Origin: Dehalococcoidia bacterium
GTDB taxonomy: Bacteria; Chloroflexota; Dehalococcoidia; SHYD01
Reading direction: 5' to 3'
Assembly: GCA_009692945.1 (NCBI GenBank)
Contig: SHYD01000001.1
Coordinates: 11,898 to 75,897, forward strand
Length of the DNA stretch: 64,000 bases
Shown: positions 1 through 64,000 of the stretch, one piece after another
Layout: each line of letters begins with the position of its first letter
How positions within the stretch are numbered: position 1 is the first letter of the stretch
Notes under the pieces: generated by a model
The model's database searches: none
The model's input: only the letters and a program-made list of their open reading frames with translations
Told to the model about the DNA's origin: nothing
Translations under genes and position numbers: made by a program

Positions 1-225
1 CCGAACAGCACCGCATCGCACCGCTTACAGAGGGCGGGCACATCTTCCGGAAGTGAAACTCCCTTCGCATCAATGGCAGCGCCCCCGACCAGGCCTCGGT
101 GATACTCAAAGTCGTGACGGAAGCGGCGCCCCACCTCCTGCAACACCTTGACGCCTTCTTCGATCACCTCGGCGCCAACGCCATCACCGGGCAGGAGGGC
201 AATGTCAAACTTCATGCTGAGGCCT
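1..225 (-). CDS. leuB: 3-isopropylmalate dehydrogenase, N-terminal part (gene runs off the window start)
   Basis: Minus-strand translation from the ATG at 223-225 gives MKFDIALLPGDGVGAEVIEEGVKVLQEV...GGAAIDAKGVSLPEDVPALCKRCDAVLFG, the conserved LeuB/isocitrate-DH-family N-terminus. It lies directly downstream of leuD. Confidence 0.6.
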
Positions 226-310
226 CATTACGTGAACTATCCCTGCGGCCACTGGGCAGGCGGCCGCAGCAGAAAACGAATGGCGGTTCCAGGTTGTTTG
301 CAAGCGGCAG

Positions 311-940
311 CTAATGGCGCGCGAGGTAGGCGAAGTCCCTCGCCCGGCGCTCTTCGTAGGCGGTGATGGCCGCCTCCTGCCGCAGCGTCAAGCCGATCTC
401 ATCGAGTCCGTTCAGCAGCGTGTAACGCCGGAATTCGTGGGTCGCCAAGTCCTGGTGTGTCACAAACTTGACGTTCAGTCCCTGGTTATCGGTCACGGTG
501 CATGCCTCGAGGTCCACCGTGAGTTGATAGCCAGGCTTTGACGCCCGCTCCAGGATGGTGTCGACCTGATCTTCCGGCAGGACCACGGGGCAGACGCCGT
601 TTTCAAAGCAGTTCTTGTGGAATATCTCAGCGAAACTCGGCGCGATGACCGTTCGGAACCCGGCGTCCTCCAGCGCCCACACCGCGTGCTCACGGGACGA
701 ACCGCAGCCGAAGTTACGTCCGGCCACCAGCACCGTGGCGTCCTTGAATTGGGGAGCGTTGAGTTCGAAGTCGGGGTTGAGGCTGCCATCGGCGAGGTGG
801 CGCCACGAATGGAAGAGAAACTGGCCGAACCCGGTCCGCTCGACCCGCTTGAGGAAGACCGCCGGGCAGATCTGGTCCGTGTCCACGTTCACCCGGTCCA
901 ACGGCGCCACCACGCCCGTAACTTTCTTGTATGGTTGCAT
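311..940 (-). CDS. leuD: 3-isopropylmalate dehydratase small subunit
   Basis: 209-aa ORF MQPYKKVTGVVAPLDRVNVDTDQI...GRNFGCGSSREHAVWAL, the typical LeuD/aconitase swivel domain. Adjacent to leuC. TAG stop. Confidence 0.9.
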   Translation of the reverse strand: MQPYKKVTGVVAPLDRVNVDTDQICPAVFLKRVERTGFGQFLFHSWRHLADGSLNPDFELNAPQFKDATVLVAGRNFGCGSSREHAVWALEDAGFRTVIAPSFAEIFHKNCFENGVCPVVLPEDQVDTILERASKPGYQLTVDLEACTVTDNQGLNVKFVTHQDLATHEFRRYTLLNGLDEIGLTLRQEAAITAYEERRARDFAYLARH

Positions 941-1026
941 GATTTCTTGCCCCTATCGAACCAGGCGCCGTCGACCGGCCATCCCGGGAAATAATTGAAC
1001 CCGCCTTCAACCCAACAACACCAATC

Positions 1027-1344
1027 CTACTGCCCTGCATGCGCCTGCCGTAGGAGGTGTACGTCAATTTTGGTCATCCGGAGCATCGCCTGCATCACCC
1101 TCCCCGCCTTCTCAGCGTCGGGGTCCTGCAGCAGTTCGCCCAACAACGCGGGGATGATCTGCCAAGACAGTCCATACTTATCCCGCAACCAGCCGCATTC
1201 TTCGGGTTCGCCCCCGTCACAGAGCTTGTCCCACAGGTGGTCCACCTCATCCTGCGACTCGCAGTTCACGAAAAAGGAGATGGCGGGGGAGAGGGTGAAA
1301 TGGGGGCCGCCGGGTACCCTGAAGCCAGCACGGTTGACCCCTCG
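1027..1344 (-). pseudogene. Remnant (C-terminal ~105 codons) of a PhnB/YjdN-like VOC-family gene (3-demethylubiquinone-9 3-methyltransferase-like domain)
   Basis: Open frame RGVNRAGFRVPGGPHFTLSPAISFFVNCESQDEVDHLWDKLCDGGEPEECGWLRDKYGLSWQIIPALL...KIDVHLLRQA matches the conserved C-terminal half of this family (..AISF.V.CETQEE.D..W..L..GGE...CGWLKDKFGVSWQI). There is no N-terminal half and no proper start. The frame opens immediately after the leuC TAG stop and is in the same frame as leuC. Confidence 0.45.
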
Positions 1345-2769
1345 CTACTTCCACTCCCGGATGTCCACGAAGTGGCCCGCCACCGCCGCGGCCGCCGCCA
1401 TCTCCGGCCCCACCAGGTGGGTCCGTCCGCCCTTGCCCTGCCGCCCCTCGAAGTTGCGGTTGGAGGTGGACGCGCTGCGTTCCCCGGGGAGCAGGATGTC
1501 CGGGTTCATCCCAAGGCACATGGAACACCCGGCCTCGCGCCACTCAAACCCGGCATCGGTGAACACCGTGTGCAAGCCCTCCGCCTCGGCCTGAAGCTTG
1601 ATGGCGGCCGAGCCCGGCACCACCAACGCCGTCACCTTTGGGTTGACGTGCTTGCCCTTGATGACGGCCGCAGCCGCCCGGAGGTCCTCCATCCTCGAGT
1701 TGGTGCAGGAGCCGATGAACACCTTATCCACGGTGATGTCCTGGATCGCCTGGCCGGCCCGGAGCCCCATATACTCCAGCACCCGGCGGGCGCCCGCCTG
1801 TTCGGTGGGGGTGGGGAAGCTGGAAGGATCCGGGATGCGGCTGGTAACCGGCAGCACCATCCCCGGGTTGGTGCCCCAGGTAACGAACGGCACCATCTTG
1901 GCCGCGTCGATCTCGACGGTCTTGTCGTAGGTGGCGCCGGGGTCTGCCGGCAGCGATTTCCAATAGGCAACCGCCTTGGTCCAGTCGTCGCCCTTGGGCA
2001 CAAACGCCCTCCCGTTGAGATACGCAAAGGTGGTTTCGTCCGGCGCAATCATCCCGATGCGGGCCCCGGCCTCGATCGACATATTGCACACGGTCATGCG
2101 GCCGTCCATGGTGAGGCTGCGAATGGCCTCACCGGTGTACTCCACCGCGTAACCGGTGCCGCCATCAATGCCGATCTGGCCGATGATGCCGAGGATCAGG
2201 TCCTTGGCCGACACCCCGCGTGGCAAATCCCCGTTAACCCGGATCTCCATGGTCCTGGGCTTGGGCTGGACGATGCATTGGGTCGCCAGCACGTGCTCCA
2301 CCTGGGTGGTGCCGATGGCAATACCGATAGCCCCCAGGGCGCCATGGGTCGAGGTATGGCTGTCCCCGCAGACGACGATCTTGCCGGGCTGGGTGAACCC
2401 CCGCTCCGGCCCGATGACATGGACGATGCCCTGGCCGCCGCTGAAGATATCGTAATAGGGGACGCCGAACTCCTTGGCGTTATGCGTGAGCGCATCGATC
2501 TGGGTGCGGGAGACCTCATCCTCGATGGGGAGGCTGCGGTCGGTCGTCGGCACGTTGTGGTCCACCGTGGCGACCGTGAGATCGGGACGCCGCACCTTCC
2601 GCCCGTTGAGCTTCAGGCCGTCGAAGGCCTGGGGCGAGGTCACCTCGTGGACGAGGTGGAGATCCACATAGAGCAGGGCCGGTTGGCCCGGTTCCTCGTG
2701 GACCACATGCTCATCCCAAATCTTCTGAAACATGGTGCGCGGGGCCATGGGTACCTCTCCGGGTGGCAT
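1345..2769 (-). CDS. leuC: 3-isopropylmalate dehydratase large subunit
   Basis: 474-aa ORF with the aconitase-family LeuC signature (..VDHNVPT.., ..[16 protein letters not shown].., C-terminal ..[17 protein letters not shown]). TAG stop. Confidence 0.92.
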
Positions 2770-2836
2770 CAGGAGTCGTTGGCGAACGGAGTTTCCGGGA
2801 CGGTGGCGCTATTATAGCCCACCATCCCTGGCCGGG

Positions 2837-3778
2837 CTAGGGCGTCGAAGACGGCCGCGCCGCGCCCACGATATCTTGGATCGAAGCCAGCCCCTGGCTA
2901 TCAAGATACGCAATAAGGCCGTCGATGATGCGGGTGGGGGCCTGGGGTTCCACGAAAGAGGCCGTGCCCACCTGGACCGCCGACGCCCCGGCCATGAAGA
3001 ACTGCAGTGCATCATCGGCGGTGAAGATGCCGCCGCACCCGATCACCGGAATATCAACGGCCCCCGCGATCTTGTAGACCATGGCAAGCGCGATGGGCCG
3101 GATGGCCGGGCCCGAAAGCCCTGCCATCCCCCGGGCGATCACCGGGCGCCGCCGCCGCACATCGATCACCATCCCCACCACGGTGTTGATCGCCGTGATG
3201 GCGTCGGCGCCCGCCTGAGCCACGGCCACCGCCTGCTCCCGGATGTCGGTCACGTTCGGCGTCAACTTCACGATGACCGGCAGCGCGCACTCCTGCTTTA
3301 CGATGCGGGTGACCTCGGCCGCAGCCAGGGGGTCGCACCCGAACTCGAGGCCGCCCTGGTCGACGTTGGGACAACTGATGTTGACCTCCAGCGCGGCGAC
3401 CCCCGGCACGCCGTCGAGCGCAGCAGCCAGCCTGCGGAACTCGTCGAAGCTCTCACCGGCGATATTGACGATGATCGGGACTTGCCAGGCGGCCCACACC
3501 GGCGCCTTTTTGGTGATGACCGCTTTAACCCCAACATTCTGCAACCCGATGGAGTTCAGCATTCCGGCCGGTGTCTCCGCGATCCTGGGTTGCCGGTTGC
3601 CCTTCCTCGGGGACCAGGTGATCCCCTTGCTGACTATGGCGCCGAGGCGCTCGGTATCGAGCAATGCCGCGTATTCGGTGCCGTAGCCAAAGGTGCCGGA
3701 CGCGGTGATCACCGGGTTCCTCAGCAAGAACCCAGATTTGTGTTTTGGAGCAAGATCGACGGACAGATCGACGGTCAT
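2837..3778 (-). CDS. pyrD: Dihydroorotate dehydrogenase catalytic subunit (class 1-like)
   Basis: Start MTVDLSVDLAPKHKSGFLLRNPVITASGTFGYGTEY.., then ..SIGLQNVGV.. and ..KLTPNVTDI.., typical PyrD. The six-frame ORF (to 4081) extends about 100 codons upstream across repeat copy A; that extension is judged spurious. Confidence 0.8.
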   Translation of the reverse strand: MTVDLSVDLAPKHKSGFLLRNPVITASGTFGYGTEYAALLDTERLGAIVSKGITWSPRKGNRQPRIAETPAGMLNSIGLQNVGVKAVITKKAPVWAAWQVPIIVNIAGESFDEFRRLAAALDGVPGVAALEVNISCPNVDQGGLEFGCDPLAAAEVTRIVKQECALPVIVKLTPNVTDIREQAVAVAQAGADAITAINTVVGMVIDVRRRRPVIARGMAGLSGPAIRPIALAMVYKIAGAVDIPVIGCGGIFTADDALQFFMAGASAVQVGTASFVEPQAPTRIIDGLIAYLDSQGLASIQDIVGAARPSSTP

Positions 3779-3855
3779 GGCGGCCTCGGCAGGAATCGCA
3801 CCAGTATACCATCGGGGATCGTCGCCCTCGGCGGTGCGCGTGTGGCAGTATCTAT

Positions 3856-4204
3856 GCAGTGTCAGGGGTTCGGGGGTATGAGCCACTCCCCCCACCCCAG
3901 GAAAAAAGAGGAGAATTCTCTGCTGGGGGCACCCCATAGGAGTGGGCAGATTTCTGGTCAGACAACCTCGGCGGCTGTACTTCCCACCCACCCACCCATT
4001 TTGTTTGTGTGTGGGGACACCCCGCACCCCGGCAGAAGGGGCTGCGCCCCCTCTGCACACCCCCCGTCCTGGAACCCCCATCCAGGCATGAATTCAAAAG
4101 ATGCCCACTCCTATGGGGGCACCCCCACGCCCCCGGCAGAGGGCTGTCGCCCTCGTGCACTCCCACTTCTGAGCCCGGCCGCCCTCAACAGTGAACTCTT
4201 ACGG
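3856..4204. repeat. Mosaic GC-rich palindromic intergenic repeat, copy A
   Basis: Shares modules with 9 other copies: CCCCCGAACCCCTGACACTG end, GAGAATTCTC box, CCCATAGGAGTGGGCA box, (CCCA)4 tract, GTGTGGGGACACCCCGCACCCCGGCAGAAGGGGC hairpin module, GGCAGAGGGCTGTCGCCCTCGTGCACTCCCACTTCTGAGCCCGG module, and terminal CCCTCAACAGTGAACTCTTACGG. Confidence 0.8.
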
Positions 4205-4336
4205 CTGCCGGTCGTAGTAGGGCGAGCCGCATTTTTCGGGTTATAGTGGGAGAAACCCCATCGAGGTGCTCTGCTGATCGACATCGGCTGGTTTTCCACC
4301 GGGCGCGGGCCGGCCTCACGCGCCCTGCTGGCTGCG

Positions 4337-5128
4337 GTGTGGGAAGCGATCGAGCGGGGAGAACTTGACCTCCGGCTGCGCTTCGTGTTCTGCAACCGTG
4401 AGCGGGGCGAATCCGAAGAAACCGATCGGTTCCTCGACCAGGTCGAGGGCTACGGCATTCCGCTGAGCACGCTATCCTTCGCCCGGTTTCGGGCCGAGCG
4501 CAGCGGCCGGGGCATGGGACTGAACCACGAGGCTTTCGCGGATTGGCGAGTGCAGTACGACCGGGCGGTCATCGACCTCTTGCCTGACCAGGCTCCGGCG
4601 TTGGTGGTCCTTGCCGGCTACATGCTGGTGATGACTCCGGAGTTGTGTGGACATTTCACTTGCCTCAACCTGCACCCCGCCGCCCCCGGTGGCCCCGTGG
4701 GAACATGGCAGCAGGTCATCTGGCAGTTGATCGAAAGCGGCGCCGCCGAGTCCGGCATCTTCATGCACCTGGTGACCCCCGAACTGGATCGTGGACCGGT
4801 GGTGACCTATTGCCGCTATCCCGTGGTCTCGCCACACACCGCCGATGGCTGGCGCCAGGCCCAGGACGCAGCGCCGGGCTCGCTCCAGACCGGCTATGGC
4901 GAGGCGCTGCCGCTGTTCCAGCAGATCCGGGCACTGGGAGTGGCCAGGGAGTTGCCGCTGATTCTGGCGACGCTCAGGGCTTTCGGTGAAGGGCGGATTG
5001 AGGTGAGGGACGGGCGGCCGTGGGGCGCCGGCGGGACCCCCATCGACGGGATCGACCTGACGGGAGAGATCGAAGCGGCGTTGCCGCCGGCTCGGGCCGA
5101 GACCAGCGCCGATTCGCTGGACCGATGA
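4337..5128 (+). CDS. Formyltransferase-family protein (PurN/Fmt-like N-terminal domain)
   Basis: ..VVLAGYMLVMTPELCGHFTCLNLHPAAPGGPVG..MHLVTPELDRGPVV.. resembles the formyl_trans_N fold (NIHPSLLP.. and ..ELD.GP.. boxes). The first ATG/GTG is at 4337, but the conserved N-terminus (LLIDIGWFSTGRGPASRALLAAV) is open in-frame from 4247, so the true start probably lies upstream and may use a non-canonical codon. Confidence 0.6.
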   Translation: MWEAIERGELDLRLRFVFCNRERGESEETDRFLDQVEGYGIPLSTLSFARFRAERSGRGMGLNHEAFADWRVQYDRAVIDLLPDQAPALVVLAGYMLVMTPELCGHFTCLNLHPAAPGGPVGTWQQVIWQLIESGAAESGIFMHLVTPELDRGPVVTYCRYPVVSPHTADGWRQAQDAAPGSLQTGYGEALPLFQQIRALGVARELPLILATLRAFGEGRIEVRDGRPWGAGGTPIDGIDLTGEIEAALPPARAETSADSLDR

Positions 5129-5670
5129 ACCGGCCCGCCACGATCGCCTTCATCGCTGCGGGCTTGGTCGTGGCGGCGGCCGCCATCGCTCGACCATCGA
5201 GCAACACGGGACCGCCGCCCGCCGTCCAGTCGATCGCCACCGCCACGCCGCTGCCGGCGCCCACGCCAACCCTTGCCCCTGGAGTACGCATCCTCACCGA
5301 AGAGCAACTGAACCAACAGATAGGGCAGGCCATGCAGCCGCGGGCCGGAGCCGTTCCTTTTCGGGACGTCCGCGTCGCACTCCTGGGCGATGGCAAGGTC
5401 GCACTGACCGGGGTGACGGCAGTGGCGGGGAGCGAGGTCCAGGTCCAGGTTTCGCTGGGGGTCCAGATGGCCCGCGGCGTCCTGAACATCGACATTCTCG
5501 GGGCGCAGGCCGGCGTCCTGCCGGTACCGGCAGGACTGGCCGAGGCGCTGGCCACCCAGGCGGCCCAGGCCGCAGGCCTGCCCGGCCTTAAGGGGATCGC
5601 ACTGCCACCTGAAGTCGAGGCCGTCACCGTGCGTCAGGGGGCCGTGATCATTCGGATGGCGGCCCGGTAG
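5125..5670 (+). CDS. Hypothetical membrane-anchored protein (N-terminal TM helix, Pro/Ala-rich linker)
   Basis: MNRPATIAFIAAGLVVAAAAIA.. begins at an ATG overlapping the upstream stop (ATGA). GC3-rich coding look. No recognisable domain. The longer six-frame ORF from 5020 has an Arg-rich junk N-terminus. Confidence 0.45.
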   Translation: MNRPATIAFIAAGLVVAAAAIARPSSNTGPPPAVQSIATATPLPAPTPTLAPGVRILTEEQLNQQIGQAMQPRAGAVPFRDVRVALLGDGKVALTGVTAVAGSEVQVQVSLGVQMARGVLNIDILGAQAGVLPVPAGLAEALATQAAQAAGLPGLKGIALPPEVEAVTVRQGAVIIRMAAR

Positions 5671-5732
5671 GGAGCGGCCGGGATCAAAAATAGGGCCGTA
5701 TGCCGGCCCCATTTTTTGTAAATTGGGTTGGA

Positions 5733-7028
5733 TCAGGCGTGCGCCTTGCGGATCTCCCCCTCAGACTCGTCGTTGCGGCTGGCCCGAGTCAGGAGCAGCG
5801 GCGGCGTCCGTTTGTGAATGGTATCCCCGCTCACGATGCACTTCTGCACGTCGCCCCGCGAGGGGATTTCATACATGATGTCCATCAGGGTTTCCTCCAT
5901 GATGGAGCGCAGGCCCCGGGCGCCGGTTTTGTGCAGCAGCGCTTCTTCAGCAGCGGCCTCCAGCGCCTCCGGTTGGAAGATCAGTTCGACATGGTCCAGC
6001 GCAAAGAAGCGTTGATACTGCTTGATCACAGCGTTCTTCGGCTCGACGAGGACTCTAAGCAGCGCCTCCTTGTCCAACGCCTCCAGGGAGACGCTGGTGG
6101 TGAGGCGGCCCACGAATTCTGGGATGAGACCGTACTGCATCAGGTCGTCCGGCGTGACCAGGCTGAGGACGTCATTTTCGGCCTGATGCTTCCCGTCGGC
6201 AGCCGTGGGGGCAGGCTTGAACCCGAGGGCGCTCACCCCGGTGCGGCGTTGCACCATGCGATCGAGGCCCTCGAAGGCGCCGCCGCAGATGAACAGGATG
6301 TTGGCCGTGTTCAATTGCAGGAAATCCTGGTGCGGATGCTTCCTGCCCCCCTGGGGTGGCACGTTGGCGATGCAACCCTCGATGATCTTTAGCAGCGCCT
6401 GCTGCACGCCCTCACCCGACACATCCCGGGTGATGGACGGATTGGCGCCCTTGCGGGCGATCTTATCGATTTCGTCGATGTAGATGATGCCCCGTTCGGC
6501 CCGGGAGATGTCGAAATCCGCCGCCTGGATGAGGCGGAGCAGGATATTTTCGACATCTTCACCGACGTAGCCCGCCTCGGTCAGTGAGGTGGCATCAGCG
6601 ATGCAGAAGGGGACGTCCAGTATCTTGGCCAGCGTGCGGGCCAGCAGGGTCTTACCGCACCCCGTTGGCCCGATGAGCAGCAAATTGCTCTTTTCAAGTT
6701 CGACGTCGTTCGCCGAATGTCCGACGTTCGCCGTGCGTTTATAGTGGTTGTAAACGGCAACACTGAGGACCTTCTTGGCGCGGTCCTGGCCAACGACGTA
6801 TTCACTCAGCAGTTCGAATATCCGCTTGGGGGTCGGGAGCTTGTTCGAGTCGGCCGCGGCGCGGACCGTGCGGCCCGACTCCTCATCGATGATCTCCCGG
6901 CACAACTCGACACATTCGTCACAGATGTAAACGGCTCCGGGCCCGGCAATGAGCCGCCGCACCTGGTCCTGGCTCTTACCGCAAAACGAACAGTGATACT
7001 GGAGTCGCGCGCCCCGGTTCGTTGGCAT
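5733..7028 (-). CDS. clpX: ATP-dependent Clp protease ATP-binding subunit ClpX
   Basis: N-terminal zinc ribbon [28 protein letters not shown], Walker A GPTGCGKT, ..IYIDEIDKI... Lies downstream of clpP. Confidence 0.95.
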
Positions 7029-7090
7029 TTGGTTCCTTCTCCGCCGAGCCGAATGTTGCTACTTCGCCGAGAGACGTCCGCGTGCGGAGG

Positions 7091-7702
7091 TCAGACCGTA
7101 GCGCCTTCCCTGGTGAGAATTTCGTCCACCAGACCGTACTCCCTGGCCTGTTCCGAGTTCAGGTAAAAGTCACGGTCAGTGTCGCGGATGATCCGTTCCA
7201 TGGGCTGCCCGGTGCGCTGGCTGAGGATGTTGCGGAGGATCTCCTGGTTGCGCAGGATCTCCCGAGCGGCGATCTCAATGTCCGAGGCCTGGCCGGTGGC
7301 GCCGCCTCGGGCTTGGTGCATGTGCACCGTGGCGTTCGGCAGGGCGTACCGCTTACCCTTGGCGCCGGCGCACAGCAGGACCGTGGCCATGCTGGCAGAC
7401 ATCCCCACACAGATGGTGGAGACCTCGGGCCGGATCAGCTGCATCGTGTCGTAAATGGCCAGGCCAGCCGTGATGACGCCGCCCGGACTGTGGATGTAGA
7501 GCGAGATGTCTTTATCTGGGTCCTCTCGATCCAGGTAGAGCAACTGCGCGACGATCAGGTTCGCGATCGTGTCGTCGATCGGCGTTCCGAGAAAAATGAT
7601 GCGCTCCCGCAGCAGCAGCGAAAAGATGTCGAAAGAGCGTTCGCCACGGGCCCCGCTCTCAATGACCATCGGGACATAATTCATAGCTTGGGTACTGTTC
7701 AT
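7091..7702 (-). CDS. clpP: ATP-dependent Clp protease proteolytic subunit ClpP
   Basis: ..ERIIFLG..IYLYINSPGG.. analog ([22 protein letters not shown]), catalytic Ser/His/Asp context. 203 aa. Confidence 0.95.
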
Positions 7703-7766
7703 GCCTGGCCTTTTCCTATGTGATGTGTTGGTTCATTCAACCGGCGCCATACTGTGACGATCCCCG

Positions 7767-9137
7767 CTACGCGGGCGCCGCGGCGGCCTCTGGCTCCGAA
7801 GACTCGTTCGCAGCGGCAGCTTCAGGCTCATCGGCCGTGGGAGGGGGTGGGTCCACTTCCACCGAGGTGCTGGTGAGATCGAAGAGCCGCTGCAGGGATT
7901 TTCGGGTCATCAAGGTGTCCATCAGCGCGGCGCGGCGTTCCTCGCGCTGAAGGTACTGCCGGAACAGCGGTTGCTGATCCCCAGCGGAACCCACGAGCGT
8001 CTCGATTTCGGCGTCGATCTCCTCGGCGCCGACCTCAATCGCCTCGGCCCGTGCGAAATTCTGCAGGACCAGGCTGCGCACCACCCGCTTTTCGGCCTGT
8101 TCCCTGAAGCGCTCCTTGAACTCGACCATGGTCTGGCCCAGCACCTCGAGCACCTGGTCAATCCTGCCCTGAGGATCACGGGGGAGTGTCCGGTCGGTTT
8201 CGATAATATGCTCGATCTCGTGGTCGACCATCATGTCTGGAAATTCCAGCTTCGAAACAGCCGCCAACGCGTCGAGCATGGCGAGATCGTGGGCGGAGCG
8301 GGATTCGCGCTCCGACTGGGCCACCAGATTGCTCCGCACCTTGTCCAGCAGTTCCTGGAAGGTGTTGTACTCCGCGTCCACTGTCTTGGCGAACTCGTCG
8401 TCCAATGCCAGCTCGTGCTTCTCTTTGACCTCTTTGACGGTGACATTGAACTCAACCGTCTTGGCGGGGTCCTCCGGCAACGGCAGTACAAACTCCTTGG
8501 AAGCGCCCCTCTCGACCCCAATCAGGGCCTCTGCGAACTCGGGCACCGGTTCCCTGCGCCCGGCCGTCACAATATAGGTGGCGTCCGGCTGGTTGATGAA
8601 CGTCTCTTTGGCATCACCATTGAGCAGGGAACTTTCGATCCCGATGATCACCATGTCGCCGAACTCGATCGGGCGTTCGACGGGCTCCCAGGGGGTGTAG
8701 TTGGTCCGCAGTTGTTCGATTACTTCGTCCACCTTGGCATCGGTGACGCGGGGGACTTCCATGGTCAGCGAGACGGTCTTGTAATCACCGAGTTCCACCG
8801 TCGGCTCGATGGCCACCGTAGCCTTGAAGGAAACCTGGGGTTCCACTTCGAGGATTTCGAACTCTGGCCGGCCTAAGGCCGCGATGGATTGTTCTTGGAT
8901 CGCCTCGGTATAGGCCTCGGGTACGAGGATATCGAGAGCCTCTTCCAGCAGGGCGGCCTTGCCGACGAAGCGCTCCACCATGACCCGAGGGGCCTTGCCA
9001 CGGCGAAAACCGGGGATGTTGGTGCGGTTCACGATGCGCCGGTAGGCACGGTCGAGGGATTTTTCCAGGACGGTTGGCTCAATCTCGAATTGGAGCGCAA
9101 CCCGGCTTTTTTCCAATCGCTCAGTTGTTACCTTCAC
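7767..9137 (-). CDS. tig: Trigger factor
   Basis: MKVTTERLEKSRVALQFEIEP..FRRGKAPR.. ribosome-binding and PPIase/C-terminal domains, in canonical tig-clpP-clpX order. Low-complexity Pro/Ala/Glu C-terminal tail. Confidence 0.93.
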   Translation of the reverse strand: MKVTTERLEKSRVALQFEIEPTVLEKSLDRAYRRIVNRTNIPGFRRGKAPRVMVERFVGKAALLEEALDILVPEAYTEAIQEQSIAALGRPEFEILEVEPQVSFKATVAIEPTVELGDYKTVSLTMEVPRVTDAKVDEVIEQLRTNYTPWEPVERPIEFGDMVIIGIESSLLNGDAKETFINQPDATYIVTAGRREPVPEFAEALIGVERGASKEFVLPLPEDPAKTVEFNVTVKEVKEKHELALDDEFAKTVDAEYNTFQELLDKVRSNLVAQSERESRSAHDLAMLDALAAVSKLEFPDMMVDHEIEHIIETDRTLPRDPQGRIDQVLEVLGQTMVEFKERFREQAEKRVVRSLVLQNFARAEAIEVGAEEIDAEIETLVGSAGDQQPLFRQYLQREERRAALMDTLMTRKSLQRLFDLTSTSVEVDPPPPTADEPEAAAANESSEPEAAAAPA

Positions 9138-9269
9138 GAGTGTTCCACTACCTCCATGCGCGGATTATAGCATGGGGTCGTGGCTGGGAGGAAGGGAACT
9201 AACGCCTATCCGCCCGGCCGGATGGTCTGGGTGAGGCCGGCCATGGGCCGGAAGGGGGGCGCGCGGTGG

Positions 9270-10334
9270 CTATCGGCGGGTCGTCCTCGGGTTGAACGCA
9301 TCGTTCAGCCCGTCTCCCATCAACGCGAAGCAGAAGAAGACGACGGACGCGATGGTGATGGGCATCAGGAACACGGGAGCCACCCGGCAGGCGAACTGGT
9401 CGACCAGCAACGACTGGCTCTGGTTCTCCCAGATCATGACGCCGAGACTGGGGGTTGGGGGTTGGATACCCACCCCCAACCAACTGAGCACCAACTCGGA
9501 GCCGATGGCGCCGCCCAGGGAACCTGACAGGATGATGATGACGATGTTGAGCGTGTTCGGAATAATGTGCTGTACAACGATGCGCGAGGTGCGGGCGCCC
9601 AGCGCCCGGGCCGCCGTCACGTAGTCCATCTCCCGCTGCACCAACACCTGGCCTCTAATCAGCCGTGCCACGCCCACCCAACTGAACACCGACATCGCGC
9701 CGAACACCACCACGTAGTCCACCAAGCCCGATTCCACCAGCCCAGAAATGCTCGGCATGCTCTGGGCCCACGCCAGCACCCGCGGCCTGATGGTGGCGCT
9801 GATGAGGATGACCAAGAGCAGGCCGGGGAACGCGAGGAACACCTCGCCCACCCGCATGACGATCGTGTCCAAGCGGCCCCGCAGGTAGCCGGTCAGGACC
9901 CCCAACGTCACGCCAAGCAGGATGCTGCCGGTGATGATCGTGGCAATCGAGACGATCACCGAGGTCCGCATGCCCCACAGAATGCGGCTGAAAAGGTCAC
10001 GGCCCAACCGGTCGGTGCCAAGCAGGTGTTCCGGAGAAGGGGCGATCTTGGGAGGGGCCTTGCTCTCCTCGAACATCGCAGTGACCGCACAGAACGGCTG
10101 GGTCAGCCAGCCCGGCTGGAACGAGTTGTCGAGGTTCTGCTCACGAAAACCATAAGGGGCGAACATCGGGCCGATTGCCCCACCCACGTAGAACAGCAGG
10201 ATGACGAGCAGCGACCCCATCGCCAGTTTCTTGGTGCGAAACCGTTCCCAACCCAGCGCCCAAAGGCTCTTGCTCTTGGTGCTGCGGCCGTGCGCCTGAT
10301 CGGAAAGAGCGGCAATGCCGCTGGAGGTGGCCAC
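9270..10334 (-). CDS. ABC transporter permease, DppC/OppC family
   Basis: BPD_transp_1 membrane protein with EAA-like loop (..AARALGARTSRIVVQHIIPN..). 354 aa, N-terminal extension typical of OppC/DppC. Confidence 0.85.
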   Translation of the reverse strand: MATSSGIAALSDQAHGRSTKSKSLWALGWERFRTKKLAMGSLLVILLFYVGGAIGPMFAPYGFREQNLDNSFQPGWLTQPFCAVTAMFEESKAPPKIAPSPEHLLGTDRLGRDLFSRILWGMRTSVIVSIATIITGSILLGVTLGVLTGYLRGRLDTIVMRVGEVFLAFPGLLLVILISATIRPRVLAWAQSMPSISGLVESGLVDYVVVFGAMSVFSWVGVARLIRGQVLVQREMDYVTAARALGARTSRIVVQHIIPNTLNIVIIILSGSLGGAIGSELVLSWLGVGIQPPTPSLGVMIWENQSQSLLVDQFACRVAPVFLMPITIASVVFFCFALMGDGLNDAFNPRTTRR

Positions 10335-10342
10335 GGATCGAC

Positions 10343-11296
10343 CTACTGGAGCCGGATCCGGGGGTCGAGGAAGGTGTAGCCGATATCGACGATCAGGTTC
10401 GCCATTACGTACGCCGCCGCCACCAGCAGGGTGATGGCCATGATGATGGGGTAATCCCGTGCGAAGAAGGCGTCGACCGCCAGTCTCCCCACTCCGGGGA
10501 TCCCGAACAGCGTCTCGGTGATGAACGCGCCTTCAACCAACGAGGCCAGGGAAAGTCCGACCACGGTAAAAATCGGAAGAATAGAGTTGCGGGTGATGTA
10601 ATGCAATCTGACCGTCCCCTCGGATAGCCCCTTGGCGCGGCCGGTCCGGACATAGTCCTGATTGATCACCTCCAGGGTACTGGCCCGCATCAGCCGGGCG
10701 ATACCCCCGATGGGGCCGAGGCACATGACCAGAGTGGGCATGATGACCTTGGGGTGGAGCAGTCCTTCCCAGCCGGAGGAAGGCAGGAGGTGGAACTGGC
10801 GGCTGAGAACGTACGCCAGGATCGGTTGAAGGATGAACACCGGTAGCGAACTGAGCAAGAGGCCGGTGGAAATAGTTAACGGGTCGACCCAGCGCCCCTG
10901 GTTTGTGGATGCGATCAATCCGAAGATGACCCCGATCGTCACCCCGATGGCCAGGCTGAGGGCGCCCAACTGCGCCGACACCGCGATGCGGCTGAAGATG
11001 AGGTCGGAGACCCGCTGCCCCGTGAATTTGTAGCTCTCACCGAAATCCCCCCGAATCACGCCCCGCCGCTCCTCCGAGCCGTCGCCGAAGACGTAGGTGG
11101 CATACTGCTCGAGAAACGGCTTATCAAGGCCCCGCTCCCGCCGGATGCGCTCCACCACGGCGGGATCGTTCTTCTGGCCCATCAGCACCTGGACGGGATC
11201 GCCAGGTCCGTAGTACCCCAAGCCAAAGGTCACGAAGGTGACCACCAGCAGGCCGATGGGAGTCCAGATGAGCCTGCGAACGATGTAAGCCAGCAT
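10343..11296 (-). CDS. ABC transporter permease, DppB/OppB family
   Basis: MLAYIVRRLIWTPIGLLVVTFVTF.. typical DppB start. ..TGRAKGLSE..RNSILP.. EAA motif. Confidence 0.88.
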   Translation of the reverse strand: MLAYIVRRLIWTPIGLLVVTFVTFGLGYYGPGDPVQVLMGQKNDPAVVERIRRERGLDKPFLEQYATYVFGDGSEERRGVIRGDFGESYKFTGQRVSDLIFSRIAVSAQLGALSLAIGVTIGVIFGLIASTNQGRWVDPLTISTGLLLSSLPVFILQPILAYVLSRQFHLLPSSGWEGLLHPKVIMPTLVMCLGPIGGIARLMRASTLEVINQDYVRTGRAKGLSEGTVRLHYITRNSILPIFTVVGLSLASLVEGAFITETLFGIPGVGRLAVDAFFARDYPIIMAITLLVAAAYVMANLIVDIGYTFLDPRIRLQ

Positions 11297-11307
11297 GGCT
11301 TGTCCGC

Positions 11308-12903
11308 TTATTCGACCGAGATATACCGGTAGTGCGAGATGGTCATCGGCGCCGGCTTGTAGCCTTTCACCTTCGGTTTCACCAACTGATAGTGCTTACC
11401 GTGATACAGCGGCACCACCGCGGCATCGCTGACCAGCAGTTGCTCTGCCTCCTGGTACTTCTTGGAGCGGTCGCCAGGATTGGGATCGCCCCGGGCCTGC
11501 TCGATGAGGCGGTCGACCTGCGGATTGGAGTACGAGCCATTGTTATCGAGGCTCTTGGAGTAGAACAGGATGTCCACGAAATTCTGCGGGTCCGGATAGT
11601 CGGCAGACCAGCCCAACTCGTACATCTGGTACTTGTTCTTCTTATTCTGCAAGGGGTTGCGCTTGACGTCCCCCAGGAACTGCGCCCATTCGGATTGTTG
11701 CACCTTGACCTCGACACCCAAGTTGGTGCGGATCATTTCCAGCAGTGCCTCACTGGCCGGGCCGATGGTCGTCGAACTGCTGGGGATGGTGTAGGTGATC
11801 GGAGGAAGGGTGCCGCGGTACTTGGATTCCTGGAGCAGCTGCTTGGCCCTGGCTGGGTCGAATTTGATAGCCTGGACGCCGGAGTTATAGCCGGGGAGTC
11901 CGGGTGGGAGCACCCCGTCGGCCCGGGTCAACAGTCCTTTCCAAACCACGTTGGCAATTTTGTCGCGATCGATGGCGGCGGTGAAGGCCTGGCGCACCTT
12001 GGCATCATCGAAGGGCGGAACCTCGGTGTTGAATCCGACGTACCAGATATCCAACGATGGCGCAATGACGAACTCTTTGTTCAACGGGTTGCTGGAGTCC
12101 TTGATCCGCTCGATGTCGTTGATGCCCACCCCCGAGATGTCGACTTCGTTGTTCTCATACATCGTCATGGCGCTGCCGCCCGCCAGCAAGAAGTTGATTT
12201 TCGTCAGCTTGGCGGGTTCCTGATAGTAATTGGAATTCCGCTCCAGGACGATTCGTTCACCTTTCTTCCATTCGGTCAAACGGAACGGGCCGGTCCCGTT
12301 CGGCTTGTCAATCCAGGTCTTGCCGCCGGAATCCACGTTTTCTTTGTCCACCACGAAAGAAGTGGGGTAGGTCATCTTGGCGAGGAAGTAGAAACGGGGC
12401 GCCTCCAGTTCCACCTGGAGCGTGCGGTCGTCCAAAGCCTTAACGCCGGATATCTCCTGGGCCTTCCCCTCCAACTTTTCAGCAACACCCTTGATGTCGC
12501 CGAGATAGGTATCGGCGGTGGCCGATCCCAGCTTGGGATCGGTCGCCCGCTCCCAACTGTACTTGAAGTCCTTCGCGGTAACGGGCTTGCCACTGTGGAA
12601 CTTGACGTTGTCGCGCAGCTTGAAGGTGTAGGTCGCACCGTCCTTGCTGATGTCCCAAGACTCAGCTATGTCCGGGACAATCTGGAGTTGGGTGTTCAGA
12701 GAAACCAGGCCGCTGAAGATCTCGACGACATACTCCGAGGCGCTGGTATCGCTCATCAGGGCCGGATCGAGGGTCGGGGGCTCGGAGCCGAAGACCGTAA
12801 GCTGGCCCGCGCCTCCTCCGCTGGACGAGGTGCCCGCGGCGCCCCCACATGCGACGGTGGTGACCATCAATAGAGCCGCGCAAGCTACGGCGCAGAGTTT
12901 CAT
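11308..12903 (-). CDS. ABC transporter substrate-binding lipoprotein, family 5 (peptide/nickel/opine type)
   Basis: Lipoprotein signal MKLCAVACAALLMVTTVACGG, SBP_bac_5 features (..AESWDIS.DG.TYTFKLR..VKFH.G..). Confidence 0.85.
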   Translation of the reverse strand: MKLCAVACAALLMVTTVACGGAAGTSSSGGGAGQLTVFGSEPPTLDPALMSDTSASEYVVEIFSGLVSLNTQLQIVPDIAESWDISKDGATYTFKLRDNVKFHSGKPVTAKDFKYSWERATDPKLGSATADTYLGDIKGVAEKLEGKAQEISGVKALDDRTLQVELEAPRFYFLAKMTYPTSFVVDKENVDSGGKTWIDKPNGTGPFRLTEWKKGERIVLERNSNYYQEPAKLTKINFLLAGGSAMTMYENNEVDISGVGINDIERIKDSSNPLNKEFVIAPSLDIWYVGFNTEVPPFDDAKVRQAFTAAIDRDKIANVVWKGLLTRADGVLPPGLPGYNSGVQAIKFDPARAKQLLQESKYRGTLPPITYTIPSSSTTIGPASEALLEMIRTNLGVEVKVQQSEWAQFLGDVKRNPLQNKKNKYQMYELGWSADYPDPQNFVDILFYSKSLDNNGSYSNPQVDRLIEQARGDPNPGDRSKKYQEAEQLLVSDAAVVPLYHGKHYQLVKPKVKGYKPAPMTISHYRYISVE

Positions 12904-12993
12904 GTTACGGACTCCTGTTCACCTACGTAGTGTCTCGTCAGACCGCATGGCGCGCCGGTCTCGACCATTCCGCTGCGTCTCGGGAACGCCTCC

Positions 12994-13022
12994 ACTATAA
13001 CTGCCGAGGCATCGATCTTCAA
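12994..13022 (-). promoter_or_regulatory. Putative sigma70-type promoter for the peptide ABC operon (TTGAAG-N17-TATAGT on the minus strand)
   Basis: Minus-strand reading ttgaagatcgatgcctcggcagttatagt, about 90 nt upstream of the SBP ATG at 12903. Confidence 0.4.
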
Positions 13023-13060
13023 TACGGAAACCGGGAGGTCTTGTTCCAACCCCGGCTCAG

Positions 13061-13071
13061 CCCCCCCCCCC
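13061..13071. repeat. Homopolymeric C11/G11 tract
   Basis: cagcccccccccccgctcag. The tract lies 2 nt after the aspS TGA (minus strand: GCTGAGC-G11-CTGAGCC). Confidence 0.9.
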
Positions 13072-13073
13072 GC

Positions 13074-14891
13074 TCAGCCGTGCCCGCGTTCCGGCTGCCG
13101 CACCGCGAGGTGCAGGTCCCGAATCTGCTGATCTGCCACCAACGAGGGGGAATCGGTCATAACGTCCACCGCGCTCTGGTTCTTGGGGAACGCTATCACC
13201 TCTCTGATGTTGGTGGCCTCCGCCAGCAACATCACCAGCCGGTCGATGCCCGGAGCGATTCCTCCATGGGGCGGAGCCCCGTACTCGAAAGCCTCGAGCA
13301 GGTGCCCAAAGCCCGCGACCTGATGCTCGGGCGAATAGCCCAACAGGCTGAGCACCCGCTCCTGGAGTTCGCGGGAGTGGATCCGAATGCTGCCGCTGCC
13401 CAATTCGTAGCCATTGCAGACCAGGTCATAGTTCTGGGCCCGCACGTGCCCGGGGGCGGTTTCGAGCAGCGGGAGGTCGGAGGGTTGGGGCGCGGTGAAC
13501 ATGTGGTGGGAGGGCTCCCAGCGGTTTTCGTCCGCGTTCCACTCCAGCAGAGGGAAGTCCACCACAAAACCCATCGCCAGCATGTTCGGCTTGGCGAGGT
13601 AGAGCCGGCGGCCCATATCGGCGCGCAGTTGAGCGAGGGCCCCTTCCACCACGGCGCGCGGCCCAGCCACCAGGAGCAGCAGGTCGCCCGGGTGGCCATC
13701 CATCTCGACGGAGATCGCTCTCACCTGTTCGATGGTGAAGAAACGGGCGGACGGGCCCCGAACGGCGGCCATCTCCAACGATTCCAGCGGCCCGCCTGCC
13801 TGCTCCGCCGTTCCTAGGGCGACAACTACCACACCCTTTGCCCCGTACGACCGGGAGAGGTCCTGCAGTTCGTCGAGTTGGCGCCGCGAGTAACCCGCAC
13901 AACCGGCAGCAGCAAATCCCCGCACCACGCCACCCTCCCGCAGCACACTCCGGAACACCTCGAACTCAGAATCGCGGACCAGTTCCGAGACATCCGCGAT
14001 CTCCATGCCAAAACGCAGGTCAGGCTTATCGGTCCCGTACTTCAGCATGCTCTCGCGGTAGGTGAGGCGGGGAAACGGCGTGAGCATCTCCATGCCAGGA
14101 CGAACCGCTTTCACGAGTCCAGTCAACAGCCGCTCAGTCAGGTCGAGAATGTCCTCCTGCTCGACCCAGCTCATTTCCAAGTCGAGCTGGGTGAATTCCG
14201 GTTGCCGGTCAGCTCGCTGATCTTCGTCCCGAAAGCAGCGGGCGATCTGGAAATATTTCTCATACCCCGCGACCATCAAGAGCTGTTTGAGCTGCTGTGG
14301 GGACTGGGGAAGAGCGTAGAACTTGCCGGGATACAGGCGGCTCGGCACCAGGTAATCGCGCGCTCCCTCCGGGCTGCTCTTGATGAGAATGGGCGTTTCT
14401 ATCTCGAGAAAGCCCTCGGCATCGAGGAAGTCACGGATGTATTTCACGGTGCGGTGCCGCAGGATGATGGTCTCCTGCATGTGGGCACGGCGGAGGTCCA
14501 AGTAGCGGTACTTCAACCGCAGCGCCTCGTCGACCTCCACCTCTTCATTGATATAGAAGGGCGGCGTGAGGGAAGCATTGTGAATGACCAAGGCGTCGGT
14601 CAGGACCTCGATGTCGCCTGTGGGCAGGCGCGCATTCTCGGTCCCGGCCGGGCGCCGTCCCACCTTGCCGGTGACCTGGATGACGTACTCGTTGCGCAAC
14701 TCCCGGGCGATCTGGTGAGCCTCAATCGATTGTTCCGGATTAAACACCACCTGGGTTAGCCCCCAACGGTCCCGCAGGTCCACGAATACCAGGCCGCCGT
14801 GGTCGCGCCGCCGGTGGACCCAGCCGGCCAGCGTCACCGTGGCTCCGATATCCGTCGCCGTCAGTTGACCGCAGGTGTGTGTCTTCAGCAA
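13074..14891 (-). CDS. aspS: Aspartyl-tRNA synthetase
   Basis: MLKTHTCGQLTATDIGATVTLAGWVHRRRDHGGLVFVDLRDR.. OB-fold N-terminus. Class II motifs (..FRDEDQRADRQPEFTQLD.., ..GGSIRIH..), insertion domain present. 605 aa. Confidence 0.95.
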   Translation of the reverse strand: MLKTHTCGQLTATDIGATVTLAGWVHRRRDHGGLVFVDLRDRWGLTQVVFNPEQSIEAHQIARELRNEYVIQVTGKVGRRPAGTENARLPTGDIEVLTDALVIHNASLTPPFYINEEVEVDEALRLKYRYLDLRRAHMQETIILRHRTVKYIRDFLDAEGFLEIETPILIKSSPEGARDYLVPSRLYPGKFYALPQSPQQLKQLLMVAGYEKYFQIARCFRDEDQRADRQPEFTQLDLEMSWVEQEDILDLTERLLTGLVKAVRPGMEMLTPFPRLTYRESMLKYGTDKPDLRFGMEIADVSELVRDSEFEVFRSVLREGGVVRGFAAAGCAGYSRRQLDELQDLSRSYGAKGVVVVALGTAEQAGGPLESLEMAAVRGPSARFFTIEQVRAISVEMDGHPGDLLLLVAGPRAVVEGALAQLRADMGRRLYLAKPNMLAMGFVVDFPLLEWNADENRWEPSHHMFTAPQPSDLPLLETAPGHVRAQNYDLVCNGYELGSGSIRIHSRELQERVLSLLGYSPEHQVAGFGHLLEAFEYGAPPHGGIAPGIDRLVMLLAEATNIREVIAFPKNQSAVDVMTDSPSLVADQQIRDLHLAVRQPERGHG

Positions 14892-14967
14892 GCTTCCCCC
14901 CTTTTTGTCACGCTGGCATTGAGTATGAGTTCAGAATCAGGGGCCGGCCGCATGAACCACGCCCTCA

Positions 14968-15088
14968 CCCCCACAAATTGAGGAGCATTCTCGGTGGGGG
15001 CCACCCCCACGCCCCCGGCAGAGGGCTGCCGCCCCCGTGCACTCCCGCTCCTGAGCCCGATAGTACCCTCAATTGTGAACTCTTACGG
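14968..15088. repeat. Intergenic repeat, copy B (short form)
   Basis: GAGGAGCATTCTC box, then GGGGGCCACCCCCACGCCCCCGGCAGAGGGCTGCCGCCCCCGTGCACTCCCGCTCCTGAGCCCG, then CCCTCAATTGTGAACTCTTACGG terminus. Confidence 0.8.
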
Positions 15089-15140
15089 CCTCAATTATAG
15101 GGGAAGGGAAGCGACTCCAGCGTGCTATCATGAACCCGCG

Positions 15141-16394
15141 ATGCCGCCCCTCTCTGTCTATATCCACGTTCCTTTCTGCCAGCGCAAGTGCCACTATTGC
15201 GACTTCAATACCTACGCGGGCATCGACCATCTCATCCCGCCGTACGTGGAGGCGCTGCTCTCCGAGCTGCGGAACTGGGCGGGACTCGCCCGCGGCCACC
15301 AGGTGACCACCGTGTTCCTGGGAGGCGGTACCCCCAGCCTGTTGAGCGGGGCTCAGATGCAGGCCGTGCTCGACGCCTGCCGCGCCTCATTTTCGCTCGT
15401 TCCCGATCCGGAGATCACCATCGAGGCGAACCCGGGCACCGTGGCTCCCGGCAAACTGGAGCAGTATCGGAACGCCGGTGTCAACCGGATCAGCTTCGGC
15501 GCTCAGAGCTTCGACCCCGGTGAACTGGCGTGGCTGGGGCGCATTCACTCCGAAGCGCAGGTTGGCGAGGCCGTGGCGATGGCCCGGCAGGCCGGGTTCC
15601 GGCGGCTGAACCTTGACCTCATCTGCGGCCTCCCCGGGCAATCGACCGCCCGATGGGAGGCCAATCTTCAGCAGGCGTTGGCACTGAGACCGGAGCACCT
15701 GTCGTTGTACGCGCTTTCCGTGGAGGAGGGGACGCCGCTCGCGGGCTGGGTGGCCTCGGGCCGGACCCCGGAGCCCGATCCGGATGTGGCGGCCGACCAT
15801 TACCTCGCCGCAGACACGATCCTCTCAACGGCAGGCTTCCACAACTACGAGATATCGAACTGGGCCCAGCCGGGCGAGCAGTGCCGCCACAACCTCACCT
15901 ACTGGGAAAATCGGCCATATCTGGGACTGGGCGCCGGCGCCCACGGCTGCTTCGGCGGGTTCCGGTACCACAATATCCTGTTGCCCCAGGAGTACATCAA
16001 GCGGCTCACCTCGAATGAGGATCCCTCCCACAGCGAACGGCCAGCGTTGGCCGGCATGGCAGGCCGGGTGGCTGCTGCAAGTCCGGTGGCGGGCATCAAC
16101 AGGGTCGAACCGGCAGAAGACCTGCTGGACACCTTAACGTTGGGACTGCGCCTCGCCCGTGGCATCGCCTTTGGTGACTTCAAGGCCCGCCACCAAGTGG
16201 ACCTCCGCGGCCGTTACGGCGCGGTCTTGGCGGAGACTCAAGCGCTCGGCCTACTCCGAGCGGAATCGGAACGCATCAGCCTAACGGTGCAAGGCCGCCT
16301 GCTGGCCAACGAAGTATTCGTGCGTTTCATGAATGCCGATACCACCGGCGGTCCGGTCACCGTCGCCGGGCCGGCTGGGGCTCAGGCAGACTGA
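15141..16394 (+). CDS. hemW: Radical SAM heme chaperone HemW / oxygen-independent coproporphyrinogen-III oxidase-like
   Basis: MPPLSVYIHVPFCQRKCHYCDFNT (CxxxCxxC), HemN-like core. The six-frame ORF starts at 14994 but its first 49 codons run through repeat copy B. Confidence 0.85.
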   Translation: MPPLSVYIHVPFCQRKCHYCDFNTYAGIDHLIPPYVEALLSELRNWAGLARGHQVTTVFLGGGTPSLLSGAQMQAVLDACRASFSLVPDPEITIEANPGTVAPGKLEQYRNAGVNRISFGAQSFDPGELAWLGRIHSEAQVGEAVAMARQAGFRRLNLDLICGLPGQSTARWEANLQQALALRPEHLSLYALSVEEGTPLAGWVASGRTPEPDPDVAADHYLAADTILSTAGFHNYEISNWAQPGEQCRHNLTYWENRPYLGLGAGAHGCFGGFRYHNILLPQEYIKRLTSNEDPSHSERPALAGMAGRVAAASPVAGINRVEPAEDLLDTLTLGLRLARGIAFGDFKARHQVDLRGRYGAVLAETQALGLLRAESERISLTVQGRLLANEVFVRFMNADTTGGPVTVAGPAGAQAD

Positions 16395-16423
16395 CTTTCA
16401 AGATCCGAAGGGGGAGGTGCCAC

Positions 16424-17017
16424 ATGCTGGGAGGAATGGGACCCTGGGGGGGTCCGGGCGGTGGGTTCGGCGGGCTCGGAGGCGCCGGCGGGGGCGGGTT
16501 TGGAGCGGGGATGGGCGGATTCGGGGCCGCGCCGCCAGCCATGCCCGAAGGTCTGGTCCAGTTCGAGGTGACCGCCGAACGGATAGCCCTCGGGCTGATC
16601 AGCGCCCGAGTGAGGACTCGCGCTCTCATTGAGCTGCTCGAAGATAAAGGGGTGCTCGGGCGCGACGACTTCGACGGTCACGCCGCCAAGGTCTGGGACC
16701 GCGACTATGACGCGTTGGCGGCCGAATTGCTGGCTCCGCCGGAAGGAGAACCAGCGCCGCCGCCATCGTCTCCGGAGGGCCGAACCAGCGTGCTTGATGC
16801 CCCGCTGCCGCCGCAGGCGACGGCCGGCTATTACCGCGAGCGGCTGTTTAATGTTGTGGACGCCTCGGTGGCGGGGAGGGTCCGGATGCGGGCGCTCATC
16901 GAGCTGCTGGAGGCACGGGGGATCTTCCAGCCGGGCGATTTCGACCGCAAGGCCGAGGAGATTTGGGACCGCGATTACGAGGAACTGTCGGCCGAGTTCC
17001 ACAAAGGCAACTATTGA
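16424..17017 (+). CDS. Hypothetical protein: Gly-rich N-terminus plus two tandem ~45-aa repeats
   Basis: Strong RBS (aagggggaggtg) 8 nt upstream. N-terminus MLGGMGPWGGPGGGFGGLGGAGGGGFGAGMGGFGAAPP. Internal duplication SARVRTRALIELLEDKGVLGRDDFDGHAAKVWDRDYDALAAEL / AGRVRMRALIELLEARGIFQPGDFDRKAEEIWDRDYEELSAEF. Confidence 0.6.
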   Translation: MLGGMGPWGGPGGGFGGLGGAGGGGFGAGMGGFGAAPPAMPEGLVQFEVTAERIALGLISARVRTRALIELLEDKGVLGRDDFDGHAAKVWDRDYDALAAELLAPPEGEPAPPPSSPEGRTSVLDAPLPPQATAGYYRERLFNVVDASVAGRVRMRALIELLEARGIFQPGDFDRKAEEIWDRDYEELSAEFHKGNY

Positions 17018-17061
17018 TCGGTGCGATGCAATCCAACGTGGCTCATCCAACGTGCCTCAGC

Positions 17062-17090
17062 TTGACATCAACGCGGGCACTGCCTTATAA
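17062..17090 (+). promoter_or_regulatory. Putative sigma70 promoter (TTGACA-N17-TTATAA)
   Basis: cttgacatcaacgcgggcactgccttataac, about 70 nt upstream of the SBP gene at 17159. Confidence 0.5.
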
Positions 17091-17158
17091 CCCGTGCAAT
17101 CGATTGGGTTCGGCCCCCGGCTGACCCTGGGTAGGCTCAACACAATGGGAGACACCCC

Positions 17159-18829
17159 GTGAAACGATTTGCAATCGTGATCGGACTGTTGGCGCTGGTG
17201 GCCCTCGCGTGCGGCCCTGCGTCGAAGTCGACCTCGCCCGAAATAAGCCAATCACAACTCAAGGAGACCACCCCGCAGAAGGGGCCTGGGCAGCAGTGCG
17301 AACCGGGCAAGGAGGCGTGGCGCTCGGCTGGGGCGCCGAAACGCGGCGGCACGCTGGTGCGCAGCGCAACCTCCATCGGCCACCTCGACAACAGCAAACC
17401 GATGACGGCCTCCGGGCCTGGACAGGGGATCCCCCAAGTCTACCAGGGGCTGGTGGAACTGCGTTCCTGCTACTTCGAGGACCTCACCATGGTCCCCGCC
17501 CTCGCCAAGTCATGGCAGGTCTCGGCCGATGGGACCACCTGGACCTTGAAACTGCAGGACCAAGCCCGCTGGCACAATAAGCCCCCGCTGAACGGGCGAG
17601 CGTTCACCGCCGCCGATGTCGCCTGGACCATCGACCTGCAAAAGAACGAGGGTCTCCTGAAGCCGTATTGGGCAGGGGTTGAATACCAGATCACTGATCC
17701 CATGACCATCGTGCTGAAGACGAAGGAAGCGGACGCCGATTTCCTGACCAAACTGGGCGACTTCCGCAACATGATCATGCCCAAAGAAGTCTTTGACCAA
17801 AACGGCGACTACCGGACCGTGGCCATCGGCACCGGCCCGTTCATGGTGAAGGAGTACAAGGCGGACCAAGAATACATTATGGAGCCGAATTCGTCGTACT
17901 TCGAGAAAGGGGGCGACGGCAAGCAGTTGCCCTATTTCGATTCGGTCAAAACCGTCGTGCTGTCGGACGCCGCCGCGGAGATCGCCGCGCTGCGCAGCGG
18001 TCAGGTGGATCACACCAAATTCAATGGTGTCGAGAAGAACGACGCGGATGCCCTGCGCCAGAGTAACGCCAAAGTGCGGATTTACGAACAACTGGTTTTC
18101 TCGACCATCAGCGTCTGGATGGATGCGACCCAGAAACCCTTCGACAACCCCCAGGTCCGGAAAGCGGTCCAGCTGGCGGTGAACTCGGAAGACATGATCG
18201 GCCGCTACGGCGGCGCTGCGGTCCGCTCGGGATTCGTTCCCGCGTTCCTCAAGGATTACGCCTGGCCGCCGGAGAAACTGCAGGCGAAGTTCGCCCAGAA
18301 CCTCCCCGAGGCGAAGAAGCTCATCGAGGCTTCCGGCTTCCGGCCGGGCGACGACAAGATAACCATGAAGACCGCCACCATCTTTCAGCAAGACGCTGAA
18401 GTGGTGGCCAAGCAACTCGAGGCCATCGGTATCAAGACCAACATCGTGGTGGATGCGCCGAACTTTGCGCCGGTATTCAGCAAAGGCGACTTTCTGATAG
18501 CTGTGGGGTCACCGGGTGGGGTCTGGTTCCCCACCTATTGGACTAGCGACCTGTTCCAGCCGAGTTCGGCGCCACGGTTCCTCAAGATCAACGACGCCCA
18601 GTTAAATTCGCTGGGCCTCGCCCAGGCTAAGGAAATGGACGCGGCAAAGCGGAAGCAGACGCTCGACCAGATCCAGGACCGCCTTTACGATTTGATGCCC
18701 TACGTTCCGATGGTGAGCCGTCTGTACTACCACGTCGCCTCGTGCCGTTTGCAGAACATGCGGCAGGTGAACAGTTCCTACAATCCGCCGATGGTGAAGG
18801 AAGCCTGGATCGACGCCTCGTCGTGTTAG
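17159..18829 (+). CDS. ABC transporter substrate-binding lipoprotein, family 5
   Basis: Lipoprotein signal MKRFAIVIGLLALVALACG. SBP_bac_5-like (..ALAKSWQVSADGTTWTLKL..). 556 aa. No permease or ATPase genes adjacent. Confidence 0.8.
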   Translation: MKRFAIVIGLLALVALACGPASKSTSPEISQSQLKETTPQKGPGQQCEPGKEAWRSAGAPKRGGTLVRSATSIGHLDNSKPMTASGPGQGIPQVYQGLVELRSCYFEDLTMVPALAKSWQVSADGTTWTLKLQDQARWHNKPPLNGRAFTAADVAWTIDLQKNEGLLKPYWAGVEYQITDPMTIVLKTKEADADFLTKLGDFRNMIMPKEVFDQNGDYRTVAIGTGPFMVKEYKADQEYIMEPNSSYFEKGGDGKQLPYFDSVKTVVLSDAAAEIAALRSGQVDHTKFNGVEKNDADALRQSNAKVRIYEQLVFSTISVWMDATQKPFDNPQVRKAVQLAVNSEDMIGRYGGAAVRSGFVPAFLKDYAWPPEKLQAKFAQNLPEAKKLIEASGFRPGDDKITMKTATIFQQDAEVVAKQLEAIGIKTNIVVDAPNFAPVFSKGDFLIAVGSPGGVWFPTYWTSDLFQPSSAPRFLKINDAQLNSLGLAQAKEMDAAKRKQTLDQIQDRLYDLMPYVPMVSRLYYHVASCRLQNMRQVNSSYNPPMVKEAWIDASSC

Positions 18830-18867
18830 GCGCCACCGGTCATGAATAACCCAGAGGAGCTTGCACC

Positions 18868-20178
18868 ATGTTGACCCGAGAAGATAACGAACTCATCTGC
18901 CGCACCGGACCCGGCACCCTCATGGGTGAACTGTGGCGGCGGTTCTGGGTACCGGCCCTCATGGCCTGGGAACTGCCGGAGCCGGACTGCGCCCCGGTGC
19001 GGGTCAGGCTGCTGAGCGAGGACATGATCGCCTACCGCGACAGCTCGGGCCGGGTGGGGTTGTTGGCTGCCAACTGCCCCCACCGCGGCGCCTCGCTGTT
19101 CTTCGGCCGCAACGAAGAGGACGGGCTGCGGTGTGTCTATCATGGCTGGAAGTTCGACCTCCAGGGCAATTGTGTCGACATGCCCAACGAGCCGGCCGAG
19201 AGCAATTTCAAGCACAAGATCAAGCACACCTCCTACCCCTGCATGGAACGGGCCGGCATCATTTGGACCTACATGGGGCCGAAGCACCTGGAACCGGAGA
19301 TGCCGCAACTCCCCTGGATGGCGCTGAACGATGACAGCCGGTACACGCTGAAGTTCCTGGTGGAGTGCAACTTCCTCCAGGCGATGGAGGGTGACATCGA
19401 CAACAGCCACGTCGCCTTCGCCCATGGGAAGATCGACCCGGACACCAGCAAGCCGTTCCTGGACCGGATGAACTTTGCCGGCGTCCGCATACCCGGGCAG
19501 CCGGCCACCCCGTATTACATCTCAGATAAGACCCCGCGTGGGATCATCAAAGACACCGAATACGGACTCATGATGGGCTGGCGCCGAACCCTCGACGAGG
19601 ACACCTATCTGTGGCACATCAACCACTGGTTCATGCCCCACTCCACGGTGATGGGCACCCTGAAGGGTGGGACGTTCCTGTCCAACATGCGGGTGCCGAT
19701 CGACGACGAGCATAGCTGGCAGTTCCGCATCAAGTGGAACACCTTCCGGCCGCTCTCCGAAGCCGAACTCCACGAGTACAAGCACGGCGGGACCATGTTT
19801 CCCGAACTGATCCCCGGCACCTTCCGCTGCGTCGAAAACCGGGACAACGACTATCTGGTCGACCGCGAGAAGCAGCGGACGTCGCTGGTAACCGGCATCA
19901 AGTCGCAGACGCAGCAGGACCGGGCGGTCAATGAACCGCCTCCCACCGGGCCCATCTACGACCGCTCCAAGGAGCATTTGGGAACGTCCGATGCGGTGAT
20001 CATTCAGATGCGGCGGACCTTCCTGCGCGCCGCACGCGCCCTAGCCAACGGCCAGGAGCCCTACGCTGCCCACCACGGCTCGATCTACGACGTGCGGCCC
20101 ATCGACCTCGATCTCAAAATGAACGTTCCCTTCGAAGAGGGAGCGCGCCAGTTCCTCTACGGCCACCGGGCGCGGTAG
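18868..20178 (+). CDS. Rieske [2Fe-2S] non-heme iron oxygenase, alpha-subunit-like (VanA/KshA/phthalate-dioxygenase type)
   Basis: Rieske CPHRGASL...CVYHGWKF. Mononuclear Fe site DNSHVAFAH (D-x2-H-x4-H). 436 aa. 38 nt after the SBP gene, so probably co-transcribed. Confidence 0.85.
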   Translation: MLTREDNELICRTGPGTLMGELWRRFWVPALMAWELPEPDCAPVRVRLLSEDMIAYRDSSGRVGLLAANCPHRGASLFFGRNEEDGLRCVYHGWKFDLQGNCVDMPNEPAESNFKHKIKHTSYPCMERAGIIWTYMGPKHLEPEMPQLPWMALNDDSRYTLKFLVECNFLQAMEGDIDNSHVAFAHGKIDPDTSKPFLDRMNFAGVRIPGQPATPYYISDKTPRGIIKDTEYGLMMGWRRTLDEDTYLWHINHWFMPHSTVMGTLKGGTFLSNMRVPIDDEHSWQFRIKWNTFRPLSEAELHEYKHGGTMFPELIPGTFRCVENRDNDYLVDREKQRTSLVTGIKSQTQQDRAVNEPPPTGPIYDRSKEHLGTSDAVIIQMRRTFLRAARALANGQEPYAAHHGSIYDVRPIDLDLKMNVPFEEGARQFLYGHRAR

Positions 20179-20190
20179 CGGCTAGAGCTA

Positions 20191-20240
20191 ACGTAAGACA
20201 GGGGGCAGGTCTGAGACCTGCCCCCTGTCTTACGTTTCAG
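20191..20240. terminator. Bidirectional intrinsic terminator (21-bp perfect stem)
   Basis: acgtaagacagggggcaggtc-tga-gacctgccccctgtcttacgt followed by TTTCAG. Sits between the convergent Rieske (+) and gyrA (-) genes. Confidence 0.8.
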
Positions 20241-20250
20241 AGCCCCTCGC

Positions 20251-22746
20251 CTACTCGTTGTCTTGCGGGTCCTCCTCGGGGACATCGACCAATTGGATCT
20301 GGGTGGCGCCATCGCCGAGCGTACCATTGAAGCAGGCCACTGATACCACATGGTCCTCGGATTCAGGATGCATCACCGTCACGCCTTCGGTGGACCGCCC
20401 ATAGCGAGAAACGCTGTCCACCCAGGTGCGCAGCACGATCCCCTTGAGGGTGATGAGCATGAGCTCTTGGAGCGGCCACACCACCCGGGCGGCCACCACC
20501 TCCCCTTTCTTGTCAGTCAGCTTCATTGCGATGACGCCGCTGCCGCCGCGGTTGTGCACCGGGAACTTTGTCAACTCCGTTCGTTTGCCGAATCCGTTGC
20601 TGGAGATTACCAGCAGATCGGCGCCCGGCAGCACCACGTCCATCGCCACCAGGCGGTCGCCGTCGGCGAGCCTGATGCCACGCACCCCGCCGCTGATGCG
20701 GGAGGCGGTGCGGAGCTGCGATTCGTGAAACCGCACTGACTGACCGCTGGCGGTGACCAGCAGCAGGTCGTCCCCCTTATTGGCGGTCCGTGCCGCGATC
20801 AATTCGTCGCCCTCTTCCAGGTCGGTGGCGATCAGGCCGGAACTCCGCACCTGCATGAACTCTTTGATAGGCGTCTTTTTCACCTCGCCCATGCGAGTGG
20901 CCATGATCAAGTAGTCGTAGCGAGAGTAGTCGTCCACCTTGAGGATCTCGGTCACCTTCTCATCTTGTGAGAGGTTGACGAGTTGGATCCAAGGGACGCC
21001 CCGGCCCTGGCGGGATGCGTCCGGCACCTCGTAGGTCTTGATCTGGTAGACCTTGCCCTTGTCGGTGAAGATGAGCAGGGAGTCGTGGGTGTCGGCGATG
21101 CGGAGATGGTGAACGGCATCCCGCTCACGGGTCTGCATCCCCAGCACGCCGCGGCCGCCACGATGCTGCCGGCGGTAGGTATCGGCCGGCACGCGCTTCA
21201 CATAGCCGCGCTGGCTCTGGGTGACCACCACCTCCATATGGGGGATGAGGTCCTCGTCGGTGATCTCCGTCGCTTCCTGGTCGTTGACCGCGGTGCGCCG
21301 GGGGTCTCCGAACTTCTTCTTCAGTTCGGCGCAGTCCTCTTTGATCAGGAAATCGATCTTGACCGGGTTGGCCAGCAGGTCCTCCAGGTAGGCGATGTTC
21401 TTGAGGACTTCGGCCAACTCCTCCTCGGTCTTCTGGCGTTCCAGCCGCGCCAACCGGCGGAGCTGCATATCGAGGATAGCATTGGCCTGGAGTTCGCTGA
21501 GCCCAAACCCCTGTTGCAGGTTGGTGCGGGCCGCCTCAACACTCTCCGATCCCCGGATGGCCTGGATGACTGCATCCAGGTTGTCCAGGGCGATCTTGAG
21601 CCCTTCCAGGATATGGGCCCGGTCCTGGGCCTTTTTAAGTTCGAACTCGGAACGGCGGCGAATGACCACTCGCCGGAAATCGATGAAGTACTGGACCATC
21701 TGTTTGAGGCCCAACACTCGAGGCTGGCCGTCCACCAGCGCCAGCATGTTGATGTGGAACGACGACTGCATGGCGGAGTGCTTATACAGGGCGTTCAGCA
21801 CCTGCCTCGGCTGCGCTTCCCGCTTCAGTTCGAAGACCACCCGCATGCCGTGGCGGTCGGACTCGTCCCGCAAGTCACTGATGCCCTCGATCTTCTTGTC
21901 CCGCACCAGGTCGGCGATCCGCTCCACCATCGCGGCTTTATTGACCTGGAACGGCAATTCGGTGACCACGATCTGGAAGCGTCCGCCACGAGCCATCTCC
22001 TCGATGTGGGCTTTCGCTTGGACCACCACGCGTCCCTTGCCGCTGGCGTAGGCCTGGGTGAAGCCATCACGGCCCAGAATCGTGCCACCGGTGGGGAAGT
22101 CCGGCCCTCGCACCACGGCTCCGAGCTCCTCCACCCCAGCCTCGGGATTGTCCAGCAGCAGGACCACCGCGTCGCAGATCTCGCTCAGGTTATGGGGTGG
22201 GATATTCGTCGCCATTCCCACCGCAATGCCGGAACTGCCGTTGATCAGCAGGTTGGGGATGCGGGCCGGCAGCACCGTAGGCTCCCGCAGCGAGTCGTCA
22301 AAGTTCGCCGCGAAGTCCACCGTGTCCTGGTCGATGTTGGCCAGCATCTCTTCGGCAATGGCTGCCAAGCGCGCTTCGGTGTAACGCATGGCGGCGGGCG
22401 GGTCGTTGTCGACGCTGCCGAAGTTGCCCTGCCCGTCGACCAAGGGGTACCGCATCGAGAAGTCCTGGGCCATGCGGACCTGAGAGTCGTACACCGGGCC
22501 ATCACCGTGGGGATGGTACTTGCCGAGCACTTCTCCGACGATGCGGGCGCTCTTCTTGTAGGGACGGTTGGGTCGCAGGCCCAGTTCGTCCATCGCGTAG
22601 AGGATGCGGCGATGCACCGGCTTCAGGCCATCCCGAACGTCGGGCAGGGCACGGGAGACAATCACGCTCATCGCGTAGTCCAGGTAGGACCCGCGCATCT
22701 CCTCTTCGATACGTACCGGCCGGATGCGGTCGCTGGCTTCAGCCAT
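20251..22746 (-). CDS. gyrA: DNA gyrase subunit A
   Basis: ..[29 protein letters not shown]..; ..[18 protein letters not shown].. QRDR region; C-terminal beta-pinwheel. 831 aa. No gyrB adjacent. Confidence 0.95.
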
Positions 22747-22835
22747 AAGGGCTCCTTGTTAACGGTTCAGGGGCATTGGAACGGTTCTTGAATCGGATCG
22801 CCTCGTCCCGGCATCGAGGTGGCCAGACATCGGGT

Positions 22836-23555
22836 TCAAGGCCGGGCGGCGGTGGCGGGGGTGCGCGCAGCGGCGACCAGCGCGCCGAATAGCCCATCCA
22901 GTTCCAGCGGGGTCTCCCACGACCGCTCCGGGTGGCACTGGACGCCAATTACCCAGCGATGTTGGCTGCTCTCCACCGCTTCCACGGTGCCGTCAGGGCT
23001 GTACGCAACGACGTCTAACCCGGGAGCGATCGCCTTCAGCGCTTGGTGGTGGAGGCTGTTGGTTTCGATGGTATCGACGATCCCCAACATGGCCGCCAGC
23101 CGGGAGGCGGGATCGAACTGGACCTCGTGGAAGGCGGGATGGCCATCGGCCTGTTCTGCGTGGTGGTCGATATGCTGGTGCAGGGTGCCGCCGAGCGCCA
23201 CGTTGAGCACCTGCATCCCTCGGCAAACGCCCAGCACCGGAAGATCGCGGGCCAGCGCCGCGCGCAGGAGTGGGATTTCCAGGGCATCCCGCTGGCGGCT
23301 CCCCTCGGATAGAGCGGTCCTGGGATGAGCGCCGTCGCCGTAGTGCATCGGATCGATGTCTGCCCCGCCGCTCAGCAATAGGCCATCGATCTGCCGGATG
23401 ACTTCTGCGATATCATCGCCCGGCCGGACCCACCTTACCGTTCCACCCGCCCGCTCCACGCCATCCGCATAGTTGCCGAAGATGGCCGCATCCGATGGAT
23501 CGCGCAGGCTGCGAGTGATACCGATGGTGGTTGGCAGGGGGGCGCTCATCAACAT
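22836..23555 (-). CDS. Class I glutamine amidotransferase-like hydrolase (peptidase C26 / PuuD family)
   Basis: ..LLLSGGADIDP..; catalytic GVCRGMQVLNVALGG..H..; ..VIGVQCHPE. The probable start is MLMSAPLPTT (23555) rather than the six-frame start at 23627. Confidence 0.75.
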   Translation of the reverse strand: MLMSAPLPTTIGITRSLRDPSDAAIFGNYADGVERAGGTVRWVRPGDDIAEVIRQIDGLLLSGGADIDPMHYGDGAHPRTALSEGSRQRDALEIPLLRAALARDLPVLGVCRGMQVLNVALGGTLHQHIDHHAEQADGHPAFHEVQFDPASRLAAMLGIVDTIETNSLHHQALKAIAPGLDVVAYSPDGTVEAVESSQHRWVIGVQCHPERSWETPLELDGLFGALVAAARTPATAARP

Positions 23556-23584
23556 GTAGTATACCACGATACCCTCCAGATCAC

Positions 23585-23615
23585 GTTTGACACCCAATTC
23601 CGGCCCGTGGTAAGC
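23585..23615 (+). promoter_or_regulatory. Possible promoter for the ilv leader (TTGACA-N19-TAAGCT)
   Basis: cgtttgacacccaattccggcccgtggtaagct. The spacer is 19 nt, which is longer than optimal. Confidence 0.3.
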
Positions 23616-23651
23616 TATCGGTACCAAAATTGGTGCGGAGTGGTGCTTCGG

Positions 23652-23753
23652 ATGCCTGCACGAGCCGAAAACGGCGGAACCAACACCAGGGCACCGGTCC
23701 TGCGCAACGTGGTTGCCACCGTTGGCGCGCTCCTTATTGTCGTAGTAGTTTAG
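23652..23753 (+). CDS. ilv leader peptide (33 aa) ending in a run of branched-chain residues
   Basis: ATG..TAG encodes MPARAENGGTNTRAPVLRNVVATVGALLIVVVV. The last 7 codons are Leu/Ile/Val and the peptide has 10 BCAA overall. It is followed by hairpins and an intrinsic terminator upstream of ilvD. Confidence 0.65.
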   Translation: MPARAENGGTNTRAPVLRNVVATVGALLIVVVV

Positions 23754-23848
23754 CCGGCCCGTGAGGCCGGCCTGAGGGCGGATGAGCCTGAGTCCGGCGG
23801 TAGGCGCAACAGCGCCAGCGCTCCACCTGTAACCAAGTGAACAACACC

Positions 23849-23879
23849 GGCTCCCGCCTCAGGCGGGAGTTTTGTTTTG
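23849..23879 (+). terminator. Attenuator terminator upstream of ilvD
   Basis: ggctcccgcc-tcag-gcgggag followed by TTTTGTTTTG. An upstream hairpin gccggcccgtgaggccggc (23754-23772) overlaps the leader stop codon. Confidence 0.65.
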
Positions 23880-23954
23880 ATACGGAACCGCCGGGTGCGG
23901 CCCAAGCCCGCCGGAACCGTTGCCCGGACATAGGGACACGAGGAGGCTAACACT

Positions 23955-25616
23955 ATGGCGTTACCCAGCGACGCGATCAAACTGGGCATCGAACGGGCGC
24001 CCAATCGATCGATGCTCTATGCCGTCGGCTTCACCCAGGAAGACTTTAGCAAGCCATGGATCGGCGTGGCCAGTTGTTGGAGCGAGGGGACTCCCTGCAA
24101 CTTCAACAACCACCGGCTGGCGGGCGATGTCAAGGCCGGGATCGCTGCCTCCGGCGGGCTGGGCAAGGAGTTCAACACCATCTCGGTCACCGACGGCATC
24201 GCCATGGGGACCGAGGGCATGAAGGCTTCGCTCCCCAGCCGGGAGATCATCGCCGATTCCATCGAACTCTACATCCGAGGCCATAGTTATGACGGCCTGG
24301 TCGCCATCGGCGGGTGCGACAAGACCAACCCGGGTGGATTGATGGCCTTGGCGCGGCTGAATGTCCCGGGAATCTTTGTCTATGGCGGGAGCATCATGCC
24401 GGGGCGGTTCCGGGGGAAGGATGTCACCATCCAGGATATCTTCGAGGCCGTCGGCGCCCATGCCGCAGGGAAGATAACGGCGGAGGATGTCTACGAATTG
24501 GAACGGGTGGCCTGCCCCGGCGAGGGCGCGTGCGGCGGGATGTTCACCGCCAACACGATGTCCAGCGCCAGCGAAGCCCTGGGAATGGCACTGCCCTTCA
24601 GCGCCTCTATCCCCGCCATCGACCAGGCTCGGGAGGAGTTGTGCCGGGCAACGGGCGCGGCGGTGATGGACCTGATCCAGCGCAACATCCGTCCTCGGGA
24701 CATCCTCACCCGCGACGCCTTCTTCAACACCATCGCCGTGGTGGAGGCGCTGGGCGGCTCCACCAACGCGGTGTTGCACCTATTGGCCCTGGCCAAAGAG
24801 GCGGGCGTCAGTCTGACGATAGATGATTTCGACCGGATCAGCGCCAAGGTCCCACACATTGGCGACCTCAAGCCGTCCGGCCGTTACGTGATGTACGACC
24901 TGCATGTGGCGGGCGGCGTACCCATGGTGATGAAGGCGCTGCTGGACGCTGGGCTCCTGAACGGCGACTGCCTGACGGTGACCGGCAAAACCGTACGCGA
25001 AAACCTGGCAGCAATCGAGTGGAACGCACAGCAGGACGTGGTCCGCCCGCTTGCCGACCCACTGGCGCCGGGGGGCACCATGGTCATCCTCCGGGGTAAC
25101 CTATCGCCGGAAGGCTGCGTTATGAAGATCGGAGGCCTGAAAAACACGACCCTCACCGGACCGGCCAGGGTGTTCGACGACGAGGAAGCAGCGATGAAGG
25201 CGGTCACGGAGCGCCGCATCGTAGCGGGTGATGTGGTGATCATTCGCTACGAGGGGCCGAAGGGCGGACCAGGCATGAGGGAGATGCTGGCGGTCACCTC
25301 GGCGCTCTCGGGCCAGGGGTTGGGCGGCGAGGTGGCACTCATCACCGACGGCCGGTTCTCAGGCGCCACCCACGGCATGATGATCGCCCACGTCGCCCCC
25401 GAGGCCGCGGTGGGCGGCCCCATCGCTGCGGTGCAGGACGGCGACCGCGTCACGGTGGACGCGGCAAACCGCCGCATTCACCTTGATGTCTCGGAGGCCG
25501 AGATCGCCCAAAGGCTGTCCCGGTGGACGCCTCCCGCCCCCCGCTACACCTGGGGGGCGCTGGCGAAATATGCTAAGTTGGTGAGTTCGGCGGCCGAAGG
25601 GGCCGTCTGCGGATGA
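23955..25616 (+). CDS. ilvD: Dihydroxy-acid dehydratase
   Basis: ..[17 protein letters not shown]..; ..[11 protein letters not shown]..; ILVD/EDD family. 553 aa. Confidence 0.95.
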
Positions 25617-25662
25617 CGAGTTCGAGCGCCACAACGCTCCTAACGTAGGGAAAGGCCAAGCG

Positions 25663-27378
25663 ATGAAGCGAACAGGAGCCCAGATCGTCTTCGAGTGTTT
25701 GCTCCGCGAGGGAGTACGGCACATTTTTGGGTACCCCGGGGGGGCCAACCTCCCGCTGTACGACACCTTTAAGGACTATCCCCAGATCCAGCATATTCTG
25801 GTGCGCCACGAACAGAGCGCCGCCCATGCCGCCGACGCCTACGCCCGGGTCACCGGCGACGCAGGAGTCTGCTTTGCCACCTCCGGGCCCGGCGCAACCA
25901 ACCTGGTGACCGGTATCGCCACCGCCTGGATGGACTCAGTCCCGATCGTGTGCGTCACCGGAGCGGTGGTCACCTCACTGATCGGACGCGACGGCTTCCA
26001 GGAAGCCGACATCACCGGCATCACGCTGCCTGTTACCAAGCACAATTATCTGGTGACCGACGTTCACGACATCGCCCGGGTGATGAAGGAGGCGTTCCAC
26101 ATCGCCCGGACCGGCCGCCCAGGTCCGGTGCTGGTCGATATTCCTCGAGACACCCAACAGATGACGGCCGACTTCCACTACCCCGAGACGGTGCACCTTC
26201 GGGGTTACCGCGTGCCCGGACATCCCGATCCGGCTGAGGTCAAGCGGGCGGCAAAGTTGATTGAGGAAGCCGAACGTCCGCTGATCCTCGCGGGGCATGG
26301 GGTCATTCTCTCGAAAGCGTACGACGAGTTGCTGGAACTCGCCGAGAAGTGCGACATCCCGGTGATCACCACCTTGCTGGGCATCAGCGGCTTCCCCGGC
26401 ACCCACCCGTTGTTCCAGGGGATGCCCGGCATGCACGGCATGTACTGGAACAATATGGCCATCAGCGAGTCCGACCTGCTGCTCGGCCTGGGGATGCGGT
26501 TCGACGACCGCGTTACCGGGCGCTTGAAGGACTTCGCACCCAATGCCAAGATCGTGCACGCCGACGTTGACCCGGCCGAGATGGGGAAAAACGTCCGGCC
26601 CACCGTGGCCTTGCTCGGCGATTTGAAGGCGACGCTGCAAGACCTCAACCGGGAGGTTGGCGGCAAGCGCCACCCGGACTGGAAGGCATGGCTGGCGCGG
26701 ACCCGGGCCGAACACCCCTCCATTACCATACCGGAAACCGACAAACTGCTGCCCCAATTCGTCCTGAAGCAACTCTACGAGGCCACCAAAGGCCAGGCGT
26801 ACGTCGTGACGGGTGTCGGACAACATCAGATGTGGGCTGCTCAGTACTATTGGTACGACCGGCCCAACTCCTTCGTCACCTCGGGGGGGTTGGGGACCAT
26901 GGGGTTCGAGGTTCCGGCGGCGCTGGGAGTCCAGGTCGCCCGGCCCAAGGATGTGGTGTGGTCGGTGGCGGGCGACGGCGGCTTCCAGATGACCATGCAG
27001 GAACTGGCCACGCTGGTGGAATACGAACTCCCGGTGAAATTCGCCCTGCTGAACAACGGCTATCTCGGCATGGTCAAACAGTGGCAGCAGCTCTTTTACA
27101 ACGACAACCGTTCCGCCGTCAAGATGTTCAACCCCGACTTCGTGAAACTGGCCGAGGCATTCGGAATGGTGGGGCTGCGGGTTACCGATAAGACCCAGGT
27201 GGCGCCGGCAATCGAGCAGGCGATGCGGCATCCCGGTCCGGTGCTGGTAGAGTTCGTGGTGGACGAAGACGAGAATTGCTATCCGATGGTCCCGCCGGGA
27301 GCGGCGCTCCAGGAGACCATCGATCAGCCGGCGATGGCGCCCGCCCGGCGGCGGGAGGAAGCGGTGAGCCGTTCATGA
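25663..27378 (+). CDS. ilvB: Acetolactate synthase large subunit
   Basis: MKRTGAQIVFECLLREGVRHIFGYPGG.. TPP enzyme. 571 aa. Confidence 0.93.
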   Translation: MKRTGAQIVFECLLREGVRHIFGYPGGANLPLYDTFKDYPQIQHILVRHEQSAAHAADAYARVTGDAGVCFATSGPGATNLVTGIATAWMDSVPIVCVTGAVVTSLIGRDGFQEADITGITLPVTKHNYLVTDVHDIARVMKEAFHIARTGRPGPVLVDIPRDTQQMTADFHYPETVHLRGYRVPGHPDPAEVKRAAKLIEEAERPLILAGHGVILSKAYDELLELAEKCDIPVITTLLGISGFPGTHPLFQGMPGMHGMYWNNMAISESDLLLGLGMRFDDRVTGRLKDFAPNAKIVHADVDPAEMGKNVRPTVALLGDLKATLQDLNREVGGKRHPDWKAWLARTRAEHPSITIPETDKLLPQFVLKQLYEATKGQAYVVTGVGQHQMWAAQYYWYDRPNSFVTSGGLGTMGFEVPAALGVQVARPKDVVWSVAGDGGFQMTMQELATLVEYELPVKFALLNNGYLGMVKQWQQLFYNDNRSAVKMFNPDFVKLAEAFGMVGLRVTDKTQVAPAIEQAMRHPGPVLVEFVVDEDENCYPMVPPGAALQETIDQPAMAPARRREEAVSRS

Positions 27379-27935
27379 GCAAGGAACTGCATACGATCGT
27401 CGCGTTGGTGGAAGACCGTCCGGGTGTGCTCAACCGTATCGTCAGCCGCTGGCGGCAGCGTGGCTTCAACATCGAGAGCCTCGCCGTCGGGCACTCCGAG
27501 ACTCCCGGGTTGTCCCGCATGACCTTCGTGGTGGACGCCGCCCACAACGATGTGGAGCAGGTGGTGAAGCAGGTGGATAAGCTGGTGGATATTGTCCACA
27601 TCGAGGACATCACCCACTTGGCCACCGTCAGCCGGGAACTGATCATGATCAAAGTGCGGTCAAACCCGGCGAACCGCAGCGCCATCCTTCAGATCGTGGA
27701 CATCTTCCGGGCCAACATCGTCGATGTGAGCACCGAGTCGCTCATCGTGGAGGCCACGGGCGACGAACAGAAGCTCGACTCGCTGGTGGAATTGCTGGAG
27801 GAGTTCGGCGTCATCGAACTGTGCCGCACTGGGCGGGTGGCGATGCAGCGGGGAGCAGAACGCGTCGGCCAGGACGAACCTCACCTGGTGCTGCCCCATC
27901 TCCACGGGGGACGGGCTCCGGGAGGGCTTTTCTAA
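27375..27935 (+). CDS. ilvN: Acetolactate synthase small (regulatory) subunit
   Basis: MSKELHTIVALVEDRPGVLNRIVSRWRQRGFNIESLAVG.. ACT domain. ATGA overlap with ilvB. Confidence 0.9.
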   Translation: MSKELHTIVALVEDRPGVLNRIVSRWRQRGFNIESLAVGHSETPGLSRMTFVVDAAHNDVEQVVKQVDKLVDIVHIEDITHLATVSRELIMIKVRSNPANRSAILQIVDIFRANIVDVSTESLIVEATGDEQKLDSLVELLEEFGVIELCRTGRVAMQRGAERVGQDEPHLVLPHLHGGRAPGGLF

Positions 27936-27974
27936 GCGACCCTCGGCCAGCCGTTGGGAGACCGAGCTATACTA

Positions 27975-28262
27975 GAGTCCCCGTGCAAGAGTTTAGACTC
28001 GGGATTCGGGCACGGGGGTGCAGGGGGCAAAGCCCTCCTGCCGGGGGACTGGGCATAGGAGTGGGCCCCTTTTTACTTCATGCCTGGATGAGGGCTTTGG
28101 GACGGGGGTGTACAGAGGGGGCGAAGCCCCTTCTGCCGGGGTGTGGGGTGTGCCCACACACAAACAAAGTGGGTGGGTGGGGGGTACAGCCTTGGAGGTT
28201 GTCCGAGGGGGAACACCCCCACTCCTCTGGGGACTGGGGGTGTTCCCCCAGAAACGGTCGAG
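27975..28262. repeat. Intergenic repeat, copy C
   Basis: Contains CATAGGAGTGGGC box, ..AGAGGGGGCGAAGCCCCTTCTGCCGGGGTGTGGGGTGTGCCCACACAC module (inverted orientation), GTGGGTGGGTGGGGGG tract, GGGGGAACACCCCCACTCC, GAAACGGTCGAGGAG. Confidence 0.75.
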
Positions 28263-28407
28263 GAGGCGCTCCGCGAACTTCAGGTGGTCTATGGCATGAT
28301 CTTGGAGGAGTTCGCTGAGGAGGGCAGAGCGTTACGGCCCCATACTACCGTGACGGCCGGCGCCCGCGAGCAATTCACTCAGTTTCGATAACCGGAAAGG
28401 AAGCAGC

Positions 28408-29409
28408 ATGGCAACAATTTTCTACGATCCAGATGCAGACGTAGCGCTGCTCCGGGATAAGCTCGTGGCTATCATCGGCTACGGCAGCCAGGGGCACGCC
28501 CACGCGCTCAATCTGAAGGACAGCGGCCTCAACGTCGTCGTCGGGTTGCATGAGGGTAGCCAAAGTGCCGGACGCGCCCGGGAAGCGGGCCTGCAGGTGG
28601 TATCGGTGGACCAGGCAGGCGCCGACGCCGACATCATCATGATGCTGGTCCCCGACCAGACGGCCAAACAGGTCTACGATCAATCGCTGGTCAAGCACAT
28701 GAAGCCCGGCAAGACGCTGATGTGGGCTCATGGCTTCAACGTGCACTTCAACCAGGTGGTGGCGCCGAAAGACATCGACGTGACCATGATCGCCCCCAAA
28801 GCGCCCGGCCACATGGTCCGCCAGGTGTTCACCGAAGGCTCGGGAACACCATGCCTGGTGGCCATTCATCAGGATGCCAGCGGCCGCGCCCGTGACATGG
28901 CGCTGGCCTACGCCAAGGGCATCGGGGGGACCAGGGCAGGCGTGCTCCTGACCACCTTCAAAGAGGAGACCGAGACCGACTTGTTCGGCGAGCAGGTCGT
29001 GCTGTGCGGCGGCATCTCGGCCCTGATGGAAGCCGCCTACGAAATCCTGGTTGAAGCGGGGTATCAGCCGGAGTCAGCCTACTTCGAATGCCTGCACGAG
29101 ATGAAGCTCATCGTCGATCTCATGTACTCGGGCGGCCTCGGCTACATGCGGTACTCCGTCAGCGACACCGCTGAATACGGCGATTACACCCGCGGTCCGC
29201 GCATCGTCAACGATGGGGTCAAGGCAGAGATGAAGAAGATCCTTCACGAAATCCAATCGGGCTCCTTCGCTCGAGAGTGGGTGCTGGAGAACCAAGCCAA
29301 CCGTGCCGGGTTCCTCTCGATGCGCCGGCAGCACGCCGAGCATCCCATCGAGCAGGTGGGGCGGGAGTTGCGGGCGATGATGCCGTGGCTCCCCAAGCCA
29401 CGGGAGTAG
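28408..29409 (+). CDS. ilvC: Ketol-acid reductoisomerase
   Basis: [40 protein letters not shown].. class I KARI. 333 aa. Confidence 0.95.
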
Positions 29410-29411
29410 GT

Positions 29412-29535
29412 ACCACGACCAGGGCTGAGGGATGAAAGACCTCGGGGGCAGGCGTGCAGAGGGCGGCAGCCCTTTGCCGGGGGGGTTGGGGTGTCCCCAA
29501 GAACCAATTCCTTTTCTTTTTTCTGGGAGTGGCGC
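29412..29535. repeat. Intergenic repeat, copy D (short)
   Basis: GCAGAGGGCGGCAGCCCTTTGCCGGGGGGGTTGGGGTGTCCCC and CCTTTTCTTTTTTCTGGGAGTGG box; compare copies F and J. Confidence 0.7.
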
Positions 29536-29746
29536 AGCAGAACGGTCGAGCGTCGCTCCCCGCTACACTGAGGGTGGAGAACCAGGCCAGGAGGCGAACA
29601 ATGAGGACACACAGGGGGTTTAGCGTAGCTCCGCCGATGGTGGCGGGCTACGTGGCGCTCTGACCGTGGTGCTTGGTGCGGGCGGGCCACCGGCTGGTCC
29701 GCGAGGGGTCTTGGGCTGACATACCACGGTTAGAGGAGTTACCACC

Positions 29747-31282
29747 ATGGACCGGATAGTTATCTTAGACACCACCATGCGCGATGGGGAGCAGGCTCCG
29801 GGCGCCACCATGAACCTGGAGGACAAGGTCCAGATCGGGCGTCAATTGGAACGCCTTGGGATCGATGTCATCGAAGCGGGCTTCCCCGCCAATTCTCCGC
29901 AGGAGGTCGAGGCGGTGGCCGCCGTGGCCAAGGAGATCAAGCGCTCCAAGGTGGCCGGCCTCACCCGGCCTGTTCTCAGTGACATCGATGCCTGCTGGGA
30001 GGCGGTGCACCACGCCGAGAACCCACGCATCCACGTGTTCATCTCGACCTCCGACCTCCACCTGGAGCGGATGCTGCGCAAGACGCGGGAAGAAGTCCTC
30101 GAAATGTCGGTGAAGGGCGTCGCCCACGCCAAGAAGTACACCGACGACGTCGAGTTCTCGCCCATGGACGCCACCCGCACCGACCCCGTCTATCTGTATC
30201 AACTGTTAACCGCAGTGATCGATGCAGGCGCGACGACCATCAACATCGCCGACACCGTCGGCTACGCCATCCCGGACGAGTTCGCACGCTTCCTCACGGG
30301 CATCCGAGAAAACGTGCCCAACGTCGACAAGGCCGTGATGAGCGTCCACTGTCACAACGACCTCGGATTGGCCGTCGCCAACAGCCTCGCCGCCATCAAG
30401 GCAGGCGCGCGGCAGATCGAGGTGTGCGTCAACGGACTGGGGGAACGGGCGGGGAACGCCTCGCTGGAAGAGGTGGTCATGGCCATCTCGACCCGGCGGG
30501 ACCTGTTGGGCGCCTACCACGGCCTGGACACCACCCAGATCTACCGCACCAGCCGGATGGTGTCGGACGTCACGGGAATGCTCATCCAAGCCAACAAGGC
30601 CATCGTGGGAGCGAACGCGTTCCGTCACGAGTCCGGCATCCATCAGGACGGCGTCATCAAGGAACGCACCACCTACGAGATCATGGACCCCAAGTCAATC
30701 GGCCTCACCAGTTCGGTGCTGCACATTGGCAAGACCAGCGGCCGGGCCGGCTTCCGGTCCCATCTTAAGGACATGGGGTACGACATGACCGACCAAGACT
30801 TCTCCAAGGCATGGGAGTCCTTCAGGGAGGTCGTCAGCAAGAAGAAGTACATCACCGATCGGGATATCGAGGCCATCGTGGCCGAAGAGTTGCGGTCGGT
30901 CGATGAGACCTACCGGTTGGACGAGGTCCACGTCACCTGTGGCGAACCGGGCATCCCTACCGCATCGGTGAAGATCGTCGATTCTGAGGGACGCGAGTTC
31001 ATCGAGTCGGCAGTGGGCAACGGCCCGGTGGATGCCGTCTACAACGCCATCAGCAAAGTGATACCGGTGAGCAATACCCTGGAGGAATTCACGATCAAGT
31101 CGATCACAGACAGCACCGAATCCCTCGGCGAAGTGACGATCCGGATCGAAAGCAATGGACAGACCTTCACCGGCCGGGGCGCCAGCACCGATATCATCGT
31201 GGCCAGCGCCAGGGCGTACCTGAACGCCATCAACCGGCTCGTGTCGATGCAGGGACTGGACAGCAAGGGCCCCGTCAAGTAG
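29747..31282 (+). CDS. leuA: 2-isopropylmalate synthase
   Basis: MDRIVILDTTMRDGEQAPGATM.. HMGL-like barrel, ..HCHNDLGLAVANS.., C-terminal LeuA dimerisation domain. 511 aa. Confidence 0.93.
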   Translation: MDRIVILDTTMRDGEQAPGATMNLEDKVQIGRQLERLGIDVIEAGFPANSPQEVEAVAAVAKEIKRSKVAGLTRPVLSDIDACWEAVHHAENPRIHVFISTSDLHLERMLRKTREEVLEMSVKGVAHAKKYTDDVEFSPMDATRTDPVYLYQLLTAVIDAGATTINIADTVGYAIPDEFARFLTGIRENVPNVDKAVMSVHCHNDLGLAVANSLAAIKAGARQIEVCVNGLGERAGNASLEEVVMAISTRRDLLGAYHGLDTTQIYRTSRMVSDVTGMLIQANKAIVGANAFRHESGIHQDGVIKERTTYEIMDPKSIGLTSSVLHIGKTSGRAGFRSHLKDMGYDMTDQDFSKAWESFREVVSKKKYITDRDIEAIVAEELRSVDETYRLDEVHVTCGEPGIPTASVKIVDSEGREFIESAVGNGPVDAVYNAISKVIPVSNTLEEFTIKSITDSTESLGEVTIRIESNGQTFTGRGASTDIIVASARAYLNAINRLVSMQGLDSKGPVK

Positions 31283-31287
31283 CGGGT

Positions 31288-31515
31288 GAACGGCGCCGGC
31301 CGGGGCGGCAGCCCGCTGCCGGGGGAGTGGGGGTGGCCCCATAGGAGTGGGAACCTTTTCAGTGTGTGCCTGGGCGAGCTGTTCGAACACGGGGAGTGCA
31401 GAGGGGGCGAAGCCCCTGCTGCCGGGGTGTGGGGTGTCCCCACACACAAACGGCATGGGTGGGTGGGTGGGTGGGTGGGAGTGGCCCATACCCCCGAACC
31501 CCTGACACTGAATAG
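31288..31515. repeat. Intergenic repeat, copy E
   Basis: CGGGGCGGCAGCCCGCTGCCGGGGGAGTGGGGGTGGCCCCATAGGAGTGGG; GAGGGGGCGAAGCCCCTGCTGCCGGGGTGTGGGGTGTCCCCACACAC; (GGGT)5GGG; CCCCCGAACCCCTGACACTGAAT end. Confidence 0.8.
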
Positions 31516-31598
31516 AAACGCACCGGCCCTCTGGTTGTCAGGAATCGGGATTCCTGCCTATAATACCCACATCCCCTCCCGCGAGACTGGGGATCCTT

Positions 31599-32111
31599 AT
31601 GCTTTACAACGTCGCCCAATTGCTCAAAGAGTTGCCCGGGGCAACCAGAGACTACGCCCTCGACGAGCGTGTGTCTTTTGGCTCCGAAGAGGAGTTCGGC
31701 GAAATAACAGTCCGCGGCAGCCTGCACCTCCTCAGGACACTCGCTGGCATACTGGCAACCGCCGCCATCGAGACAGCGGTTGGTGAAGAATGCGCTCGTT
31801 GCCTTGAGCGTTACGACCAACCGCTGACGTTGCCCATCCAGGACGAGTTCTTCCCCCAGGTGGACCCGGACTCTGGGTTGCCGATCAAGCTACCCGATGG
31901 AGAGTTTGCCATCGACAACCACCACATGCTAGACCTGTCAGAAGCGATCCGGCAGACAGTATTGATCAACCGGCCAATTAAACCGCTCTGCCGGCCGGAT
32001 TGTCAGGGCCTGTGCCCAGACTGTGGAGCAAATCGCAATACCGACCCTTGTGACTGCTCTGCTGGAGCGACCGATCCGCGGTGGGCAAAATTGAAAACCA
32101 TGCTGCCCTGA
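31599..32111 (+). CDS. YceD/DUF177-family protein (large-ribosomal-subunit-associated, usually encoded upstream of rpmF)
   Basis: 170 aa. C-terminal Cys cluster LCRPDCQGLCPDCGANRNTDPCDC. Syntenic with rpmF. Confidence 0.7.
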   Translation: MLYNVAQLLKELPGATRDYALDERVSFGSEEEFGEITVRGSLHLLRTLAGILATAAIETAVGEECARCLERYDQPLTLPIQDEFFPQVDPDSGLPIKLPDGEFAIDNHHMLDLSEAIRQTVLINRPIKPLCRPDCQGLCPDCGANRNTDPCDCSAGATDPRWAKLKTMLP

Positions 32112-32147
32112 GCAGCAACCAGGAAACAACGAAGGGAACATGATCCA

Positions 32148-32354
32148 ATGGGTGCACTCCCAAAACGCAAAATAAGCAGCCGCCGGGGCGGCAACCGCCG
32201 CAGCCAATGGCACGCCGTGGTGGCTCAACTGGTGAATTGCCAACGGTGCAGCGCTCCTCACCCATCACACCACGCGTGCCCCCGTTGCGGGTACTACAAG
32301 GGCAGGACGGCCATCGAAATCCCCATGCCGGAAGAACCGGGTGCCACGGGCTAG
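32148..32354 (+). CDS. rpmF: 50S ribosomal protein L32
   Basis: MGALPKRKISSRRGGNRRSQWHA.. and zinc ribbon CQRC...CPRCGYYKG. Confidence 0.88.
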   Translation: MGALPKRKISSRRGGNRRSQWHAVVAQLVNCQRCSAPHPSHHACPRCGYYKGRTAIEIPMPEEPGATG

Positions 32355-32369
32355 GACAGCGCGGCTTTC

Positions 32370-33296
32370 ATGGGCGCCACCGCCTTCTTATTTCCCGGAC
32401 AGGGCGCACAGTTTGTGGGCATGGGCCACGACCTCTGCGAGCAATCTGCAGCCGCACGCGGGGTGTTTCGAGATGCCGACGACATCCTCGGCTACCCCAT
32501 CAGCAGCCTGTGCTTCAATGGACCGGATAACGACCTGAAACGCACGCTGTACACCCAACCGGCGGTATTCGTCGTGAGCTATGCCTGCCTGGCCGCCGCT
32601 GTCGAAGCGGGCGCGGTCGGCCGGAAACCATCGCCCCAATTGGTGGCAGGGCACAGCCTCGGAGAGTATACTGCCTTGGTAGCAGCGGGGGCGGTTTCTT
32701 TTGAGGACGGGTTGAAGCTGGTTCAGACACGAGCCCAACTGATGGAACAGGCCGGTACGCAACATCCTGGGACCATGGCCGCAGTGTTGGGCATGGATAT
32801 GGACGCACTGCAGGGCATTTGTACCGAGGCTGGGGTTGAAATGGCCAACATCAATGCCCCTGATCAGGTCGTGATCAGCGGGGAGGTGGGCGCCATCGCC
32901 TCCGCCATGGAACTGGCAAAGAGCCGAGGAGCACGGCGGGTTATTCCCCTTGAGGTAGGTGGAGCGTTCCACTCTCGCCTCATGGCCCCGGCCTCTAGCG
33001 GAATGGCCGGGGCGTTGGATTCGGTTTCGTTCGCAGACCCTTCGCCCGCCGTCGTAGCCAACAGTACCGCCGAGCCCCTCACCCAGGGTAGAGAAATCGG
33101 CCCGGAGCTCATCCGGCAACTCTGTTCTCCGGTTCGATGGGTGGAGACAATCGCCCTAATGAAGGCTCGGGGCATTCAGGAGTACATCGAGTTTGGGCCA
33201 GGGAAAGTCCTGACCGGTTTGGTCAAGCGTTTAGATAAGGACGCCGTCACCCGCAACTATGGCGACGCGGCCGCTATTTGGGGCGCCCCCGCCTAG
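32370..33296 (+). CDS. fabD: Malonyl-CoA:ACP transacylase
   Basis: AFLFPGQGAQFVGMG..; GHSLGEYTALV; ..GGAFHS... 308 aa. Confidence 0.92.
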   Translation: MGATAFLFPGQGAQFVGMGHDLCEQSAAARGVFRDADDILGYPISSLCFNGPDNDLKRTLYTQPAVFVVSYACLAAAVEAGAVGRKPSPQLVAGHSLGEYTALVAAGAVSFEDGLKLVQTRAQLMEQAGTQHPGTMAAVLGMDMDALQGICTEAGVEMANINAPDQVVISGEVGAIASAMELAKSRGARRVIPLEVGGAFHSRLMAPASSGMAGALDSVSFADPSPAVVANSTAEPLTQGREIGPELIRQLCSPVRWVETIALMKARGIQEYIEFGPGKVLTGLVKRLDKDAVTRNYGDAAAIWGAPA

Positions 33297-33299
33297 CTA

Positions 33300-33791
33300 T
33301 TGCGAGGTCATAACACCAACATGGCAGGCGCCCGCCAAAAAGCCCGCATTCTTGCATTGCAAGCCCTGTATGAGGCCGACACGGCTCACCACAGTCCGGC
33401 GGCGGCGATAGAACGTCTCCTCTTGGAGACCAAGCTCGCAGCGGAAGCGCAGTCGTTCGCCCGAGCGCTGGTGGAGGGCGTCACCCGTGAGCGGGAGCCC
33501 ATCGACGCGGCGATTCGGACGGCGGCCCCGTTATGGCCCCTTGAGCAGGTCGCCGTCGTAGACCGCAATATCCTTCGCATAGCCATCCAGGAGATCCTTT
33601 TTTCAGAGGGGAGTGCGGGGCAAAACCCCCTGCCGGTCGAGGTGGTCATCAACGAAGCGGTTGAATTGGGCAAGCTATTCGGGGCAGAAAACTCAGCACG
33701 GTTTATCAATGGCGTGTTGGGAGCCATCAACAGCCGGAGGTCAGGAGAACTGGCCGCAATAGTCGTAGAGAAGAGTCAGAGCAAATCTTAG
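33300..33791 (+). CDS. nusB: Transcription antitermination factor NusB
   Basis: ARQKARILALQALYEAD.. and ..VINEAVELGKLFGAENSARFINGVLG... The probable start is MAGARQ (33321). Confidence 0.85.
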   Translation: MRGHNTNMAGARQKARILALQALYEADTAHHSPAAAIERLLLETKLAAEAQSFARALVEGVTREREPIDAAIRTAAPLWPLEQVAVVDRNILRIAIQEILFSEGSAGQNPLPVEVVINEAVELGKLFGAENSARFINGVLGAINSRRSGELAAIVVEKSQSKS

Positions 33792-33794
33792 GAG

Positions 33795-34064
33795 GTGGTA
33801 GATTTGGCGACAGTTTTCGAACGCGTCAAGAAGATTGTGATGGACCAGCTTGGGGTGGAAGAGGTGAAGGTGGTACCCACCGCATCCTTCGTGGACGACC
33901 TCAACGCAGACTCCCTGGACCTGGTCGAGTTGATCATGTCCATGGAAGAGGAGTTCACCTCGGAGGGAAAGACCGTCGAGATCTCAGACGAGGACGCTGA
34001 AAAGATCATCACCGTCCAGGATGCCGTGGATTTCATCCGGAACGCAGGTATCGAAGACGATTAG
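33795..34064 (+). CDS. acpP: Acyl carrier protein
   Basis: ..[34 protein letters not shown].. Phosphopantetheine Ser in DSLD. 89 aa. Confidence 0.93.
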
Positions 34065-34080
34065 CCGCCGGAATGCCAGC

Positions 34081-34122
34081 AAAAGAGACCGCAAGCGCGA
34101 AACGCTTGCGGTCTCTTTTGCT
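34081..34122. terminator. Bidirectional intrinsic terminator (17-bp perfect stem)
   Basis: aaaagagaccgcaagcg-cgaaa-cgcttgcggtctctttt. A/T runs flank both sides. Sits between acpP (+) and the convergent cox gene string (-). Confidence 0.8.
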
Positions 34123-34144
34123 GCAATCGCCGTGACCAAAAATC

Positions 34145-34513
34145 CTAATGTGAATTAGCCCCATCGGACGTTTCTCCGCCTCGGGCCATCAATCCGCAGA
34201 CGCCGAGAATAATTATGGCCATCACGAGGGCGACCGGCACTGCCAACGTAACCGGCTTGGATCCGTGAACCTCGATGAACACGCTGTTGGCCACCACCAG
34301 CAACAACGAACCGATCGCGGTGATGATCAGAATGGTCAGGCCCAGGACACCTACGGGGAGGGCAAATGGGACGAGGGCGTCGAGGATGTCCGCCCGACCG
34401 GAGGGGTCGGGCCGTTTGAACATGATGGCGGCGCCCAGAATGAACATGACCGCCGATATGCCCAGCAGCATGGGCGCAAACTCCGGTGGGCTCAACAGCT
34501 TCGCTTCGTGCAT
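34145..34513 (-). CDS. Small hypothetical integral membrane protein (3 predicted TM helices)
   Basis: MHEAKLLSPPEFAPMLLGISAVMFILGAAIMF..LPVGVLGLTILIITAIGSLLLVV..VALVMAIIILGVCGLMA. Last gene of the cox string. The six-frame ORF start at 34672 gives an Arg-rich junk N-terminus. Confidence 0.5.
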   Translation of the reverse strand: MHEAKLLSPPEFAPMLLGISAVMFILGAAIMFKRPDPSGRADILDALVPFALPVGVLGLTILIITAIGSLLLVVANSVFIEVHGSKPVTLAVPVALVMAIIILGVCGLMARGGETSDGANSH

Positions 34514-34533
34514 TGGTTTCCCCTTCGGTTGGG

Positions 34534-34854
34534 TTAGGCGGCGCCGGGAACTATCGTGTGAGAGGCCCCGAAGAGAAAGAGCAGTGCGATCAGCACCGCC
34601 CCGGCTATCCCCAAGCCGCCGACAAACAGATAGCTGAACAACACGCTGTCGAACTTCAGGTGCATGAACCACAGCACGACCATCGAGAACTTGATGGTGG
34701 ACAGCACCATCAAGATCGGCGTCAGCGCTCCTGACAACGATGGGACGTAGTAGACCGCCACCTCGACCAGCGTGATGACCGCCAGGATCACAGCGATCTT
34801 GATGTATTCGCCCGGACCGGGGTGAGCGCGATGGTGTTCGGCTGGGACCGCCAT
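34534..34854 (-). CDS. Cytochrome c oxidase subunit IV (prokaryotic COX4 family)
   Basis: ..HHRAHPGPGEYIKIAVILAVITLVEVAVYY.. typical of bacterial CoxD/CtaF-like subunit IV. 106 aa. Confidence 0.7.
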   Translation of the reverse strand: MAVPAEHHRAHPGPGEYIKIAVILAVITLVEVAVYYVPSLSGALTPILMVLSTIKFSMVVLWFMHLKFDSVLFSYLFVGGLGIAGAVLIALLFLFGASHTIVPGAA

Positions 34855-34877
34855 TTGTTACCTCCGGCGAGTTCAGA

Positions 34878-35531
34878 TCACCCCGCGTGCGGCGGCAGCG
34901 GGGCAGGAATCAAGTAGACCAACGTGAAGATCACGATCCATACGATGTCGACAAAGTGCCAGTACAGCCCGGCAATTTCCACCGTCAGGCTCTCCTCCTT
35001 GGGCAACCCACCCCGCAGCGAGACCACCACCAGCGACAGCAGGATGATGACACCGAGGGTAACATGCGCCCCGTGGAAACCGGTGAGGGTGAAGAAGCTG
35101 GTCCCAAACACATTGGTCGCCGGCGTCAGCCCCTCGGCGACAAACGCAGTGAACTCGAAAAACTGCCCACCCAGGAATACCGTGCCCAACAAGGCGGTGG
35201 CGATCAGCCAAACCCGCATGCCGCGAATGTGTCCCCGCTGGCTCGCTGCCAGCGCCAGTACCATCGTGAGGCTGCTCATCAGCAGCACAAAGGCACTGAC
35301 CGATGTAAAAGGGATATCGAAGACACCCTCAGGACCATTGGGGAACGGTCCCGCGAGGCTTCGGCCCCGGTAGATCATGTACGTCGAGATGAGGGCCCCG
35401 AACAACAGGCAATCAGAGCCGAGAAACGCCCACATCAGCAGTTTTCGATGATCCAGCCCGGTGGTGGTTTCGTGCTCCGGGGCGTGGGCCGCGGGATGTG
35501 CGTGCTGCAACGTCTCCTCCTGTTGAGTCAC
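34878..35531 (-). CDS. coxC: Cytochrome c oxidase subunit III
   Basis: ..FLGSDCLLFGALI..; ..FTLTGFHGAHVTLGV..; ..GLYWHFVDIVW... 217 aa. Confidence 0.9.
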   Translation of the reverse strand: MTQQEETLQHAHPAAHAPEHETTTGLDHRKLLMWAFLGSDCLLFGALISTYMIYRGRSLAGPFPNGPEGVFDIPFTSVSAFVLLMSSLTMVLALAASQRGHIRGMRVWLIATALLGTVFLGGQFFEFTAFVAEGLTPATNVFGTSFFTLTGFHGAHVTLGVIILLSLVVVSLRGGLPKEESLTVEIAGLYWHFVDIVWIVIFTLVYLIPAPLPPHAG

Positions 35532-35533
35532 CG

Positions 35534-37396
35534 TTAATCGCTAACCGGTTCCGAACACCAGGCGTAAACTCCGCCCAGCATGATCACCAACCCGACGCCG
35601 CTCAACCAGTAGCCAAAGATGACTCCCGCCAGCATCAGCGTCTGTCCGAACGCCGTCACCATGGGGAGGTATGACCCTTGAGGCATGTGGATGGCATGGC
35701 CATCTCCGTTGCCGGAGCCCGCTGTATGGGAGGGTGGGGCTGCGTGATGCGCGCCTTCACCACCATGAAGTCCGTACTTTTCGATCCAGAAGGCATCGCG
35801 TCCCTGCACCACCGGGACGGTGGCGAAGTTGTATTCCGGCGGCGGCGAGGGGATGGACCATTCCAGGGTCCGGCCGTCCCACGGATCCGGCCCGGCCTCT
35901 TTCCCGTTACGGCTGGTCCGCACCACATTAATGATAAATACCAGCACTGACAGCGCGATAACCAGGGACCCGGCGGTCTCGATCAGGTTCCAGAACTCCC
36001 ATCCCATGCCGGACGGATAGGTGTAGATCCGCCGCGGCATTCCATTGAGCCCCAAGATGTGCATGGGGCCAAAGGTGAGGTTCATACCGATAATCATGAG
36101 CCAGAAATTCAGTTTGCCCAACCCTTCATCCAGCAGCTTGCCGGTGCCTTTCGGCCACCAGAAGTAGAAACCGGAGAACAACGCGAGGATGGAGCCTCCG
36201 AACAACACATAGTGAAAGTGGGCCACGATGTAGTAGGTGTCCTGCTGCTGGTAATCGGTCGGCGGCGAGGCATGGGTTAGCCCGCTCAAGCCGCCGATGA
36301 TAAACATTGAGATGAACCCAATTGAGAACAGCATCGCAGTTGTGAACTTAAGCGACCCTCCCCACAGAGTGGCGATCCAGTTGAATATCTTGATGCCGGT
36401 GGGTACAGCGATGAACATAGTCGTCACGGCAAAAACCGAATTGGCCACTGGTCCCAGCCCCACGGTGAACATGTGGTGCGCCCATACCCCCCAACCCATG
36501 AAACCGATAAACACCCCGGCGAACACCACCGCGGGATAACCGAACAGCGGCTTGCGGGCGAAGGTGGGCAGCACCTCAGAAACGATCCCCATTGCGGGGA
36601 GGATGAGGATATACACCTCCGGGTGCCCAAAAAGCCAGAACAGGTGCTGCCATAGAATCGGATCACCGCCGTTTGCCGGGTTGAAGAAATTGGTGGCAAG
36701 GGGCGAGCGGTCCAGTTCCAACTGTATCAGTGCCACGGCGATGATCGGCATCGCGAAGATCAGCAGGAACGCCACCACCAGTGTCATCCAGGTGAACAGC
36801 GGCATCCGCATCATCGTCATCCCGGGCGCCCGCATGTTCAGGATGGTCACGATGAAATTGAACGAGGCCGCGAGGGATGCAGTCCCAAGTCCCAGCAGTC
36901 CCAGCGCCCAGAAATCAACGCCGGAACCAGCGTTGAACGCTCGCGAGGTCAGATTGGCATAGCCAAACCAGCCGGCGTTGGGCGCCCCCCCGAACAGGAA
37001 ACTGCTGTTTATGAACACGCCGCCCGCCACAAACACCCAGTAGCTGAACGCGTTCAGCCGGGGAAACGCCACGTCGCGGGCGCCGATCTGGAGTGGGATC
37101 AGGAAATTGAAAAACGCCGCGCTGAGCGGCATGATCACCAGGAACACCATGGTCGTGGCATGCATGGTGAACAACTGGTTGAAAACTTCCGGGTCCACCA
37201 CCTTGCCGTCCGGAAACGCCAATTGGAGGCGGAGCACGAGGGCTTCGACCCCGCCGATCAGGAAGAAGATGAACGACGTCACGCCGTACAGCACGCCGAT
37301 CCGCTTGTGATCGACCGTCGTCATCCAACTCCAGACCCCATAGTGGCTCGTCGGACGCCGGAGGACTCCGACCATGCTTCCGGTTATCGTGGCCAT
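35534..37396 (-). CDS. coxA: Cytochrome c oxidase subunit I (heme-copper oxidase catalytic subunit)
   Basis: ..WMTTVDHKRIGVLY..; ..WAHHMFTVG..; ..HFHYVL... 620 aa with a ~70-aa C-terminal extension containing a His/Gly-rich stretch and an extra TM helix. Confidence 0.95.
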   Translation of the reverse strand: MATITGSMVGVLRRPTSHYGVWSWMTTVDHKRIGVLYGVTSFIFFLIGGVEALVLRLQLAFPDGKVVDPEVFNQLFTMHATTMVFLVIMPLSAAFFNFLIPLQIGARDVAFPRLNAFSYWVFVAGGVFINSSFLFGGAPNAGWFGYANLTSRAFNAGSGVDFWALGLLGLGTASLAASFNFIVTILNMRAPGMTMMRMPLFTWMTLVVAFLLIFAMPIIAVALIQLELDRSPLATNFFNPANGGDPILWQHLFWLFGHPEVYILILPAMGIVSEVLPTFARKPLFGYPAVVFAGVFIGFMGWGVWAHHMFTVGLGPVANSVFAVTTMFIAVPTGIKIFNWIATLWGGSLKFTTAMLFSIGFISMFIIGGLSGLTHASPPTDYQQQDTYYIVAHFHYVLFGGSILALFSGFYFWWPKGTGKLLDEGLGKLNFWLMIIGMNLTFGPMHILGLNGMPRRIYTYPSGMGWEFWNLIETAGSLVIALSVLVFIINVVRTSRNGKEAGPDPWDGRTLEWSIPSPPPEYNFATVPVVQGRDAFWIEKYGLHGGEGAHHAAPPSHTAGSGNGDGHAIHMPQGSYLPMVTAFGQTLMLAGVIFGYWLSGVGLVIMLGGVYAWCSEPVSD

Positions 37397-37439
37397 CGGT
37401 GCGCCTCCACAAGGTTCACTGCCAGCGCGTTGGTCGCCA

Positions 37440-38591
37440 TCATTTCAGACTCAGCAGGTAGGGGACCACGGCCTGAATCTCGTCTTCGGTCAACCCGAGA
37501 TTCGGCATCAGCGCCCCACGCTTGACCTCTTGGGGGTCGCGAATCCAGCGCGCCAGGTTTTCGGGGGTGTTGTTGAGAACCCCGGCGGCGATCGTCCCCC
37601 TTCCACCAATGTGGGTCAGCGTCGGCCCCACCTTGCCGACGGCGCCAGCGAGTCCCTGGATCGTGTGGCAAGCTGAGCATTTCTGTTGCACGATCAGCGA
37701 GCCTTTTACCATTGCGGGATCGCCCGGCGGTTGGACCGGGGTCCGCTGATCCTTGACCCACTGGTCAAACTGCGCCTTTTCCTGCACCACCACCCTGAAC
37801 TTCATCTGAGCATGCTGGATGCCGCACAATTCGGCGCACTGGCCAAGGAACGTACCGGGCTCATCGACTTTGATGGTCAGAGGGTTGGAGCGGCCGGGCA
37901 CCACGTCCTGCTTGCCCGCAAGTTTCGGCACCCAGAAGCTATGAATGACATCGGCAGATTGCAGATCGAAGGCGACCACTTCCCCCACCGGAAGGTGGAG
38001 TTCGTTGGCAGTGACCACGCCGAGGCCGGGGTACTGGAACTCCCACCACCATTGGTGGCCGATGACCTTGACCTGCATGGAAACGTCGTGCTCTTTGGCC
38101 AGGTCAAAGATACTTGCAACGGTCGGAATCGCCACCGAAACGAGGATCACTACGGGAGCCAAAGTCCAGGCGATCTCCAGCCGGGTGTTGCCGTGGGTCT
38201 GGGCCGGCATTTCGTTCTCCGACCGGCGGCGGAAGCGGAACAGGATAAACAGCAACAGCCCCTGCACCAAAACGAACACCAGTGCCGCCCAGGCAAAGAT
38301 GATCCAGAACAGTTCTTGCTGCTTTTTCGCGACTTCCCCCACGGAAGACAGGGTGTCCTGGGGGTCTTTGCCACTGCAACTGGTGATGAACAGGGCGAGG
38401 ACGCCAACCAGCACCAACGAGAGGAAGGAAGCGGCGGCAGACCGGCGTGACGACAAGGTTGCCCCCTTGGCCAAACCCGTCGCGGCGCGGGCTGGCAGGC
38501 TACTTTGTGCAAGATTTCTCATAGTGGCAATCCAGTTGTTCAGTCTAGCAGAGGTTCCCCACACGGTCAACGCAAAATACGGGCAAATCAC
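37440..38591 (-). CDS. coxB: Cytochrome c oxidase subunit II with C-terminal cytochrome c domain (caa3-type)
   Basis: CuA site ..H..CAELCGIQHAQMKF.. and heme-c site CSACHTIQG in the C-terminal domain. 383 aa. Confidence 0.9.
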   Translation of the reverse strand: MICPYFALTVWGTSARLNNWIATMRNLAQSSLPARAATGLAKGATLSSRRSAAASFLSLVLVGVLALFITSCSGKDPQDTLSSVGEVAKKQQELFWIIFAWAALVFVLVQGLLLFILFRFRRRSENEMPAQTHGNTRLEIAWTLAPVVILVSVAIPTVASIFDLAKEHDVSMQVKVIGHQWWWEFQYPGLGVVTANELHLPVGEVVAFDLQSADVIHSFWVPKLAGKQDVVPGRSNPLTIKVDEPGTFLGQCAELCGIQHAQMKFRVVVQEKAQFDQWVKDQRTPVQPPGDPAMVKGSLIVQQKCSACHTIQGLAGAVGKVGPTLTHIGGRGTIAAGVLNNTPENLARWIRDPQEVKRGALMPNLGLTEDEIQAVVPYLLSLK

Positions 38592-38648
38592 TCCTCAACA
38601 TGCAGCGTTAGCGCCGTGGTGGATACAAGATACGGCGGATATTCACGC

Positions 38649-39521
38649 TCACGTAACCTTCCAGCGGTCAACCACCAGCGCGGCAAACAACAACGCCAGG
38701 TAGAGGATCGAGTACCGGAATAACCTGCGGGCAGCCAACGCACTGGCTTCCCGCAACAGCCGGACCGCGTGGTACAGGAACAACCCGCCCAACACGCCCG
38801 CGGCCACAAGGTAGAACACCCCGACCTGCTGGACCACCACGACCAGCAGCGTGAATGCTACGAGCCAGAGGGAATACATCAGGATCTGGCGCCGCGTCTC
38901 CGCCTCTCCCTTGACGATGGGCAGCATTGGGATGCGGGCTTTCTCGTACTCCCGCCGGATCAACAGCGCCAGGGCCCAGAAATGGGGCGGCGTCCAGAAA
39001 AAGATCACGGCGAACAGGTACACCGCCAGCAGGCTCACCTCTCCGGTGACCGCAGCCCATCCAACCAGCGGCGGCACCGCGCCTGCCGCGCCGCCGATAA
39101 CGATGTTGGATGGGGTCGAGCGTTTGAGCCAGCAACTGTACACCAACACATAGTAGAGAAGGCCGCAGAGGGCAAGCGTGGCTGCCAACCAGTTCGCCAG
39201 CAGCCCAAGCACCAGCGTCGATAACACCGTGAGGAGCATGCCAAACGCCATCGCCTGACGCGGCGTGATGAGCCCCGAGGGGATGGGCCGCAGGCTGGTG
39301 CGGCCCATCATGCCGTCGATGTCGCGGTCGATGAAGCAGTTGAACGTGTTGGCCGCCCCCGCCGACAGCGCTCCACCGGCCAGCGTCGCTGCGACCAGCG
39401 CCAGGTCCGGCATGCCGTGCGCTGCCATCATCATGGCCGCCAGCGTGGTCAACAGCAACAGCGGGACGATGCGAGGTTTGGTCAGCGCGAAGTACGCCCT
39501 CACAGTCTGCGAGGCGTTCAT
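38649..39521 (-). CDS. ctaB: Protoheme IX farnesyltransferase (heme O synthase)
   Basis: MNASQTVRAYFALTKPRIVPLLLLTTL..; UbiA family; ..NCFIDRDIDGMMGRT... The six-frame ORF (to 39917) has a Gly/Arg junk extension overlapping ctaA. Confidence 0.9.
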   Translation of the reverse strand: MNASQTVRAYFALTKPRIVPLLLLTTLAAMMMAAHGMPDLALVAATLAGGALSAGAANTFNCFIDRDIDGMMGRTSLRPIPSGLITPRQAMAFGMLLTVLSTLVLGLLANWLAATLALCGLLYYVLVYSCWLKRSTPSNIVIGGAAGAVPPLVGWAAVTGEVSLLAVYLFAVIFFWTPPHFWALALLIRREYEKARIPMLPIVKGEAETRRQILMYSLWLVAFTLLVVVVQQVGVFYLVAAGVLGGLFLYHAVRLLREASALAARRLFRYSILYLALLFAALVVDRWKVT

Positions 39522-40462
39522 GAACCCGCCGCCTCCCTGGTGAACAACGGCCGGGGCGCCGCCACTCCCTCGACCAACCTGTGGCCCCGGCTGGCCACCG
39601 AAAACACCGCAACTGCGCTGCACCAGACCGCCGCCGCGCCCGCAACGTGGAGACCACGCAACACCGCCGGCAAGTCGGACGAGACCGCCGCCGCACCAAT
39701 CAGGAGCTGGGCGCCCAGTGTCACGCCCAGGGCCACCGATGCCTTGTCCAGACCGGGGTAACCGGCCCGCCGACGCCAGCCCGACACCAGCACCACAAAC
39801 AGTACCCCGGCCGTCGCGTAGGCCATGAACCGGTGGGCCAACTGTAGGTCGGTCAGCACGTTCCTGCCGAAGGGGGCCAGCTCCCCGTTGCACGCAGGAA
39901 AACCGATACAGGCCCAACTCGCGCCGCTGGCCCGCACCAACGCCCCGGTCATCGCCAGCACGAAAGCCAGCGCCATGGCAACGGCCGTCCAGCGGACGAA
40001 TCTGTCGCCATCATCTAAGTTGGGGGCACCAACAGCGAGGCGACCTGACGCGTGGACCGACATCCAAACCAGCAAACCGAGGATGGCCATGGCGAAGGCG
40101 AGGTGGACGAGCACCACGTAAGGCGGCAACTCCAGCAGAACGGTCACCGCGCCGAGAACGATCTGCCCGGCCAGCAACAACGGCGCCAGGATTCCCGGCG
40201 CCATCAGCCGGGGTTCGTTCCGGTGGCTGGCCACGGTCAGCGCCACCACTCCCACGATCAGCAGCGAGTCCGCCCCGGCAATGAACCGGTGGGAGAACTC
40301 GATGATCGCCGCGACGTCTGGGGGTGGGACGAACCCGCCGTGGCACAACGGCCAGTCAGGGCATCCCAGCCCCGACCCGGAGACACGGACCACGGCGCCC
40401 GCCACTATCAGCAGATAGGTGGTGGCAGCGGCAGCGGCGGTCAAGGCTTGATAGCGAGACAT
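39518..40462 (-). CDS. ctaA: Heme A synthase (COX15/CtaA)
   Basis: ..RVSGSGLGCPDWPLCHG..; ..LQLAHRFMAY... Multi-TM. The stop overlaps the ctaB start (ATGA). Probable start MSRYQALTAAAA. Confidence 0.85.
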   Translation of the reverse strand: MSRYQALTAAAAATTYLLIVAGAVVRVSGSGLGCPDWPLCHGGFVPPPDVAAIIEFSHRFIAGADSLLIVGVVALTVASHRNEPRLMAPGILAPLLLAGQIVLGAVTVLLELPPYVVLVHLAFAMAILGLLVWMSVHASGRLAVGAPNLDDGDRFVRWTAVAMALAFVLAMTGALVRASGASWACIGFPACNGELAPFGRNVLTDLQLAHRFMAYATAGVLFVVLVSGWRRRAGYPGLDKASVALGVTLGAQLLIGAAAVSSDLPAVLRGLHVAGAAAVWCSAVAVFSVASRGHRLVEGVAAPRPLFTREAAGS

Positions 40463-40542
40463 CGGGTGGGTTCGGACCTCGGAGCGGGCATTTGAGAAAT
40501 CCATCACAATTATAAGCCGCCTGCGCCGACCGTCAAGGAATA

Positions 40543-41169
40543 TCAGGAGCCGGCGCCGCCGGGGCTGGGTTCGGCAGACGCCGGGGGCGTTGCGAAGCCG
40601 ATGAATCGCTCGACGTAGCGGGCCACGATGTCGGTCTCGATGTTGACCCGATCGCCGGAGCGCCGTTCGCCCAGGTTCGTATGGAGCCGGGTGAAAGGGA
40701 TGAGGGTGACCCAGAACCGCTGGCCGTCACAACCCACCACGGTCAGGCTCGCTCCGTCGACGGCGATGAATCCCTTGCCAACGATGTAACGCATGAGGTC
40801 CGACGGCGGCCGGTAGTACACCATCAGCCCATCGGCACCGTCCGGCCGCAACTCCACTATTTCCGCGGTGCCTTCGATGTGGCCCTGCACGATATGCCCG
40901 CCGAGCCTCCCATCGACCGGCGCCGCCCTCTCCAGGTTCACCCGGCTGCCGGACGACAGGTCGCCGAGGTTGGTCCGGCGAAAGGTCTCAGAGACCACGT
41001 CGACCCAAAAAGCATCGGACTCCAGCGTGGTCACCGTGAGGCAGGCGCCGTTCACCAGGATGCTGTCGCCCAGTTTCGTGCCGCCGAGCACAGTGGCGGC
41101 CCCAATTGCCAACCTACCGCCGCTGAGGGACACCACCTGGCCCACTTCTTCGACAATACCGGTGAACAC
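40543..41169 (-). CDS. ribE: Riboflavin synthase alpha subunit
   Basis: MFTGIVEEVGQVVSL.. with the two lumazine-binding repeats (..NGACLTV.., ..DGASLTV..). Confidence 0.92.
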   Translation of the reverse strand: MFTGIVEEVGQVVSLSGGRLAIGAATVLGGTKLGDSILVNGACLTVTTLESDAFWVDVVSETFRRTNLGDLSSGSRVNLERAAPVDGRLGGHIVQGHIEGTAEIVELRPDGADGLMVYYRPPSDLMRYIVGKGFIAVDGASLTVVGCDGQRFWVTLIPFTRLHTNLGERRSGDRVNIETDIVARYVERFIGFATPPASAEPSPGGAGS

Positions 41170-42287
41170 TAGCCCCCCTCCGCCCGCGAACGATAACCCT
41201 GCACCAGCAGATCGGCCCCCAGCCGCCGGACCGAGGTGCGCTCTAGCCGAAACGCATCGTGCAGATGTTCGGGTCCGGAGCCGCCAACCGCGGGCCGCGC
41301 CCCGCCCCCGCCAATCACCACCGGCGCGATGAAGGCGAGCACTCTGTCCACCAAGCCGTCGTCAAAAAAGGAACCGAGCAGTGTGCCCCCCGCCTCCACC
41401 AACAGATTGATGCGACCCTGTTGCGCCAGCCACGCGAGCAGCAACTTCAGTGACACCCGTTCTCCTTCGCCTGGGAAGCGCAGGACACAAGCGCCGGCGG
41501 CCTCGATGCGCTGCAGCGCATCGTCGGAGGCCCCACTAGCTGTAGCCACCACGCAGTGACCGGGGCTCGTCAGCACCTTCGCGTCCGGCGGCGTACGTGC
41601 GTGACTATCCACAACGACCCTGAGTGGCTGACGCGTCGCTGTCCGCCCGCCGGGCCGGGCCGTCAACTCCGGGTCGTCCGTCAGTACCGTGCCGACACCG
41701 GTGATGATAGCATCGACGCCGGCTCTGATGCGGTGAGCGTAGGCACGGGCCACAGGACCGGTAATCCACTTCGAATCTCCCGAACGGGTCGCAATACGTC
41801 CGTCGAGACTGGCGGCAAACTTAACGGTCACGAATGGCTTGCCGGTCTGCACGAACCGGGCGTGGGCGTCGACCAAGGGTCCGGCCAGAGGCTGCCAGCG
41901 CGTGTCTTCGACCACACGGATCCCGGCGGTACGGAGCGCCGCAACCCCTCGGCCGGCCACCAAGGGATTCACGTCACGCAGCGCGAACCGGACTTCGGCG
42001 ACGCCCGCCCGGATGATCGCGTCGGTGCAGGGCAGCGTCCGCCCGGTGTGTGCGCATGGCTCCAGCGTCACGTGGAGGGTGGCGCCCCTGGCGGCTTCAC
42101 CGGCCTGGGCCAGGGCAACCACCTCAGCGTGAGGACCGCCCGGTGGCTGGGTGTACCCTTCGCCCACGGTCCGGCCTTCCCGGACGAGCACCGCACCCAC
42201 CGGCGGATTCGGACTGGTCGATCCGGCAGCAAGGGTCGCCAAGCGGAGGGCCCGGCGCATCGGTTCCATCAAAACTCCAAAAGGCAA
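41169..42287 (-). CDS. ribD: Bifunctional riboflavin biosynthesis deaminase/reductase
   Basis: CMP/dCMP deaminase zinc motif HAEVVAL..LEPCAHTGRTLPCTDAI. C-terminal RibD_C reductase domain. Probable start MEPMRRALRLA (42269). Confidence 0.9.
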   Translation of the reverse strand: MPFGVLMEPMRRALRLATLAAGSTSPNPPVGAVLVREGRTVGEGYTQPPGGPHAEVVALAQAGEAARGATLHVTLEPCAHTGRTLPCTDAIIRAGVAEVRFALRDVNPLVAGRGVAALRTAGIRVVEDTRWQPLAGPLVDAHARFVQTGKPFVTVKFAASLDGRIATRSGDSKWITGPVARAYAHRIRAGVDAIITGVGTVLTDDPELTARPGGRTATRQPLRVVVDSHARTPPDAKVLTSPGHCVVATASGASDDALQRIEAAGACVLRFPGEGERVSLKLLLAWLAQQGRINLLVEAGGTLLGSFFDDGLVDRVLAFIAPVVIGGGGARPAVGGSGPEHLHDAFRLERTSVRRLGADLLVQGYRSRAEGG

Positions 42288-42308
42288 GACTCCAAGAGGG
42301 GAACCGCG

Positions 42309-42887
42309 TTAGGGCTGTCGTTGCCGCTCGAAATCTACGAAATACCGGCTGGCGGTGGGTTCCCGCTGACCCTGGTAGCGGGAACCGGCCTCCTTGGACC
42401 CGTAGAGGCGCTCGGCAGGTTCAGTGAGTTGAAGGAAGGACAACTGCCCGATCTTCATCCCGAAGTACAGCGTGATCGGTAGGTTCGCCGCGTTGCTCAG
42501 TTCCAGCGTCAGGTGCCCCTGCCATCCCGGATCGACATACCCCGCGGTCGAATGGATCAGCAGACCCAGGCGCCCCAGCGAACTCTTTCCCTCCAACCGA
42601 CCGACCAGATCGTCAGGGAGGGTCACCGACTCTCTTGTGCTGCCCAACACGAACTCACTGGGATGGAGGATAAACGGGGTGTCGCCCTGAATCTCCACCA
42701 TTTCCATCAGGTCGCTCACGTCCTGCCGGACATCGATGTAGGAGCGGCGGTTGTTGCGGAACACGAGGAACTTGGCGTCGAGATGGACATCGACGCTGGC
42801 GGGTTGGATGTCGCCCTCGTCGAGCGGGTCGATAACCAAGCGGCCCGCGGCGAGTTGCTTCTTGATGCTGCGATCACTGAGAACCAT
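42309..42887 (-). CDS. dcd: dCTP deaminase
   Basis: [59 protein letters not shown].. dUTPase-like fold. 192 aa. The six-frame ORF extends to 43049 through repeat copy F; that extension is judged spurious. Confidence 0.88.
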
Positions 42888-42959
42888 ATGAGTAAACCCG
42901 TAGCGGGGGATGGCCGCATTGTAGCACCGGCCCGATCGGGGCAGCAAGGCGAAGGCAGC

Positions 42960-43270
42960 ACCGTGAGAATTCACTGTTGAGGGGGTGCATGGCTCAGGAG
43001 TGGGAGTGCACAGCAGCCCCTCTGCCGGGGGAGCGGGGGCGCCCCTCACAGAGAATTCTCCTCTTTTTTCCTGGGGTGGAGGGAGTGGCTCATATCCCCC
43101 GAACCCCCGACACTGCTGTGAAAAGGCGGTGGCTCACCAGGAACAGCATCTCCTCCAGGGGTGTCCAGCGGGTCTCCCGCTGGCGGGGAGTGTGAGGGGT
43201 GTACCCTCACACTCCATCTCTTTGTTTCTCCTCCGGCAGGGAGGGGGCCAAGGGGGGCGTCCCGTCCGCC
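42960..43270. repeat. Intergenic repeat, copy F
   Basis: GTGAGAATTCACTGTTGAGGGGG terminus; GGCTCAGGAGTGGGAGTGCACAGCAGCCCCTCTGCCGGGGG; GAGAATTCTCCTCTTTTTTCCTGGGGTGGAGGGAGTGGCTCATATCCCCCGAACCCCCGACACTG; a G8 run near 43275. The 3-prime boundary is uncertain. Confidence 0.75.
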
Positions 43271-43374
43271 ATGAGTGATCTGGGGGGGGTCGCCGTCCTC
43301 GCCTGTTGATGAACCGGTGGTGTCCCCATAGTCATGGGCGTCTGAATAGACACGCAGCCGCGGTCATGTTCGGC

Positions 43375-45882
43375 TCAGGCGGGCGCATCCCCGTCGACCG
43401 GTTGGGACGCCGGCGCCTCCGGATCGCCATGACCGTCTGCCTGGTTGAACATGCGGAGCCGCTCGGCATAGTCCCATAGCCGCTGCTGGACGAGGCCGTT
43501 GACCGAACCCTCGGGGTAAAGCCCGTCCGGCTGAAGCTCTCCGGCGGGGACGCCGGTGAGGAGTGCTATCCCCTCGTCGATGTGGCGCGCTGTGAAGATG
43601 TGGAACTGCCCCTTCGCCACCGCCTCAACGATGTCATCCCGCAGCATCAGGTGGGTGAGATTAGTGGCTGGGATCATCACTCCCTGGGTGCCGGTCAGCC
43701 CCTTGGCCTTGCAGACATCGAAGAACCCCTCGATCTTGTACTGGACCCCGCCCACCGCCTGGACCTCGCCCCGCTGGTTAACCGACCCGGTCACCGCAAT
43801 GTCCTGTCGCAGCGGCAGATCGCATAGGGCTGAGAGCAGGCAGTAGAGCTCCGTGCTGGAGGCGCTGTCGCCGTCGACCTCGTTGTACAACTGCTCGAAG
43901 GTCAGGCTGGCGTTCAGACTCAGCGGCCGGTCTTGGGCATAGCGATGGGCAAGGTAGCTGCTCAGGATCAGCACCCCCTTGCTATGTATCTTGCCGCTCA
44001 TTTCGATTTCGCGCTCGATGTTGAACACGCCGTTGGTCCCCAGCGAGACGGCGGCGGTGATTCGGGACGGCGCCCCGAAGATATAGTCGCCGCTATCCAG
44101 AACCGAAAGGCCGTTGATCTGCCCCACCGCCAGTCCCTCGGTCGAGACGTTGATCACACCTTCGTTGATGATTTCGTGGACCTTGTCCCGGTTCAGGCTG
44201 GAGCGGAACTCCTTCTCATGGAGCGCCTTATCCACGTGCTCCCCCATGACCAGAGTGTTCCCCGCCTTTTTGGCCCAGAAACTCGCCTCGGCCACCACGT
44301 CGGCAACATCGGAAAACCGGGTCGCCAATTTCCGCTGGTTCTCCAGCAACCGCGACCCGTATTCGATGACCTTGGCCACCCCGGACTTGTGGAAATGCAG
44401 CAGGCTGTCCTGCTCCACCCGGCATCGCACAAAACCGGCGTACACCCTCATCGTCTCCGGGGTCCGCTCCATTTCCACGTCGAAATCGGCCTTCACCTTA
44501 AACAGCTTCCGGAAGTCCTCGTCCTGATGAAACAGGATGTTGTAAATGAGAGGATTCCCCACCAGAATGACCTTCACTTCGAGGGGGATCGGCTCGGGCC
44601 GCAGCGTGACCATCGGAACCAGCGACATCGCCTCGCCGATGTTCTCGATGGTCGTTTCCCGGTTATCGATGGCCCGTTTCAACGCCTCCCACGAGAATGC
44701 GTTGATCAGGACATCCTTCGCCTCCAAAATCAGGAACCCGCCGTTGGCGCGGTGCAACGCCCCGGGCTTGATCATCCGGAAGTCGGTGCTCATGGTCCCG
44801 AACTGCGCCTGATAGTCGATGCGGCCCGCCAGGTTGTAATAGGTGGGATTGTGCTCGATCACCACCGGCGCACCACCGTTCGGTTCGTGGCTGACCAGCA
44901 GGTTAACGCGGTAGCGGAACGTAGGGTCTTGAGGCGGCCGGGGCGGCCCGCCAAACATCGCCTGGGCTTGGGCCTGCCCCGCAGCATCCGGCTGAGGGCG
45001 GAAGGCATCCAGATGCTCGACCATGTCCTCCTGGATCTGTTCCAGGAACGCCACCACGTCCGGGGTGTCTTCATAGGTCGCCGCTACCTGCTCCACCAGA
45101 TGCCCGATGGCAAACAACGCACTGTCCCGATCGAGTTTGCGAATCTCCTGGAGCGTGGTCTGTTCCGCATCCCGCACTGCCTTCATGAAAGCCAGAATAT
45201 GCTCTTGCAGTGACTCGCCCAGGTCCCGGATGCGGTCACGAGCCTCGTCGGCCAGGGCGGCGTACTCCTCCGGGGTCATTGGCCTGCCCTCCACCAGCGG
45301 TACGGTGGCCACACCGGACGGACTGAACTGGACCGACAGGCCTCGCTGCTTAGCTTTTTCGCTCAGCTCGCCGTACAACTGCTCCCGGCGCCGGTCCAAC
45401 TGCGTCATGGTCTGCTGCCGGCGCTGCTGGTAGGAGTCGCTGTCAAATGCCCGGGGTATCTCCCGGCGGCACTGGTCGACCAGCAGGTCGAGTTCCCTCC
45501 TGAGTTGGGCGCCCCGGCCCGGAGGCAGCTTGATGGCCCTGGGCCGGTAGGAGTCTTGAAAGTTGTGGACGTAGATCCAGTCGGACGGGGTGGGCATCGC
45601 TTTTGCCAGCCGTTCTACGTGGGACAGCACCGTGGTGGAGCGCCCGGTCCCCGGCACGCCAACCACGAAGAGGTTATACCCCTGGGTCCCGATCTCCAAC
45701 CCGAAGGTAACCGCATCCTGGGCCCGGTCCTGGCCGACTGTTCCCACCGCCGGCTCGACCTCCTGGGTCGACTCGAACCCCAATTCGTCCGGATTGCATA
45801 CGTAACGAAGCGCCTCGGCGGCGACCTCTTGGGCCTGGGATGCCATCGGAATCCTCCACTGTTGGTGGCGCAATCTTAGCAC
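43375..45882 (-). CDS. LonB-like ATP-dependent protease (AAA+ ATPase with C-terminal Lon S16 domain, COG1067-like)
   Basis: Walker A GVPGTGRSTT; Lon proteolytic domain with Ser in ..EVDGDSASSTELYCLLSAL.. and a downstream Lys. 835 aa (start possibly MASQAQ at 45846). No membrane anchor evident. Confidence 0.75.
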   Translation of the reverse strand: MLRLRHQQWRIPMASQAQEVAAEALRYVCNPDELGFESTQEVEPAVGTVGQDRAQDAVTFGLEIGTQGYNLFVVGVPGTGRSTTVLSHVERLAKAMPTPSDWIYVHNFQDSYRPRAIKLPPGRGAQLRRELDLLVDQCRREIPRAFDSDSYQQRRQQTMTQLDRRREQLYGELSEKAKQRGLSVQFSPSGVATVPLVEGRPMTPEEYAALADEARDRIRDLGESLQEHILAFMKAVRDAEQTTLQEIRKLDRDSALFAIGHLVEQVAATYEDTPDVVAFLEQIQEDMVEHLDAFRPQPDAAGQAQAQAMFGGPPRPPQDPTFRYRVNLLVSHEPNGGAPVVIEHNPTYYNLAGRIDYQAQFGTMSTDFRMIKPGALHRANGGFLILEAKDVLINAFSWEALKRAIDNRETTIENIGEAMSLVPMVTLRPEPIPLEVKVILVGNPLIYNILFHQDEDFRKLFKVKADFDVEMERTPETMRVYAGFVRCRVEQDSLLHFHKSGVAKVIEYGSRLLENQRKLATRFSDVADVVAEASFWAKKAGNTLVMGEHVDKALHEKEFRSSLNRDKVHEIINEGVINVSTEGLAVGQINGLSVLDSGDYIFGAPSRITAAVSLGTNGVFNIEREIEMSGKIHSKGVLILSSYLAHRYAQDRPLSLNASLTFEQLYNEVDGDSASSTELYCLLSALCDLPLRQDIAVTGSVNQRGEVQAVGGVQYKIEGFFDVCKAKGLTGTQGVMIPATNLTHLMLRDDIVEAVAKGQFHIFTARHIDEGIALLTGVPAGELQPDGLYPEGSVNGLVQQRLWDYAERLRMFNQADGHGDPEAPASQPVDGDAPA

Positions 45883-45891
45883 AGGGGCTGG

Positions 45892-46821
45892 CTACTTCCC
45901 CCTGGGTGCGCGCGCCTCAATCTGCAGGGTGTACCACCAGTAAAGCGCCGCGTAACCTCGCCAACCGGACCACGCTTCGGCCAGCGCCCGCACCTCCTGT
46001 TCAGTGGCACTGCGTCCCAGCCCATAATGCCGGCCGATGATCCGGCGCAGACCTCCGTCGCCGGCGGGGATGGTGTCCCGCCAGCCCAGCCCGCGCATCA
46101 CCACGTACTCAGCCGTCCATCGGCCCACGCCCATCAGTCCCATCAGGCGGGCCTCCGCCTCTTCGGGCGCCGTTTGGAGCATAGCCTCCAAGTCGAGGGC
46201 GCCCGCGGCCACCTGCCGGGCGAGACCGATGATGTAGCGGGATTTCTGACGGCTGAATTGCAGAGGCGCCAGATCTCCCTCGGTGAGGCCGGCGAGCCGC
46301 TCCGGTTCGGGGAACAGCGGGTGGGAATGCCCCGCCACCTCGAGCCGTTCGCCGTAGCGCTCGGTCAGCGCCCGCTTGCATTTCGCGGCGAAAGCGACCG
46401 TGATCTGCTGGCCGATGATGGCCCAGGTCAACGCCTCGAACACGGTCGGGAACAGCACCGGACGAAGGCCGAGGCAGCGTGCCATCACCGCTGAAAACAC
46501 CGGATCGGCCTCAGCGGCGGCCGCTAACCCCGCTACATCCGCGTCGAGGCAGAACATGCGCCGCGCCAGCGCCTCCGCCCGCTCGCCGTCTGAGGCCGAA
46601 AGCTGACTCCCGGTGACTTCCAGCAGCAGCTCACCGTGTCCGGCTGCCGGCGCCGCTTCGAGCTGTAGCAACACCGGGTTCCCGTCGAGCCGCACCGCAC
46701 GGCGGTAATGCCGTCCATCGACGGATTCCAGGACGGTCCCTGCCGACGACCCAAGATAGTCGAGCGTTTTGGCGAAGTCGAACGGGGGTGACGGCCTGAG
46801 CCACCGGACGATGGTCTGCAC
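45892..46821 (-). CDS. alkA: DNA-3-methyladenine glycosylase II-like (AlkA, HhH-GPD superfamily)
   Basis: AlkA_N-like N-terminus plus HhH-GPD core (..LMGLMGVGRWTAEYVVMRGLG..D...). 309 aa. Directly downstream of ogt. Confidence 0.7.
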   Translation of the reverse strand: MQTIVRWLRPSPPFDFAKTLDYLGSSAGTVLESVDGRHYRRAVRLDGNPVLLQLEAAPAAGHGELLLEVTGSQLSASDGERAEALARRMFCLDADVAGLAAAAEADPVFSAVMARCLGLRPVLFPTVFEALTWAIIGQQITVAFAAKCKRALTERYGERLEVAGHSHPLFPEPERLAGLTEGDLAPLQFSRQKSRYIIGLARQVAAGALDLEAMLQTAPEEAEARLMGLMGVGRWTAEYVVMRGLGWRDTIPAGDGGLRRIIGRHYGLGRSATEQEVRALAEAWSGWRGYAALYWWYTLQIEARAPRGK

Positions 46822-46824
46822 TCG

Positions 46825-47718
46825 TCAGGCCGGCCGGCACCGGCGGCAGGGTCGAAACCCGGCCGTCAGCGCGGCTTCTGTGCCGGTCAGATAGACCCGG
46901 TTCTCCTCTCTGATCCGGCGGGCGGAACTGCACACCGGAAGACAGAAGATGCGGGTGGTCCGGCTGGCGAGAAAGCGGAGTCCGCCCGCCGCCATCCGCT
47001 CCAAGAGGACAAGGTCCACCCCCTCCAGTTGCAGCAGTTCCCGTTTCTTGGCGGGCCCGCCGCAGCCGTATTCGCCGATACGGTAATCGGACCGAACCAC
47101 CCGGTGACACGGGATCAGGATGGGGATGGGGTTGTGCGCCATGGCCGTCCCCACCGCCCGCGCCGCCCGCGGCTGACCCACCGCCTGCGCCAGCCATTGG
47201 TAGGTGCGGACCTCGCCGCGCGGGATCTCCAACGCCTGCAGCAGCACCCGCTGCTGGAACGGCGGCACGCCACTGAGGTCGAGTTTGCCCCGGAACCGCC
47301 CGCTCTCGATGAACCGCTGCACCGCCCTGGCCAGCGCTGGGGTGGGCTGGGAACGCTTGGGCATGGACCCGAACCGGGCCATGCACTCCCGCGCGAACAG
47401 CGGTTCGTCCTGGGTGAGGTCGCTGTAGACGATTGCCCCATCCCGGACCGCGACGGACAGCGTGCCACCGGGGACCGCGGTGCTCCAATAAGTGGGCGCC
47501 TCGGGATCCGAGCGTGCGAGGTTACGTGCGGGGTGTTGGTGCATCAGCCGCTGCCGGAAGTCTGAGCGGACCCCTGGGTCCATCACCCCGTGCCCTGCAG
47601 TTGCCCGCAGTTGATGCGCCAGCGCTGCGAGTTCGGGCTGGTCACCGTCACCTCCTCCGGCGAATCCCAGCAGGGCGGGCTGACCCGTCAAGCCCGCGGC
47701 GCCCAAGCTGACCTTCAT
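46825..47718 (-). CDS. ogt: Methylated-DNA-protein-cysteine methyltransferase with C-terminal Ada-type zinc-binding domain
   Basis: MGMT active site ..IPILIPCHRVVRSDYRIGEYG... The C-terminus ..IFCLPVCSSARRIREENRVYLTGTEAALTAGFRPCRRCRP matches the Ada N-terminal Zn(Cys4) methylphosphotriester-repair domain, but here it sits at the C-terminus. Confidence 0.75.
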   Translation of the reverse strand: MKVSLGAAGLTGQPALLGFAGGGDGDQPELAALAHQLRATAGHGVMDPGVRSDFRQRLMHQHPARNLARSDPEAPTYWSTAVPGGTLSVAVRDGAIVYSDLTQDEPLFARECMARFGSMPKRSQPTPALARAVQRFIESGRFRGKLDLSGVPPFQQRVLLQALEIPRGEVRTYQWLAQAVGQPRAARAVGTAMAHNPIPILIPCHRVVRSDYRIGEYGCGGPAKKRELLQLEGVDLVLLERMAAGGLRFLASRTTRIFCLPVCSSARRIREENRVYLTGTEAALTAGFRPCRRCRPA

Positions 47719-48302
47719 GGGGACCTCCCTTCGCCCTCCGACGGATTTACTCTTGCCCGCAGCGCCACCAGCGACCGGTATACGAGCTGCTTGGTGGCCG
47801 TCTCACTGCGATTGATAATGCGGGAAACCTCCTGATTGCTCAGCCCCTGACCAAACCGAAGGGTAAGCACCCGCCGTTGATGGGGCGGCAGACGGTCCAC
47901 CTCCCGCCATAGTTCCGACCGCTCCTCCTCAGCCAGGAACTCGTCGAGCAGGTCCCCGGCCGGGTCCTCGGGTCCGTCCTGGCCCAGCGGGCTGAGACGC
48001 CGCCGCTCATTCCAACGGTCGTTAGCCAGGTTCACGGCTATCCGATACAGCCATGCGCCGAACGACGCGCCGGTGGACCGATAGCCCGGCAGCGCCTCCA
48101 TTGCGCGCTGGAAGCTCTGAGAGGTCAGGTCCTGCGCTTCCACATGGCTGCCGAAGCGGCGACATCCCAACCGGTAGATTCGGTCGACGTACCGGTCGTA
48201 CAGAACGCCGAACGCCTGGGGATCCGCTTTGGCCTGTTCCACCAGCGCCGCCTCGCCGGAAGGCTGTGGTTTCACCCTTTGTCCTTTCGAATGTGGTTCC
48301 AT
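47715..48302 (-). CDS. ECF-family RNA polymerase sigma factor (sigma-70 regions 2 and 4)
   Basis: MEPHSKGQRV..LVEQAKADPQAFGVLYDRYVDRIYRLGCRRFG.. (region 2). ..LPPHQRRVLTLRFGQGLSNQEVSRIINRSETATKQLVYRS.. (region 4). ATGA overlap with ogt. The six-frame ORF (to 48593) extends through repeat copy G; that extension is judged spurious. Confidence 0.8.
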   Translation of the reverse strand: MEPHSKGQRVKPQPSGEAALVEQAKADPQAFGVLYDRYVDRIYRLGCRRFGSHVEAQDLTSQSFQRAMEALPGYRSTGASFGAWLYRIAVNLANDRWNERRRLSPLGQDGPEDPAGDLLDEFLAEEERSELWREVDRLPPHQRRVLTLRFGQGLSNQEVSRIINRSETATKQLVYRSLVALRARVNPSEGEGRSP

Positions 48303-48336
48303 CAGAGTAACCGGGCGGGCGCTCAAAAGTAACACG

Positions 48337-48665
48337 CCGCTACGGAAGTAAGAGTTCACTGTTGAGGGGCGGCCGGGCTCAGGAGTGGGAGTGCACGAGG
48401 GCGGCAGCCCTCTGCCGGGGGCGTGGGGGCGCCCCCATAGGAGTGGGCAGGTTTCTCCTCGGACAACCTCGAAGGCTGTACTTCCCACCCACCCACCCAC
48501 CCATTTCGTTTGTGTGTGGGGACACCCCACACCCCGGCAGAAGGGGCGCGCCCCCCCTCTGAACACCCCGTCCTGAGGCCTCCATCCAGGCATAAACTCA
48601 ATCGGCGCCCGCTCCTATGGGGACACCCCCAAGCACCCCCGGCACAGGGCCGCCGCTCTGCACAC
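48337..48665. repeat. Intergenic repeat, copy G (long form)
   Basis: GTAAGAGTTCACTGTTGAGGGGCGG terminus; CGGGCTCAGGAGTGGGAGTGCACGAGGGCGGCAGCCCTCTGCCGGGGGCGTGGGGGCGCCCCCATAGGAGTGGGCA; (CCCA)5; GTGTGGGGACACCCCACACCCCGGCAGAAGGGGCGCGCCCCCCCTCTG; CCTATGGGGACACCCCCAAGCACCCCCGGCACAGGGCCG. Confidence 0.85.
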
Positions 48666-48699
48666 CCGCTCCCCGGATCTTCCCCGGATCGGGCGCTGA

Positions 48700-48728
48700 T
48701 TGACACGTCCTGGGTGCGATGCTAGTGT
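48700..48728 (+). promoter_or_regulatory. Putative sigma70 promoter for the chrB-domain gene (TTGACA-N17-TAGTGT)
   Basis: attgacacgtcctgggtgcgatgctagtgtg, about 70 nt upstream of the ATG at 48797. Confidence 0.45.
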
Positions 48729-48796
48729 GGGCCTCGCCTCGTCCGGTGTCAGACGAGGCGTCGCCACGAATGTTATGCCAACAAGGAGACCTCGCC

Positions 48797-49330
48797 ATGA
48801 AGTGGGTCACAAGAGACCGGGTGCATCTCGACCGCGTCGCCTGTCCGTGGCTGATCAAGCGGTTTGTGGACAAAGATGCGGAGTTCGTGTTCGTCGCCTG
48901 GGGAAAAGAGGATGAACGGCCTGCCGACGCCGTCCCCTATGCGCTGCCCGGCGTCGAACTCAGTCCCCACGACGACGCCGGCTCGACCTTCGATAAGATC
49001 ATGCGCAAGTACAACCTGAAAGACCCTGCGCTCGATATCCTCGCGCAGGTGGTGAACTCGGGCATCCATCAGTCGCTGCATCATGGCCACAAAGATGAGT
49101 TCGACGTGCCTCGGATCGAAGGCGTCGGCCTTGGGGCGCTGTCCGAAGGGATCATGCTGATCACGAGAGACGACCACGACAACCTCGACAAGAGCTTCCT
49201 GATGTACGACGCCATGTACGCCTACTGCCGCAGCGTCGTCATTCAGCACAACGACCCGTCCCTCAAAGAGATGAAGCTGCTGGACCGCAGCGCTGAAATC
49301 AAGAAACGGATGCAGGCTGCGCCCAAGTAG
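48797..49330 (+). CDS. ChrB C-terminal-domain protein (chromate-resistance-associated, rhodanese-like fold family)
   Basis: MKWVTRDRVHLDRVACPWLIKRFVDKDAEFVFV.. matches the conserved start of Chrom_resist/ChrB_C-domain proteins. 177 aa. The six-frame start at 48719 is inside the repeat/promoter region. Confidence 0.6.
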   Translation: MKWVTRDRVHLDRVACPWLIKRFVDKDAEFVFVAWGKEDERPADAVPYALPGVELSPHDDAGSTFDKIMRKYNLKDPALDILAQVVNSGIHQSLHHGHKDEFDVPRIEGVGLGALSEGIMLITRDDHDNLDKSFLMYDAMYAYCRSVVIQHNDPSLKEMKLLDRSAEIKKRMQAAPK

Positions 49331-49334
49331 GTAT

Positions 49335-49468
49335 TGGGAGCCGCGTGTTGGGGGACACCCCCACTCCCCCGGCAGAGGGCTGCCGCCCTCATGCACTCCC
49401 GCTCCTGAGCCCGATAGCGCCTCAATTGTGAACTCCTACCGTGCATGCACTCCCACTTCTGAGCCCGG
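49335..49468. repeat. Intergenic repeat, copy H (short)
   Basis: GGGGGACACCCCCACTCCCCCGGCAGAGGGCTGCCGCCCTCATGCACTCCCGCTCCTGAGCCCGATAGCGCCTCAATTGTGAACTCCTACCG, followed by a partial second module (..GCACTCCCACTTCTGAGCCCGGC). Confidence 0.8.
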
Positions 49469-49553
49469 CGAGGGCCGCATGGTACAATGGTTAATACCCC
49501 ATGTGAGCTGACCTACCATTATCGGCCGTCTGCGTCCGGCCCGGGAGCGCTGG

Positions 49554-50327
49554 TTGAGGATCCTCGTAATCGGAGATATTGTCGGCCGGCCAGGCCGGCG
49601 CGCCGTTGTGGATCTGCTCCCAGGCATGCGGCAGAAACACCGTCCCGAACTGGTGATTGCGAACGGTGAGAACGCCGCCCACGGACGGGGTATCACCCCA
49701 CGGAACGTGCAGGAACTGGTGGGGGCAGGGGTGGACGTGGTGACCTCCGGTAACCATGTGTGGGACCAGAAAGAGATCATCCCCTACATGGAGGCCAGCG
49801 TTCCGCTGCTCCGTCCCATCAACTACCCCAGTGGCGCTCCGGGCCAGGGGTATCTGATGCAGAGTGGTGTGCTGGTGGTGAACCTGATGGGCCGCACCCA
49901 CATGTACAACGTGGAGTGCCCTTTCCGGACCATGGACCGCCTGCTGGCCGAACTGCCCTCGCCTCCCAAGACCATCATCGTGGACTTCCACTGTGAGGCG
50001 ACCTCGGAGAAGGTGGCCATGGGTTGGTACCTGGACGGCCGCGTCAGCGCCGTGGTGGGAACCCACACCCACGTGCCCACCGCCGACGCCCGTGTCCTCC
50101 CAAAAGGCACTGCCTATATCAGCGATATCGGTATGACGGGCCCGACCTGCTCCATCATCGGCAACGAGATCAGCGCTGTGATCAACCGGTTTCTCACCCA
50201 GATGCCGGGCCCGCTGCCGGTGGCCGAAGGCCCGGCGGTGTTGAGCGCCGTCCTGGTAGAGGTGGACGACATCACCGGGCGGGCCCTCAAGATCAAACGG
50301 GTGGACGAATACGAAGGAGACCTGTAG
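49554..50327 (+). CDS. ymdB: YmdB-like metallophosphoesterase (TIGR00282 family; 2',3'-cyclic-nucleotide phosphodiesterase-like)
   Basis: (TTG) RILVIGDIVGRPGRRAV..ELVIANGENAAHGRGIT..VTSGNHVWD..; ..DFHCEATSEK..; ..GTHTHVPTAD... 257 aa. Confidence 0.8.
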   Translation: MRILVIGDIVGRPGRRAVVDLLPGMRQKHRPELVIANGENAAHGRGITPRNVQELVGAGVDVVTSGNHVWDQKEIIPYMEASVPLLRPINYPSGAPGQGYLMQSGVLVVNLMGRTHMYNVECPFRTMDRLLAELPSPPKTIIVDFHCEATSEKVAMGWYLDGRVSAVVGTHTHVPTADARVLPKGTAYISDIGMTGPTCSIIGNEISAVINRFLTQMPGPLPVAEGPAVLSAVLVEVDDITGRALKIKRVDEYEGDL

Positions 50328-50332
50328 CCTCC

Positions 50333-51166
50333 ATGCACCTCGACCTGCACATGCACACCACGGCCTCCGATGGGCGGCTCAGTCCGAGCCAACTCATCGA
50401 CCTGGCCGCGACCAGGGACCTCAACATCATCGCGGTCACCGACCACGACACCACCGAGGGCCTGGCCGAAGCCTACCAGCGCAAAGAGCGGTACCCACAA
50501 CTCACCATCATCCCCGGCATCGAACTGAGCACCGACATCCCCGGCAGTGAGGTCCACGTCCTCGGTTATTTCATCGACTGCGCCAACGCCGAGTTCCAAG
50601 AATTGCTGACGGAGTTCCGGGCCACCCGGGTGGACCGCGGCCTGATGATGGTGCAGAAGCTGCGGGAACTCGGGGTCATGATCGAGTGGGAGCGGGTCCA
50701 GGAACTGGCTCAGGGCGCCGTGGGCCGGCCCCATGTGGCCCAGGCGATGCTGGAGGGCGGCTACATCGGCACTATCAACGAGGCCTTCGACCGCTATATC
50801 GGGCGCAACGGCCCCGCGTATGCCGAGCGGGCAAAGCTGACGCCCGCCGAAGCGGTCACCACCATCCGGCGCGTCGGCGGAGTGGCCGTGCTGGCCCATC
50901 CCAGGGACGTGCTGGCGAACCTCGACCCCATCCTCGATGAGATGTGCGCCGCGGGGCTCACCGGGATGGAGGTCTATTACAACGGCTATGCCGGGGACCT
51001 GGCCGGCTACCTGAGCACGGTCTGCCGCGACCGGTCGCTGATCCCGTGTGGAGGCTCCGATTTCCACGGCATCGACGGCAAGTCTGAGGCCGGCCTTGGG
51101 CGCGTCGATGTCCCGATGACCACCGCCGAGCGGCTGTACGCCGCGGCCGGCAGGGAAATGCCCTAG
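50333..51166 (+). CDS. PHP-domain phosphoesterase (TrpH/YciV-like)
   Basis: [43 protein letters not shown]..; AGGAGA RBS. 277 aa. The six-frame ORF from 50024 is a spurious upstream extension overlapping ymdB. Confidence 0.8.
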
Positions 51167-51174
51167 CAACCAAC

Positions 51175-51621
51175 ATGGTCCTCAACGCTCAGGAAATCCA
51201 GAAGATCATCCCCCACCGCTGGCCCTTCCTGCTGGTCGATAAGATACTCGAGTTGGAACCCGGCAAGAGCGCCGTCGGGCTGAAACAGGTATCCGCGGGC
51301 GAAATCTACTTCCAGGGCCACTTCCCGGGACAACCCATCATGCCGGGGGTGCTGATCGTCGAAGCGCTGGCCCAGGTTGGGTCGGTGGCCCTCCTGAGCA
51401 GCCCCGAGCACCGCGGCAAGATCGGACTGTTCGCCGGGATCGACCGCTTCCGATTCCGCCGTCCGGTGGTCCCCGGCGACACCCTCCGCTTGGAAGTCAC
51501 CCTCACCAAGCTCCGCGGCGCGGTTGGCAAGGGGACCGGCAGGGCAGAGGTGGACGGACAGGTGGTGGCGGAAGGGGAACTGCTCTTCGCCATCGCCTCG
51601 CCCCAGAACCTCGGGACCTAG
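51175..51621 (+). CDS. fabZ: 3-hydroxyacyl-ACP dehydratase
   Basis: ..[41 protein letters not shown].. hot-dog fold, FabZ signature. 148 aa. Confidence 0.92.
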
Positions 51622-51639
51622 GGCCGGGGACCCGATCCC

Positions 51640-52770
51640 GTGGAGCGGCTTAGGGAATGGGTCATCACCCTCGTCTGTTTGGTCCTCCGGTGGCTCTTCA
51701 CCCTCATAATCCCTCCCCACCCCGGTTCAACTCCCCAAAAGATCCTGGTCATCAAGCCCTGCTGTCTGGGCGACACCCTCATGGCGACTCCAACGCTCGC
51801 CGCGCTCCGTGCAGAATGGCCGGACGCCACCATCGTGGTCGCCACGAGCAACTGGGCCCGGCCCGCAATCGAGAACCACCCGGCCATCGACTCCTTCATT
51901 GACTGCGCTCCTACGCCCCAAGGTGGGGCTGGACCGCTCCTGGAGACTTGGCGGCTGGCCCAGCGGGTCCGGAGGGGGGATTTCGATCTGGCGGTTGTAC
52001 TCGACCGGTCTCCCGTGGTCAGCCTCATCCCGTTTCTTGCCGGGATCCCCTCCCGCTCAGGGATCGACAGCGCTGGACGCGGGTTCTCCCTCACCAAGCG
52101 GGTGCCGGCATTACCGCTGAGACACGAGGCCGACCTCTACCTCGACGTCGCCCGCGCGGCGGGGTGCCACCCCGACGCAGCGGCCCTAACCTTTTTCCCC
52201 ACCGGCGAAGACCGGGCGTGGGCGGCAGACGCCCTGCCCAAGGGCGAGTGGGTTGCGGTCCACCCGGCCGGCGGGGTGAACCCGGGGAGTGCACTGCCCG
52301 GCAAGCGCTGGCCCTCCCACGGCTTCAGGGCGCTGGCCGAGCGCCTGCTGGACCGGGGGTACGGGGTGGTGCTGTTGGGCGGACCGGGTGACTACCCGTT
52401 CACTCAGGAGATCGCCGCGCTCTTACCGGCCCATGTCCGCACCCACGTTTACGACTTCGCGGGACGTTCCACTTTTGGGCAGACGGCGGCGTTGCTTGAA
52501 CGCTGCCGTTTGCTCGTGGGGAACGACACCGGCGTGATGCACCTCGCCGTCGCCGTGGCCACCCCCGTTGTCGCCGTGTTCGGACCCTCCAAACCGCTGG
52601 TCTACGGACCGTACCATTCCTCACAATCCCTCGTGGTGCACCACGAGGACCAATGCGGCCACTGCCTCTTCCGCGGCGGGCTTGTCACCGACTGCCGGAA
52701 CCAGTTCGCCTGCATGGGCGCCGCATCCGTGGACGAGGTGACCGCCGCCGCGCAAGCGCTGATGCGCTAG
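51640..52770 (+). CDS. Glycosyltransferase family 9 (heptosyltransferase-like), copy 1
   Basis: ..KILVIKPCCLGDTLMATPTLAALR..; ..GNDTGVMHLAVAVATPVVAVFGPS... 376 aa. Confidence 0.8.
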   Translation: MERLREWVITLVCLVLRWLFTLIIPPHPGSTPQKILVIKPCCLGDTLMATPTLAALRAEWPDATIVVATSNWARPAIENHPAIDSFIDCAPTPQGGAGPLLETWRLAQRVRRGDFDLAVVLDRSPVVSLIPFLAGIPSRSGIDSAGRGFSLTKRVPALPLRHEADLYLDVARAAGCHPDAAALTFFPTGEDRAWAADALPKGEWVAVHPAGGVNPGSALPGKRWPSHGFRALAERLLDRGYGVVLLGGPGDYPFTQEIAALLPAHVRTHVYDFAGRSTFGQTAALLERCRLLVGNDTGVMHLAVAVATPVVAVFGPSKPLVYGPYHSSQSLVVHHEDQCGHCLFRGGLVTDCRNQFACMGAASVDEVTAAAQALMR

Positions 52771-52794
52771 GCCAGCGGCGCAGCACAACAACTC

Positions 52795-52990
52795 GCCGCA
52801 CACACAAGAGTTCACTCTTGAGTGAACGCGGCAGGGTTGCCACACAGACAAACGAACGCGGTGGAAACTTCTCGCAGAGCTCGAAGAGTATCGATGCGGT
52901 GCGCGCGGCGGCTCGTTACTGTTCGAGCGAAGCGAGAATCTACGCCGCCCCGACTGTGATCCATTCGAATGTGAACTCTTACGCTAAGGC
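52795..52990. repeat. Intergenic repeat, copy I (divergent interior, recognisable termini)
   Basis: Left end AAGAGTTCACTCTTGAGTGAAC, right end GAATGTGAACTCTTACG. Interior lacks the canonical G/C modules. Confidence 0.5.
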
Positions 52991-53017
52991 CCCACGCCGC
53001 CCTGCCGATAGTAGCTG

Positions 53018-54624
53018 GTGCAGGATCGAAATCGATCGCCAGCGCCCGGAGGGAACGTGGGATTACTCCGCACACTCAAGCAGTCCAAACTGGTGCTCCC
53101 CTACACGATTATCAGCGTCTGCCTGATTGCCGTGATGGCAGCCGCCATTCAATGGAATTCGAACAGCGCCGTCGAGCATTCGGTGGTCAAGTTGGCCGAA
53201 GCCACCACTGCGATGCAGGTCGCCCAGTTCAACCTGCAGCTGGCCATGGACCCCGCATTCGCAGACGGAGGGAACGATGGCGAGCTCACCGCGGCCGACC
53301 TAGCCAACGTCGAAGTCTTGGGCCGCATCATTCCCCGCATGACGTACGGGCTCGGCATCGTCCAGATCAACATCTTCTCCACCGGCGGGCGGACCCTGTA
53401 CAGCTCCGACGGCGCCATGCTAGGCCAACAGAGGGGTACCAGCGGCGGTTTTCAGCGCGCCCTGCAAGGCCAAGTATCGACTGCCTTGGAACGGGGAGCG
53501 GCCGCTACCGATGATCGCCGTGAAGGCGAGGGCGGCGACATCGTGGAGTTGTACCTGCCGCTCTACCGCAACCCTCTGTCCACAGAAGGGGGTCGAGCGA
53601 TGGTTGGGGGGTGTTGGGACTCTTTCAAGATGTCCACGACAAGGTCGCTCTCATCGAGCAGTCCAGCTCAGAGCAGTTGGCGCCAACCGTCGCCATGATA
53701 GCCGCATTAATGACCACGCTCTTGGCCTTTACGATCCGGGGTGAACGGATGATCGTACGCTCCAGCGCGCGTGAAGAGCGGGCGGAAGGGGAAGCCCGAA
53801 TGCTGGAAACCGTCCAAGACCACAACCGGCACCTGGAGATCATGAACTGGGAACTGGAACAGCGCACCGTTCAAGCGGAGCAGGCATCAAAAGCAAAATC
53901 TGAATTCCTGGCCAACATGTCCCACGAGTTGCGGACCCCGCTCAACGGCATCATCGGTTTCGCCGACGTGCTGCTGGCCGAGATGTTGGGGCCGCTGAAC
54001 GAGGACCAGACCGACGGCGCCAAAGAGATCAAGGATAGCGGAAGGCACCTCCTCAAACTGATCAGCGATGTGCTCGACATCGCCAAGATCGAAGCCGGCA
54101 AAATGACCGTCGACATGGTGGCCTGCGACCTCGGCAACACACTGGCGGAGGCCGCCCGTACGGTCGCACCGATGGCCGAGACCAAGGCGATGATCCTCCA
54201 ATTCACCATTGCTGAAGGCCTGCCACAAGCCCTTGGGGACCCGTTGCGGATCAAACAGGTGCTGCTCAATCTGTTGAGCAACGCCGTGAAATTCACGGGT
54301 CCCGAGGGCTCGATCTCGGTGGAGGTTTCCTACAGGCCCGGCGAAATCCTGGTTACGGTGGCCGACAATGGCCCCGGCATCCCCGAAGAGATGCAGGCAC
54401 GCCTCTTCCAAAAGTTCGAACGGGTGGAGAAGCGCAACCCCGGTCAATTGAATGAAGGCACCGGGCTGGGCCTGGCCCTGGCGCGGGAACTGGTCCACCT
54501 CCAGGGAGGTCACCTCTGGTACACCACCCAAGTGGGGGCGGGCAGCACGTTCTATTTCACGCTGGCCGCCGCAGAGGCGCAATCGCACACGGGTACTAGG
54601 ACACTGCTGGCAGTGGGAGGCTGA
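53018..54624 (+). pseudogene. Sensor histidine kinase (periplasmic sensor, 2 TM, HisKA + HATPase_c), frameshifted
   Basis: Two overlapping ORFs in different frames (53018-53698 and 53611-54624). Sensor with TM1 LVLPYTIISVCLIAVMAAAI. Kinase part ..[14 protein letters not shown].. (H box), N/G1/G2 boxes (..LLSNAVKFT.., ..DNGPGIP.., ..GTGLGLA..). The frames join if one G is added to the G6 run at 53606-53611 (..EGGRAMVGG|[14 protein letters not shown]..). Confidence 0.8.
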
Positions 54625-54626
54625 GC

Positions 54627-55040
54627 ATGGAAGCGAATGCCGGATACGGTCATGGACCTGGGGCCGGGAACCCCACCATCCTGGTGGTGGAGGACAATCC
54701 TCGCAACATGAAATTGATGAGAATCATGTTGCAGGCCAAAGGTTAGGCAACAATTGAGGCGGTCGATGGCGAAAACGGCCTCACCCTGCTGGGGCAGTCG
54801 TCCTGCACCCTCGTGGTGCTGGATATCCAGCTTCCGGGGATGTCCGGACTCGACGTGGCGCGTGCAGTGCGCGCCAACGAGACCACCAGGACCATTCCGA
54901 TCCTGGCGGTCACCGCCTTCGCTATGGTGTCTGAGCGGGAAGCTGCTTTGTCCGCCGGGGGCTCGGAGTACATGACCAAACCGATCGACATGCCCCGGTT
55001 TCTTGAAACGGTGCAGGAGATGATCGGGGCGGGAGCCTGA
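54627..55040 (+). pseudogene. Single-domain response regulator (CheY-like receiver) interrupted by an in-frame TAG
   Basis: MEANAGYGHGPGAGNPTILVVEDNPRNMKLMRIMLQAKG-TAG-ATIEAVDGENGLTLLGQSSCTLVVLDIQLPGMSGLDVAR...YMTKPID.. is a complete receiver domain (phospho-Asp in VVLDIQLPGMSG). The TAG at 54744-54746 replaces the conserved aromatic residue of the KG[YF] motif. TAG is used as a genuine stop by at least 8 genes in this window. Confidence 0.75.
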
Positions 55041-55042
55041 CC

Positions 55043-56809
55043 ATGCCGGCCGCCGCACGTCACCTGAACCAACCCGCGCCCGCGCCGATGAGCGAGCTGT
55101 TCGCCCGGGATCGGAACCTGGCAGCGCTGATTCATGGGTTCTCCGACCTCACGGTGGTCATCGCCGAGGACGGCAGCGTGCGCTATGCAAGCCACGGTCT
55201 CGAAAAGCACCTTGGCCGCCGGCCAGATGCATTCTTGGGCGCCGATTTCTTCTCATTGTTTCACCCGGAGGACGAACCGCTCGCACGCGTTGTGGTGCTC
55301 GAACCAAGCAGCGATGCCGAAGACCGGTTGATCATGGCGTCCCGCCTCCAGCACGCAGGCGGCGCATGGCGGTTTATGGAACTGGCCAGCGCCAACCTGC
55401 TGGATGACCCGAACCTCGAAGGGCTCGTGGTCAACCTGTGGGACGTCACGGAGCGCAAAGAGTATGAAGGGCGCCTCGAGCGGATGGCTTACTCGGACAC
55501 CCTCACGGGACTGCCTAACCGGGCCAGGTTCGCCACCGTCCTGCAGCGTGCCTGTGATCGCACTGCACGGACCGGCCGCGGCATGGCGGTGATGTTCATA
55601 GACCTGGACCGGTTCAAGATCGTCAACGACACGCTGGGACACCAGGCTGGCGATGAGGTGCTGAAGGAAGCGGCAGCCCGATTGCGGCAATCGGCGCCAC
55701 CAGAGGCCCTGGTGGCGCGCTACAGCGGCGACGAGTTCGCCATCATCCTGGAACAGACGAACACCAACGTTGACCCCCGTGAGGTGGCCGCAGCGATATT
55801 GCGTCGCATCGTCGCCCCTATCGACCTCGGCGTCGCCGAGGCCCACATCGGCGCCAGCATCGGGGTCGCCCACAGCGGTCCAGGGCTGCTGCAGCCGCGC
55901 GACCTGCTGCGCGCGGCGGACACGGCGGCCTACCGGGCCAAGGCCCAGGGCCGGGGGCAACTCGTGGAGTACGACGCGGCTATCGATGCGCTCCCGATGG
56001 AACGCATCCAACAAGAGGCCGAACTGCGCCGAGCGGTCGAAGGCTTTGAGTTCTCGATACATCTTGAGCCCATCTTTGAACTGTGCGGCAACGGCCCGGT
56101 GGCCGTGGATGCCACCGCTTGGTGGAACCACCCTACCAAAGGCCTGCTGGCGCCGCCCACGTTCAGGCCGCTGCTGGAAGAGATCGGTCTGACCGCAGAG
56201 GTGGACCTGGAAACGCTGAGGCGGAGCGCGCTTACGTTCCAACGCTGGCGCAGCGTCGTTCCTGAAACCAGCCTGATGACGCTGACGACCCACGTCTCCC
56301 AACGCCTTTTCAACGAGCCGGACTTTGTTGAAAAGGTTCAGGAGATTCTGGCCACCTCCGGCCTGCCCCCAGCAGATTTGAGGCTGAGCATGGACCAAGC
56401 CGTGCTGGCGTTGAACCAGAACCAATGGGCTGACAAGGTGCTGACCCTGCGTTTGCTGGGCATCAAGTTGGCGTTGGAACAGTTCGGTTCCGGCGCCAGC
56501 CCGCTTGGCGGGTTGAAACACGCCCCCATCGACCAGGTCAGGGCGGATTCGACGCTCATCGAACGGCTCCCTCACGATTCATGGGATACCGCGTTCCTGG
56601 GGGCCATGGTTGCCGTAGCCGAGGCGCTGAGGATGGATGTGGTGGTGCAGGGTATCGCGGACGCCGGCCAACTGGCAGCCGTCATCGAGCAGGGGTGCCG
56701 CTTTGGCCAGGGCCCGTTCTGGGGCGGTGCCCTGGAATCCGAGGCAGCGCTCGAATGGATCCGCCGGAAACGGTACCGCCGCCCCTCCCGGAATTCGGAC
56801 CACCGCTAA
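55043..56809 (+). CDS. PAS-GGDEF-EAL signalling protein with degenerate catalytic motifs
   Basis: PAS-like N-terminus. GGDEF domain with ..RYSGDEF.. (SGDEF instead of GG[DE]EF). EAL domain where the signature is ..VDATAWWNHP (DAT instead of EAL) but downstream boxes are present (..LEQFGSG.., ..VVQGIADAGQ..). 588 aa. Starts 2 nt after the receiver stop. Confidence 0.8.
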   Translation: MPAAARHLNQPAPAPMSELFARDRNLAALIHGFSDLTVVIAEDGSVRYASHGLEKHLGRRPDAFLGADFFSLFHPEDEPLARVVVLEPSSDAEDRLIMASRLQHAGGAWRFMELASANLLDDPNLEGLVVNLWDVTERKEYEGRLERMAYSDTLTGLPNRARFATVLQRACDRTARTGRGMAVMFIDLDRFKIVNDTLGHQAGDEVLKEAAARLRQSAPPEALVARYSGDEFAIILEQTNTNVDPREVAAAILRRIVAPIDLGVAEAHIGASIGVAHSGPGLLQPRDLLRAADTAAYRAKAQGRGQLVEYDAAIDALPMERIQQEAELRRAVEGFEFSIHLEPIFELCGNGPVAVDATAWWNHPTKGLLAPPTFRPLLEEIGLTAEVDLETLRRSALTFQRWRSVVPETSLMTLTTHVSQRLFNEPDFVEKVQEILATSGLPPADLRLSMDQAVLALNQNQWADKVLTLRLLGIKLALEQFGSGASPLGGLKHAPIDQVRADSTLIERLPHDSWDTAFLGAMVAVAEALRMDVVVQGIADAGQLAAVIEQGCRFGQGPFWGGALESEAALEWIRRKRYRRPSRNSDHR

Positions 56810-57062
56810 CGGGCCGACCCAAGCTCGGGAGTGGGAGTGCACGAGGGCGGCGGCCCTCTGCCGGGGGAGTGGGGGTGCCCCCATAGGAGTGGGCACCTTT
56901 TGAATTCGTGCTGGATGTGGATTCCAGGACGGGGGGGGGTATGCAGAGGGGGCGCAGCCCCTTCTGCCGGGGCGTGGGGTGTCCCCCACAAAGAATTCTC
57001 CTCTTTTTCTGGGGTGGGGGCGTGGCTCACACCGCCTGATCCCCTAACACTGAATCGATACA
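56800..57062. repeat. Intergenic repeat, copy J
   Basis: CTCGGGAGTGGGAGTGCACGAGGGCGGCGGCCCTCTGCCGGGGGAGTGGGGGTGCCCCCATAGGAGTGGGCACC; G9 run; GCAGAGGGGGCGCAGCCCCTTCTGCCGGGGCGTGGGGTGTCCCCCACAAAGAATTCTCCTCTTTTTCTGGGGTGGGGGCGTGGCTCACACCGCCTGATCCCCTAACACTGAATCG. Confidence 0.85.
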
Positions 57063-57077
57063 CCTGGTGCCCCGCCC

Positions 57078-58286
57078 TTGTCCCGGCCTCCCGGCGATGC
57101 TAGGATCACCGCAATGGGTGCTCCCGGCCGCCTGGGCATAAAACAGCGACTTCGCGGCGCCGGCCTCGGCCTGGCACTGACATCCCGACTCCAAAAAATA
57201 GCGCCCCCCGGGAAACCACTGGACCGCATCTTGGTGCTCCGCCCCGATCACCTCGGCGACCTCCTCCTCAGCACGCCGGCCTTGCGCCTGCTCAGAACAA
57301 CGGTTCCCGACGCCCAGATCACGTTGCTAACCGGGCCCTGGAACGCCGAAGCCGCCCACCATATCACCTCGGTCGACGAGGTAGTGACCGTCGATTTTCC
57401 CTGGTTCGACCGGCGACCGCATGCCCTCCCCTGGAACCCCTATCTCGTTATGCGGCAGGCGGCCGCCGCCTTGCGGGGTCACCAGTTCGACGCCGCAATC
57501 ATCCTGCGGCACGACTTCTGGTACGGCGCGGCACTGGCAGCGGCGGCGGGAATCCCCCTCCGCGCCGGGTACGACCTCCCGGAGTCGTCGCCTTTTCTGA
57601 CCGTACCGGTGCCGTTCCAAGGGGAGCGGCACGAGGCGACCCAAGCGTTCGAGTTGGTGCGCGCCGCATTTGCGCCGTCAAGCGGCGCTTCTCCCGGCCA
57701 CGCCGAGTTCGACACGACACCGCAAGAACAGGCCGAAGCCGGCCGGTGGCTCAGCGAGAATGCAGCCTCCGAACCGATCGTGGCCGTGCATCCAGGAGCG
57801 GGCGCCGCCGTGAAGCTGTGGGGTGCAGAACCCTTCGGGGAGGTGGTGCGCGCGCTGCGAGACCAGTACCGGGCAACCGTGGTGTTGACCGGTGGGAACA
57901 CCGAGCGCCCGTTGGTGGAGCAGATCGCATCGCAGGCCGGCGGCCCGGTTCCCATGCTCGTCGACGCCCCTCTGGGGGTGCTGGCCGCCGTGCTGGAGCG
58001 CAGCGCCCTCGCCGTTGGGGTCGACTCCGGCATCATGCATGTGGCTGCCGCGGTGGGCACACCCACCGTCCGGCTGTTCGGCCCCGTCAGCGCCGGCCGC
58101 TTCGGACCGTGGGGTGACCCGGAGCGGCATCGAATGGTGCGGGCCGAGCTTCCCTGCGTCCCCTGCGGCCGCCTCGATTTCCCCGAACACGAACTCCGGT
58201 TCCACCCGTGTGTGCGCTCAATCCGCGCCGGCCAGGTGCTGGAGGCGATCTCCTCCCTGCTGCCGGCGACAGCGAGGGTACAGTAG
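57078..58286 (+). CDS. Glycosyltransferase family 9 (heptosyltransferase-like), copy 2
   Basis: ..RILVLRPDHLGDLLLSTPALRLLR..; ..GVDSGIMHVAAAVGTPTVRLFGP... The N-terminal 40 aa are uncertain. Confidence 0.75.
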   Translation: MSRPPGDARITAMGAPGRLGIKQRLRGAGLGLALTSRLQKIAPPGKPLDRILVLRPDHLGDLLLSTPALRLLRTTVPDAQITLLTGPWNAEAAHHITSVDEVVTVDFPWFDRRPHALPWNPYLVMRQAAAALRGHQFDAAIILRHDFWYGAALAAAAGIPLRAGYDLPESSPFLTVPVPFQGERHEATQAFELVRAAFAPSSGASPGHAEFDTTPQEQAEAGRWLSENAASEPIVAVHPGAGAAVKLWGAEPFGEVVRALRDQYRATVVLTGGNTERPLVEQIASQAGGPVPMLVDAPLGVLAAVLERSALAVGVDSGIMHVAAAVGTPTVRLFGPVSAGRFGPWGDPERHRMVRAELPCVPCGRLDFPEHELRFHPCVRSIRAGQVLEAISSLLPATARVQ

Positions 58287-58288
58287 CC

Positions 58289-59419
58289 GTGCTCATCGGA
58301 ATCGATGCCAGCCGCGCGGTGGCGGACCAGCCAACCGGGACCGAGCACTACTCTCGGGAACTGATACGCCATATCCTGGCGGTAGCCGCGGGGCAACCGA
58401 ATGACCGCGCGTTCGTGCTCTACACCGCGCGCCAGCCCGGACCCGGCCTGATTCCGAAAGAGTCGCCGGCCGAACTGCGCGTGATGCCCTTCCCGCGGCT
58501 GTGGACCCACTTTCGCCTTTCCTTGGAGATGCTACGGAACCGGCCCGACGTGCTCCTGGTGCCGGCCCACGTCATCCCTTTGGTCCACCCCAAGATCAGC
58601 GTCGCCACGATCCACGACCTCGGCCACATCTATTACCCCGAGGCCTATCCAAGAGCCACGCTGAAGTACCTCTCCTGGTCCACGCGGCACAACATCAACA
58701 CCGCGGCCCACCTCCTCTCGGACTCAGAAGCGACCAAGCGCGATATCATCAAGCACTTCGGGGTCGCGGGGAAACGGATCACCGTGGTTTACCCGGGGGT
58801 GTCGCCGCGGTTCGGGCCGGAATATCCTCCGGCCGACCTCGCCGCGGTGAAAGCCGCGTACGGCATCGACGGACCCTACGTGCTTTACGTCGGCACGCTG
58901 CAGCCCCGAAAAAACGTCGAACGGCTCATCGAAGCCTTCGCCATGGCCAAGCGGGCCGCCGGGTTTTCGGAACGCCTGGTGCTGGCGGGGCGCATGGGGT
59001 GGATGCCCGAGGGGATCATGCGCCGCCTGGCGCAAATGGGCGAAGCGGTAACCCTGGCAGGCTACGTCCCGGAGACCGATCTGGGACCGCTGTACGCCGG
59101 AGCCACGGCCTTCGTGCTGCCGTCACTGTTCGAGGGTTTCGGCATGCCGGTCATCGAAGCGATGGCCTCGGGGACACCGGTCATCGCGGCCAACGCAGCA
59201 TCGCTCCCCGAGGTTTGCGACGACGCCGCGTTGCTGTTCGACCCCCACCAGACCGAGGAACTCGCGGAAGCCCTGTCACAGGTGTGCAGCGACCCCGGTC
59301 TCAGGGCGAAGTTACGAGCGCGCGGGTTCGAACAGGCCCGGCGCTTCACCTGGCGGGAGGCCGCCGCAAGGACACTGGACGTGCTCGATAGGGTGGCTCC
59401 GCCGGTGGGGGTCAGGTGA
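58289..59419 (+). CDS. Glycosyltransferase family 4 (GT-B, RfaG/WcaL-like)
   Basis: (GTG) LIGIDASRAVADQPTGTEHYS..; ..LPSLFEGFGMPVIEAMASGTPVIA.. EX7E-type motif. The six-frame start at 58208 overlaps the previous gene. Confidence 0.8.
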   Translation: MLIGIDASRAVADQPTGTEHYSRELIRHILAVAAGQPNDRAFVLYTARQPGPGLIPKESPAELRVMPFPRLWTHFRLSLEMLRNRPDVLLVPAHVIPLVHPKISVATIHDLGHIYYPEAYPRATLKYLSWSTRHNINTAAHLLSDSEATKRDIIKHFGVAGKRITVVYPGVSPRFGPEYPPADLAAVKAAYGIDGPYVLYVGTLQPRKNVERLIEAFAMAKRAAGFSERLVLAGRMGWMPEGIMRRLAQMGEAVTLAGYVPETDLGPLYAGATAFVLPSLFEGFGMPVIEAMASGTPVIAANAASLPEVCDDAALLFDPHQTEELAEALSQVCSDPGLRAKLRARGFEQARRFTWREAAARTLDVLDRVAPPVGVR

Positions 59420-60528
59420 AGCGGATCCTGGTGGTCAAGCTGGCTGACGTGGGCGACGTGCTGACGGCAACCCCCGCGTTGAGGGGGCTGCGCCGAACCT
59501 TCCCGTCCTCGGAGATCACCGCCCTCGTCTCCCCGCACTGCCGGGACGTATTGGATGGGAACCGCTCAGTCGACCGGCTGCTGCTCTTCGACAAACACCT
59601 CTTCGAAACCCGGGGCGGGTTGGGGACGCCGCGGGCGGCCGCCGCCATGGCCACCCTGGCGCTGACGCTGCGCCGCGCCCGCTTCGATTCGGTGGTGCTG
59701 CTGCACCACCTGACCACGCCGCTCGGGGCCGCCAAATACGCCGGACTCTGCCTGGCTGCGGACGCTCCGGTGCGGGCAGGACTCGACAACGGCCGGGGGG
59801 GCTTTCTGACCCACCGCGCCCCAGACCACGGGTTTGGCGCCCGCCACGAGGTGGAATATTGGAACGATGTGACCGGGCTGTTGGGCGCAGCCCCGGACTG
59901 CGGTCCCCTCGAGTTCCCGGTCTCGCCGGGAGACAGCGCCAACGCAGCAACCCTGCTCGACGGCATCCCTGGACCGTTGGTCGCGATCCACCCCGGCGCC
60001 GGGGCGTTCAGTCTCGCCCGCCGCTGGCCGCTCGATCGATTTGCGCGCGTCGTCGCGGCCATCACCACCAAACTTAATGCCTCGGTGGTGCTGGTGGGCG
60101 GCCGGGAAGAGGCCGGACTCGGGGCGGCGCTGGCCGAGGCCGGACAAGCCGGGCGCATCCGGGACCTGACCGCCCGGACGACGCTGGGCCAACTCGGTGG
60201 CGTCCTGGCCCGGTGCAGCCTGTTCGTGGGAAACGATAGCGGGGTGATGCACCTCGCCGCCGCGGTGGGCGCCCGCGTCCTCGCGCTGTTCGGCCCGTCC
60301 AATCACCGGGCATGGGGTCCTTGGACACCGAACAATCCGTCCATCGTCATCCGGTCGGGCATCCCGTGCAGCCCGTGCCTTTACCGGGGCCATTCCGTGG
60401 GCACACCTGAAGGCTGTCCCATCCGTCCATGCCTCAGCATGATCACACCAGAGCAGGTGGTCGACACCATTGAACAACTCCTTGCCGCCGGAACTCAGCC
60501 TGCGGTTATTAGGGATCCGGATCGATAA
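59416..60528 (+). CDS. Glycosyltransferase family 9 (heptosyltransferase-like), copy 3
   Basis: MKRILVVKLADVGDVLTATPALRGLR..; ..GNDSGVMHLAAAVGARVLALFGPS... 370 aa. Start overlaps the GT4 stop. Confidence 0.8.
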   Translation: MKRILVVKLADVGDVLTATPALRGLRRTFPSSEITALVSPHCRDVLDGNRSVDRLLLFDKHLFETRGGLGTPRAAAAMATLALTLRRARFDSVVLLHHLTTPLGAAKYAGLCLAADAPVRAGLDNGRGGFLTHRAPDHGFGARHEVEYWNDVTGLLGAAPDCGPLEFPVSPGDSANAATLLDGIPGPLVAIHPGAGAFSLARRWPLDRFARVVAAITTKLNASVVLVGGREEAGLGAALAEAGQAGRIRDLTARTTLGQLGGVLARCSLFVGNDSGVMHLAAAVGARVLALFGPSNHRAWGPWTPNNPSIVIRSGIPCSPCLYRGHSVGTPEGCPIRPCLSMITPEQVVDTIEQLLAAGTQPAVIRDPDR

Positions 60529-61228
60529 CCTGCCACGAGAACGGGCGCTGGCCCGGCTGGCAGCCTTTGCCGCTTCCGGAAAACCCCACCATATCGTCAC
60601 CGTGAACCCGGAATTCTTGATCCAGGCACAGGAAACCTCGGAGTTCGCGGGGGTGCTCAACGGAGCTGACCTTGCGCTGGCCGACGGCGCCGGGTTGGCG
60701 CTGGGGGCGCGGGTGTTGGGCCGTCGGCTGGCAGATCGCGTGCCTGGAGTCGACCTGATAGACCAACTCGCTGCCCATGCCGCCGCGGCGCATCAGAGCA
60801 TGTTCCTGCTGGGGGCGGCCCCGGGGGTGGCGGACGCCGCAGCCGCCGTGTTGATCTTGCGTCACTCAGGGCTCATCATCGCCGGCGCCTGGGCCGGTTC
60901 CCCAAGTGCTGCGGAGGAAAACGAAATCGTCGGAAGGATCGTGGCCGCCCGGCCACACTACCTCTTCGTCGCCTTCGGGTCGCCGCAGCAGGACCTGTGG
61001 ATCCACCGCAACCTGCACCGGCTTCAGGTCCCGGTCTGCATGGGCGTGGGCGGAGCGTTCGACTTCCTCAGCGGTCGCGTGCCGCGGGCGCCCCGCTGGA
61101 TGCGCTCGGCCGGGTTGGAGTGGGCCTACCGCTTGGGCCGTGAACCGTGGCGGTGGCGCCGCATGTTGCGGCTGCCCCGCTTCCTCTTCCTGGTGGTGCG
61201 GCAGCGCATCGAGGGGCCGGCGGCATGA
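60470..61228 (+). CDS. WecB/TagA/CpsF-family glycosyltransferase (GT26)
   Basis: ..HIVTVNPEFLIQAQET..; ..HYLFVAFGSPQQDLWI..; ..GVGGAFDFLSGRVPRAP.WM... The start is uncertain (overlaps the previous gene by ~60 nt if 60470 is used). Confidence 0.75.
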   Translation: MNNSLPPELSLRLLGIRIDNLPRERALARLAAFAASGKPHHIVTVNPEFLIQAQETSEFAGVLNGADLALADGAGLALGARVLGRRLADRVPGVDLIDQLAAHAAAAHQSMFLLGAAPGVADAAAAVLILRHSGLIIAGAWAGSPSAAEENEIVGRIVAARPHYLFVAFGSPQQDLWIHRNLHRLQVPVCMGVGGAFDFLSGRVPRAPRWMRSAGLEWAYRLGREPWRWRRMLRLPRFLFLVVRQRIEGPAA

Positions 61229-61292
61229 AAAGCGGCGGCGCAAATTAGGAGACCAGCCGTCTCTGGCGCGCTAACCTAGATTCAATGGACCT

Positions 61293-61340
61293 GCCGCATA
61301 AAATGCGGCGGCGCATCCCCGGCCAGGAAGGATGCGCCGC
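61293..61340 (-). terminator. Intrinsic terminator downstream of the Rieske pseudogene (minus strand); also closes the convergent GT26 gene
   Basis: ggcggcgcatcc..ggatgcgccgcc (12-bp stem) followed on the minus strand by GCAUUUUAUG. Adjacent small hairpin gccgcat-aaa-atgcggc. Confidence 0.6.
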
Positions 61341-61368
61341 CGACGAGGTGGGAAGGGAGAAAACGTTG

Positions 61369-62641
61369 TTAGGCCCGGGCCTCCGCCAGGATGTCCCAGG
61401 TTGCCTGGGTGGCCTCGATCTTGGCTGAGTCGGCGCTGTAGCCGGCCTCGCCGGGGATGTAGCGAACCGGGCGCTTCTTCCCGCCAACCTTCACCGCCTC
61501 GACAGGGAGCCGGATCGGGACCGACGGATCCCGGAAGACGTTTATCGGATCGAGTCCGCTTTGCAGGCGGTCCAGTTGCTGCTTCAGCTGGCGGCGGAAC
61601 AGAATGATACCTTTGTCCGATTCGCCCAGCTTCTCCCGGTGGCGCTCGGCAATCGGCCCCTGCTGCGCCCATGCCATGTAGTCCTGATTGAAGGTGTAGG
61701 CCACATTCCAATCGCCCTCTTCGTTGTACAGCGGCACGTACCAGAACGGGACCGACTCCTGCGCCGCCGCCTGGGTTCCGGGCGCCGCACGGAAGGTGTA
61801 CAGCGAGACGTGGAAGGTGCGTTCGTCGTCGATGGGAACCCTGAATTGAAGGGTTGAAATGAACCGGTCGCCGACCAGAAGGATGTTGGGGAACAGCACC
61901 GGGTGGCCCGTCTTCCAGTCCTCAGCCTCCTCGGTGAACCCCTCGATGACGCGCCGCTTGATGATGCCGTACTCAAAAACGTCGAACCCGATCTTCTGGT
62001 GGTTGCGAAGTTTGCCGATCCGCGGCGACTGATCCACCCCACCTTGGACCCGCTCGACGTATTCGCCGTAGTACGAGTGGAGCCACTCGGCGTGGACCGG
62101 GTCCAGCGAGTTCTCCTGGCACTGGAGCCAATTGCACGGCAACGCGGCGATCGCGATGTCTCTGACCACGTTGTCCCACATCAGGGGTTCCCCGGCCGGG
62201 AGCAGTGGCGCGGGCTGCGGCCCCAGGTAGGCGAACACCAATCCGGCCCGCTCCTCCACCAAGTAGGCCGCCACGCCGCACTTCTCCTTGAACCGCCCGT
62301 CGGGATGGACGGTCTCCTCGAAGGGCTGCTCAGTGCAGGCGCCGGTGTGGTCGAACTTCCAGCCGTGATACTGGCACCGCAGGCCGTCCTCTTCCACCAC
62401 GCCGTAGGCCATGTTCACCCCGGCGGTGAGGGCACCAACGATCAATCAGGCCCAATCTCCCGCTTCGATCGCGGTAGAGCACCAGGTCTTCGCCCAAGAT
62501 CCGCACCTCTTTGGTGCGGAAGGGGCTGGCGTCCACCTCACCGCAGGCCGCCACCGGGTGCCAGTAGCGCCGCATCAACGCCCCGATCGGCGTGCCCGGC
62601 CCGACTCTGGTGAGGAGTTCGTTCTCTTGCTTGTTGAGCAT
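61369..62641 (-). pseudogene. Rieske non-heme iron oxygenase paralog, frameshifted
   Basis: The N-terminal frame (62641-62330) reads MLNKQENELLTRVGPGTPIGALMRRYWHPVAA..LYRDRSGRLGLIDRWCPHRR, then junk. The second frame (62445-61369) continues ..VNMAYGVVEEDGLRCQYHGWKFD..LDPVHAEWLH... Compared with the intact paralog (CSHRRVNLAYGVV), there is one extra G in the G4 run at 62418-62421. Confidence 0.75.
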
Positions 62642-62764
62642 CCGTGACCTCCCGGTTTCAAGACGGCTTCACGATAGCCTCCACGGCGTGAGGAAACTGT
62701 GAAGAAGCCGTCCCGGCCGTGAGAAAAGCGTGAGGGAGCGGCCGGTCACCATCGGGACAGAAGA

Positions 62765-62792
62765 ACCGCCCGCCCTTCTCACGAAGGGCGGG
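62765..62792 (-). terminator. Possible terminator hairpin after the upstream Rieske paralog
   Basis: ccgcccgccc-ttctcacgaa-gggcgggcgg. Only a weak U-tract (uucuucu) follows on the minus strand. Confidence 0.35.
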
Positions 62793-62827
62793 CGGGAAAT
62801 CACGCTCGGGTTGACCAGTCCGGGAAA

Positions 62828-64000
62828 TCAGGGAGTCCCGCTACCCACCTTATCCCAGGTCGCGTAAGTGGCTTCGATCTGGGGGGCGTCGACACTGTAG
62901 CCGGACTCGCCCGGGACATAGGCCTGCGGACGTCCGCTGATGCCCCGCTTCACCTTTTCCAGCGGCAGCGCGATCATCCGGTTCTTCTCTGGATCACGGA
63001 AGGTGTTCATGGGGTCGCGCCCCGCCAGCACCGCATCGAGTTGCTGGCGCAGCAACCGGCGATAGAGGATGATCCCCTTGTCCCCCTCGCCCAGTTTCTC
63101 GCGATGCCGCTCGGCGATGGGGCCCTGTTGCGACCACGCCATGTAGTCCTGGTTGAAGGTGTAATCGACCACCCAACTCCCAGACTCATCGAACAACGTT
63201 ACCCAACGAACCGGGACGCTGGTCTGAGCCGGAGCCTCCGTTCCGGGCGCCGGCCGGAAGATGTATTGGGAGACATGCAGGGTATGGGTGTCGTCGATGG
63301 GGACCCGGAACTGCATGGTGGCCTGGAACTGGTCGCCCACCAGCAGGATGTGAGGGAAGAGGATGGGGTGCCCGTGGGCCCAGTCCTCATCCTCCTCGGT
63401 CCCGCCCTCCTGAACCCTCCGTTTGATGATCCCGTAGTCGAACACATCGAACCCGATCTTCTGGTGACGCCGGCCGATCCTCGGGAGTTGGTTGGGGGCT
63501 GGTTCAGTCCCGCGGCCGGGCAGCGTCCTCACATAAGAGCCAAAGTAGCCATGCAGCCACTCGGAATGGGTGGGGTCGACCGAGTTCTCCTGGCACTGCA
63601 GCCAGTTGCACGGCAGTTCGGTCACGGCGATGTCGCGCACCACATTGTCCCAAGCCAGCGGTTCCCAGCGGGGCAGCAGCGGCACCGGCTGGGGACCCAT
63701 ATAGGCGAAGATGAGGCCTGCCAACTCCTGTACCTGGTAGCCGGCGACGCCGCACTTCTCCTTGAACCGGCCATCGGGGTGAACCGTTTCTTCGAAGGGT
63801 TGCTCGATGCACGTACCGGCCTGGTCGAATTTCCAGCCGTGATACTGGCACCGCAGGCCATCCTCCTCCACCACGCCGTACGCCAAATTGACGCGGCGGT
63901 GCGAGCACCACCGGTCGATCAGGCCGAGGCGCCCGGAGCGGTCCCGGTACAGCACCAGGTCCTCGCCCATGAGCCGGACCTCTTTGGTGCGGAACGGGCT
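62828..64000 (-). CDS. Rieske non-heme iron oxygenase paralog (intact; N-terminus lies beyond the window end)
   Basis: ..SPFRTKEVRLMGEDLVLYRDRSGRLGLIDRWCSHRRVNLAYGVVEEDGLRCQYHGWKFD.. (Rieske CxH...CxxH). Fe site DPTHSEWLH. About 85% identical at protein level to the downstream pseudogene copy. The frame stays open to position 64000. Confidence 0.8.
   Translation of the reverse strand, partial: SPFRTKEVRLMGEDLVLYRDRSGRLGLIDRWCSHRRVNLAYGVVEEDGLRCQYHGWKFDQAGTCIEQPFEETVHPDGRFKEKCGVAGYQVQELAGLIFAYMGPQPVPLLPRWEPLAWDNVVRDIAVTELPCNWLQCQENSVDPTHSEWLHGYFGSYVRTLPGRGTEPAPNQLPRIGRRHQKIGFDVFDYGIIKRRVQEGGTEEDEDWAHGHPILFPHILLVGDQFQATMQFRVPIDDTHTLHVSQYIFRPAPGTEAPAQTSVPVRWVTLFDESGSWVVDYTFNQDYMAWSQQGPIAERHREKLGEGDKGIILYRRLLRQQLDAVLAGRDPMNTFRDPEKNRMIALPLEKVKRGISGRPQAYVPGESGYSVDAPQIEATYATWDKVGSGTP

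Follow-up and report, generated by a model that had tools for sequence, protein, structure and literature searches.

Ten intergenic sites share one repeat family

The window, by which we mean the whole 64-kb stretch of DNA analysed here, belongs to the MAG of an uncultured Dehalococcoidia. Ten of its intergenic sites, among them three in an ilv-leu gene string, share one repeat family that amounts to about 2.1 kb (3.3% of the window). Self-BLASTN and a repeat search returned many matches of 40-90 nt at 85-95% identity, both direct and inverted, which join the regions 3848-4209, 14952-15089, 28014-28249, 29441-29532, 31302-31519, 42954-43116, 48348-48673, 49349-49469 and 56823-57061. The 21-mer GTAAGAGTTCACTGTTGAGGG matched the window four times at up to three mismatches, with 0.00 matches expected from 100 shuffles. 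These analyses bear out the ten intergenic copies that a sequence-only reading of the window had placed at nearly the same coordinates, and each module listed in that reading was found again by module BLAST; its estimate of about 4% coverage is corrected to about 3.3%.

The copies are 105-355 nt long and non-coding, and the ORFs overlapping them are only spurious GC-rich ones. In a Pfam scan of the window ORFs, the domains of the real neighbouring genes all fall outside the copies, and every copy is intergenic, with a Pfam-hit ORF on either side. Many copies in the window lack one of the two ends, and several are truncated or decayed (29419-29533, 31302-31516 and 56819-57065). The short-read contig L002 starts in the fourth copy (c4) and stops in the fifth (c5), which is expected of a collapsed multi-copy repeat.

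Anatomy of the repeat unit

With a length of about 160 nt, the basic unit consists of imperfect 21-bp terminal inverted repeats (TIRs; GTAnGAGTTCA...) around a strongly conserved twin-hairpin core, GGGAGTGCAyGAGGGCGGCAGCCCTCTGCCGGGGGnGTGGGGGTGCCCCC, made of two adjacent GC hairpins and followed by a GAGAATTCTCC-T-run-GGGGTGGGG box. The TIR consensus is GTAnGAGTTCAc..TtGAGGG, the second end often being more diverged (GTATCTATnCAGTGTCAGGGG). The ends, of about 21 bp, start with GTAAGAG in four window copies and with GTAT, GTAG or GTAC in others. TIRs within single elements are seen in c2 and in the copies of contigs L001, L007 and L010, and also in the alignment. The previously proposed TIR is thus present; the two ends of one element are not identical, the partner of the end GTAAGAGTTCAC... 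being a diverged repeat, GTATGAGTTCAGAATCAGGGG or GTATCTATGCAGTGTCAGGGG, and the CCCCCGAACCCCTGACACTG box, once listed as a separate module, is actually part of the second end (end B). Long mosaic copies carry an extra inner segment of about 180 nt, segment Y, in either orientation; it is bordered by ATAGGAGTGGGCA and TGCCCACTCCTAT and holds a diverged duplicate of the hairpin core together with a (GGGT)n run. In the alignment the core shows stronger conservation than the terminal repeats, and it survives in decayed copies, a comparison that is partly ascertainment because the metagenome search pattern sat in the core. Conservation of the core beyond the ends is unusual for a purely selfish MITE and could reflect selection or gene conversion.

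Copy c1 (3848-4202, minus strand; module map), a full-length long form of 355 nt, lies between the divergent pyrD and a formyltransferase gene and reads, on the minus strand, end A (4182-4202), M2, twin hairpin H1, segment Y (3936-4117, containing hairpin H2 and (GGGT)n), H1b', B1/B2 box and end B (3848-3868). Between aspS and a hemN-like gene lies c2 (14923-15086, minus strand; nhmmer 2e-47), an intact short form of 164 nt whose ends, GTATGAGTTCAGAATCAGGGG and GTAAGAGTTCACAATTGAGGG, are identical at 15 of 21 positions. The next three copies, all on the plus strand, occupy the ilv-leu string. c3 (27985-28249), between ilvN and ilvC, takes the place of the 5' half of a hicB-like gene and shows a variant left end, GCAAGAGTTTAGACTCGGG, and an H1 variant split by segment Y, without a right end. 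c4 (29419-29533; nhmmer 5e-17), between ilvC and leuA, is a decayed short form with unrecognisable ends, of which H1 and a B1-like box are left. c5 (31302-31516), directly after the leuA stop codon, is a long form truncated at its 5' side and made of H1, the left border of Y, H2, (GGGT)6, B2 and end B; the right half of Y has been lost by deletion between (GGGT)n and the GGGGTGGGG run of B1.

Copy c6 (42963-43119, plus strand; profile search 1e-41) is a 157-nt short form flanked by dcd and a LonC-like gene, to both of which it is antisense; its order is end A, M2, H1 with a 5-nt deletion, B1, B2 and lastly a degenerate end B. c7 (48348-48664, plus strand), flanked by a sigma-factor gene on one side and a chrB_C gene on the other, is a palindromic long form made of end A, M2, H1, Y in the orientation opposite to c1, and an inverted degenerate H1/M2; in the repeat search c1 and c7 pair as inverted repeats in their host parts and as direct repeats in their Y segments. 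c8 (49335-49469, minus strand; profile search 2e-30), between chrB_C and ymdB and antisense to both, is a 3'-truncated short form with end A (49419-49439), M2 and H1, together with 26 nt from the M2 of another copy (49444-49469). The 179-nt c9 (52804-52982, no strand assigned) has end-A-type repeats at both ends, ACAAGAGTTCACTCTTGAG and GTAAGAGTTCACATTCGAA, around an unrelated interior, for which there was no second occurrence in any sequence compared and no plasmid match; c9 is a sister MITE with only its termini in common with the family. Finally, c10 (56819-57065, plus strand), between a PAS-GGDEF-EAL gene and a GT9 gene, is a 5'-truncated long form in which M2, H1 and the left part of Y are followed by H2 joined straight to B1, B2 and end B.

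Three of the coordinates given earlier are revised by this map: the copy at 14968-15088 (c2) is real and its left border moves to 14923; the copy at 42960-43270 keeps its left part, 43120-43270 belonging to a second hairpin repeat family separate from the MITE family; and that at 52795-52990 shares with the family the termini of c9 only.

Target-site duplications and empty sites

Two checks named in the sequence-only reading, for target-site duplications beside the TIRs and for presence or absence of the copies across relatives, both gave positive results. All four intact TIR-bounded copies found outside the window, on contigs of related metagenomic origin, are flanked by 8-bp direct duplications, three of them perfect: CCGCCGGC/CCGCCGGC at L001:4205-4367, GAGACGGC/GAGACGGC at L001:778-941 and CGGTAGCT/CGGTAGCT at the L010 copy (8/8 each), with AAAAAATA/AAGAAATA (7/8) at the L007 copy. 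By chance, an 8/8 flank match would be met with a probability of about 8.5e-5 and one of at least 7/8 with 7e-4. The duplicated 8-mers are unrelated in sequence (CCGCCGGC, GAGACGGC, CGGTAGCT, AAnAAATA) and have no common target motif. All clean duplications come from genomes other than that of the window, where no clean duplication was found at c1 (4/8 match) or c2 (5/8) and none at c6 or c9. The 8-mers flanking c2, at 14915-14922 (GGCATTGA) and 15087-15094 (GGCCTCAA), match at five of eight positions (chance about 0.03) and are a decayed target duplication.

For c2, the syntenic contig L021 (AspS 85% identical) has a precise empty site that reads TATAA-TCATGCT-AGCGTGA, with a single target and no element, where the minus strand of the window reads TATAA-TTGAGGCC-c2-TCAATGCC-AGCGTGA. 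More generally, relatives with flanking proteins 79-94% identical do not have the window's copies at the same loci. No family member is present in six contig stretches, each 15-21 kb long and with an IlvC of 88-89% identity, in which gaps of 83 bp and 163 bp stand at the c3 and c4 sites; L014 and L016 have only the 83-bp gap at the c3 site and lack c4; L019 has the hicB-like gene intact at the c3 position and only a deletion remnant of c4 at the orthologous site; and neither c7 nor c8 occurs in L023 or L024 (YmdB 92%). The sites of c2, c3, c4, c7 and c8 therefore lack the element in relatives, and L021 and L019 carry family copies at sites that are empty in the window.

Identity of the repeats

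The terminal inverted repeats, the 8-bp duplications, the precise empty site and the presence or absence at the same loci together argue that the repeats are a MITE family, that is, non-coding, non-autonomous DNA transposons (probability roughly 0.85). The sequence-only reading had left the class among MITEs, REP/BIME and SNRs; we narrow it to MITEs, since REP/BIME elements and Deinococcus SNRs make no target duplication and these options are unsupported. Its statement that no named element has these modules holds, with nothing matching in Rfam, among plasmids or viral contigs, or in the literature searched, which gave no published description of the family. What is new here is the family, not the kind of element, which is well known among selfish DNA.

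For insertion, a transposase encoded elsewhere would bind the terminal repeats and put the element into a staggered 8-bp cut, repair of which gives the 8-bp direct duplication; the duplications and the empty site show this step. From the junction sequences we infer that the long copies (about 350 nt) arose within this lineage through gain of the ~180-nt segment Y, which would have been followed by Y inversion, deletions between paralogous hairpins, truncation and decay.

Of all parts of the repeats, the twin-hairpin core is the best conserved; it is found alone at L019:913-967, has a paralogous copy within segment Y and occurs in clusters, in both orientations and with unrecognisable ends (L021:6800-7130 and c7). 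Such a pattern could suggest that the GC-rich hairpin is itself mobile as single-stranded DNA via a Y1/HUH (RAYT-like) transposase, in a REP/BIME-like or IS200/IS605-type manner, the mosaics being hairpin clusters in alternating orientation. However, solo hairpins and clusters are explained equally well as decayed or nested MITEs (the c4 remnant, L019), and REP and IS200/IS605-type elements have neither target duplications nor terminal inverted repeats, whereas four of four intact external copies show 8-bp duplications beside inverted ends and the empty site is precise. Neither the window nor the loci scanned contained a Y1 transposase, or a Y1 (RAYT) gene flanked by repeats, and we consider hairpin mobility improbable.

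More improbable still is that the repeats are not mobile DNA at all and that the host retains them as functional structured RNAs or regulatory sites, for instance as sRNAs, mRNA-stabilising hairpins, terminators or attenuators. Stable local hairpins would fit this reading, as would the intergenic position of the copies, several within transcription units (c3-c5 in the ilv-leu string), and that of c2, which has a conserved TATAAT hexamer on one side and the start of aspS on the other. Against it, folding, a check also proposed earlier, showed no strong excess energy and barely beats shuffles (z of -0.6 and -1.6 for the short form, -2.85 for the long form). A search of the whole window with the Rfam 15 covariance models gave 0 matches at gathering score and, at E<=1, two sub-threshold chance matches only, so the repeats are not a catalogued RNA family. 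The elements contain no terminator or promoter consensus, differ in look from the evident terminators of this genome (20192-20236 and 34077-34123) and lie in both orientations relative to transcription (c6 and c8 antisense), and the same loci are empty in the relatives with 79-94% identical flanking proteins. Because they lie, in one orientation or the other, in the 5' leaders of housekeeping genes and in the spacers of their operons, with terminator consensus absent, the MITEs are probably co-transcribed, tolerated passengers.

Candidate transposases

As the sequence-only reading had said, no transposase is present among the ~50 window ORFs scanned; none was found in domain scans of L001 and L010 either, and a search of the window, 25 loci, plasmids and viral contigs gave no autonomous partner sharing the ends of the repeats. 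We give about even odds to a mobilising transposase of the IS66 family (IS66 proper or the ISBst12 group) acting in trans; the end sequence and duplication length suggest it, since the IS66 family combines ends starting GTAA with 8-bp duplications. The 8-bp duplication of the repeats fits the 8-9 bp of IS66, and a GTAA start is found in part of the copies, the fourth base varying and positions 5-7 being GAG, not GCG. Mobilisation by a non-IS66 DDE transposase (ISL3, IS256, IS6, IS1595 or an undescribed family) is possible, if unlikely. Several IS families, the four named among them, produce 8-bp duplications (ISfinder family table). This reading also agrees with the end GTAnGAG in place of the canonical GTAAGCG, and with the lack of any transposase in the window ORFs and loci scanned. 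However, the ends of ISL3, IS256, IS6 and IS1595 begin GG..., not GTA. The combination of a GTAA start with an 8-bp duplication is given as the IS66 signature (PMC11946415, PMC12898284).

Comparison with known systems

The IS66 family has inverted repeats of 20-30 bp starting GTAAGCG and 8-bp direct repeats (PMC11946415); ISDge4 of the ISBst12 group has GTAACTGCTCAGCA and an 8-bp direct repeat (PMC12898284), and the inverted repeat of ISPsk01 is GTAAGCGTCCGG... (PMC12888890), to be compared with GTAAGAGTTCAC... here. The likeness thus lies in ends of about 20-30 bp beginning GTAA and in the 8-bp target duplication of both (PMC11946415, PMC12898284, PMC12888890). In contrast, IS66 elements measure 1.4-3 kb and carry a transposase gene, whereas the repeats measure 160-355 nt and have none; the end is GTAAGCG in IS66 and GTAnGAG here; the GC-rich twin-hairpin interior has no detectable relation to any IS; and most described IS66 members are from Proteobacteria, the repeats being in Chloroflexota.

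With REP/BIME (Enterobacteria, Pseudomonas; RAYT-associated) the repeats share extragenic GC-rich imperfect palindromes and mosaics that combine hairpin units of either orientation with further short motifs. REP/BIME are single imperfect palindromes without TIR or target duplication, tied to a Y1 (RAYT) transposase, and were rejected as a class for the repeats, which have both features. Deinococcus SNRs and IS200/IS605 palindromes are similar as families of GC-rich repeats, 100-200 nt long, that lie between genes, form strong hairpins and occur in a high-GC genome. IS200/IS605-type elements differ in their unlike ends with subterminal hairpins and in their insertion 3' of a fixed tetra- or pentanucleotide, which makes no duplication; the 8-bp duplications exclude this mechanism for the repeats, and both candidates were set aside on the flanks, which are unrelated duplicated 8-mers with no fixed target motif.

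Correia elements (Neisseria MITEs), RUP, MITEAba12 and cyanobacterial MITEs are short, non-coding and TIR-bounded, with a duplication of fixed length. MITEs of the Correia type are dense in intergenic regions, often co-transcribed with their neighbours, and occur as length variants with internal deletions. The repeats described here are likewise short, non-coding, TIR-bounded and intergenic, with a fixed-length duplication and length variants, and MITEAba12 is among the bacterial MITEs to which we liken them (PMC6382973). They differ from these elements in having no sequence similarity to them, another host lineage, a duplication of 8 bp as against TA or 9 bp, and an added nested or invertible inner segment with a microsatellite.

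A mosaic repeat family lies between housekeeping genes

Copies of a GC-rich intergenic repeat occur about once per 6 kb in the window, which has a GC content of 60-68%. Self-BLASTN and a repeat search linked nine of the ten sites reported in the sequence-only reading through direct and inverted matches that are 40-90 nt long and 85-95% identical, while the tenth (c9, 52804-52982) has the ends common to the family and shares nothing beyond them. The 21-mer proposed in that reading occurs four times at three mismatches or fewer, versus none in 100 shuffles, and module-by-module BLAST recovered every motif it had listed. Searching the window with a profile built from the short copies returned the same sites and no additional ones. 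The neighbouring genes are ordinary housekeeping genes (leuCD, pyrD, clpXP, tig, opp, aspS, gyrA, ilvDBNC and leuA, together with yceD, the cox operon, ribDE, dcd, a sigma factor gene, ymdB, fabZ and glycosyltransferase genes) and, as had been claimed, no transposase is found among the ORFs next to the copies. The repeats do create long spurious ORFs, for example at 2732-4246 and 27821-28318.

One reported copy, 42960-43270, contains a true family member (c6, 42963-43119) with which an unrelated hairpin at 43158-43210 had been merged. The latter belongs to a second dispersed family, a double hairpin (GGGGTGTCCAGCGGG..CCCGCTGGC..GTGAGGGGTGTACCCTCAC, then a T-rich tail), which also occurs on contigs from other assemblies (L023:4574-4628, L024:2664-2718, L010:8085-8139) with about 85% identity between genomes, at non-orthologous loci.

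Anatomy of the elements

Side-by-side comparison of the copies shows that the element is bounded by a pair of diverged inverted repeats. One of them, end A, has the sequence GTAAGAGTTCACTGTTGAGGG; the other, end B, reads GTATGAGTTCAGAATCAGGGG or GTATCTATGCAGTGTCAGGGG depending on the subfamily, and the CCCCCGAACCCCTGACACTG box previously listed as a separate module is present as a portion of end B. The short form (157-167 nt) comprises c2 (14923-15086), c6 and all copies from other genomes. Aligned, these copies read end A, GGCTCAGGAGyGGGAGTGCAC, the twin-hairpin core H1 (GAGGGCGGCAGCCCTC, then GGGGGnGTGGGGGTGCCCCC), CAGAGAATTCTCCTCTTTTTTCC-GGGGTGGGGGGAGTGG and end B.

The long form, represented by c1 (3848-4202, 355 nt), is the short form plus a segment of about 180 nt, Y, bordered by ATAGGAGTGGGCA / TGCCCACTCCTAT. 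Y is always positioned within the second hairpin, and 10-11 nt of the hairpin that it interrupts are directly duplicated on its two sides (GGGGTGCCCCC in c1, GGGGACTGGG in c3). Inside Y lies H2, a hairpin that duplicates the H1 region in diverged form, and after it come ACACACAAAC and (GGGT)3-6. Copies differ in the length of the (GGGT)n/(CCCA)n run, about 3 to 6 units (3983-3998, 28169-28181, 31456-31479, 48484-48503), as would a microsatellite in which slippage took place separately in each of them. Between c1 and c7 (48348-48664) the host parts are mutually inverted and the Y parts are direct repeats, so Y exists in both orientations. One or both ends are absent in c3 (27985-28249), c4 (29419-29533), c5 (31302-31516), c8 (49335-49469) and c10 (56819-57065); judged by their junctions within paralogous G-rich stretches, c5 and c10 look like deletion derivatives. 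In c9, end-A-type repeats flank an unrelated interior of 140 nt.

Going by the junction sequences, the mosaic pattern is best accounted for if Y was gained once, through nested insertion or through duplication and inversion, after which the composite element would have transposed, inverted across the inverted Y borders and decayed through truncation and through deletions between H1 and H2 or from one G-run to another.

Target duplications, an empty site and insertion polymorphism

Scanning 185,579 species genomes with a 23-nt core pattern matched a single contig, from a Lake Baikal Dehalococcoidia MAG, with three short-form copies in 8 kb. A metagenome scan added three further independent loci; four of its nine matches (L006, L008, L011, L012) were chance matches in coding sequence and were discarded. 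Copies outside the window with both ends present all have an 8-bp direct duplication at their flanks, matching at 8/8 positions (CCGCCGGC, GAGACGGC, CGGTAGCT) or at 7/8 (AAAAAATA/AAGAAATA), where the background probability of an 8/8 flank match in these sequences is 8.5e-5. Within the window, the flanks of c2 match at 5/8, and an offset scan of the flanks of c1, c6 and c9 revealed no target duplication above chance.

A syntenic contig whose AspS is 85% identical (L021) carries the empty c2 site, TATAA-TCATGCT-AGCGTGA, versus TATAA-TTGAGGCC-[c2]-TCAATGCC-AGCGTGA on the minus strand of the window. Relatives with 88-89% identical IlvC have gaps of 83 bp and 163 bp at the c3 and c4 positions, and no family member was found in six of their stretches of 15-21 kb, some on Mb-sized contigs. 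A closer relative from groundwater (L019, IlvC 94%) retains a deletion remnant of c4 and carries an isolated hairpin core at a site without one in the window. Both c7 and c8 are absent from relatives with 92% identical YmdB, and the oppC-tig gap of L021 holds a mosaic copy that its window counterpart lacks. This presence, absence and decay among relatives indicate that the family is mobile now or was recently, with gain and decay both visible. Given that the closest sampled relatives lack copies at the same loci, the copy density in the window amounts to a lineage-specific burst, for which precedents exist.

Between ilvN and ilvC, the window also holds the 3'-half remnant of a hicB-like antitoxin gene (28252-28370), its 5' half replaced by c3; at the same place, L019:1123-1341 has an intact hicB-like ORF and a downstream hicA-like stretch. 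The only short-read contig with the exact LeuA of the window (L002, Logan SRR8561390, 1940 bp) matches c4 at its positions 5-29 and c5 at 1849-1897. As it begins in one copy and stops in the next, assemblies of this organism break at the elements, which affects MAG quality and annotation.

Assignment to miniature inverted-repeat elements

The family combines inverted ends with a duplication of fixed length (8 bp), shows an empty site and insertion polymorphism, and lacks coding capacity; together these features correspond to the definition of a MITE, and we assign the family to this class with a probability of about 85%. The sequence-only reading had named a broader class of modular small repeats (MITE, REP/BIME, SNR), which is thus upheld and narrowed. 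Mobilisation would involve a DDE-type transposase that acts in trans and makes an 8-bp staggered cut. In the ISfinder classification, families other than IS66 that make 8-bp duplications (IS6, IS256, ISL3, IS1595) are known for ends that start with GG. IS66 members have 20-30-bp inverted repeats beginning GTAAGCG and 8-bp duplications (PMC11946415), and in the single-ORF ISBst12 group ends of the type GTAAC... go with an 8-bp duplication (PMC12898284); an example of an IS66 inverted repeat is GTAAGCGTCCGG... (PMC12888890) versus GTAAGAGTTCAC... in the window family. We give even odds that the mobilising enzyme is of the IS66 type. An end-motif search of the window and 20 loci, and Pfam annotation of about 60 ORFs, found no autonomous partner or transposase.

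A 4.3-kb block at 52771-57077 (an unknown ORF, a histidine kinase, a small ORF and a PAS-GGDEF-EAL protein) is bordered by c9 on the left and c10 on the right, and sits between two GT9 glycosyltransferase genes. In the otherwise syntenic L025 the block is absent and both GT9 genes are adjacent, with a gap of 160 bp. The outward-facing ends are correctly oriented for a composite transposon, but the flanking 8-mers differ (CCGCACAC vs ACCTGGTG) and we rejected this interpretation of the c9-c10 pair. It is conceivable, though improbable, that pairs of MITEs move genes such as this signalling cassette.

Effects on the host and conservation of the hairpin core

The c2 element separates a TATAAT hexamer, which is conserved in L021, from the aspS start codon and its ribosome-binding site. 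A promoter scan found no full consensus upstream of aspS, the hexamer having no recognisable -35 element, so that reading the hexamer as part of an aspS promoter is only suggestive. Copies c3 to c5 fall within the ilvBN-ilvC-leuA string or immediately behind it, and both orientations relative to transcription occur among copies. Terminator and outward-promoter roles are unsupported, since consensus scans found neither kind of site in any copy. The short form folds about as stably as shuffled sequence (z -0.6 and -1.6), and the long form has a moderately lower folding energy (-2.85). Our conclusion is that transcription probably passes through the elements and that the host tolerates them, with no host function indicated.

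One observation is at odds with a purely selfish picture, namely that the hairpin core is better conserved than the ends and is the part surviving in decayed copies. The difference is partly ascertainment, since the search patterns were drawn from the core and remnants are recognised by it. Selection or gene conversion may also lie behind this conservation. It is improbable, though conceivable, that the core is more than cargo and forms a REP-like unit with its own selection or propagation; candidate roles would then be a host function at the RNA or DNA level or a preferred target for nested Y, and the IS66-type MITE and a hairpin-targeting second element would make up a two-layer parasitic system.

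Several other features of the window are distinct from the family. Perfect long palindromes between convergent genes, at 20192-20236 (ACGTAAGACAGGGGGCAGGTCTGAGACCTGCCCCCTGTCTTACGT) and 34077-34123 (CAAAAGAGACCGCAAGCG..CGCTTGCGGTCTCTTTTG), differ from the MITE modules and are probably bidirectional terminators. A near-consensus sigma-70-type promoter (31535-31564, TTGTCA-18-TATAAT, 11/12) lies outside the element, 35 nt before yceD and 19 nt past the end of c5. A stem-loop at 29615-29661 (GGGGTTTAGCGTAGCTCCGCC...GGCGGGCTACGTGGCGCTCT), some 90 nt upstream of leuA, is near-identical in L014, L016 and L019, where the surrounding spacer has diverged; it has no Rfam match and is possibly a leader or attenuator of the leucine operon. 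Of three paralogous oxygenase genes of the Rieske / LigXa-C-like type (61369-62445, 62828-63970, 18868-20178), two lie in tandem, share about 75% DNA identity and account for the largest direct repeats in the window; the three genes suggest an aerobic aromatic-degrading lifestyle for this Dehalococcoidia lineage.

Comparison with known families

Rfam returned no match at the gathering threshold for the whole window and nothing credible at E<=1 for two copies, and a tRNA/tmRNA scan of the window found none, so the repeats do not derive from tRNAs. Among viral contigs the end pattern gave two AT-rich chance matches and the core pattern none; c1 and c9 had no BLASTN match among 72,556 plasmids. 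The top results of a full-text search contained no paper combining miniature inverted-repeat elements with Chloroflexi or Dehalococcoidia.

The analysis documents a lineage-specific burst in uncultured freshwater and groundwater Dehalococcoidia, whose mobile elements are poorly catalogued, and is possibly the first link between IS66-type ends and a MITE in Chloroflexota. The copies in the ilv-leu string and the aspS leader are natural insertions that raise the question of how GC-rich hairpins are tolerated in transcripts, and the insertion polymorphisms are potential strain markers.

The family does not show what defines REP/BIME or the palindromic repeats of the IS200/IS605 type, the Deinococcus SNRs among them, because such elements make no duplications. 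It works in the same mode as Correia and other bacterial MITEs and its ends are IS66-like; it is a previously undescribed family within an already known kind of element.

Follow-up and report, generated by a model that had tools for sequence, protein, structure and literature searches.

A candidate leader-peptide transcription attenuator 5' of ilvD in uncultured Chloroflexota

A short open reading frame and a candidate terminator lie 5' of ilvD in the stretch of DNA analysed here (the window, 64,000 nt), which raises the question of whether, and by what arrangement of RNA structures, translation of that frame could control the branched-chain amino acid genes that follow. It is proposed, with a probability of roughly 0.8, that the element is a Leu/Ile/Val-responsive leader-peptide transcription attenuator, which would couple ilvD, and probably ilvBN too, to how fully the tRNAs for Leu, Ile, and Val are charged. 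The first regulated gene, ilvD, is identified by NCBIfam as a dihydroxy-acid dehydratase (846.8 bits) and is followed by ilvB, ilvN, ilvC, and leuA, in that order. The gaps between ilvN and ilvC (472 nt) and between ilvC and leuA (337 nt) both contain repeat elements.

23940–23946, + strand: ribosome-binding site of ilvD, GAGGAGG
23955–25616, + strand: ilvD
25663–27378: ilvB, 3' of ilvD
about 27375–27935: ilvN
28408–29409: ilvC
29747–31282: leuA

Between this gene cluster and a putative promoter lies the leader, the 5' part of which has the following features.

23587–23616, + strand: putative σ70-type promoter, read from the sequence
23637–23640, + strand: Shine-Dalgarno-like GGAG, 11 nt before the leader ATG, read from the sequence
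23652–23753, + strand: leader ORF, ATG at 23652, 33 sense codons, TAG at 23751–23753
23730–23750, + strand: regulatory run of seven Leu/Ile/Val codons, CTC CTT ATT GTC GTA GTA GTT

The putative promoter is made up of a -35 TTGACA (23587–23592), an 18 nt spacer, and an extended -10 TGgTAAGCT (23608–23616), and would place the start of transcription about 30 nt 5' of the leader ORF. A stricter promoter scan of the window does not have this site among its calls. In 9 of the 11 homologous loci (the window and the ten described below) there is a TTGAC[A/T/G] followed after 16–19 nt by TAnnnT, 12–46 nt 5' of the leader ATG, and in the remaining two, L001 and L086, there is a TTGACA with ATACT instead.

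The leader peptide encoded in the window is MPARAENGGTNTRAPVLRNVVATVGALLIVVVV, ending in LLIVVVV, so that the 33-codon ORF with seven terminal Leu/Ile/Val codons noticed in an earlier sequence-only reading of this DNA is indeed present at 23652–23753. Five of the seven codons in the run are rare in the large genes of the window (CTT 3%, ATT 12%, GTA 5%, GTT 8%). Among the 353 ATG-initiated ORFs of 10–60 codons in the window, only two contain a Leu/Ile/Val run of six or more. The other of the two, with a Leu/Val run (10201–10299), lies inside a long ORF and was put down to chance.

The same arrangement is found 5' of ilvD in 10 further non-identical loci, all from metagenome contigs of uncultured Chloroflexota, where IlvD is 74–94% identical to that of the window; 8 of these 10 were located by IlvD homology alone. 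Common to all 11 are the ATG frame, the codon run, the sequence GTA GTA NNN TAG, a hairpin (H1) that overlaps the stop or directly adjoins it, and a terminator. A scan of metagenomes with a DNA pattern returned three loci only, and among 80 ilvD-upstream loci from a species-representative genome collection, searched for small ORFs with Leu/Ile/Val runs, the leader is present in L001 only; the other small-ORF matches in that set look like chance. Among the 97 loci fetched, H1 is confined to those that bear the leader, and its exact pattern occurs once in the window. Given the rarity of the run, the single occurrence of the hairpin pattern in the window, and the recurrence of the arrangement at 10 loci, the leader is an observation beyond chance.

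What is conserved in the ORF is its end. An ATG opens the frame in all 11 loci, and the frame is 29–33 codons long in 10 of them and 12 codons in L082, with N-terminal parts that are unrelated between loci. The runs are of 5–8 codons and in every locus terminate in the invariant GTA GTA NNN TAG; codons of the run swap among CTC, CTT, CTG, CTA, ATT, ATC, GTC, GTG, and GTA and always encode Leu, Ile, or Val. Such class-restricted swaps, with their 3 nt periodicity, indicate a constraint at the level of coding. The comparison with relatives that the sequence-only reading had called for thus finds the codon run, the stop position, and the ATG frame kept and the rest of the peptide not.

The RNA past the ORF contains the following elements.

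23753–23771, + strand: hairpin H1, arm A GCCGGCC (23753–23759), loop CGTGA, arm B GGCCGGC (23765–23771)
23766–23798, + strand: hairpin H2, proposed anti-antiterminator, a predicted fold
23776–23788, + strand: antiterminator 5' strand C, G-GGCGG-au-GAGCC, pairing with 23849–23858
23849–23879, + strand: terminator T, 10 pairs (7 G-C) by consensus scan, stem 23849–23871

H1 has a 7 bp GC stem, the first G of arm A being the G of the TAG stop, and the stop is therefore embedded in a hairpin, as had been noticed before. The H1 segment folds alone at -14.4 kcal/mol. Its stem is invariant across the loci save for a single C-to-U substitution, by which a U-G pair arises, and most of the loop is conserved too. 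With so little variation H1 offers no covariation, and strict sequence conservation of this kind could reflect something besides pairing.

The terminator consists of a 5' arm D, GGCTCCCGCC (23849–23858), a TCA loop, and a 3' arm D', GGCGGGAGTT (23862–23871), followed by the T-run TTTTGTTTT, which ends at 23879; in the window the terminator tail folds at -18.3 kcal/mol. The stem begins 96 nt past the leader stop, and 76 nt separate the end of the T-run from the ilvD ATG, close to the 95 and 75 nt given earlier for a strong terminator, although the loop, taken at that time as 'tcag', is better drawn with 3 nt. All 11 loci have a terminator and T-run, 110–137 nt after the stop, with energies of -12.9 to -21.2 kcal/mol. 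The RNAalifold consensus structure is H1 plus T.

In all 11 loci, strand C is complementary to the 5' arm of the terminator, forming duplexes of -13 to -22 kcal/mol (-18.1 kcal/mol in the window), and by sequence the loci fall into three types, between which C, D, and D' change in concert. A plain MAFFT alignment is out of register for these strands, and the alignment used was therefore built by hand to fit the structure, padded with N, and checked against the real sequences; MAFFT kept it unchanged. Scored on this alignment, 84% of the antiterminator and 92.5% of the terminator are paired, and both partners have changed in 6 pairs of the former and in 4 of the latter. Sliding the pairing partners lowers the pairing to 27–50%. 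The covariation score of the antiterminator and terminator was reached by none of 500 shuffles, a score that represents two or three independent change events across about 8 lineages, on an alignment hand-fitted to the structure. An antiterminator that excludes the terminator, and co-varies with it, is thus predicted in all 11 leaders, which was the outcome looked for in the fold check first suggested for this region. Together with the conservation of the ORF, this pairing supports regulation through a leader peptide, as was suspected from the sequence.

How the position of a ribosome would be relayed to the terminator is less certain, and the specific logic proposed here, suggested by the folding models, is given about even odds. 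The RNA past the ORF would form four successive and mutually exclusive hairpins: H1, from arms A and B; H2, in which arm B and the C strand are engaged with a further element, E; the antiterminator, from C and D; and the terminator, from D and D' with the U-run. In scarcity the ribosome would stall with a hungry Leu/Ile/Val codon in its A site, at least 5 nt 5' of H1, so that H1 would stay folded, arm B would be held, and H2 could not form. The free C strand would then pair with D immediately upon its synthesis, pre-empting the terminator and allowing read-through into ilvD. In plenty, the ribosome would reach the TAG with all of arm A inside it, H1 would melt, and arm B, now freed, would pair with E; H2 would bury C, leaving D to pair with D' and transcription to terminate at about 23879. 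The parts, their conservation, and the covariation of antiterminator and terminator are shown by the sequences; that the ORF is translated, what H2 does, and the sequence of these events are inferred.

There is overlap between the stop codon and arm A, and wherever the run is followed by a codon of another kind, its last Leu/Ile/Val codon lies 5 nt away from H1, a geometry that suits the proposed logic. The invariant GTA GTA NNN TAG could act as a ruler, placing the last hungry codon just far enough away to spare H1, while a ribosome two codons further on, at the stop, must swallow the whole 5' arm of the hairpin. Under the four-hairpin logic a leader that is not translated would, in contrast to that of trp, be read through. 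A fifth element upstream, which would make the untranslated leader terminate, was considered and dropped: a search upstream for a conserved partner of arm A gave none, the best candidates in most loci being no better than those in shuffles and varying in position.

It is unlikely, on the other hand, that the attenuator works by an ordinary three-element logic, with H1 as a pause or synchronising hairpin, like 1:2 of the trp leader, H2 as incidental, and the outcome set solely by how closely the ribosome follows RNA polymerase and so interferes with the antiterminator. H1 is indeed invariant and placed as a pause hairpin would be, and in the Corynebacterium glutamicum ilvBNC model the first hairpin is given a pausing role (PMC11857589). 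However, a ribosome at the TAG covers the RNA to about 23763–23766, at least 10 nt short of the strand at 23776–23788, and cannot block strand C directly, so an intermediary such as H2 would be needed for termination in plenty.

H2 is formed by the pairing of GCCGG of arm B (23766–23770) with CCGGC, element E (23794–23798), and has an inner stem, GGGC/GCCU, that buries part of strand C. In all 11 loci it is what the B-to-E segment folds into at minimum energy (-13.8 to -19.6 kcal/mol); the z-scores, -1.2 to -2.7, are only modest, as incidental pairing would predict, and are biased by the choice of segment ends to minimise energy. Against H2 being incidental, the sequence of the inner stem differs by lineage and the C strand is nevertheless always involved, with part of it buried in each of the 11 loci, and element E is conserved among the leader loci with no other obvious role.

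H2 also shows up in folds in which arm A is masked. In transcripts ending before D' with H1 intact, the probability of the antiterminator is 0.8–1.0 in all 11 loci (0.99 in the window). In 9 of the 11, masking arm A and leaving arm B free brings this probability under 0.5 for at least one ribosome-edge position; the drop is strongest in the window, L087, and L083, and is partial in most others, the energies of H2 and of the antiterminator being close under these conditions. Masking of arm A leaves the antiterminator favoured in L086 and L089, as the three-element logic would have it. In the full-length leader at equilibrium the terminator wins at almost every ribosome mask in 10 of the 11 loci, L001 being the exception, and the switch would therefore have to be kinetic; equilibrium folds with a codon-by-codon ribosome mask are uninformative on a switch of that kind. 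Folding of the whole 5' part gave noisy long-range pairings.

It is very improbable that the ORF is untranslated and that the attenuator is controlled by a protein or ligand, with the choice of fold made by a regulator that binds the RNA or by a riboswitch-like structure around H1. The conservation of H1 in both sequence and pairing, most of its loop included, would suit such a regulator, as would the Shine-Dalgarno-like signals of the leader ORF, which are weak evidence of translation: other loci have purine-rich stretches before the leader ATG, at variable spacing. The seven to eight codons before the stop, however, vary and yet never specify anything but Leu, Ile, or Val, in the frame set by the conserved TAG and the ATG, and an untranslated RNA would have no reason to keep this coding. 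In addition, there is no conserved sequence or structure upstream of the run, and Rfam contains no riboswitch or protein-binding leader to which the element can be matched. Indeed, no Rfam family reaches its own gathering score in the window or in 10 of the homologous leader loci, and at E-values of up to 10 there are only chance-level matches, among them Pseudomon-groES (15.8 bits against a gathering score of 50), which was set aside. A match to the Chloroflexi-1 RNA (RF01698) in the spacer of L001 (20.4 bits against 80) spans unstructured flanks and omits 41 central model positions, and is likewise taken as chance.

That the ORF is a chance frame, or encodes a small hydrophobic peptide with its own function, the terminator ending a short transcript or insulating ilvD, is scarcely credible: a hydrophobic C-terminus could be a membrane anchor, and annotation commonly misses small proteins, but only the Leu/Ile/Val run is conserved, the L082 peptide is just 12 residues, the conserved and co-varying antiterminator would be left without a role, and a place directly before the Leu/Ile/Val pathway in 11 loci would be coincidence.

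The proposed attenuator is a known kind of switch, for which no earlier description was found in this sequence family or phylum; in the literature on the Chloroflexota, T-boxes are described and no leader-peptide attenuator was found. The sequence-only reading had seen no T-box motif here, and this is confirmed with Rfam, the T-box model (RF00230) having no match in the window even at E-values of up to 10. T-boxes are, however, found in relatives whose IlvD is 66–67% identical, where they occupy the position of the leader in the same operon (L096, 127 bits; L095, 123 bits; and probably L094) and have Val (GUC) or Leu (CUC) specifiers. The sensing of tRNA charging at this position therefore has precedent. 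The T-box and the element in the window share position, operon, and a terminator-antiterminator output that reports tRNA charging, but the T-box reads uncharged tRNA by means of Stem I and the T-box bulge, whereas the window has neither and would have a sensor of the translated type.

There are also similarities in sequence. Between the terminators of L096 (CTCCGTCCC-TTTATGT-GGGCGG-T6) and of L001, which bears the leader (CTCCGTCCC-ATGT-GGGGCGG-T7), there is near identity. The terminator arm CUCCGUCCC is the conserved 3' strand of the T-box antiterminator, and the antiterminator strand GGGACGGAG resembles the T-box 5' strand (GGG-UGGCACC-GCGGA in L096) minus the tRNA-binding bulge. In the leader spacers themselves, the only candidate T-box remnant is a vague UAGGGU in L082, which is not convincing. 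No T-box reaches the gathering score in 15 other Chloroflexota ilvD loci, which would allow replacement in either direction, T-box to leader or leader to T-box. The fuller proposal, that this is a new Chloroflexota attenuator family with an even-numbered, four-hairpin 'ruler' logic that arose by a swap of sensors on an ancestral T-box expression platform, is a tentative one and rather doubtful as a whole.

For annotation, the 33-codon ORF would be better named a leader peptide than a hypothetical protein. For an uncultured Chloroflexota lineage, the element makes it possible to annotate the regulation of the branched-chain amino acid genes in a form open to testing, and it defines a conserved RNA and small-ORF family missed by current RNA libraries. 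Since T-box and leader peptide are found at the same spot in the same operon, in lineages with 66–94% identical IlvD, they make a convenient natural case for the study of one tRNA-charging sensor replacing another. If the four-hairpin logic is true, stalling would be wired to the terminator by a ribosome that protects a hairpin rather than melting it.

In the ilvGMEDA and ilvBN leaders of E. coli and Salmonella, the regulatory codons are inside the 5' arm of the first hairpin, and there are three hairpins. The window has in common with these a short ORF with a multivalent Leu/Ile/Val run, a terminator before the first gene, an antiterminator and terminator with one strand in common, and, by prediction, a ribosome position that selects the fold. 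The sequence-only reading had seen in it the classic enteric architecture; the element does appear to be a leader-peptide attenuator of that general kind, but its codons are just upstream of H1, only the stop overlapping the hairpin, and four hairpins are predicted rather than three, with a stalled ribosome that would spare H1 instead of melting it. There is no homology to the enteric leaders in sequence or at the level of Rfam, and the first regulated gene here is ilvD, so that, as far as sequence can tell, the element is analogous and not homologous to them.

The his operon leader of Salmonella and E. coli forms a hairpin chain A:B, B:C, C:D, D:E, E:F. It has in common with the proposed chain more than three mutually exclusive hairpins, which relay the position of the ribosome to a distant terminator. 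The number of hairpins in the his leader is odd, however, and the stall is on the first arm, whereas the chain proposed here would be even in number, with the stall before the first arm.

Leader-peptide attenuators before operons led by ilvD are reported for Staphylococcus aureus (PMC5794164) and, as Rli60, for Listeria monocytogenes (PMC5864092). These, like the element in the window, are directly before an ilvD that heads an ilv-leu operon, have a terminator with an alternative fold, and have Leu/Ile-rich leader peptides to which that of the window can be likened. The S. aureus element likewise sits where related bacteria use a T-box (PMC5794164). Both differ from the window in phylum and sequence, and their operons are also under CodY control; the antiterminator in the S. 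aureus model sequesters the poly-U tail and not the 5' arm of the terminator (PMC5794164).

For C. glutamicum ilvBNC, an anti-antiterminator, antiterminator, and terminator are described (PMC11857589), as is an ilvB-II motif (PMC10272879), and CUU and GUA are the proposed control codons of the leader (PMC11857589). That model has three hairpins, the first of which overlaps the leader ORF, the gene is ilvB, and there is no sequence similarity to the window. What the two have in common is an anti-antiterminator layer, proposed here in the form of H2, a Leu/Ile/Val peptide, and the same rare codons, CUU and GUA.

The 33-codon ORF that the sequence-only reading had placed ahead of ilvD is present, and the peptide it would encode, MPARAENGGTNTRAPVLRNVVATVGALLIVVVV, closes as described with seven Leu/Ile/Val codons (CTC CTT ATT GTC GTA GTA GTT). 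The hairpin claimed at its stop codon and the intrinsic terminator claimed beyond it are also found, the terminator being the sole site identified on this strand in 22500-25000 by a terminator scan. The features of the leader in the window are:

23587-23592: putative -35, a perfect TTGACA
18 nt past the -35, and about 35 nt before the leader ATG: putative extended -10, TGgTAAGCT
23652 (ATG) to 23751-23753 (TAG): leader ORF
23753-23771: hairpin H1, arms A and B, GCCGGCC-CGTGA-GGCCGGC, a perfect 7-bp stem, -14.4 kcal/mol
23766-23798: hairpin H2, arm B with the downstream element E, a predicted fold
23776-23788: strand C, 5' strand of the antiterminator, G-GGCGG-au-GAGCC
23794-23798: element E
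23849-23871: terminator, a 10-pair stem with a TCA loop and the tail TTTTGTTTT, -18.3 kcal/mol
23849-23858: D, 5' arm of the terminator (3' arm, D'), GGCTCCCGCC
23955: ATG of ilvD (847 bits), 76 nt past the end of the terminator T-run

The upstream neighbour, a peptidase C26/glutamine amidotransferase gene, is divergently transcribed, which makes the interval of about 400 nt a true promoter-leader region. The window (64% G+C) belongs to an uncultured member of the Chloroflexota. Of its 353 ATG-started ORFs of 10-60 codons, only 2 contain six or more Leu/Ile/Val codons in a row, the second of these being inside a long ORF, and the H1 pattern, the first base of which is the G of the TAG, occurs once.

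Contigs of relatives were fetched through IlvD matches in the protein database; one species-representative genome was added, as were three metagenome contigs from a DNA pattern search. There are ten further non-identical leaders, each directly 5' of ilvD (IlvD identity 74-94%; 76% in the nearest species-representative genome). In all eleven loci the small ORF is kept, H1 is at the stop, and a terminator with a T-run follows 110-137 nt past the stop (-13 to -21 kcal/mol); the RNAalifold consensus structure is H1 plus the terminator. A strict promoter pattern (TTGAC[A/T/G]-N16-19-TAnnnT) is matched in nine. As read from these sequences, the comparative evidence can be taken as decisive for the element being more than chance.

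The leader peptides of the relatives have 29-33 residues (only 12 in L082), with sequences unrelated to one another; each closes with 5-8 consecutive Leu/Ile/Val codons, followed, in all loci but the window, by one extra codon before the TAG (SLLLVVVG, ALLLLVVA, GLLLLIIVVR, GLLLVVG, RVLLLVVVT, QLVLILVVR, PVLLLVVP, GLIIVVR). The codons of the run vary across lineages, yet always within the Leu/Ile/Val class, the mark of selection acting on the amino acids encoded. The closing Val pair is GTA GTA in all eleven (followed by GTT in the window). In the large genes of the window no other Val codon is as rare as GTA (5%), and CTT (3%), ATT (12%) and GTT (8%) are also rare; such codon use agrees with a sensor tuned to the charging of tRNAs. 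In the ilvBNC leader of Corynebacterium glutamicum, GUA and CUU have likewise been put forward as control codons (PMC11857589). Translation of the ORFs is putative; the Shine-Dalgarno-like sequences before them are weak and variably placed. At L082 2300-2371 (identical to L085) the 12-residue peptide is MTAIWGLLLVVG and only 12 nt lie between the end of the predicted -10 hexamer and the leader ATG, which would suggest translation from a very short 5' UTR or a leaderless mRNA.

The alternative antiterminator sought by the earlier reading can form at every locus, where C, a strand of 9-12 nt beginning 3-5 nt past H1, is complementary to D (duplex energies -13 to -22 kcal/mol). Where D differs, C upstream of it and D' downstream, with both of which it pairs, differ as well:

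Type 1, most loci: GGGACGGAG / CUCCGUCCC / GGGRCGGAG
Type 2, the window and L087: GGCGGauGAGCC / GGCUCCCGCC / GGCGGGAGUU
Type 3, L083: CGAGUuGCCUG / CAGGCACUCG / GGCGAGUG

When strands were swapped, cognate C-D pairs were generally stabler than cross-type ones. The structural alignment was built by hand, N-padded and checked against the real sequences, and MAFFT retained every column. The alignment was fitted to the structure, and no more than two or three independent events lie behind the changes in it. Within these limits, 84% of the antiterminator helix is paired, six of its pairs having changed in both strands; for the terminator helix the figures are 92.5% and four. The observed covariation score was reached by none of 500 shuffles, and pairing falls to 27-50% when the partner is slid by 1-3 columns.

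Folded as a full leader at equilibrium, the terminator wins at every simulated ribosome position in 10 of the 11 loci, as is usual in attenuators. Folding order therefore matters, and transcripts ending just before D' were folded instead. With H1 intact, these give an antiterminator probability of 0.8-1.0 in all eleven loci. With the first free base set 6-15 nt past the start of the stop codon, so that arm A is in the ribosome and arm B free, arm B pairs with E, a conserved CCGGC/CGGCC about 25 nt downstream. The H2 stem extends inward by an inner stem that is lineage-specific and always buries part of C. H2 is the minimum-energy fold of its own segment in all eleven loci (-13.8 to -19.6 kcal/mol, z -1.2 to -2.7) and is close in energy to the antiterminator, the probability of which in the masked folds is 0.16-0.43 in the window, 0.10-0.57 in L087 and 0.01-0.08 in L083, is below 0.5 at one position in L084, L081, L082, L088 and L092, and hardly drops in L086 and L089. 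On these folds the RNA would therefore offer four successive mutually exclusive hairpins: H1, H2, antiterminator and terminator.

In a ribosome awaiting Leu-, Ile- or Val-tRNA, the A site would be 5 to about 20 nt short of H1. Structures downstream of a ribosome persist at such distances, as is known from those that stimulate frameshifting. H1 would then keep arm B and block H2, leaving C to pair with D once D emerges, and polymerase would read through. A ribosome at the TAG would hold all of arm A and free arm B about 11 nt past the A site, so that H2 could form well before D, at least 50 nt further, is transcribed; C would be buried and the terminator would form. This logic would account for the regulatory codons being before rather than inside the first hairpin, for the stop overlapping or directly abutting H1 in every locus, and for there being exactly one codon between the last Val and the stop, where this is not Leu/Ile/Val. 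It would also account for the frozen sequence of H1, since arm B must match two partners. Its weak points are that H2 and the antiterminator differ little in energy, that translation of the ORF is putative, and that without translation the leader would read through; a search of the leader loci gave no conserved partner of arm A further upstream that might stop this. The earlier reading of a leader-peptide attenuator is supported: we put the probability of a Leu/Ile/Val-responsive one at about 0.8, and give the specific four-hairpin logic about even odds.

The genes following ilvD are ilvB, ilvN, ilvC and leuA. Because ilvB is 46 nt from ilvD and is overlapped by ilvN, these three are very likely co-regulated. 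The gaps before ilvC (472 nt) and leuA (337 nt) have no plus-strand terminator by a simple scan, and both hold G-rich palindromic repeat copies. The unusually long ilvN-ilvC gap (27936-28407) contains nothing but G-rich ORFs of low complexity and copies of the repeat, with no plus-strand promoter by simple scans. The repeat, GGGGCGAAGCCCCTTCTGCCGGGG and variants, is G+C-rich and dispersed in the window, has four matches at one mismatch or fewer against none expected by chance, and resembles a REP- or MITE-like element; those copies that were placed against genes lie in intergenic gaps, these two included:

4027-4050 (-), 28118-28141 (+), 31404-31427 (+), 56949-56972 (+): repeat copies
about 28014-28050, about 29445-29500: looser copies

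Several relatives have ilvD-ilvB gaps of 300-480 nt against 46 nt in the window (L088 3163-3549, L089 3166-3611, L092 3166-3469, L096 3163-3646), without an Rfam family match in these four.

Neither the window nor the homologous leaders match any Rfam family, which bears out the reported absence of a T-box. A Chloroflexi-1 RNA match in L001 (2610-2664; 20.4 bits against a gathering score of 80, E 0.066), in the spacer that separates the H2 region from the terminator, is probably chance, as only its flanks match. In relatives with 66-67% IlvD identity, there is a T-box at the same position 5' of ilvD:

L096 1226-1453: T-box, 127 bits, specifier apparently GUC (Val)
L095 1042-1336: T-box, 123 bits, specifier apparently GUC (Val)
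L094 about 1100-1480: T-box sequence below the Rfam gathering score, specifier apparently CUC (Leu)

No T-box reaches the gathering score in 15 more distant Chloroflexota ilvD loci. The terminator of the L096 T-box (CTCCGTCCC-TTTATGT-GGGCGG-T6, about 1440-1470) is nearly identical to that of the L001 leader-peptide locus (CTCCGTCCC-ATGT-GGGGCGG-T7, 2663-2691), and in the T-box antiterminator, too, the conserved 3' strand is CGUCCC. This hints, from a short match, that one sensor may have replaced the other on a shared terminator/expression platform. On an unrelated Dehalococcoidia contig there is a TPP riboswitch near ilvD (L027 1807-1922 (-), 70 bits), which is irrelevant to the attenuator.

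In the literature searched, T-boxes are described for Chloroflexi, and no leader-peptide attenuator was found. The likeness drawn to the enteric ilvGMEDA and ilvBN leaders holds for the kind, a ribosome-mediated attenuator, and not for membership of a described family, the Rfam result placing the element outside any described leader family; it is apparently a new, previously unreported regulator of a well-known kind. The wiring, as predicted, is unusual. Long chains of alternative hairpins are present in the his leader. An anti-antiterminator layer has been proposed for C. glutamicum ilvBNC (PMC11857589), and in Staphylococcus aureus (PMC5794164) and Listeria (PMC5864092) ilvD is documented to be immediately preceded by a leader peptide.

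Follow-up and report, generated by a model that had tools for sequence, protein, structure and literature searches.

GGGT tracts with quadruplex-forming potential at a linker position of mosaic intergenic repeats in a Dehalococcoidia genome

The pilE G-quadruplex (G4) of Neisseria gonorrhoeae, G3TG3TTG3TG3, is a single-copy motif that drives pilin antigenic variation by recombination; its function depends on the strand and needs transcription through the motif. Tandem G4 repeats of the GGGNATC type are found in Xanthomonas and Nostoc, where they are generally not associated with mobile elements (Rehm et al. 2015, PMC4692102). As for the tetranucleotide GGGT, the oligonucleotide (GGGT)4, known as T30695/T30923, has been solved as a propeller-type parallel quadruplex with three tetrads and single-nucleotide loops (PMC3241632), and r(GGGU)4 likewise forms a quadruplex (PMC3594281). 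Among intergenic repeats, TIR families and TIRtrons with tyrosine transposases have been reported from bacteria that include soil Acidobacteria (Di Nocera et al. 2013, PMC3733652).

The window, that is the whole stretch of 64,000 nucleotides from a Dehalococcoidia bacterium that was analysed, has a GC content of 63.7% and carries four G-run tracts of the GGGT type, which are named here after their approximate positions (4, 28, 31 and 48 kb; Table 1). Repeat finding, BLAST mapping and alignment revealed that all four occupy one shared position in the M2 module of a repeat family. Direct reading and Tandem Repeats Finder returned the same coordinates that an earlier note had given for (GGGT)5GGG, (CCCA)4 and GGGTGGGTGGGGGG; the (CCCA)5 tract of that note is real as well, but it had been placed one base late, starting at 48485. 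The exact four-run motif GGGTGGGTGGGTGGG is present at 3 loci in the window and at none in 100 dinucleotide-preserving shuffles; as all four tracts derive from a single repeat module, they do not represent independent events.

Table 1. Positions of the G-run tracts, hairpins, repeat copies and promoter-like site in the window
Feature	Position	Strand	Remarks
(GGGT)5GGG tract, six G3 runs	31457..31479	+	G4Hunter 2.35
(TGGG)4 tract, four G3 runs	3983..3998	-	G4Hunter 2.4
(TGGG)5 tract, five G3 runs	48484..48503	-	G4Hunter 2.37
GGGTGGGTGGGGGG, degenerate tract, three G-runs only	28171..28184	+	Between ilvN and ilvC
Two conserved hairpins directly 5' of the 31-kb tract	31399..31445	+	Alignments, RNAalifold consensus
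Composite repeat M1, M2, tract, M4 tail	31283..31519	+	Downstream of leuA
Composite repeat, degenerate M1, M2, tract, M3	27990..28242	+	Between ilvN and ilvC
Composite repeat M1-M2-tract-M3-M4	3848..4200	-	Between divergent pyrD (-) and formyltransferase-like gene (+)
Composite repeat, diverged M1, M2, tract, inverted M1	48340..48700	-	Tail-to-tail dimer with the tract as linker
Family copy M1-M2-M4 without (GGGT)n	56823..57020	+	HP2 abuts CACAAAGAATTCTCC...
Simple family copy M1+M4	42963..43116	+	About 19-nt inverted repeats at the ends
Single hairpin unit	29448..29523	+	Directly after the ilvC stop codon
Single M1 unit	14975..15063	-	Between aspS (-) and radical-SAM gene (+)
M1 unit	49337..49469	-	Downstream of ChrB_C-domain gene; inverted relative to M1 at 48348-48436
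Promoter-like site TTGTCA-18-TATAAT, 11/12 matches	31535..31564	+	Between the repeat and yceD

The family occupies nine intergenic loci within the window in a mosaic arrangement, so the tracts do lie inside dispersed intergenic repeats, as had been proposed from the letters alone. The basic unit starts with the leader GCGGGAGTGCA, followed by a first hairpin (HP1: GCAGAGGGC, a 4-nt loop and GCCCTYTGC), the bases TGCC and a second hairpin (HP2), whose core is G4-5/C4-5. In the M2 unit, HP2 (GTGTGGGG-TGT-CCCCACAC) is followed by ACAAAC, four variable bases, (TGGG)n and then AAGTACAGCC...; the linker between the M2 hairpins and the tract is ACACACAAAC-NNNN, and the decamers adjoining the tracts are CAAACGGCAT at 31 kb and CAAACAAAGT at 28 kb and, on the minus strand, CAAACAAAAT at 4 kb and CAAACGAAAT at 48 kb. 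The stretch that begins after the tract leads into an oppositely oriented unit, thus the 4-kb and 48-kb tracts are the linkers of tail-to-tail dimers; the 48-kb dimer lies between a sigma-factor gene (-) and a ChrB_C-domain gene (+). At 31 kb, HP1 is CAGAGGGGGC-GAA-GCCCCTGCTG (31399-31421) and HP2 has the M2 sequence (31427-31445). This copy is a hybrid, in which the left part of M2 is fused to an M4 tail inside the tract, the latter abutting AGTGGCCCATACCCCCGAACCCCTGACACTG; in the M4 unit type, AGTGGCCCATACCCCCGAACCCCTGACACTG is preceded by a different G-run tract, TGGGGTGGGGGG.

A tract is embedded in four long copies, but not in all of them as had been claimed, because the long copy at 56823-57020 has the hairpin module and lacks the tract. 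The simple copy at 43 kb, whose termini pair as GAGAATTCACTGTTGAGGGG / CCCCTCACAGAGAATTCTC, is followed by a T-run and then by the G-run tract TGGGGTGGAGGG. M1 is seen in both orientations and the elements are 110-360 nt long. The family shares with MITEs the terminal inverted repeats, the small size and the absence of coding capacity, and with REP/BIME elements the structurally conserved, GC-rich imperfect palindromes and the extragenic, multi-copy mosaic organization in both orientations with linkers. No GTAG/CGTC tag, the criterion given in PMC3733652, was found beside either hairpin; the family resembles BIMEs and MITEs but is not classifiable as REP. A further 28-nt match, at 36480-36507, falls within the COX1 gene; it is probably due to chance and was set aside. 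Four other readings of the repeats were also discarded: CRISPR, as there is no regular spacing, integron attC sites, for lack of an R'/R'' consensus, a coding repeat (Gly-Trp-Val), for lack of a coding signature, and Chi sites, since no heptamer excess occurs outside the repeats.

The canonical motif (G3+ N1-7)x3 G3+ is present at 31457-31479 (6 runs), 3983-3997 (4 runs) and 48484-48502 (5 runs), and a regular-expression search together with G4Hunter identified no quadruplex motif with loops of at most 3 nt in the window other than these three tracts with at least four runs. With no more than three G-runs, the 28-kb tract contains no canonical four-run motif by itself; hence the sequence requirement of a textbook parallel G4 with three tetrads, which had been attributed to the tracts in general, is satisfied by three of the four. 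The G4Hunter scoring suggested as a check was carried out on these three and gave values between 2.35 and 2.4 (Table 1). In the window as a whole, G4 motifs with loops of at most 7 nt are no denser than expected by chance (16 observed, 12.2 +/- 3.1 in shuffles) and their total number is ordinary for this GC content.

When the whole spacers are modelled with the quadruplex option of ViennaRNA, the minimum-energy fold of the 4-, 31- and 48-kb copies contains a three-layer G4, with a gain of 31-33 kcal/mol and with HP1 and HP2 kept, while the 28-kb copy has a two-layer G4 that gains only 1.1 kcal/mol; all these G4 energies come from a coarse model. Both hairpins are also kept in the DNA fold of the 31-kb copy. 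The fold energies of whole elements are not unusual when compared with shuffles (z from -0.6 to -1.6). According to the models, copies with at least four runs should form a very stable parallel G-quadruplex with three tetrads; the sequence feature is well characterised and its structure is a predicted one.

The genes that adjoin the repeats are housekeeping ones, namely ilvN, ilvC, leuA, yceD, pyrD, aspS and dcd, together with those for a Lon-like protease, a sigma-70-family factor, a GGDEF/EAL protein and a heptosyltransferase. Elsewhere in the window there are genes for cytochrome oxidase subunits and for enzymes of riboflavin synthesis. The gene pyrD, likewise on the minus strand, lies about 200 nt downstream of the 4-kb tract, and the sigma-70-family gene, also on the minus strand, about 190 nt downstream of the 48-kb tract. 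The 31-kb tract has the leuA stop codon 175 nt upstream and the promoter-like site for yceD 56 nt downstream, and its position ahead of this site assigns it to the 3' region of leuA rather than to the leader of yceD. No promoter-like sites were found near the 4-kb and 48-kb copies. A scan for intrinsic terminators flagged only the M1/M2 junction at 4117-4104 (-), the T-runs that follow the hairpins being separated from them by spacers, and found no site at the tracts themselves.

In the case of all four window tracts, the gene that lies downstream (yceD, ilvC, pyrD and the sigma-factor gene) has the G-rich strand as its sense strand. The same orientation is found in the related contigs L091, L112 (first copy) and L088, so that the G-tract is on the sense strand at 7/8 loci, the exception being the second copy of L112, at a contig end; the bias is calculated on 8 loci only, with a one-sided binomial probability of about 0.035. 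Two tracts are found on each DNA strand within the 64 kb, which indicates that orientation tracks transcription and not replication, a check that the earlier note had suggested. The G.U wobbles of HP1 pair on the G-rich strand only, and the T-runs after the hairpins are on this strand too. Together with the sense-strand bias, these features suggest that the element may act as RNA or as non-template DNA.

Short tandem repeats next to genes may also work as contingency loci, and changes in unit number could in principle switch the neighbouring gene by phase variation. A tetranucleotide repeat of 4-6 units, variable between copies, would suit such a role; however, all the tracts are intergenic and none lies in a coding frame, the 31-kb tract is placed 56 nt upstream of the -35 hexamer of the only promoter-like site found instead of lying between the hexamers, and no promoter-like site was found in the vicinity of the other two tracts with at least four runs. 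The neighbours are housekeeping genes (leuA, ilvC, pyrD and the sigma-factor gene), and the length of the 31-kb tract is the same in two independent assemblies from different depths, making this explanation very improbable.

These assemblies derive from Lake Baikal, where the same organism was found in the Logan assemblies of SRR8561390 and SRR8561391, corresponding to 1250 m and 1350 m (bioRxiv 10.1101/2020.04.02.019802). The LeuA and YceD proteins of the window are identical to NCBI entries from a Dehalococcoidia metagenome-assembled genome, whereas exact look-ups of IlvC, the ChrB_C-domain protein and the formyltransferase-like protein had no match, so that the comparison between assemblies covered the 31-kb locus only. 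The independent Logan assembly from 1350 m (SRR8561391) provided a contig, L082, which begins inside the repeat and exactly reproduces the 23-nt tract at 31 kb with 140 nt of flank; the tract is thus not an assembly artefact, an alternative that the earlier note had left standing and that this identity rules out. An error of assembly or sequencing in a low-complexity, G-rich region might be suspected in general, given that the source is a metagenome-assembled genome and that the contigs of its relatives break at the repeats, but it is scarcely credible here, because homologous tracts occur in unrelated metagenome assemblies and the tracts are shorter than a sequencing read.

The number of G-runs per tract in the window is 3, 4, 5 and 6, and copies that differ in unit number are 88-93% identical over the left flank and the tract region. 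The proposal of slipped-strand variation is compatible with these differences between copies, while no difference in length was seen at the 31-kb locus between the two assemblies, a single comparison (window and L082) that has very low power for strain polymorphism. At the sequence level, the differences in unit number fit slippage or unequal recombination; slippage could also homogenise the microsatellite, so that tract periodicity might arise without any selection.

Comparison with related genomes gives some indications on the history of the repeats. In L002, the nearest genome at species level, a sister metagenome-assembled genome with a complete chromosome and 85% LeuA identity, the ilvN-ilvC and ilvC-leuA spacers, the two ilv-leu spacers that were compared, are short and repeat-free; the sister organism runs the same operon without repeats, hence any role for the host is dispensable. 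In groundwater relatives with at least 90% LeuA identity, a diverged double-hairpin unit is found directly after leuA, and all their contigs stop inside the repeat, about 100 nt or less past the leuA stop codon, before any tract at the orthologous site is reached. In the relative L083, a single unit accompanies a complete hicB-like gene in the ilvN-ilvC spacer; the 5' half of this gene is replaced in the window by M2, the tract and M3, and a remnant is left at 28243-28340. The ilvC-leuA spacer of L087 is an empty site, and the window has there a clean insertion of about 110 nt, for which no target-site duplication was definable in the comparison of the occupied and empty sites; no parent element was found either. 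The L083 and L087 comparisons indicate that the family is gaining and rearranging copies within a genus-level clade. The repeat-free spacers of L002, the empty site of L087 and the overwritten hicB-like gene speak for a spread that is recent and lineage-specific.

In related groundwater Dehalococcoidia the tract module has 3-4 runs or none. Four further M2-type copies have a tract at the same junction, in L091 (GGGTGGGTGGGTGGGG), at one locus shared by L112 and L107 (GGGTGGGCGGGTGGG, with a T-to-C change in a loop and four runs kept), at a contig end in L112 (GGGTGGGTGGG) and, in degenerate form, in L088 (GGGTGGTGGGGTGGG), while M2-like hairpins without a tract are present in L122, L123 and L095 and at 56.9 kb in the window. 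An exact scan for the junction with the tract, CCACACACAAACNNNNTGGGTGGG, gave no match in the genome and metagenome contig collections, from which the source species is therefore absent. Fewer than four intact G3 runs are seen in 3/8 known copies of the tract module; this, and the existence of several tract-free M2-like units, implies that the element need not carry a G4.

The tandem units might also be the product of mobilisation itself, if TGGG/CCCA were the sequence recognised or cut by the mobilising enzyme, as GTAG is by REP-associated tyrosine transposases, or if G-run tracts were preferred sites for insertion or recombination; repeated cleavage and joining, or template switching, would then generate the tandem copies. 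In line with this possibility, the tract is found exactly at the module junctions, including those of the tail-to-tail dimers and of the hybrid 31-kb copy, the ilvC-leuA unit is positioned directly 5' of a G-run, TGGGGGTGGGG, that is present in the empty site of L087, and the mobilisation of REP and TIR families by tyrosine transposases, with tetranucleotide tags, is documented (PMC3733652). However, a Pfam scan of 28 window proteins returned no RAYT or other transposase, nor was a TIRYT or RAYT gene found near any unit examined, and neither the GTAG or CGTC tag nor a target-site duplication could be recognised. Moreover, the only empty-site comparison is ambiguous, the G-run of L087 being possibly a remnant of the element. 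We consider a joint of this kind quite improbable.

The repeat family appears to cross taxa. A degenerate pattern based on HP1 matched 54 metagenome contigs, ranging from 45% to 70% GC, and the leader GCGGGAGTGCA, which was absent from the search pattern, is conserved in nearly all of them. When 50 units taken from the window and from metagenomes were aligned, the RNAalifold consensus supported both hairpins with compensatory changes: an HP1 pair is a G.U wobble in 28/50 sequences and G-C in another 20, one pair of HP2 has changed on both sides from GC to AU in 17 sequences and, by direct reading, the outer stem of HP2 covaries (GC/GC, TC/GA, GTC/GAC, CTT/AAG, GTGT/ACAC). A soil-type subfamily has perfect 14-nt inverted repeats at its ends. 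Searches for described relatives were negative, with no match in the window to Rfam 15 at gathering thresholds, weak and spurious matches only when the repeat regions and loci related to them were searched up to an E-value of 1, and no BLAST match of the composite element or of the soil-type element in a plasmid collection. That the 45-nt core is so widely conserved among metagenomes is a by-product of the analysis, and a more unexpected one.

A G-run tract, counted as at least two G3+ runs with 1-nt loops, was found at 45 nt or less after HP2 in 9/47 units and in 11/756 random segments, a roughly 13-fold excess, and a linker of the ACAAAGAAYTCTCC...TTTTCC type always precedes it. From this recurrent architecture of hairpins, linker and G-tract, (GGGT)n can be regarded as its short-linker variant. 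A broader interpretation, which we judge improbable, would make the G-run tract an obligatory part of a widespread and undescribed class of strand-specific hairpin elements, defined by the core GCGGGAGTGCA-GAGGGCGNCNGCCCTYTGCC and a second hairpin and distributed among groundwater and soil bacteria of 45-70% GC. In these elements a G4 on the sense strand, as DNA or RNA, would terminate transcription, insulate or block RNA decay, in place of a hairpin with a U-tract; alternatively, it would be what is recognised when the element is mobilised as a single strand.

A serious rival, although on balance unlikely, sees the tract as a neutral passenger: the linker of a selfish repeat would merely contain a simple repeat prone to slippage, with an incidental G4 potential and no function for the host or the element. 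The tract-free M2-like units, the copies with fewer than four intact runs, the repeat-free orthologous spacers of the sister genome and the lack of overall enrichment in quadruplex motifs all agree with it, as does the fact that copies differ by whole units or single bases, as expected from microsatellite decay or expansion. On the other hand, different subfamilies and organisms have G-run tracts after HP2 at a rate well above background, the position of the tract is conserved while the adjoining linker diverges, the loop substitution in L112 leaves all four G-runs intact, and the strand bias tracks gene orientation.

The interpretation that we tentatively prefer, at somewhat short of an even chance, is that the tract is a slippage-prone G3T microsatellite that serves as linker of a mobile mosaic repeat, is able to form a G4 and is a candidate structural block in transcripts. 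The anatomy is the well-supported part: the tetranucleotide microsatellite is the linker module of M2 units within lineage-specific, BIME/MITE-like mosaic intergenic repeats, with two conserved GC-rich hairpins followed by a short A/C-rich linker and then by the G-run tract, which in the fullest copies comes exactly between two tail-to-tail units. As copies spread, the number of GGGT units shifted, giving 3 to 6 G-runs, probably through slipped-strand mispairing and through unequal recombination of G-run modules, of which the 31-kb copy, joined inside the tract, is a product. Copies with at least four runs could then fold into a G4 in vivo on the sense strand of the neighbouring gene, that is on the non-template DNA strand and in the transcript. 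With the adjacent hairpins, it might constitute a structural block in the RNA, acting as a 3' end or insulator against read-through or 3'-5' exonucleases, in the way proposed for REP elements, and would not be a phase-variation switch; the strand-specific features favour such a block.

Should the tracts prove to fold and to act in vivo, they would be a natural case in bacteria of a mobile repeat that has spread the strongest known quadruplex sequence through a genome, with G4 roadblocks in transcripts from operons of core metabolism (ilv-leu, pyrD and the sigma factor). Repeat mobility, microsatellite instability and non-B structure would thereby be linked in a poorly known phylum. On the practical side, the repeats break short-read assemblies of this clade, and the conserved 45-nt core is a handy marker of the repeat family.

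Taken as a whole, the feature combines known kinds of elements, a G4-prone simple repeat within a mosaic intergenic repeat. The d(GGGT)4 aptamers T30695/T30923 and r(GGGU)4 have a core sequence identical to that of the tracts; they are isolated synthetic oligonucleotides, whereas the tracts are inserted in duplex genomic DNA or in a long transcript and adjoin competing hairpins. The pilE motif is likewise a short-loop parallel G4 motif upstream of a gene, but it is single-copy, while the tracts belong to a multi-copy repeat module beside housekeeping genes, with no known recombination system. The GGGNATC repeats of Xanthomonas and Nostoc, like the tracts, are dispersed, mostly intergenic, G-rich tandem repeats, with a unit number that varies around four, the minimum for a quadruplex, and are placed beside housekeeping genes, unlike phase-variation loci. 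Their unit is 7 nt long and they are free-standing, whereas the unit described here has 4 nt (G3T, with single-nucleotide loops) and the tract is a fixed linker in a mosaic hairpin repeat; moreover, copy number is known here for one 64-kb window only. The TIR families, compared by description only, are moderately abundant intergenic repeats with inverted-repeat ends too, found as monomers, dimers or clusters. Finally, the REP/BIME elements of Escherichia coli are, like this family, extragenic mosaics of GC-rich palindromes in direct and inverted orientation with specific linkers, often at the 3' ends of genes or between cistrons, and the roles proposed for them, protection of mRNA 3' ends and termination, are exerted on the transcribed strand. 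The Dehalococcoidia family differs from them in that some copies have terminal inverted repeats of about 19 nt, resembling MITEs, and in that its units are double hairpins with the leader GCGGGAGTGCA, one of whose linkers is a G4-prone microsatellite.

The core of the repeat family, composed of GCGGGAGTGCA, GAGGGCGNCNGCCCTYTGCC and a second G/C hairpin, recurs almost unchanged in 54 contigs of groundwater and soil metagenomes (L088-L141), which span 45% to 70% GC. In a soil-type subfamily the element is bounded at both ends by perfect 14-nt inverted repeats, TGACATCCACTCAT...ATGAGTGGATGTCA. Neither Rfam nor the plasmid records gave a match; the core looks like a widespread, undescribed element of a mobile or structured kind. 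On the G-rich strand, which bears the GGGT runs, the end of module M1 can form an alternative hairpin, GGTGCCC-N10-GGGCACC, directly followed by TTTT; this terminator-like arrangement accounts for one flag in the consensus scan.

Features of the window, with strand where assigned
Feature	Window position	Description
Repeat core units (among others)	48385-48450; 56831-56896; 4101-4166	
M1/M2 junctions (among others)	4104-4117 (-); 56880-56905 (+)	with alternative hairpin
Inverted M1 copies	48348-48436; 49351-49439	87% complementary
ChrB_C-domain gene	48719-49330	203 aa
hicB-like antitoxin gene	28243-28340	3' remnant, ilvN-ilvC spacer
Mini-ORF upstream of leuA	29603-29665	20 codons, MRTHRGFSVAPPMVAGYVAL
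Cytochrome c oxidase subunits I-III and UbiA-family prenyltransferase	34878-39917	
M4 tail match in COX1	36480-36507	28 nt, 86%

The repeat family systematically fragments the assemblies of these organisms: all the short-read leuA contigs of the clade (L083-L087 and L001) stop inside the repeat, at most about 100 nt past the leuA stop codon. Repeat sequence has also overwritten the 5' half of the window's hicB-like antitoxin gene, which is intact in the groundwater relative L083 (1123-1341).

Upstream of leuA, a mini-ORF containing an 11-bp hairpin (GTAGCTCCGCC...GGCGGGCTAC) is kept in all the relatives, namely L087, L083 and the 85%-identity sister genome L002. It has no leucine run and gave no Rfam hit, and may represent a leader or an attenuator.

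The genes for cytochrome c oxidase subunits and the UbiA-family prenyltransferase in a member of the Dehalococcoidia fit an aerobic life in Lake Baikal, where the deep water is oxic. Within the COX1 coding sequence, the stretch that resembles the M4 tail was left out of the family count as a probable chance match.

Finally, the ChrB_C-domain gene and the inverted M1 copies that flank it (48348-49439) are arranged much like a REPtron, but the enclosed gene encodes a ChrB_C-domain protein and no transposase.

Follow-up and report, generated by a model that had tools for sequence, protein, structure and literature searches.

How did a three-gene signalling operon come to lie between the genes of a glycosyltransferase cluster, with repeats on either side, and which of its genes are still intact? 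The window, i.e. the whole stretch of 64,000 nucleotides that was analysed, comes from the metagenome-assembled genome (MAG) of an uncultured Chloroflexota (locus tags EXR51_). We consider it highly probable that the operon was inserted between two family 9 glycosyltransferase (GT9) genes and that its two-component pair was inactivated afterwards, with the ORF of the c-di-GMP gene left intact. The history of the locus is one of ordinary gene gain followed by decay. Its features are listed below with the evidence for each in brackets, where L016 is a related metagenome contig.

51640-52770, plus strand: GT9a, family 9 glycosyltransferase, upstream flank of the insertion (Pfam Glyco_transf_9, E = 6e-39; TAG stop)
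52771-57074, no strand: inserted segment of 4304 bp (homology to L016 absent between these bounds)
52804-52982, no strand: copy I, a 179-bp hairpin-forming element (motif search, BLASTN, fold)
53057-53698, plus strand: N-terminal fragment of the histidine kinase (translation; 213-aa product, no Pfam match)
53606-53611, plus strand: G6 homopolymer, the frameshift site, by loss of 1 nt or gain of 2 nt (translation, homologue alignment)
53611-54624, plus strand: C-terminal part of the histidine kinase with TM2, HisKA and HATPase_c (Pfam; aligned with P0002 and L034, two intact homologues)
54627-55040, plus strand: stand-alone (DivK/CheY-like) receiver, interrupted by an amber codon (Pfam 2e-23; homologue alignment)
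55043-56809, plus strand: PAS-GGDEF-EAL gene, intact ORF of 588 codons (Pfam; alignment to MorA 4rnh; conserved-column analysis)
56811/56823-57062, plus strand: copy J, which belongs to the dispersed MITE-like family (BLASTN)
57075-58286, plus strand: conserved GT9b upstream region and GT9b, downstream flank (L016 homology from 57075; Pfam)
58208-59419: GT4 (Pfam)
59416-60528: GT9c (Pfam)
60470-61228: GT26/WecG (Pfam)

The preliminary description had placed a kinase, a receiver and a PAS-GGDEF-EAL gene between GT9 genes and proposed that they interrupt an otherwise contiguous glycosyltransferase cluster. Pfam agrees with the gene assignments (52771-57074) and with the gene order past the insertion (GT9b, GT4, GT9c, GT26/WecG), and the comparison with empty sites supports the interruption. 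L016, which carries PHP, FabA-like, GT9a and GT9b genes and is about 90% identical to the window at the nucleotide level in the neighbouring genes, separates GT9a from the following GT9b by a spacer of only 90 bp. Its positions 3-2505 align with 50253-52752 of the window and 2611-3559 with 57075-58023, and the 90-bp spacer is unrelated to the inserted segment. L016 is the single close empty-site contig and is short (3.6 kb); GT9a also directly adjoins GT9b on three more distant contigs (L022, L023 and L028). The signalling module is an insertion into the previously contiguous GT9a-GT9b junction. As the spacers of the window and L016 do not align, the insertion point is not exact to the base. 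GT9b itself spans 57078/57114-58286, with the ATG at 57114 as the probable start.

Absence from close relatives, one of the properties of a genomic island, is seen in L016, while the classical hallmarks of atypical composition, a tRNA attachment site and an integrase are missing. The GC content of the island is 0.630 vs 0.637 and its GC3 of 0.75-0.78 falls inside the background range (0.79 +/- 0.06), so that the composition by itself does not point to a foreign source. No tRNA genes, integrase or transposase were found within the 64-kb window. The insertion shows the glycosyltransferase cluster to be a variable locus that recombines. Compared with L016, GT9a has 76% amino acid identity and a dS of 0.84, about twice that of the neighbouring genes, and GT9b has 81% identity and a dS of 0.44. 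Illegitimate or homologous recombination at this variable locus would be as likely a means of insertion as repeat-mediated transposition.

The repeats on both sides of the module are lineage-specific MITE-like elements: short, non-coding and multicopy, with terminal inverted repeats. The family ends in GTAAGAGTTCAC(T/A)(G/A)TTGAGGG and its complement. Its 12-mer motif occurs nine times in the window, where 1.5 occurrences are expected, a count reached in none of 100 shuffles. The 64 kb contain at least 10 copies, 90-355 bp long, which occupy about ten intergenic spacers, so the genome carries a dense family of this kind. The description of two flanking repeats holds for copy J, a clear family member which matches about nine other copies in the window with BLASTN E-values down to 1e-60. 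What copy I has in common with the family is limited to the inverted repeats, AAGAGTTCACTCTTGAG on the left and GTGAACTCTTAC on the right; BLASTN of its interior against the other window copies gave no match. It folds as a long hairpin (z = -2.56), and the Logan contig L031 is identical to its first 87 bases and then ends. Copy J has the 3' inverted repeat (57043-57062) and lacks the 5' inverted repeat of the family (about 20 nt) where it abuts the stop codon of the PAS-GGDEF-EAL gene.

That such bracketing means insertion by the repeats does not follow, because the core genes ilvC and leuA are bracketed by the same family. An operon mobilised by its flanking MITE-like copies, with a transposase acting in trans on the outer ends at 52804 and 57062, is accordingly an unlikely composite element, though the best placed of the alternatives. 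The outer ends are correctly inverted and match the family termini, the empty site lacks the entire block of repeats and cargo and holds no solo repeat either, and the ChrB_C gene shows a second composite-like arrangement, its 5' repeats at 48348 and 49439 pointing outward. Against this, no target-site duplication is visible here or at any other complete copy in the window, the 64 kb hold no transposase, copies I and J are internally unrelated with copy J truncated at one end, and a search for the cargo at other loci found it nowhere else. Moreover, with about ten occupied spacers in 64 kb, bracketing by chance would occur fairly often. If true, delivery of cargo between MITE-like ends would be a first case of MITE-mediated operon capture in Chloroflexota.

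The first gene of the operon is split. The N-terminal fragment starts with GTG behind a Shine-Dalgarno sequence (GGAGG) and contains TM1 as well as a sensor domain for which a Pfam search matched no family. Past the G run it is out of frame and ends at a TGA which overlaps the ATG at 53695. Adding one G or removing two at the run brings back '...RAMVG(G)VLGLFQDV...', and the restored kinase can be aligned with full-length homologues across the junction. These are continuous in one frame (513-523 aa), and intact pairs of such a kinase and a receiver are known elsewhere in Chloroflexota. The C-terminal part is a HisKA-class kinase domain by Pfam (HisKA 3e-22, HATPase_c 3e-30), with the H, N, G1, F and G2 boxes all intact, including GTGLGLALA, and the phospho-accepting His encoded at 53923-53925. 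Judging from the ATGA overlap (53695-53698), reinitiation could still give rise to this kinase core of 309 aa.

The receiver is interrupted by a TAG at 54744-54746 (codon 40). The intact homologous receivers elsewhere in Chloroflexota have Tyr at this position, and the receiver homologue on contig L015 reads KGYTIAEAEDG there. Apart from the amber codon the domain is complete: the match to PF00072 spans profile positions 1-110 of 111, and the E-D acidic pair, phospho-Asp, Thr and Lys are in place (VVEDNP, VLDIQLPG, AVTAF and TKPI). Its closest homologues are annotated as DivK-like by JGI. A search of the protein database for an intact, near-identical receiver allele found none.

Both lesions are shared by a second assembly. 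On the ENA ERZ1305449 contig the genes follow in the same order, and it encodes the exact 213-aa frameshifted product with its out-of-frame tail, a 309-aa kinase piece and receiver pieces of 39 aa and 75 aa, the lesions on this contig being deduced from exact protein products and gene coordinates. Across the 309 aa, the ENA allele (P0001) differs from the window in one residue, an Arg in place of the phospho-accepting His (MSRELRTP). Three separate records, this one-residue difference and separate gene calls point to the MAG, ENA and Logan data being independent. The NCBI depositors likewise annotated split genes. The lesions of the kinase and receiver are genuine and look like decay. With one lesion per pseudogene and all catalytic boxes intact in the window, this decay is probably recent.

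The third gene differs from the other two, so the claim that all three genes carry lesions stands only for the kinase frameshift and the receiver amber codon. Its product is identical to NCBI MSQ26575.1, and the closest known protein shares 38% overall identity with it. The SGDEF and DAT motifs, which had been counted as degeneration, are indeed present, but they are not lesions. The GGDEF domain (Pfam 2e-43) has the fold with its Mg/GTP-binding residues: of 38 columns conserved to 90% or more it retains 37, including D187, D189, K192, N195, D196, R226, D230, E231 and K300. The single deviation, G228S, turns the canonical GG(D/E)EF A-site into RYSGDEF, and the protein has no RxxD I-site. The SGDEF motif is active in ECA3270, and MbaA requires it (PMC3974145, PMC8079147). 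Since enzymes with this motif can work, the window domain may still have cyclase activity.

The EAL domain keeps its fold (Pfam 1e-43, profile positions 2-234 of 236) and deviates in 20 of 47 highly conserved columns, with all catalytic residues among them. DAT takes the place of EAL, and the residues expected of a phosphodiesterase (E of EAL, N, E, DD, K and E of EGVE) are replaced by E356D, N417H, E449S, E452Q, D479E, D480Q, K500R, E536Q and E539A; the substrate contacts are changed as well (Q342E, R360W). Judged by these residues, the EAL domain is of an old, non-catalytic type which predates the insertion, and not a recent lesion. As the metal ligands, the general-base Lys/Glu, Q342 and R360 are all replaced, c-di-GMP binding in the style of FimX or LapD is doubtful. 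With its SGDEF cyclase domain otherwise fully conserved, the third gene may retain a role as an orphan cyclase or effector, and the upstream lesions could lower its expression through polarity.

Taken together, an operon of three genes, for a histidine kinase that is a membrane sensor, for a single-domain receiver and for a PAS-GGDEF-EAL protein, entered the short GT9a-GT9b spacer in an uncultured Chloroflexota lineage. Lineage-specific MITE-like repeats flank it today. Its EAL domain would already have been a non-catalytic scaffold long before the insertion. Afterwards, the kinase would have been hit by a homopolymer indel in the G run shortly ahead of TM2 and the receiver by a Tyr-to-amber substitution, and in a sister population the kinase would additionally have lost its phospho-accepting His. 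With a lesion in both genes and the His lost in the sister population, the phosphorelay probably no longer works.

It is also possible, though slightly less so than the composite element, that the silencing was stepwise and selected, not neutral, that the block was delivered as cargo between MITE-like ends, or both. The frameshift would then have parted the sensor from a reinitiated kinase core, leaving a deregulated kinase in the new operon, and the receiver amber codon and the His-to-Arg change of the sister population would be successive suppressors.

An ancestral island that was deleted in L016 and the other contigs is far less probable than insertion. Loss between flanking repeats is a common process and only one close relative is available for comparison, but the four empty-site contigs lie at very different distances (GT9a homologue identity from 76% down to 42-45% at the amino acid level) and all have GT9a next to GT9b. 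Furthermore, the L016 spacer was inspected for a hybrid repeat, a solo repeat or an island remnant and none was seen, so a deletion would need several independent clean losses.

Regulation of the interrupted genes by readthrough or slippage, as had been proposed, is not supported, and we regard recoding or phase variation as scarcely probable. In this case the G6 run would be passed by a ribosomal or transcriptional -1 slip or would change by slipped-strand mispairing, and the amber codon would be read through. A -1 slip on GGG GGG does yield a product which aligns well with the homologues, homopolymer tracts can act as contingency loci, and the overlap of the N-fragment stop with an ATG makes both halves translatable. 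On the other hand, U GGG GGG does not fit the canonical slippery site X XXY YYZ, the run is short for phase variation and has the same state in both assemblies covering it, and the homologues are encoded in a single frame. GT9a normally ends in TAG, in the window and L016 alike, two different recoding devices in adjacent genes are improbable, and the catalytic His is gone from the sister allele. Least probable of all are sequencing or assembly errors, as would be conceivable for a MAG with a frameshift in a homopolymer, because the same frameshifted product and amber split are present in a separately recorded assembly with a consensus differing by one residue, about 30 other G/C runs of at least 6 nt in the window include none that disrupts a Pfam-checked gene (more than 30 other genes have full-length Pfam matches, several with G7 or C7 runs), and a substitution creating a TAG is an atypical assembly artefact.

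Insertion followed by decay makes the locus a clean, dated case of a signalling module that was gained and then partly lost in an uncultured Chloroflexota, where the empty site can be identified and the decay of two population alleles has reached differing stages. Annotators are warned that the kinase and receiver genes of this MAG are truly split, as pseudogenes, and that "degenerate" GGDEF/EAL motifs should not be tallied as lesions beside frameshifts. The current understanding of two-component and c-di-GMP signalling is unchanged by the locus.

Composites flanked by MITEs are known from integron mobilization units and TIME-COMP elements. As in these, two small non-autonomous elements with inverted repeats flank a cargo that is missing at a related empty site. 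Unlike in these, no duplication or transposase was found, the copies are unrelated inside, one of them lacks an inverted repeat, and the repeats also lie between core genes. GGDEF/EAL pseudogenes have been reported in Yersinia pestis and Shigella, and the decay here resembles theirs in its single frameshifts and nonsense codons, intact neighbours and partner genes which fall together. It differs in that it follows a recent insertion in a free-living, uncultured groundwater/freshwater Chloroflexota and not host-restricted genome reduction, and only the phosphorelay half is broken.

The order of a membrane HisKA/HATPase_c kinase and a translationally coupled stand-alone receiver is that of systems combining HisKA with DivK/CheY-like proteins. 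In contrast to the homologous kinase-receiver pairs of Chloroflexota, both genes are interrupted here, and those pairs have no GGDEF-EAL gene after them, unlike the operon in the window. The third protein shares the SGDEF A-site with MbaA of V. cholerae (SGDEF/EVL) and ECA3270 of P. atrosepticum (PMC8079147, PMC3974145). Like FimX, LapD, CsrD and YdiV, which have degenerate EAL domains, it keeps the EAL fold without the catalytic residues, and it differs from MbaA, whose EAL domain (EVL) is active, in having lost all metal ligands.

The inserted segment (52771-57074) carries a histidine kinase, a stand-alone receiver and a PAS-GGDEF-EAL gene, and lies between GT9a and GT9b, two family 9 glycosyltransferase genes. 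Pfam annotation confirmed the gene order proposed in the preliminary description.

Genes in and around the island, annotated with Pfam
51640-52770, GT9a
53057-53698 and 53611-54624, histidine kinase, split over two reading frames
54627-55040, stand-alone receiver
55043-56809, PAS-GGDEF-EAL gene
downstream of the PAS-GGDEF-EAL gene, GT9b, then GT4, GT9c (a third family 9 gene) and a WecG-type GT26

The three island genes are separated by gaps of 2 nt and have good Shine-Dalgarno sequences, so they make up one operon. A promoter and terminator scan over the island gave no signal exceeding that of shuffled sequences, and scans of the whole window for tRNAs and, at the gathering threshold, for Rfam families gave no match. 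The sensor domain of the kinase hits no Pfam family, even with E = 5. Also in the window, on the minus strand, are two tandem paralogues of a Rieske/LigXa_C-type oxygenase gene (61369-62445 and 62828-63970) with 71-81% nucleotide identity, the first of which, from its listed start, covers the Rieske profile in its C-terminal part only.

Searching genome contigs with GT9a returned only relatives of at most 47% identity, none of them syntenic and thus unusable as an empty-site test. A metagenome scan with GT9a identified contig L016 ('Hain-H14', ERZ1292645) with the gene order PHP (95% amino acid identity), FabA-like gene (92%), GT9a (76%) and GT9b (81%), the last directly after GT9a, which is the empty site that the preliminary description had proposed looking for. 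Nucleotide homology between the window and L016 ends at 52752 and restarts at 57075; from the GT9a stop to this restart there are 90 bp in L016 versus 4304 bp in the window. The spacer in L016 shares no similarity with the island or with its two flanking repeats, and it does not align with the residual window spacers 52771-52803 and 57063-57074, which leaves the exact insertion point undefined. GT9a adjoins GT9b also in three contigs that are more distant, L022, L023 and L028. Judged by these gene orders, an insertion in the window lineage is far more parsimonious than an ancestral island that was lost from the relatives through repeated clean deletions. The empty-site spacer upstream of GT9b (L016 2563-2606) contains TTGCCGGT three times in 44 bp, a possible regulatory site since lost from the window or displaced there.

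Compared with L016, the PHP, FabA-like and GT9b genes have a dS of 0.36-0.44 and GT9a has 0.84, about twice the value of its neighbours. Identity falls abruptly at the start of GT9a (window 51640-52770 vs L016 1390-2520). Together this suggests recombinational allelic replacement, and GT9a was probably exchanged in one of the two lineages. This divergence points to the glycosyltransferase cluster as a variable locus, and finding an insertion there is no surprise. We propose that an accessory signalling operon was inserted into this variable locus and that its two-component half is now decaying.

On both sides of the island there is a copy of a MITE-like repeat family, which is dense and mosaic in the window (10 or more copies, each 90-355 bp long). 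The repeat termini are GTAAGAGTTCAC(T/A)(G/A)TTGAGGG and its complement, the interiors are rich in GC hairpins, and modules are shuffled among the copies.

MITE-like copies in the window
3848-4202
14923-15086
28032-28232
29441-29532
31281-31519
42963-43115
48348-48673
49351-49439
52804-52982, copy I, left of the island
56811-57062, copy J, right of the island

Copy J is a clear family member, which misses about 20 nt of its 5' terminus at the GGDEF-EAL stop codon and whose RNA fold is no better than shuffles (z = -1.3). Copy I has both termini and a long hairpin fold, and its interior matches none of the other copies. The same family also brackets ilvC (28354-29409), leuA (29720-31282) and a ChrB_C gene (48719-49330), and copies sit in the spacers inside the ilvBNC-leuA cluster. 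Bracketing is therefore common here and alone no sign of mobilisation. No target-site duplications were seen on inspection of the flanks of the complete copies, and no tRNA, integrase or transposase was found within the window. When four of the repeat copies were searched by BLASTN against fetched Chloroflexota loci (389 kb), the sole match was the same-strain Logan contig L031. We consider it improbable that the repeats delivered the operon as cargo. The repeat-flanked insertion of the preliminary description stands in so far as the operon is inserted and is flanked today; the bracketing does not show that it was mobilised by the repeats. The ChrB_C gene lies between two inverted copies (48348-49439) whose 5' termini point outward, at 48348 (+) and 49439 (-), a composite-transposon-like layout. 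The longest homopolymers of the window, C11 at 13061-13071 (intergenic, beside a gene ending at 13074) and G9 at 56931-56939 (inside copy J), are potential slippage sites.

The composition of the island is ordinary: its GC is 0.630 vs 0.637 for the window, its GC3 is 0.75-0.78 vs 0.79 +/- 0.06, and the comparison of composition and codon usage with the window found no anomaly. The best matches of the kinase core are other Chloroflexota/Dehalococcoidia kinases. Both observations indicate that the operon probably came from a related organism or from elsewhere in the same genome. The yceD, fabD-like and nusB genes (31599-33791) have a GC3 of 0.67-0.69, noticeably below the window mean of 0.79.

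The kinase frameshift and the receiver amber codon described earlier are both present. The kinase reading frame shifts at a G6 run (53606-53611), where adding one G or removing two gives '...RAMVG(G)VLGLFQDV...', and full-length homologues of the kinase (513-523 aa) align with the repaired product straight across the junction. In the receiver, a TAG codon (54744-54746) stands at the position of a Tyr in a homologue. With one lesion each, and with all catalytic motifs intact in the window, the inactivation of kinase and receiver looks recent.

The PAS-GGDEF-EAL protein and NCBI MSQ26575.1 are identical; the latter is encoded on a 136-kb contig of the MAG 'Dehalococcoidia bacterium' (locus tags EXR51_), whose depositors too annotated kinase and receiver as fragments. 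The separately recorded ENA assembly ERZ1305449 has a 5976-bp contig with the island gene order and spacing of the window. Compared through protein products and gene calls, as its contig DNA is not on file, it has the frameshifted N fragment of 213 aa exactly as in the window, out-of-frame tail included, a 309-aa kinase piece, and receiver pieces of 39 aa and 75 aa. This replicate excludes an assembly error. More than 30 genes elsewhere in the window match families at full length; there are about 30 G/C runs of at least 6 nt, and the acetolactate synthase large-subunit gene and GT9c are intact despite G7 runs. The lesions are thus real and confined to the island operon. No intact near-identical kinase or receiver was found in a database of 5.8 billion proteins, and exact look-ups of the GGDEF-EAL protein, GT9b and the His-bearing 309-aa kinase piece matched no contigs. 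Logan contig L031 (SRR8561390), from a third data set, contains an identical GT9a plus the start of copy I. L031 stops inside copy I (window 52890) and the ENA contig just within the start of the GGDEF-EAL gene (about window 55067); these breaks may come from repeat or hairpin problems, or from strain heterogeneity in the GGDEF-EAL gene.

Window and ENA kinase alleles differ at 1 of 309 residues, the phospho-accepting His (window codon 53923-53925), which is Arg in the ENA allele and fits a decay still under way. Expression of kinase and receiver through readthrough or slippage, the alternative offered previously, or through phase variation is unlikely: the G run is no canonical slippery heptamer, at 6 nt it is short for phase variation, and it has one state in both assemblies covering it; the kinase homologues are encoded in frame, GT9a itself normally ends with TAG in the window and L016 alike, and the sister (ENA) allele has lost its catalytic His. 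At 53695-53698 (ATGA), the TGA closing the frameshifted N fragment overlaps the start codon of the ORF for the 309-aa kinase core, so reinitiation could still give a sensor-less kinase core. If such a core is made, the receiver amber codon and the Arg replacing His might have been selected as suppressors rather than being neutral hits; we assign this a low probability.

The PAS-GGDEF-EAL protein has the motif RYSGDEF, and DAT in place of EAL. Compared with 38 homologues at columns at least 90% conserved, the GGDEF domain deviates at G228S only, and it has no RxxD I-site. In the EAL domain, 20 of 47 columns at this level of conservation deviate, among them those of all metal ligands and catalytic residues (E356D, N417H, E449S, E452Q, D479E, D480Q, K500R, E536Q and E539A) and of the substrate contacts (Q342E and R360W). 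From these columns, the EAL domain reads as a long-standing non-catalytic domain with a preserved fold and not as recent damage. The claim that every gene is degenerate, which holds for the fresh kinase and receiver lesions, conflates this pseudogenisation of the phosphorelay with old motif divergence in the output protein. The observation of the preliminary description is thereby confirmed and its interpretation supported in part only; the case is ordinary, though well documented. The motif divergence of the GGDEF-EAL protein is probably functional. Its SGDEF motif is common to ECA3270, a working cyclase, and to MbaA, which needs it for function (PMC3974145, PMC8079147).
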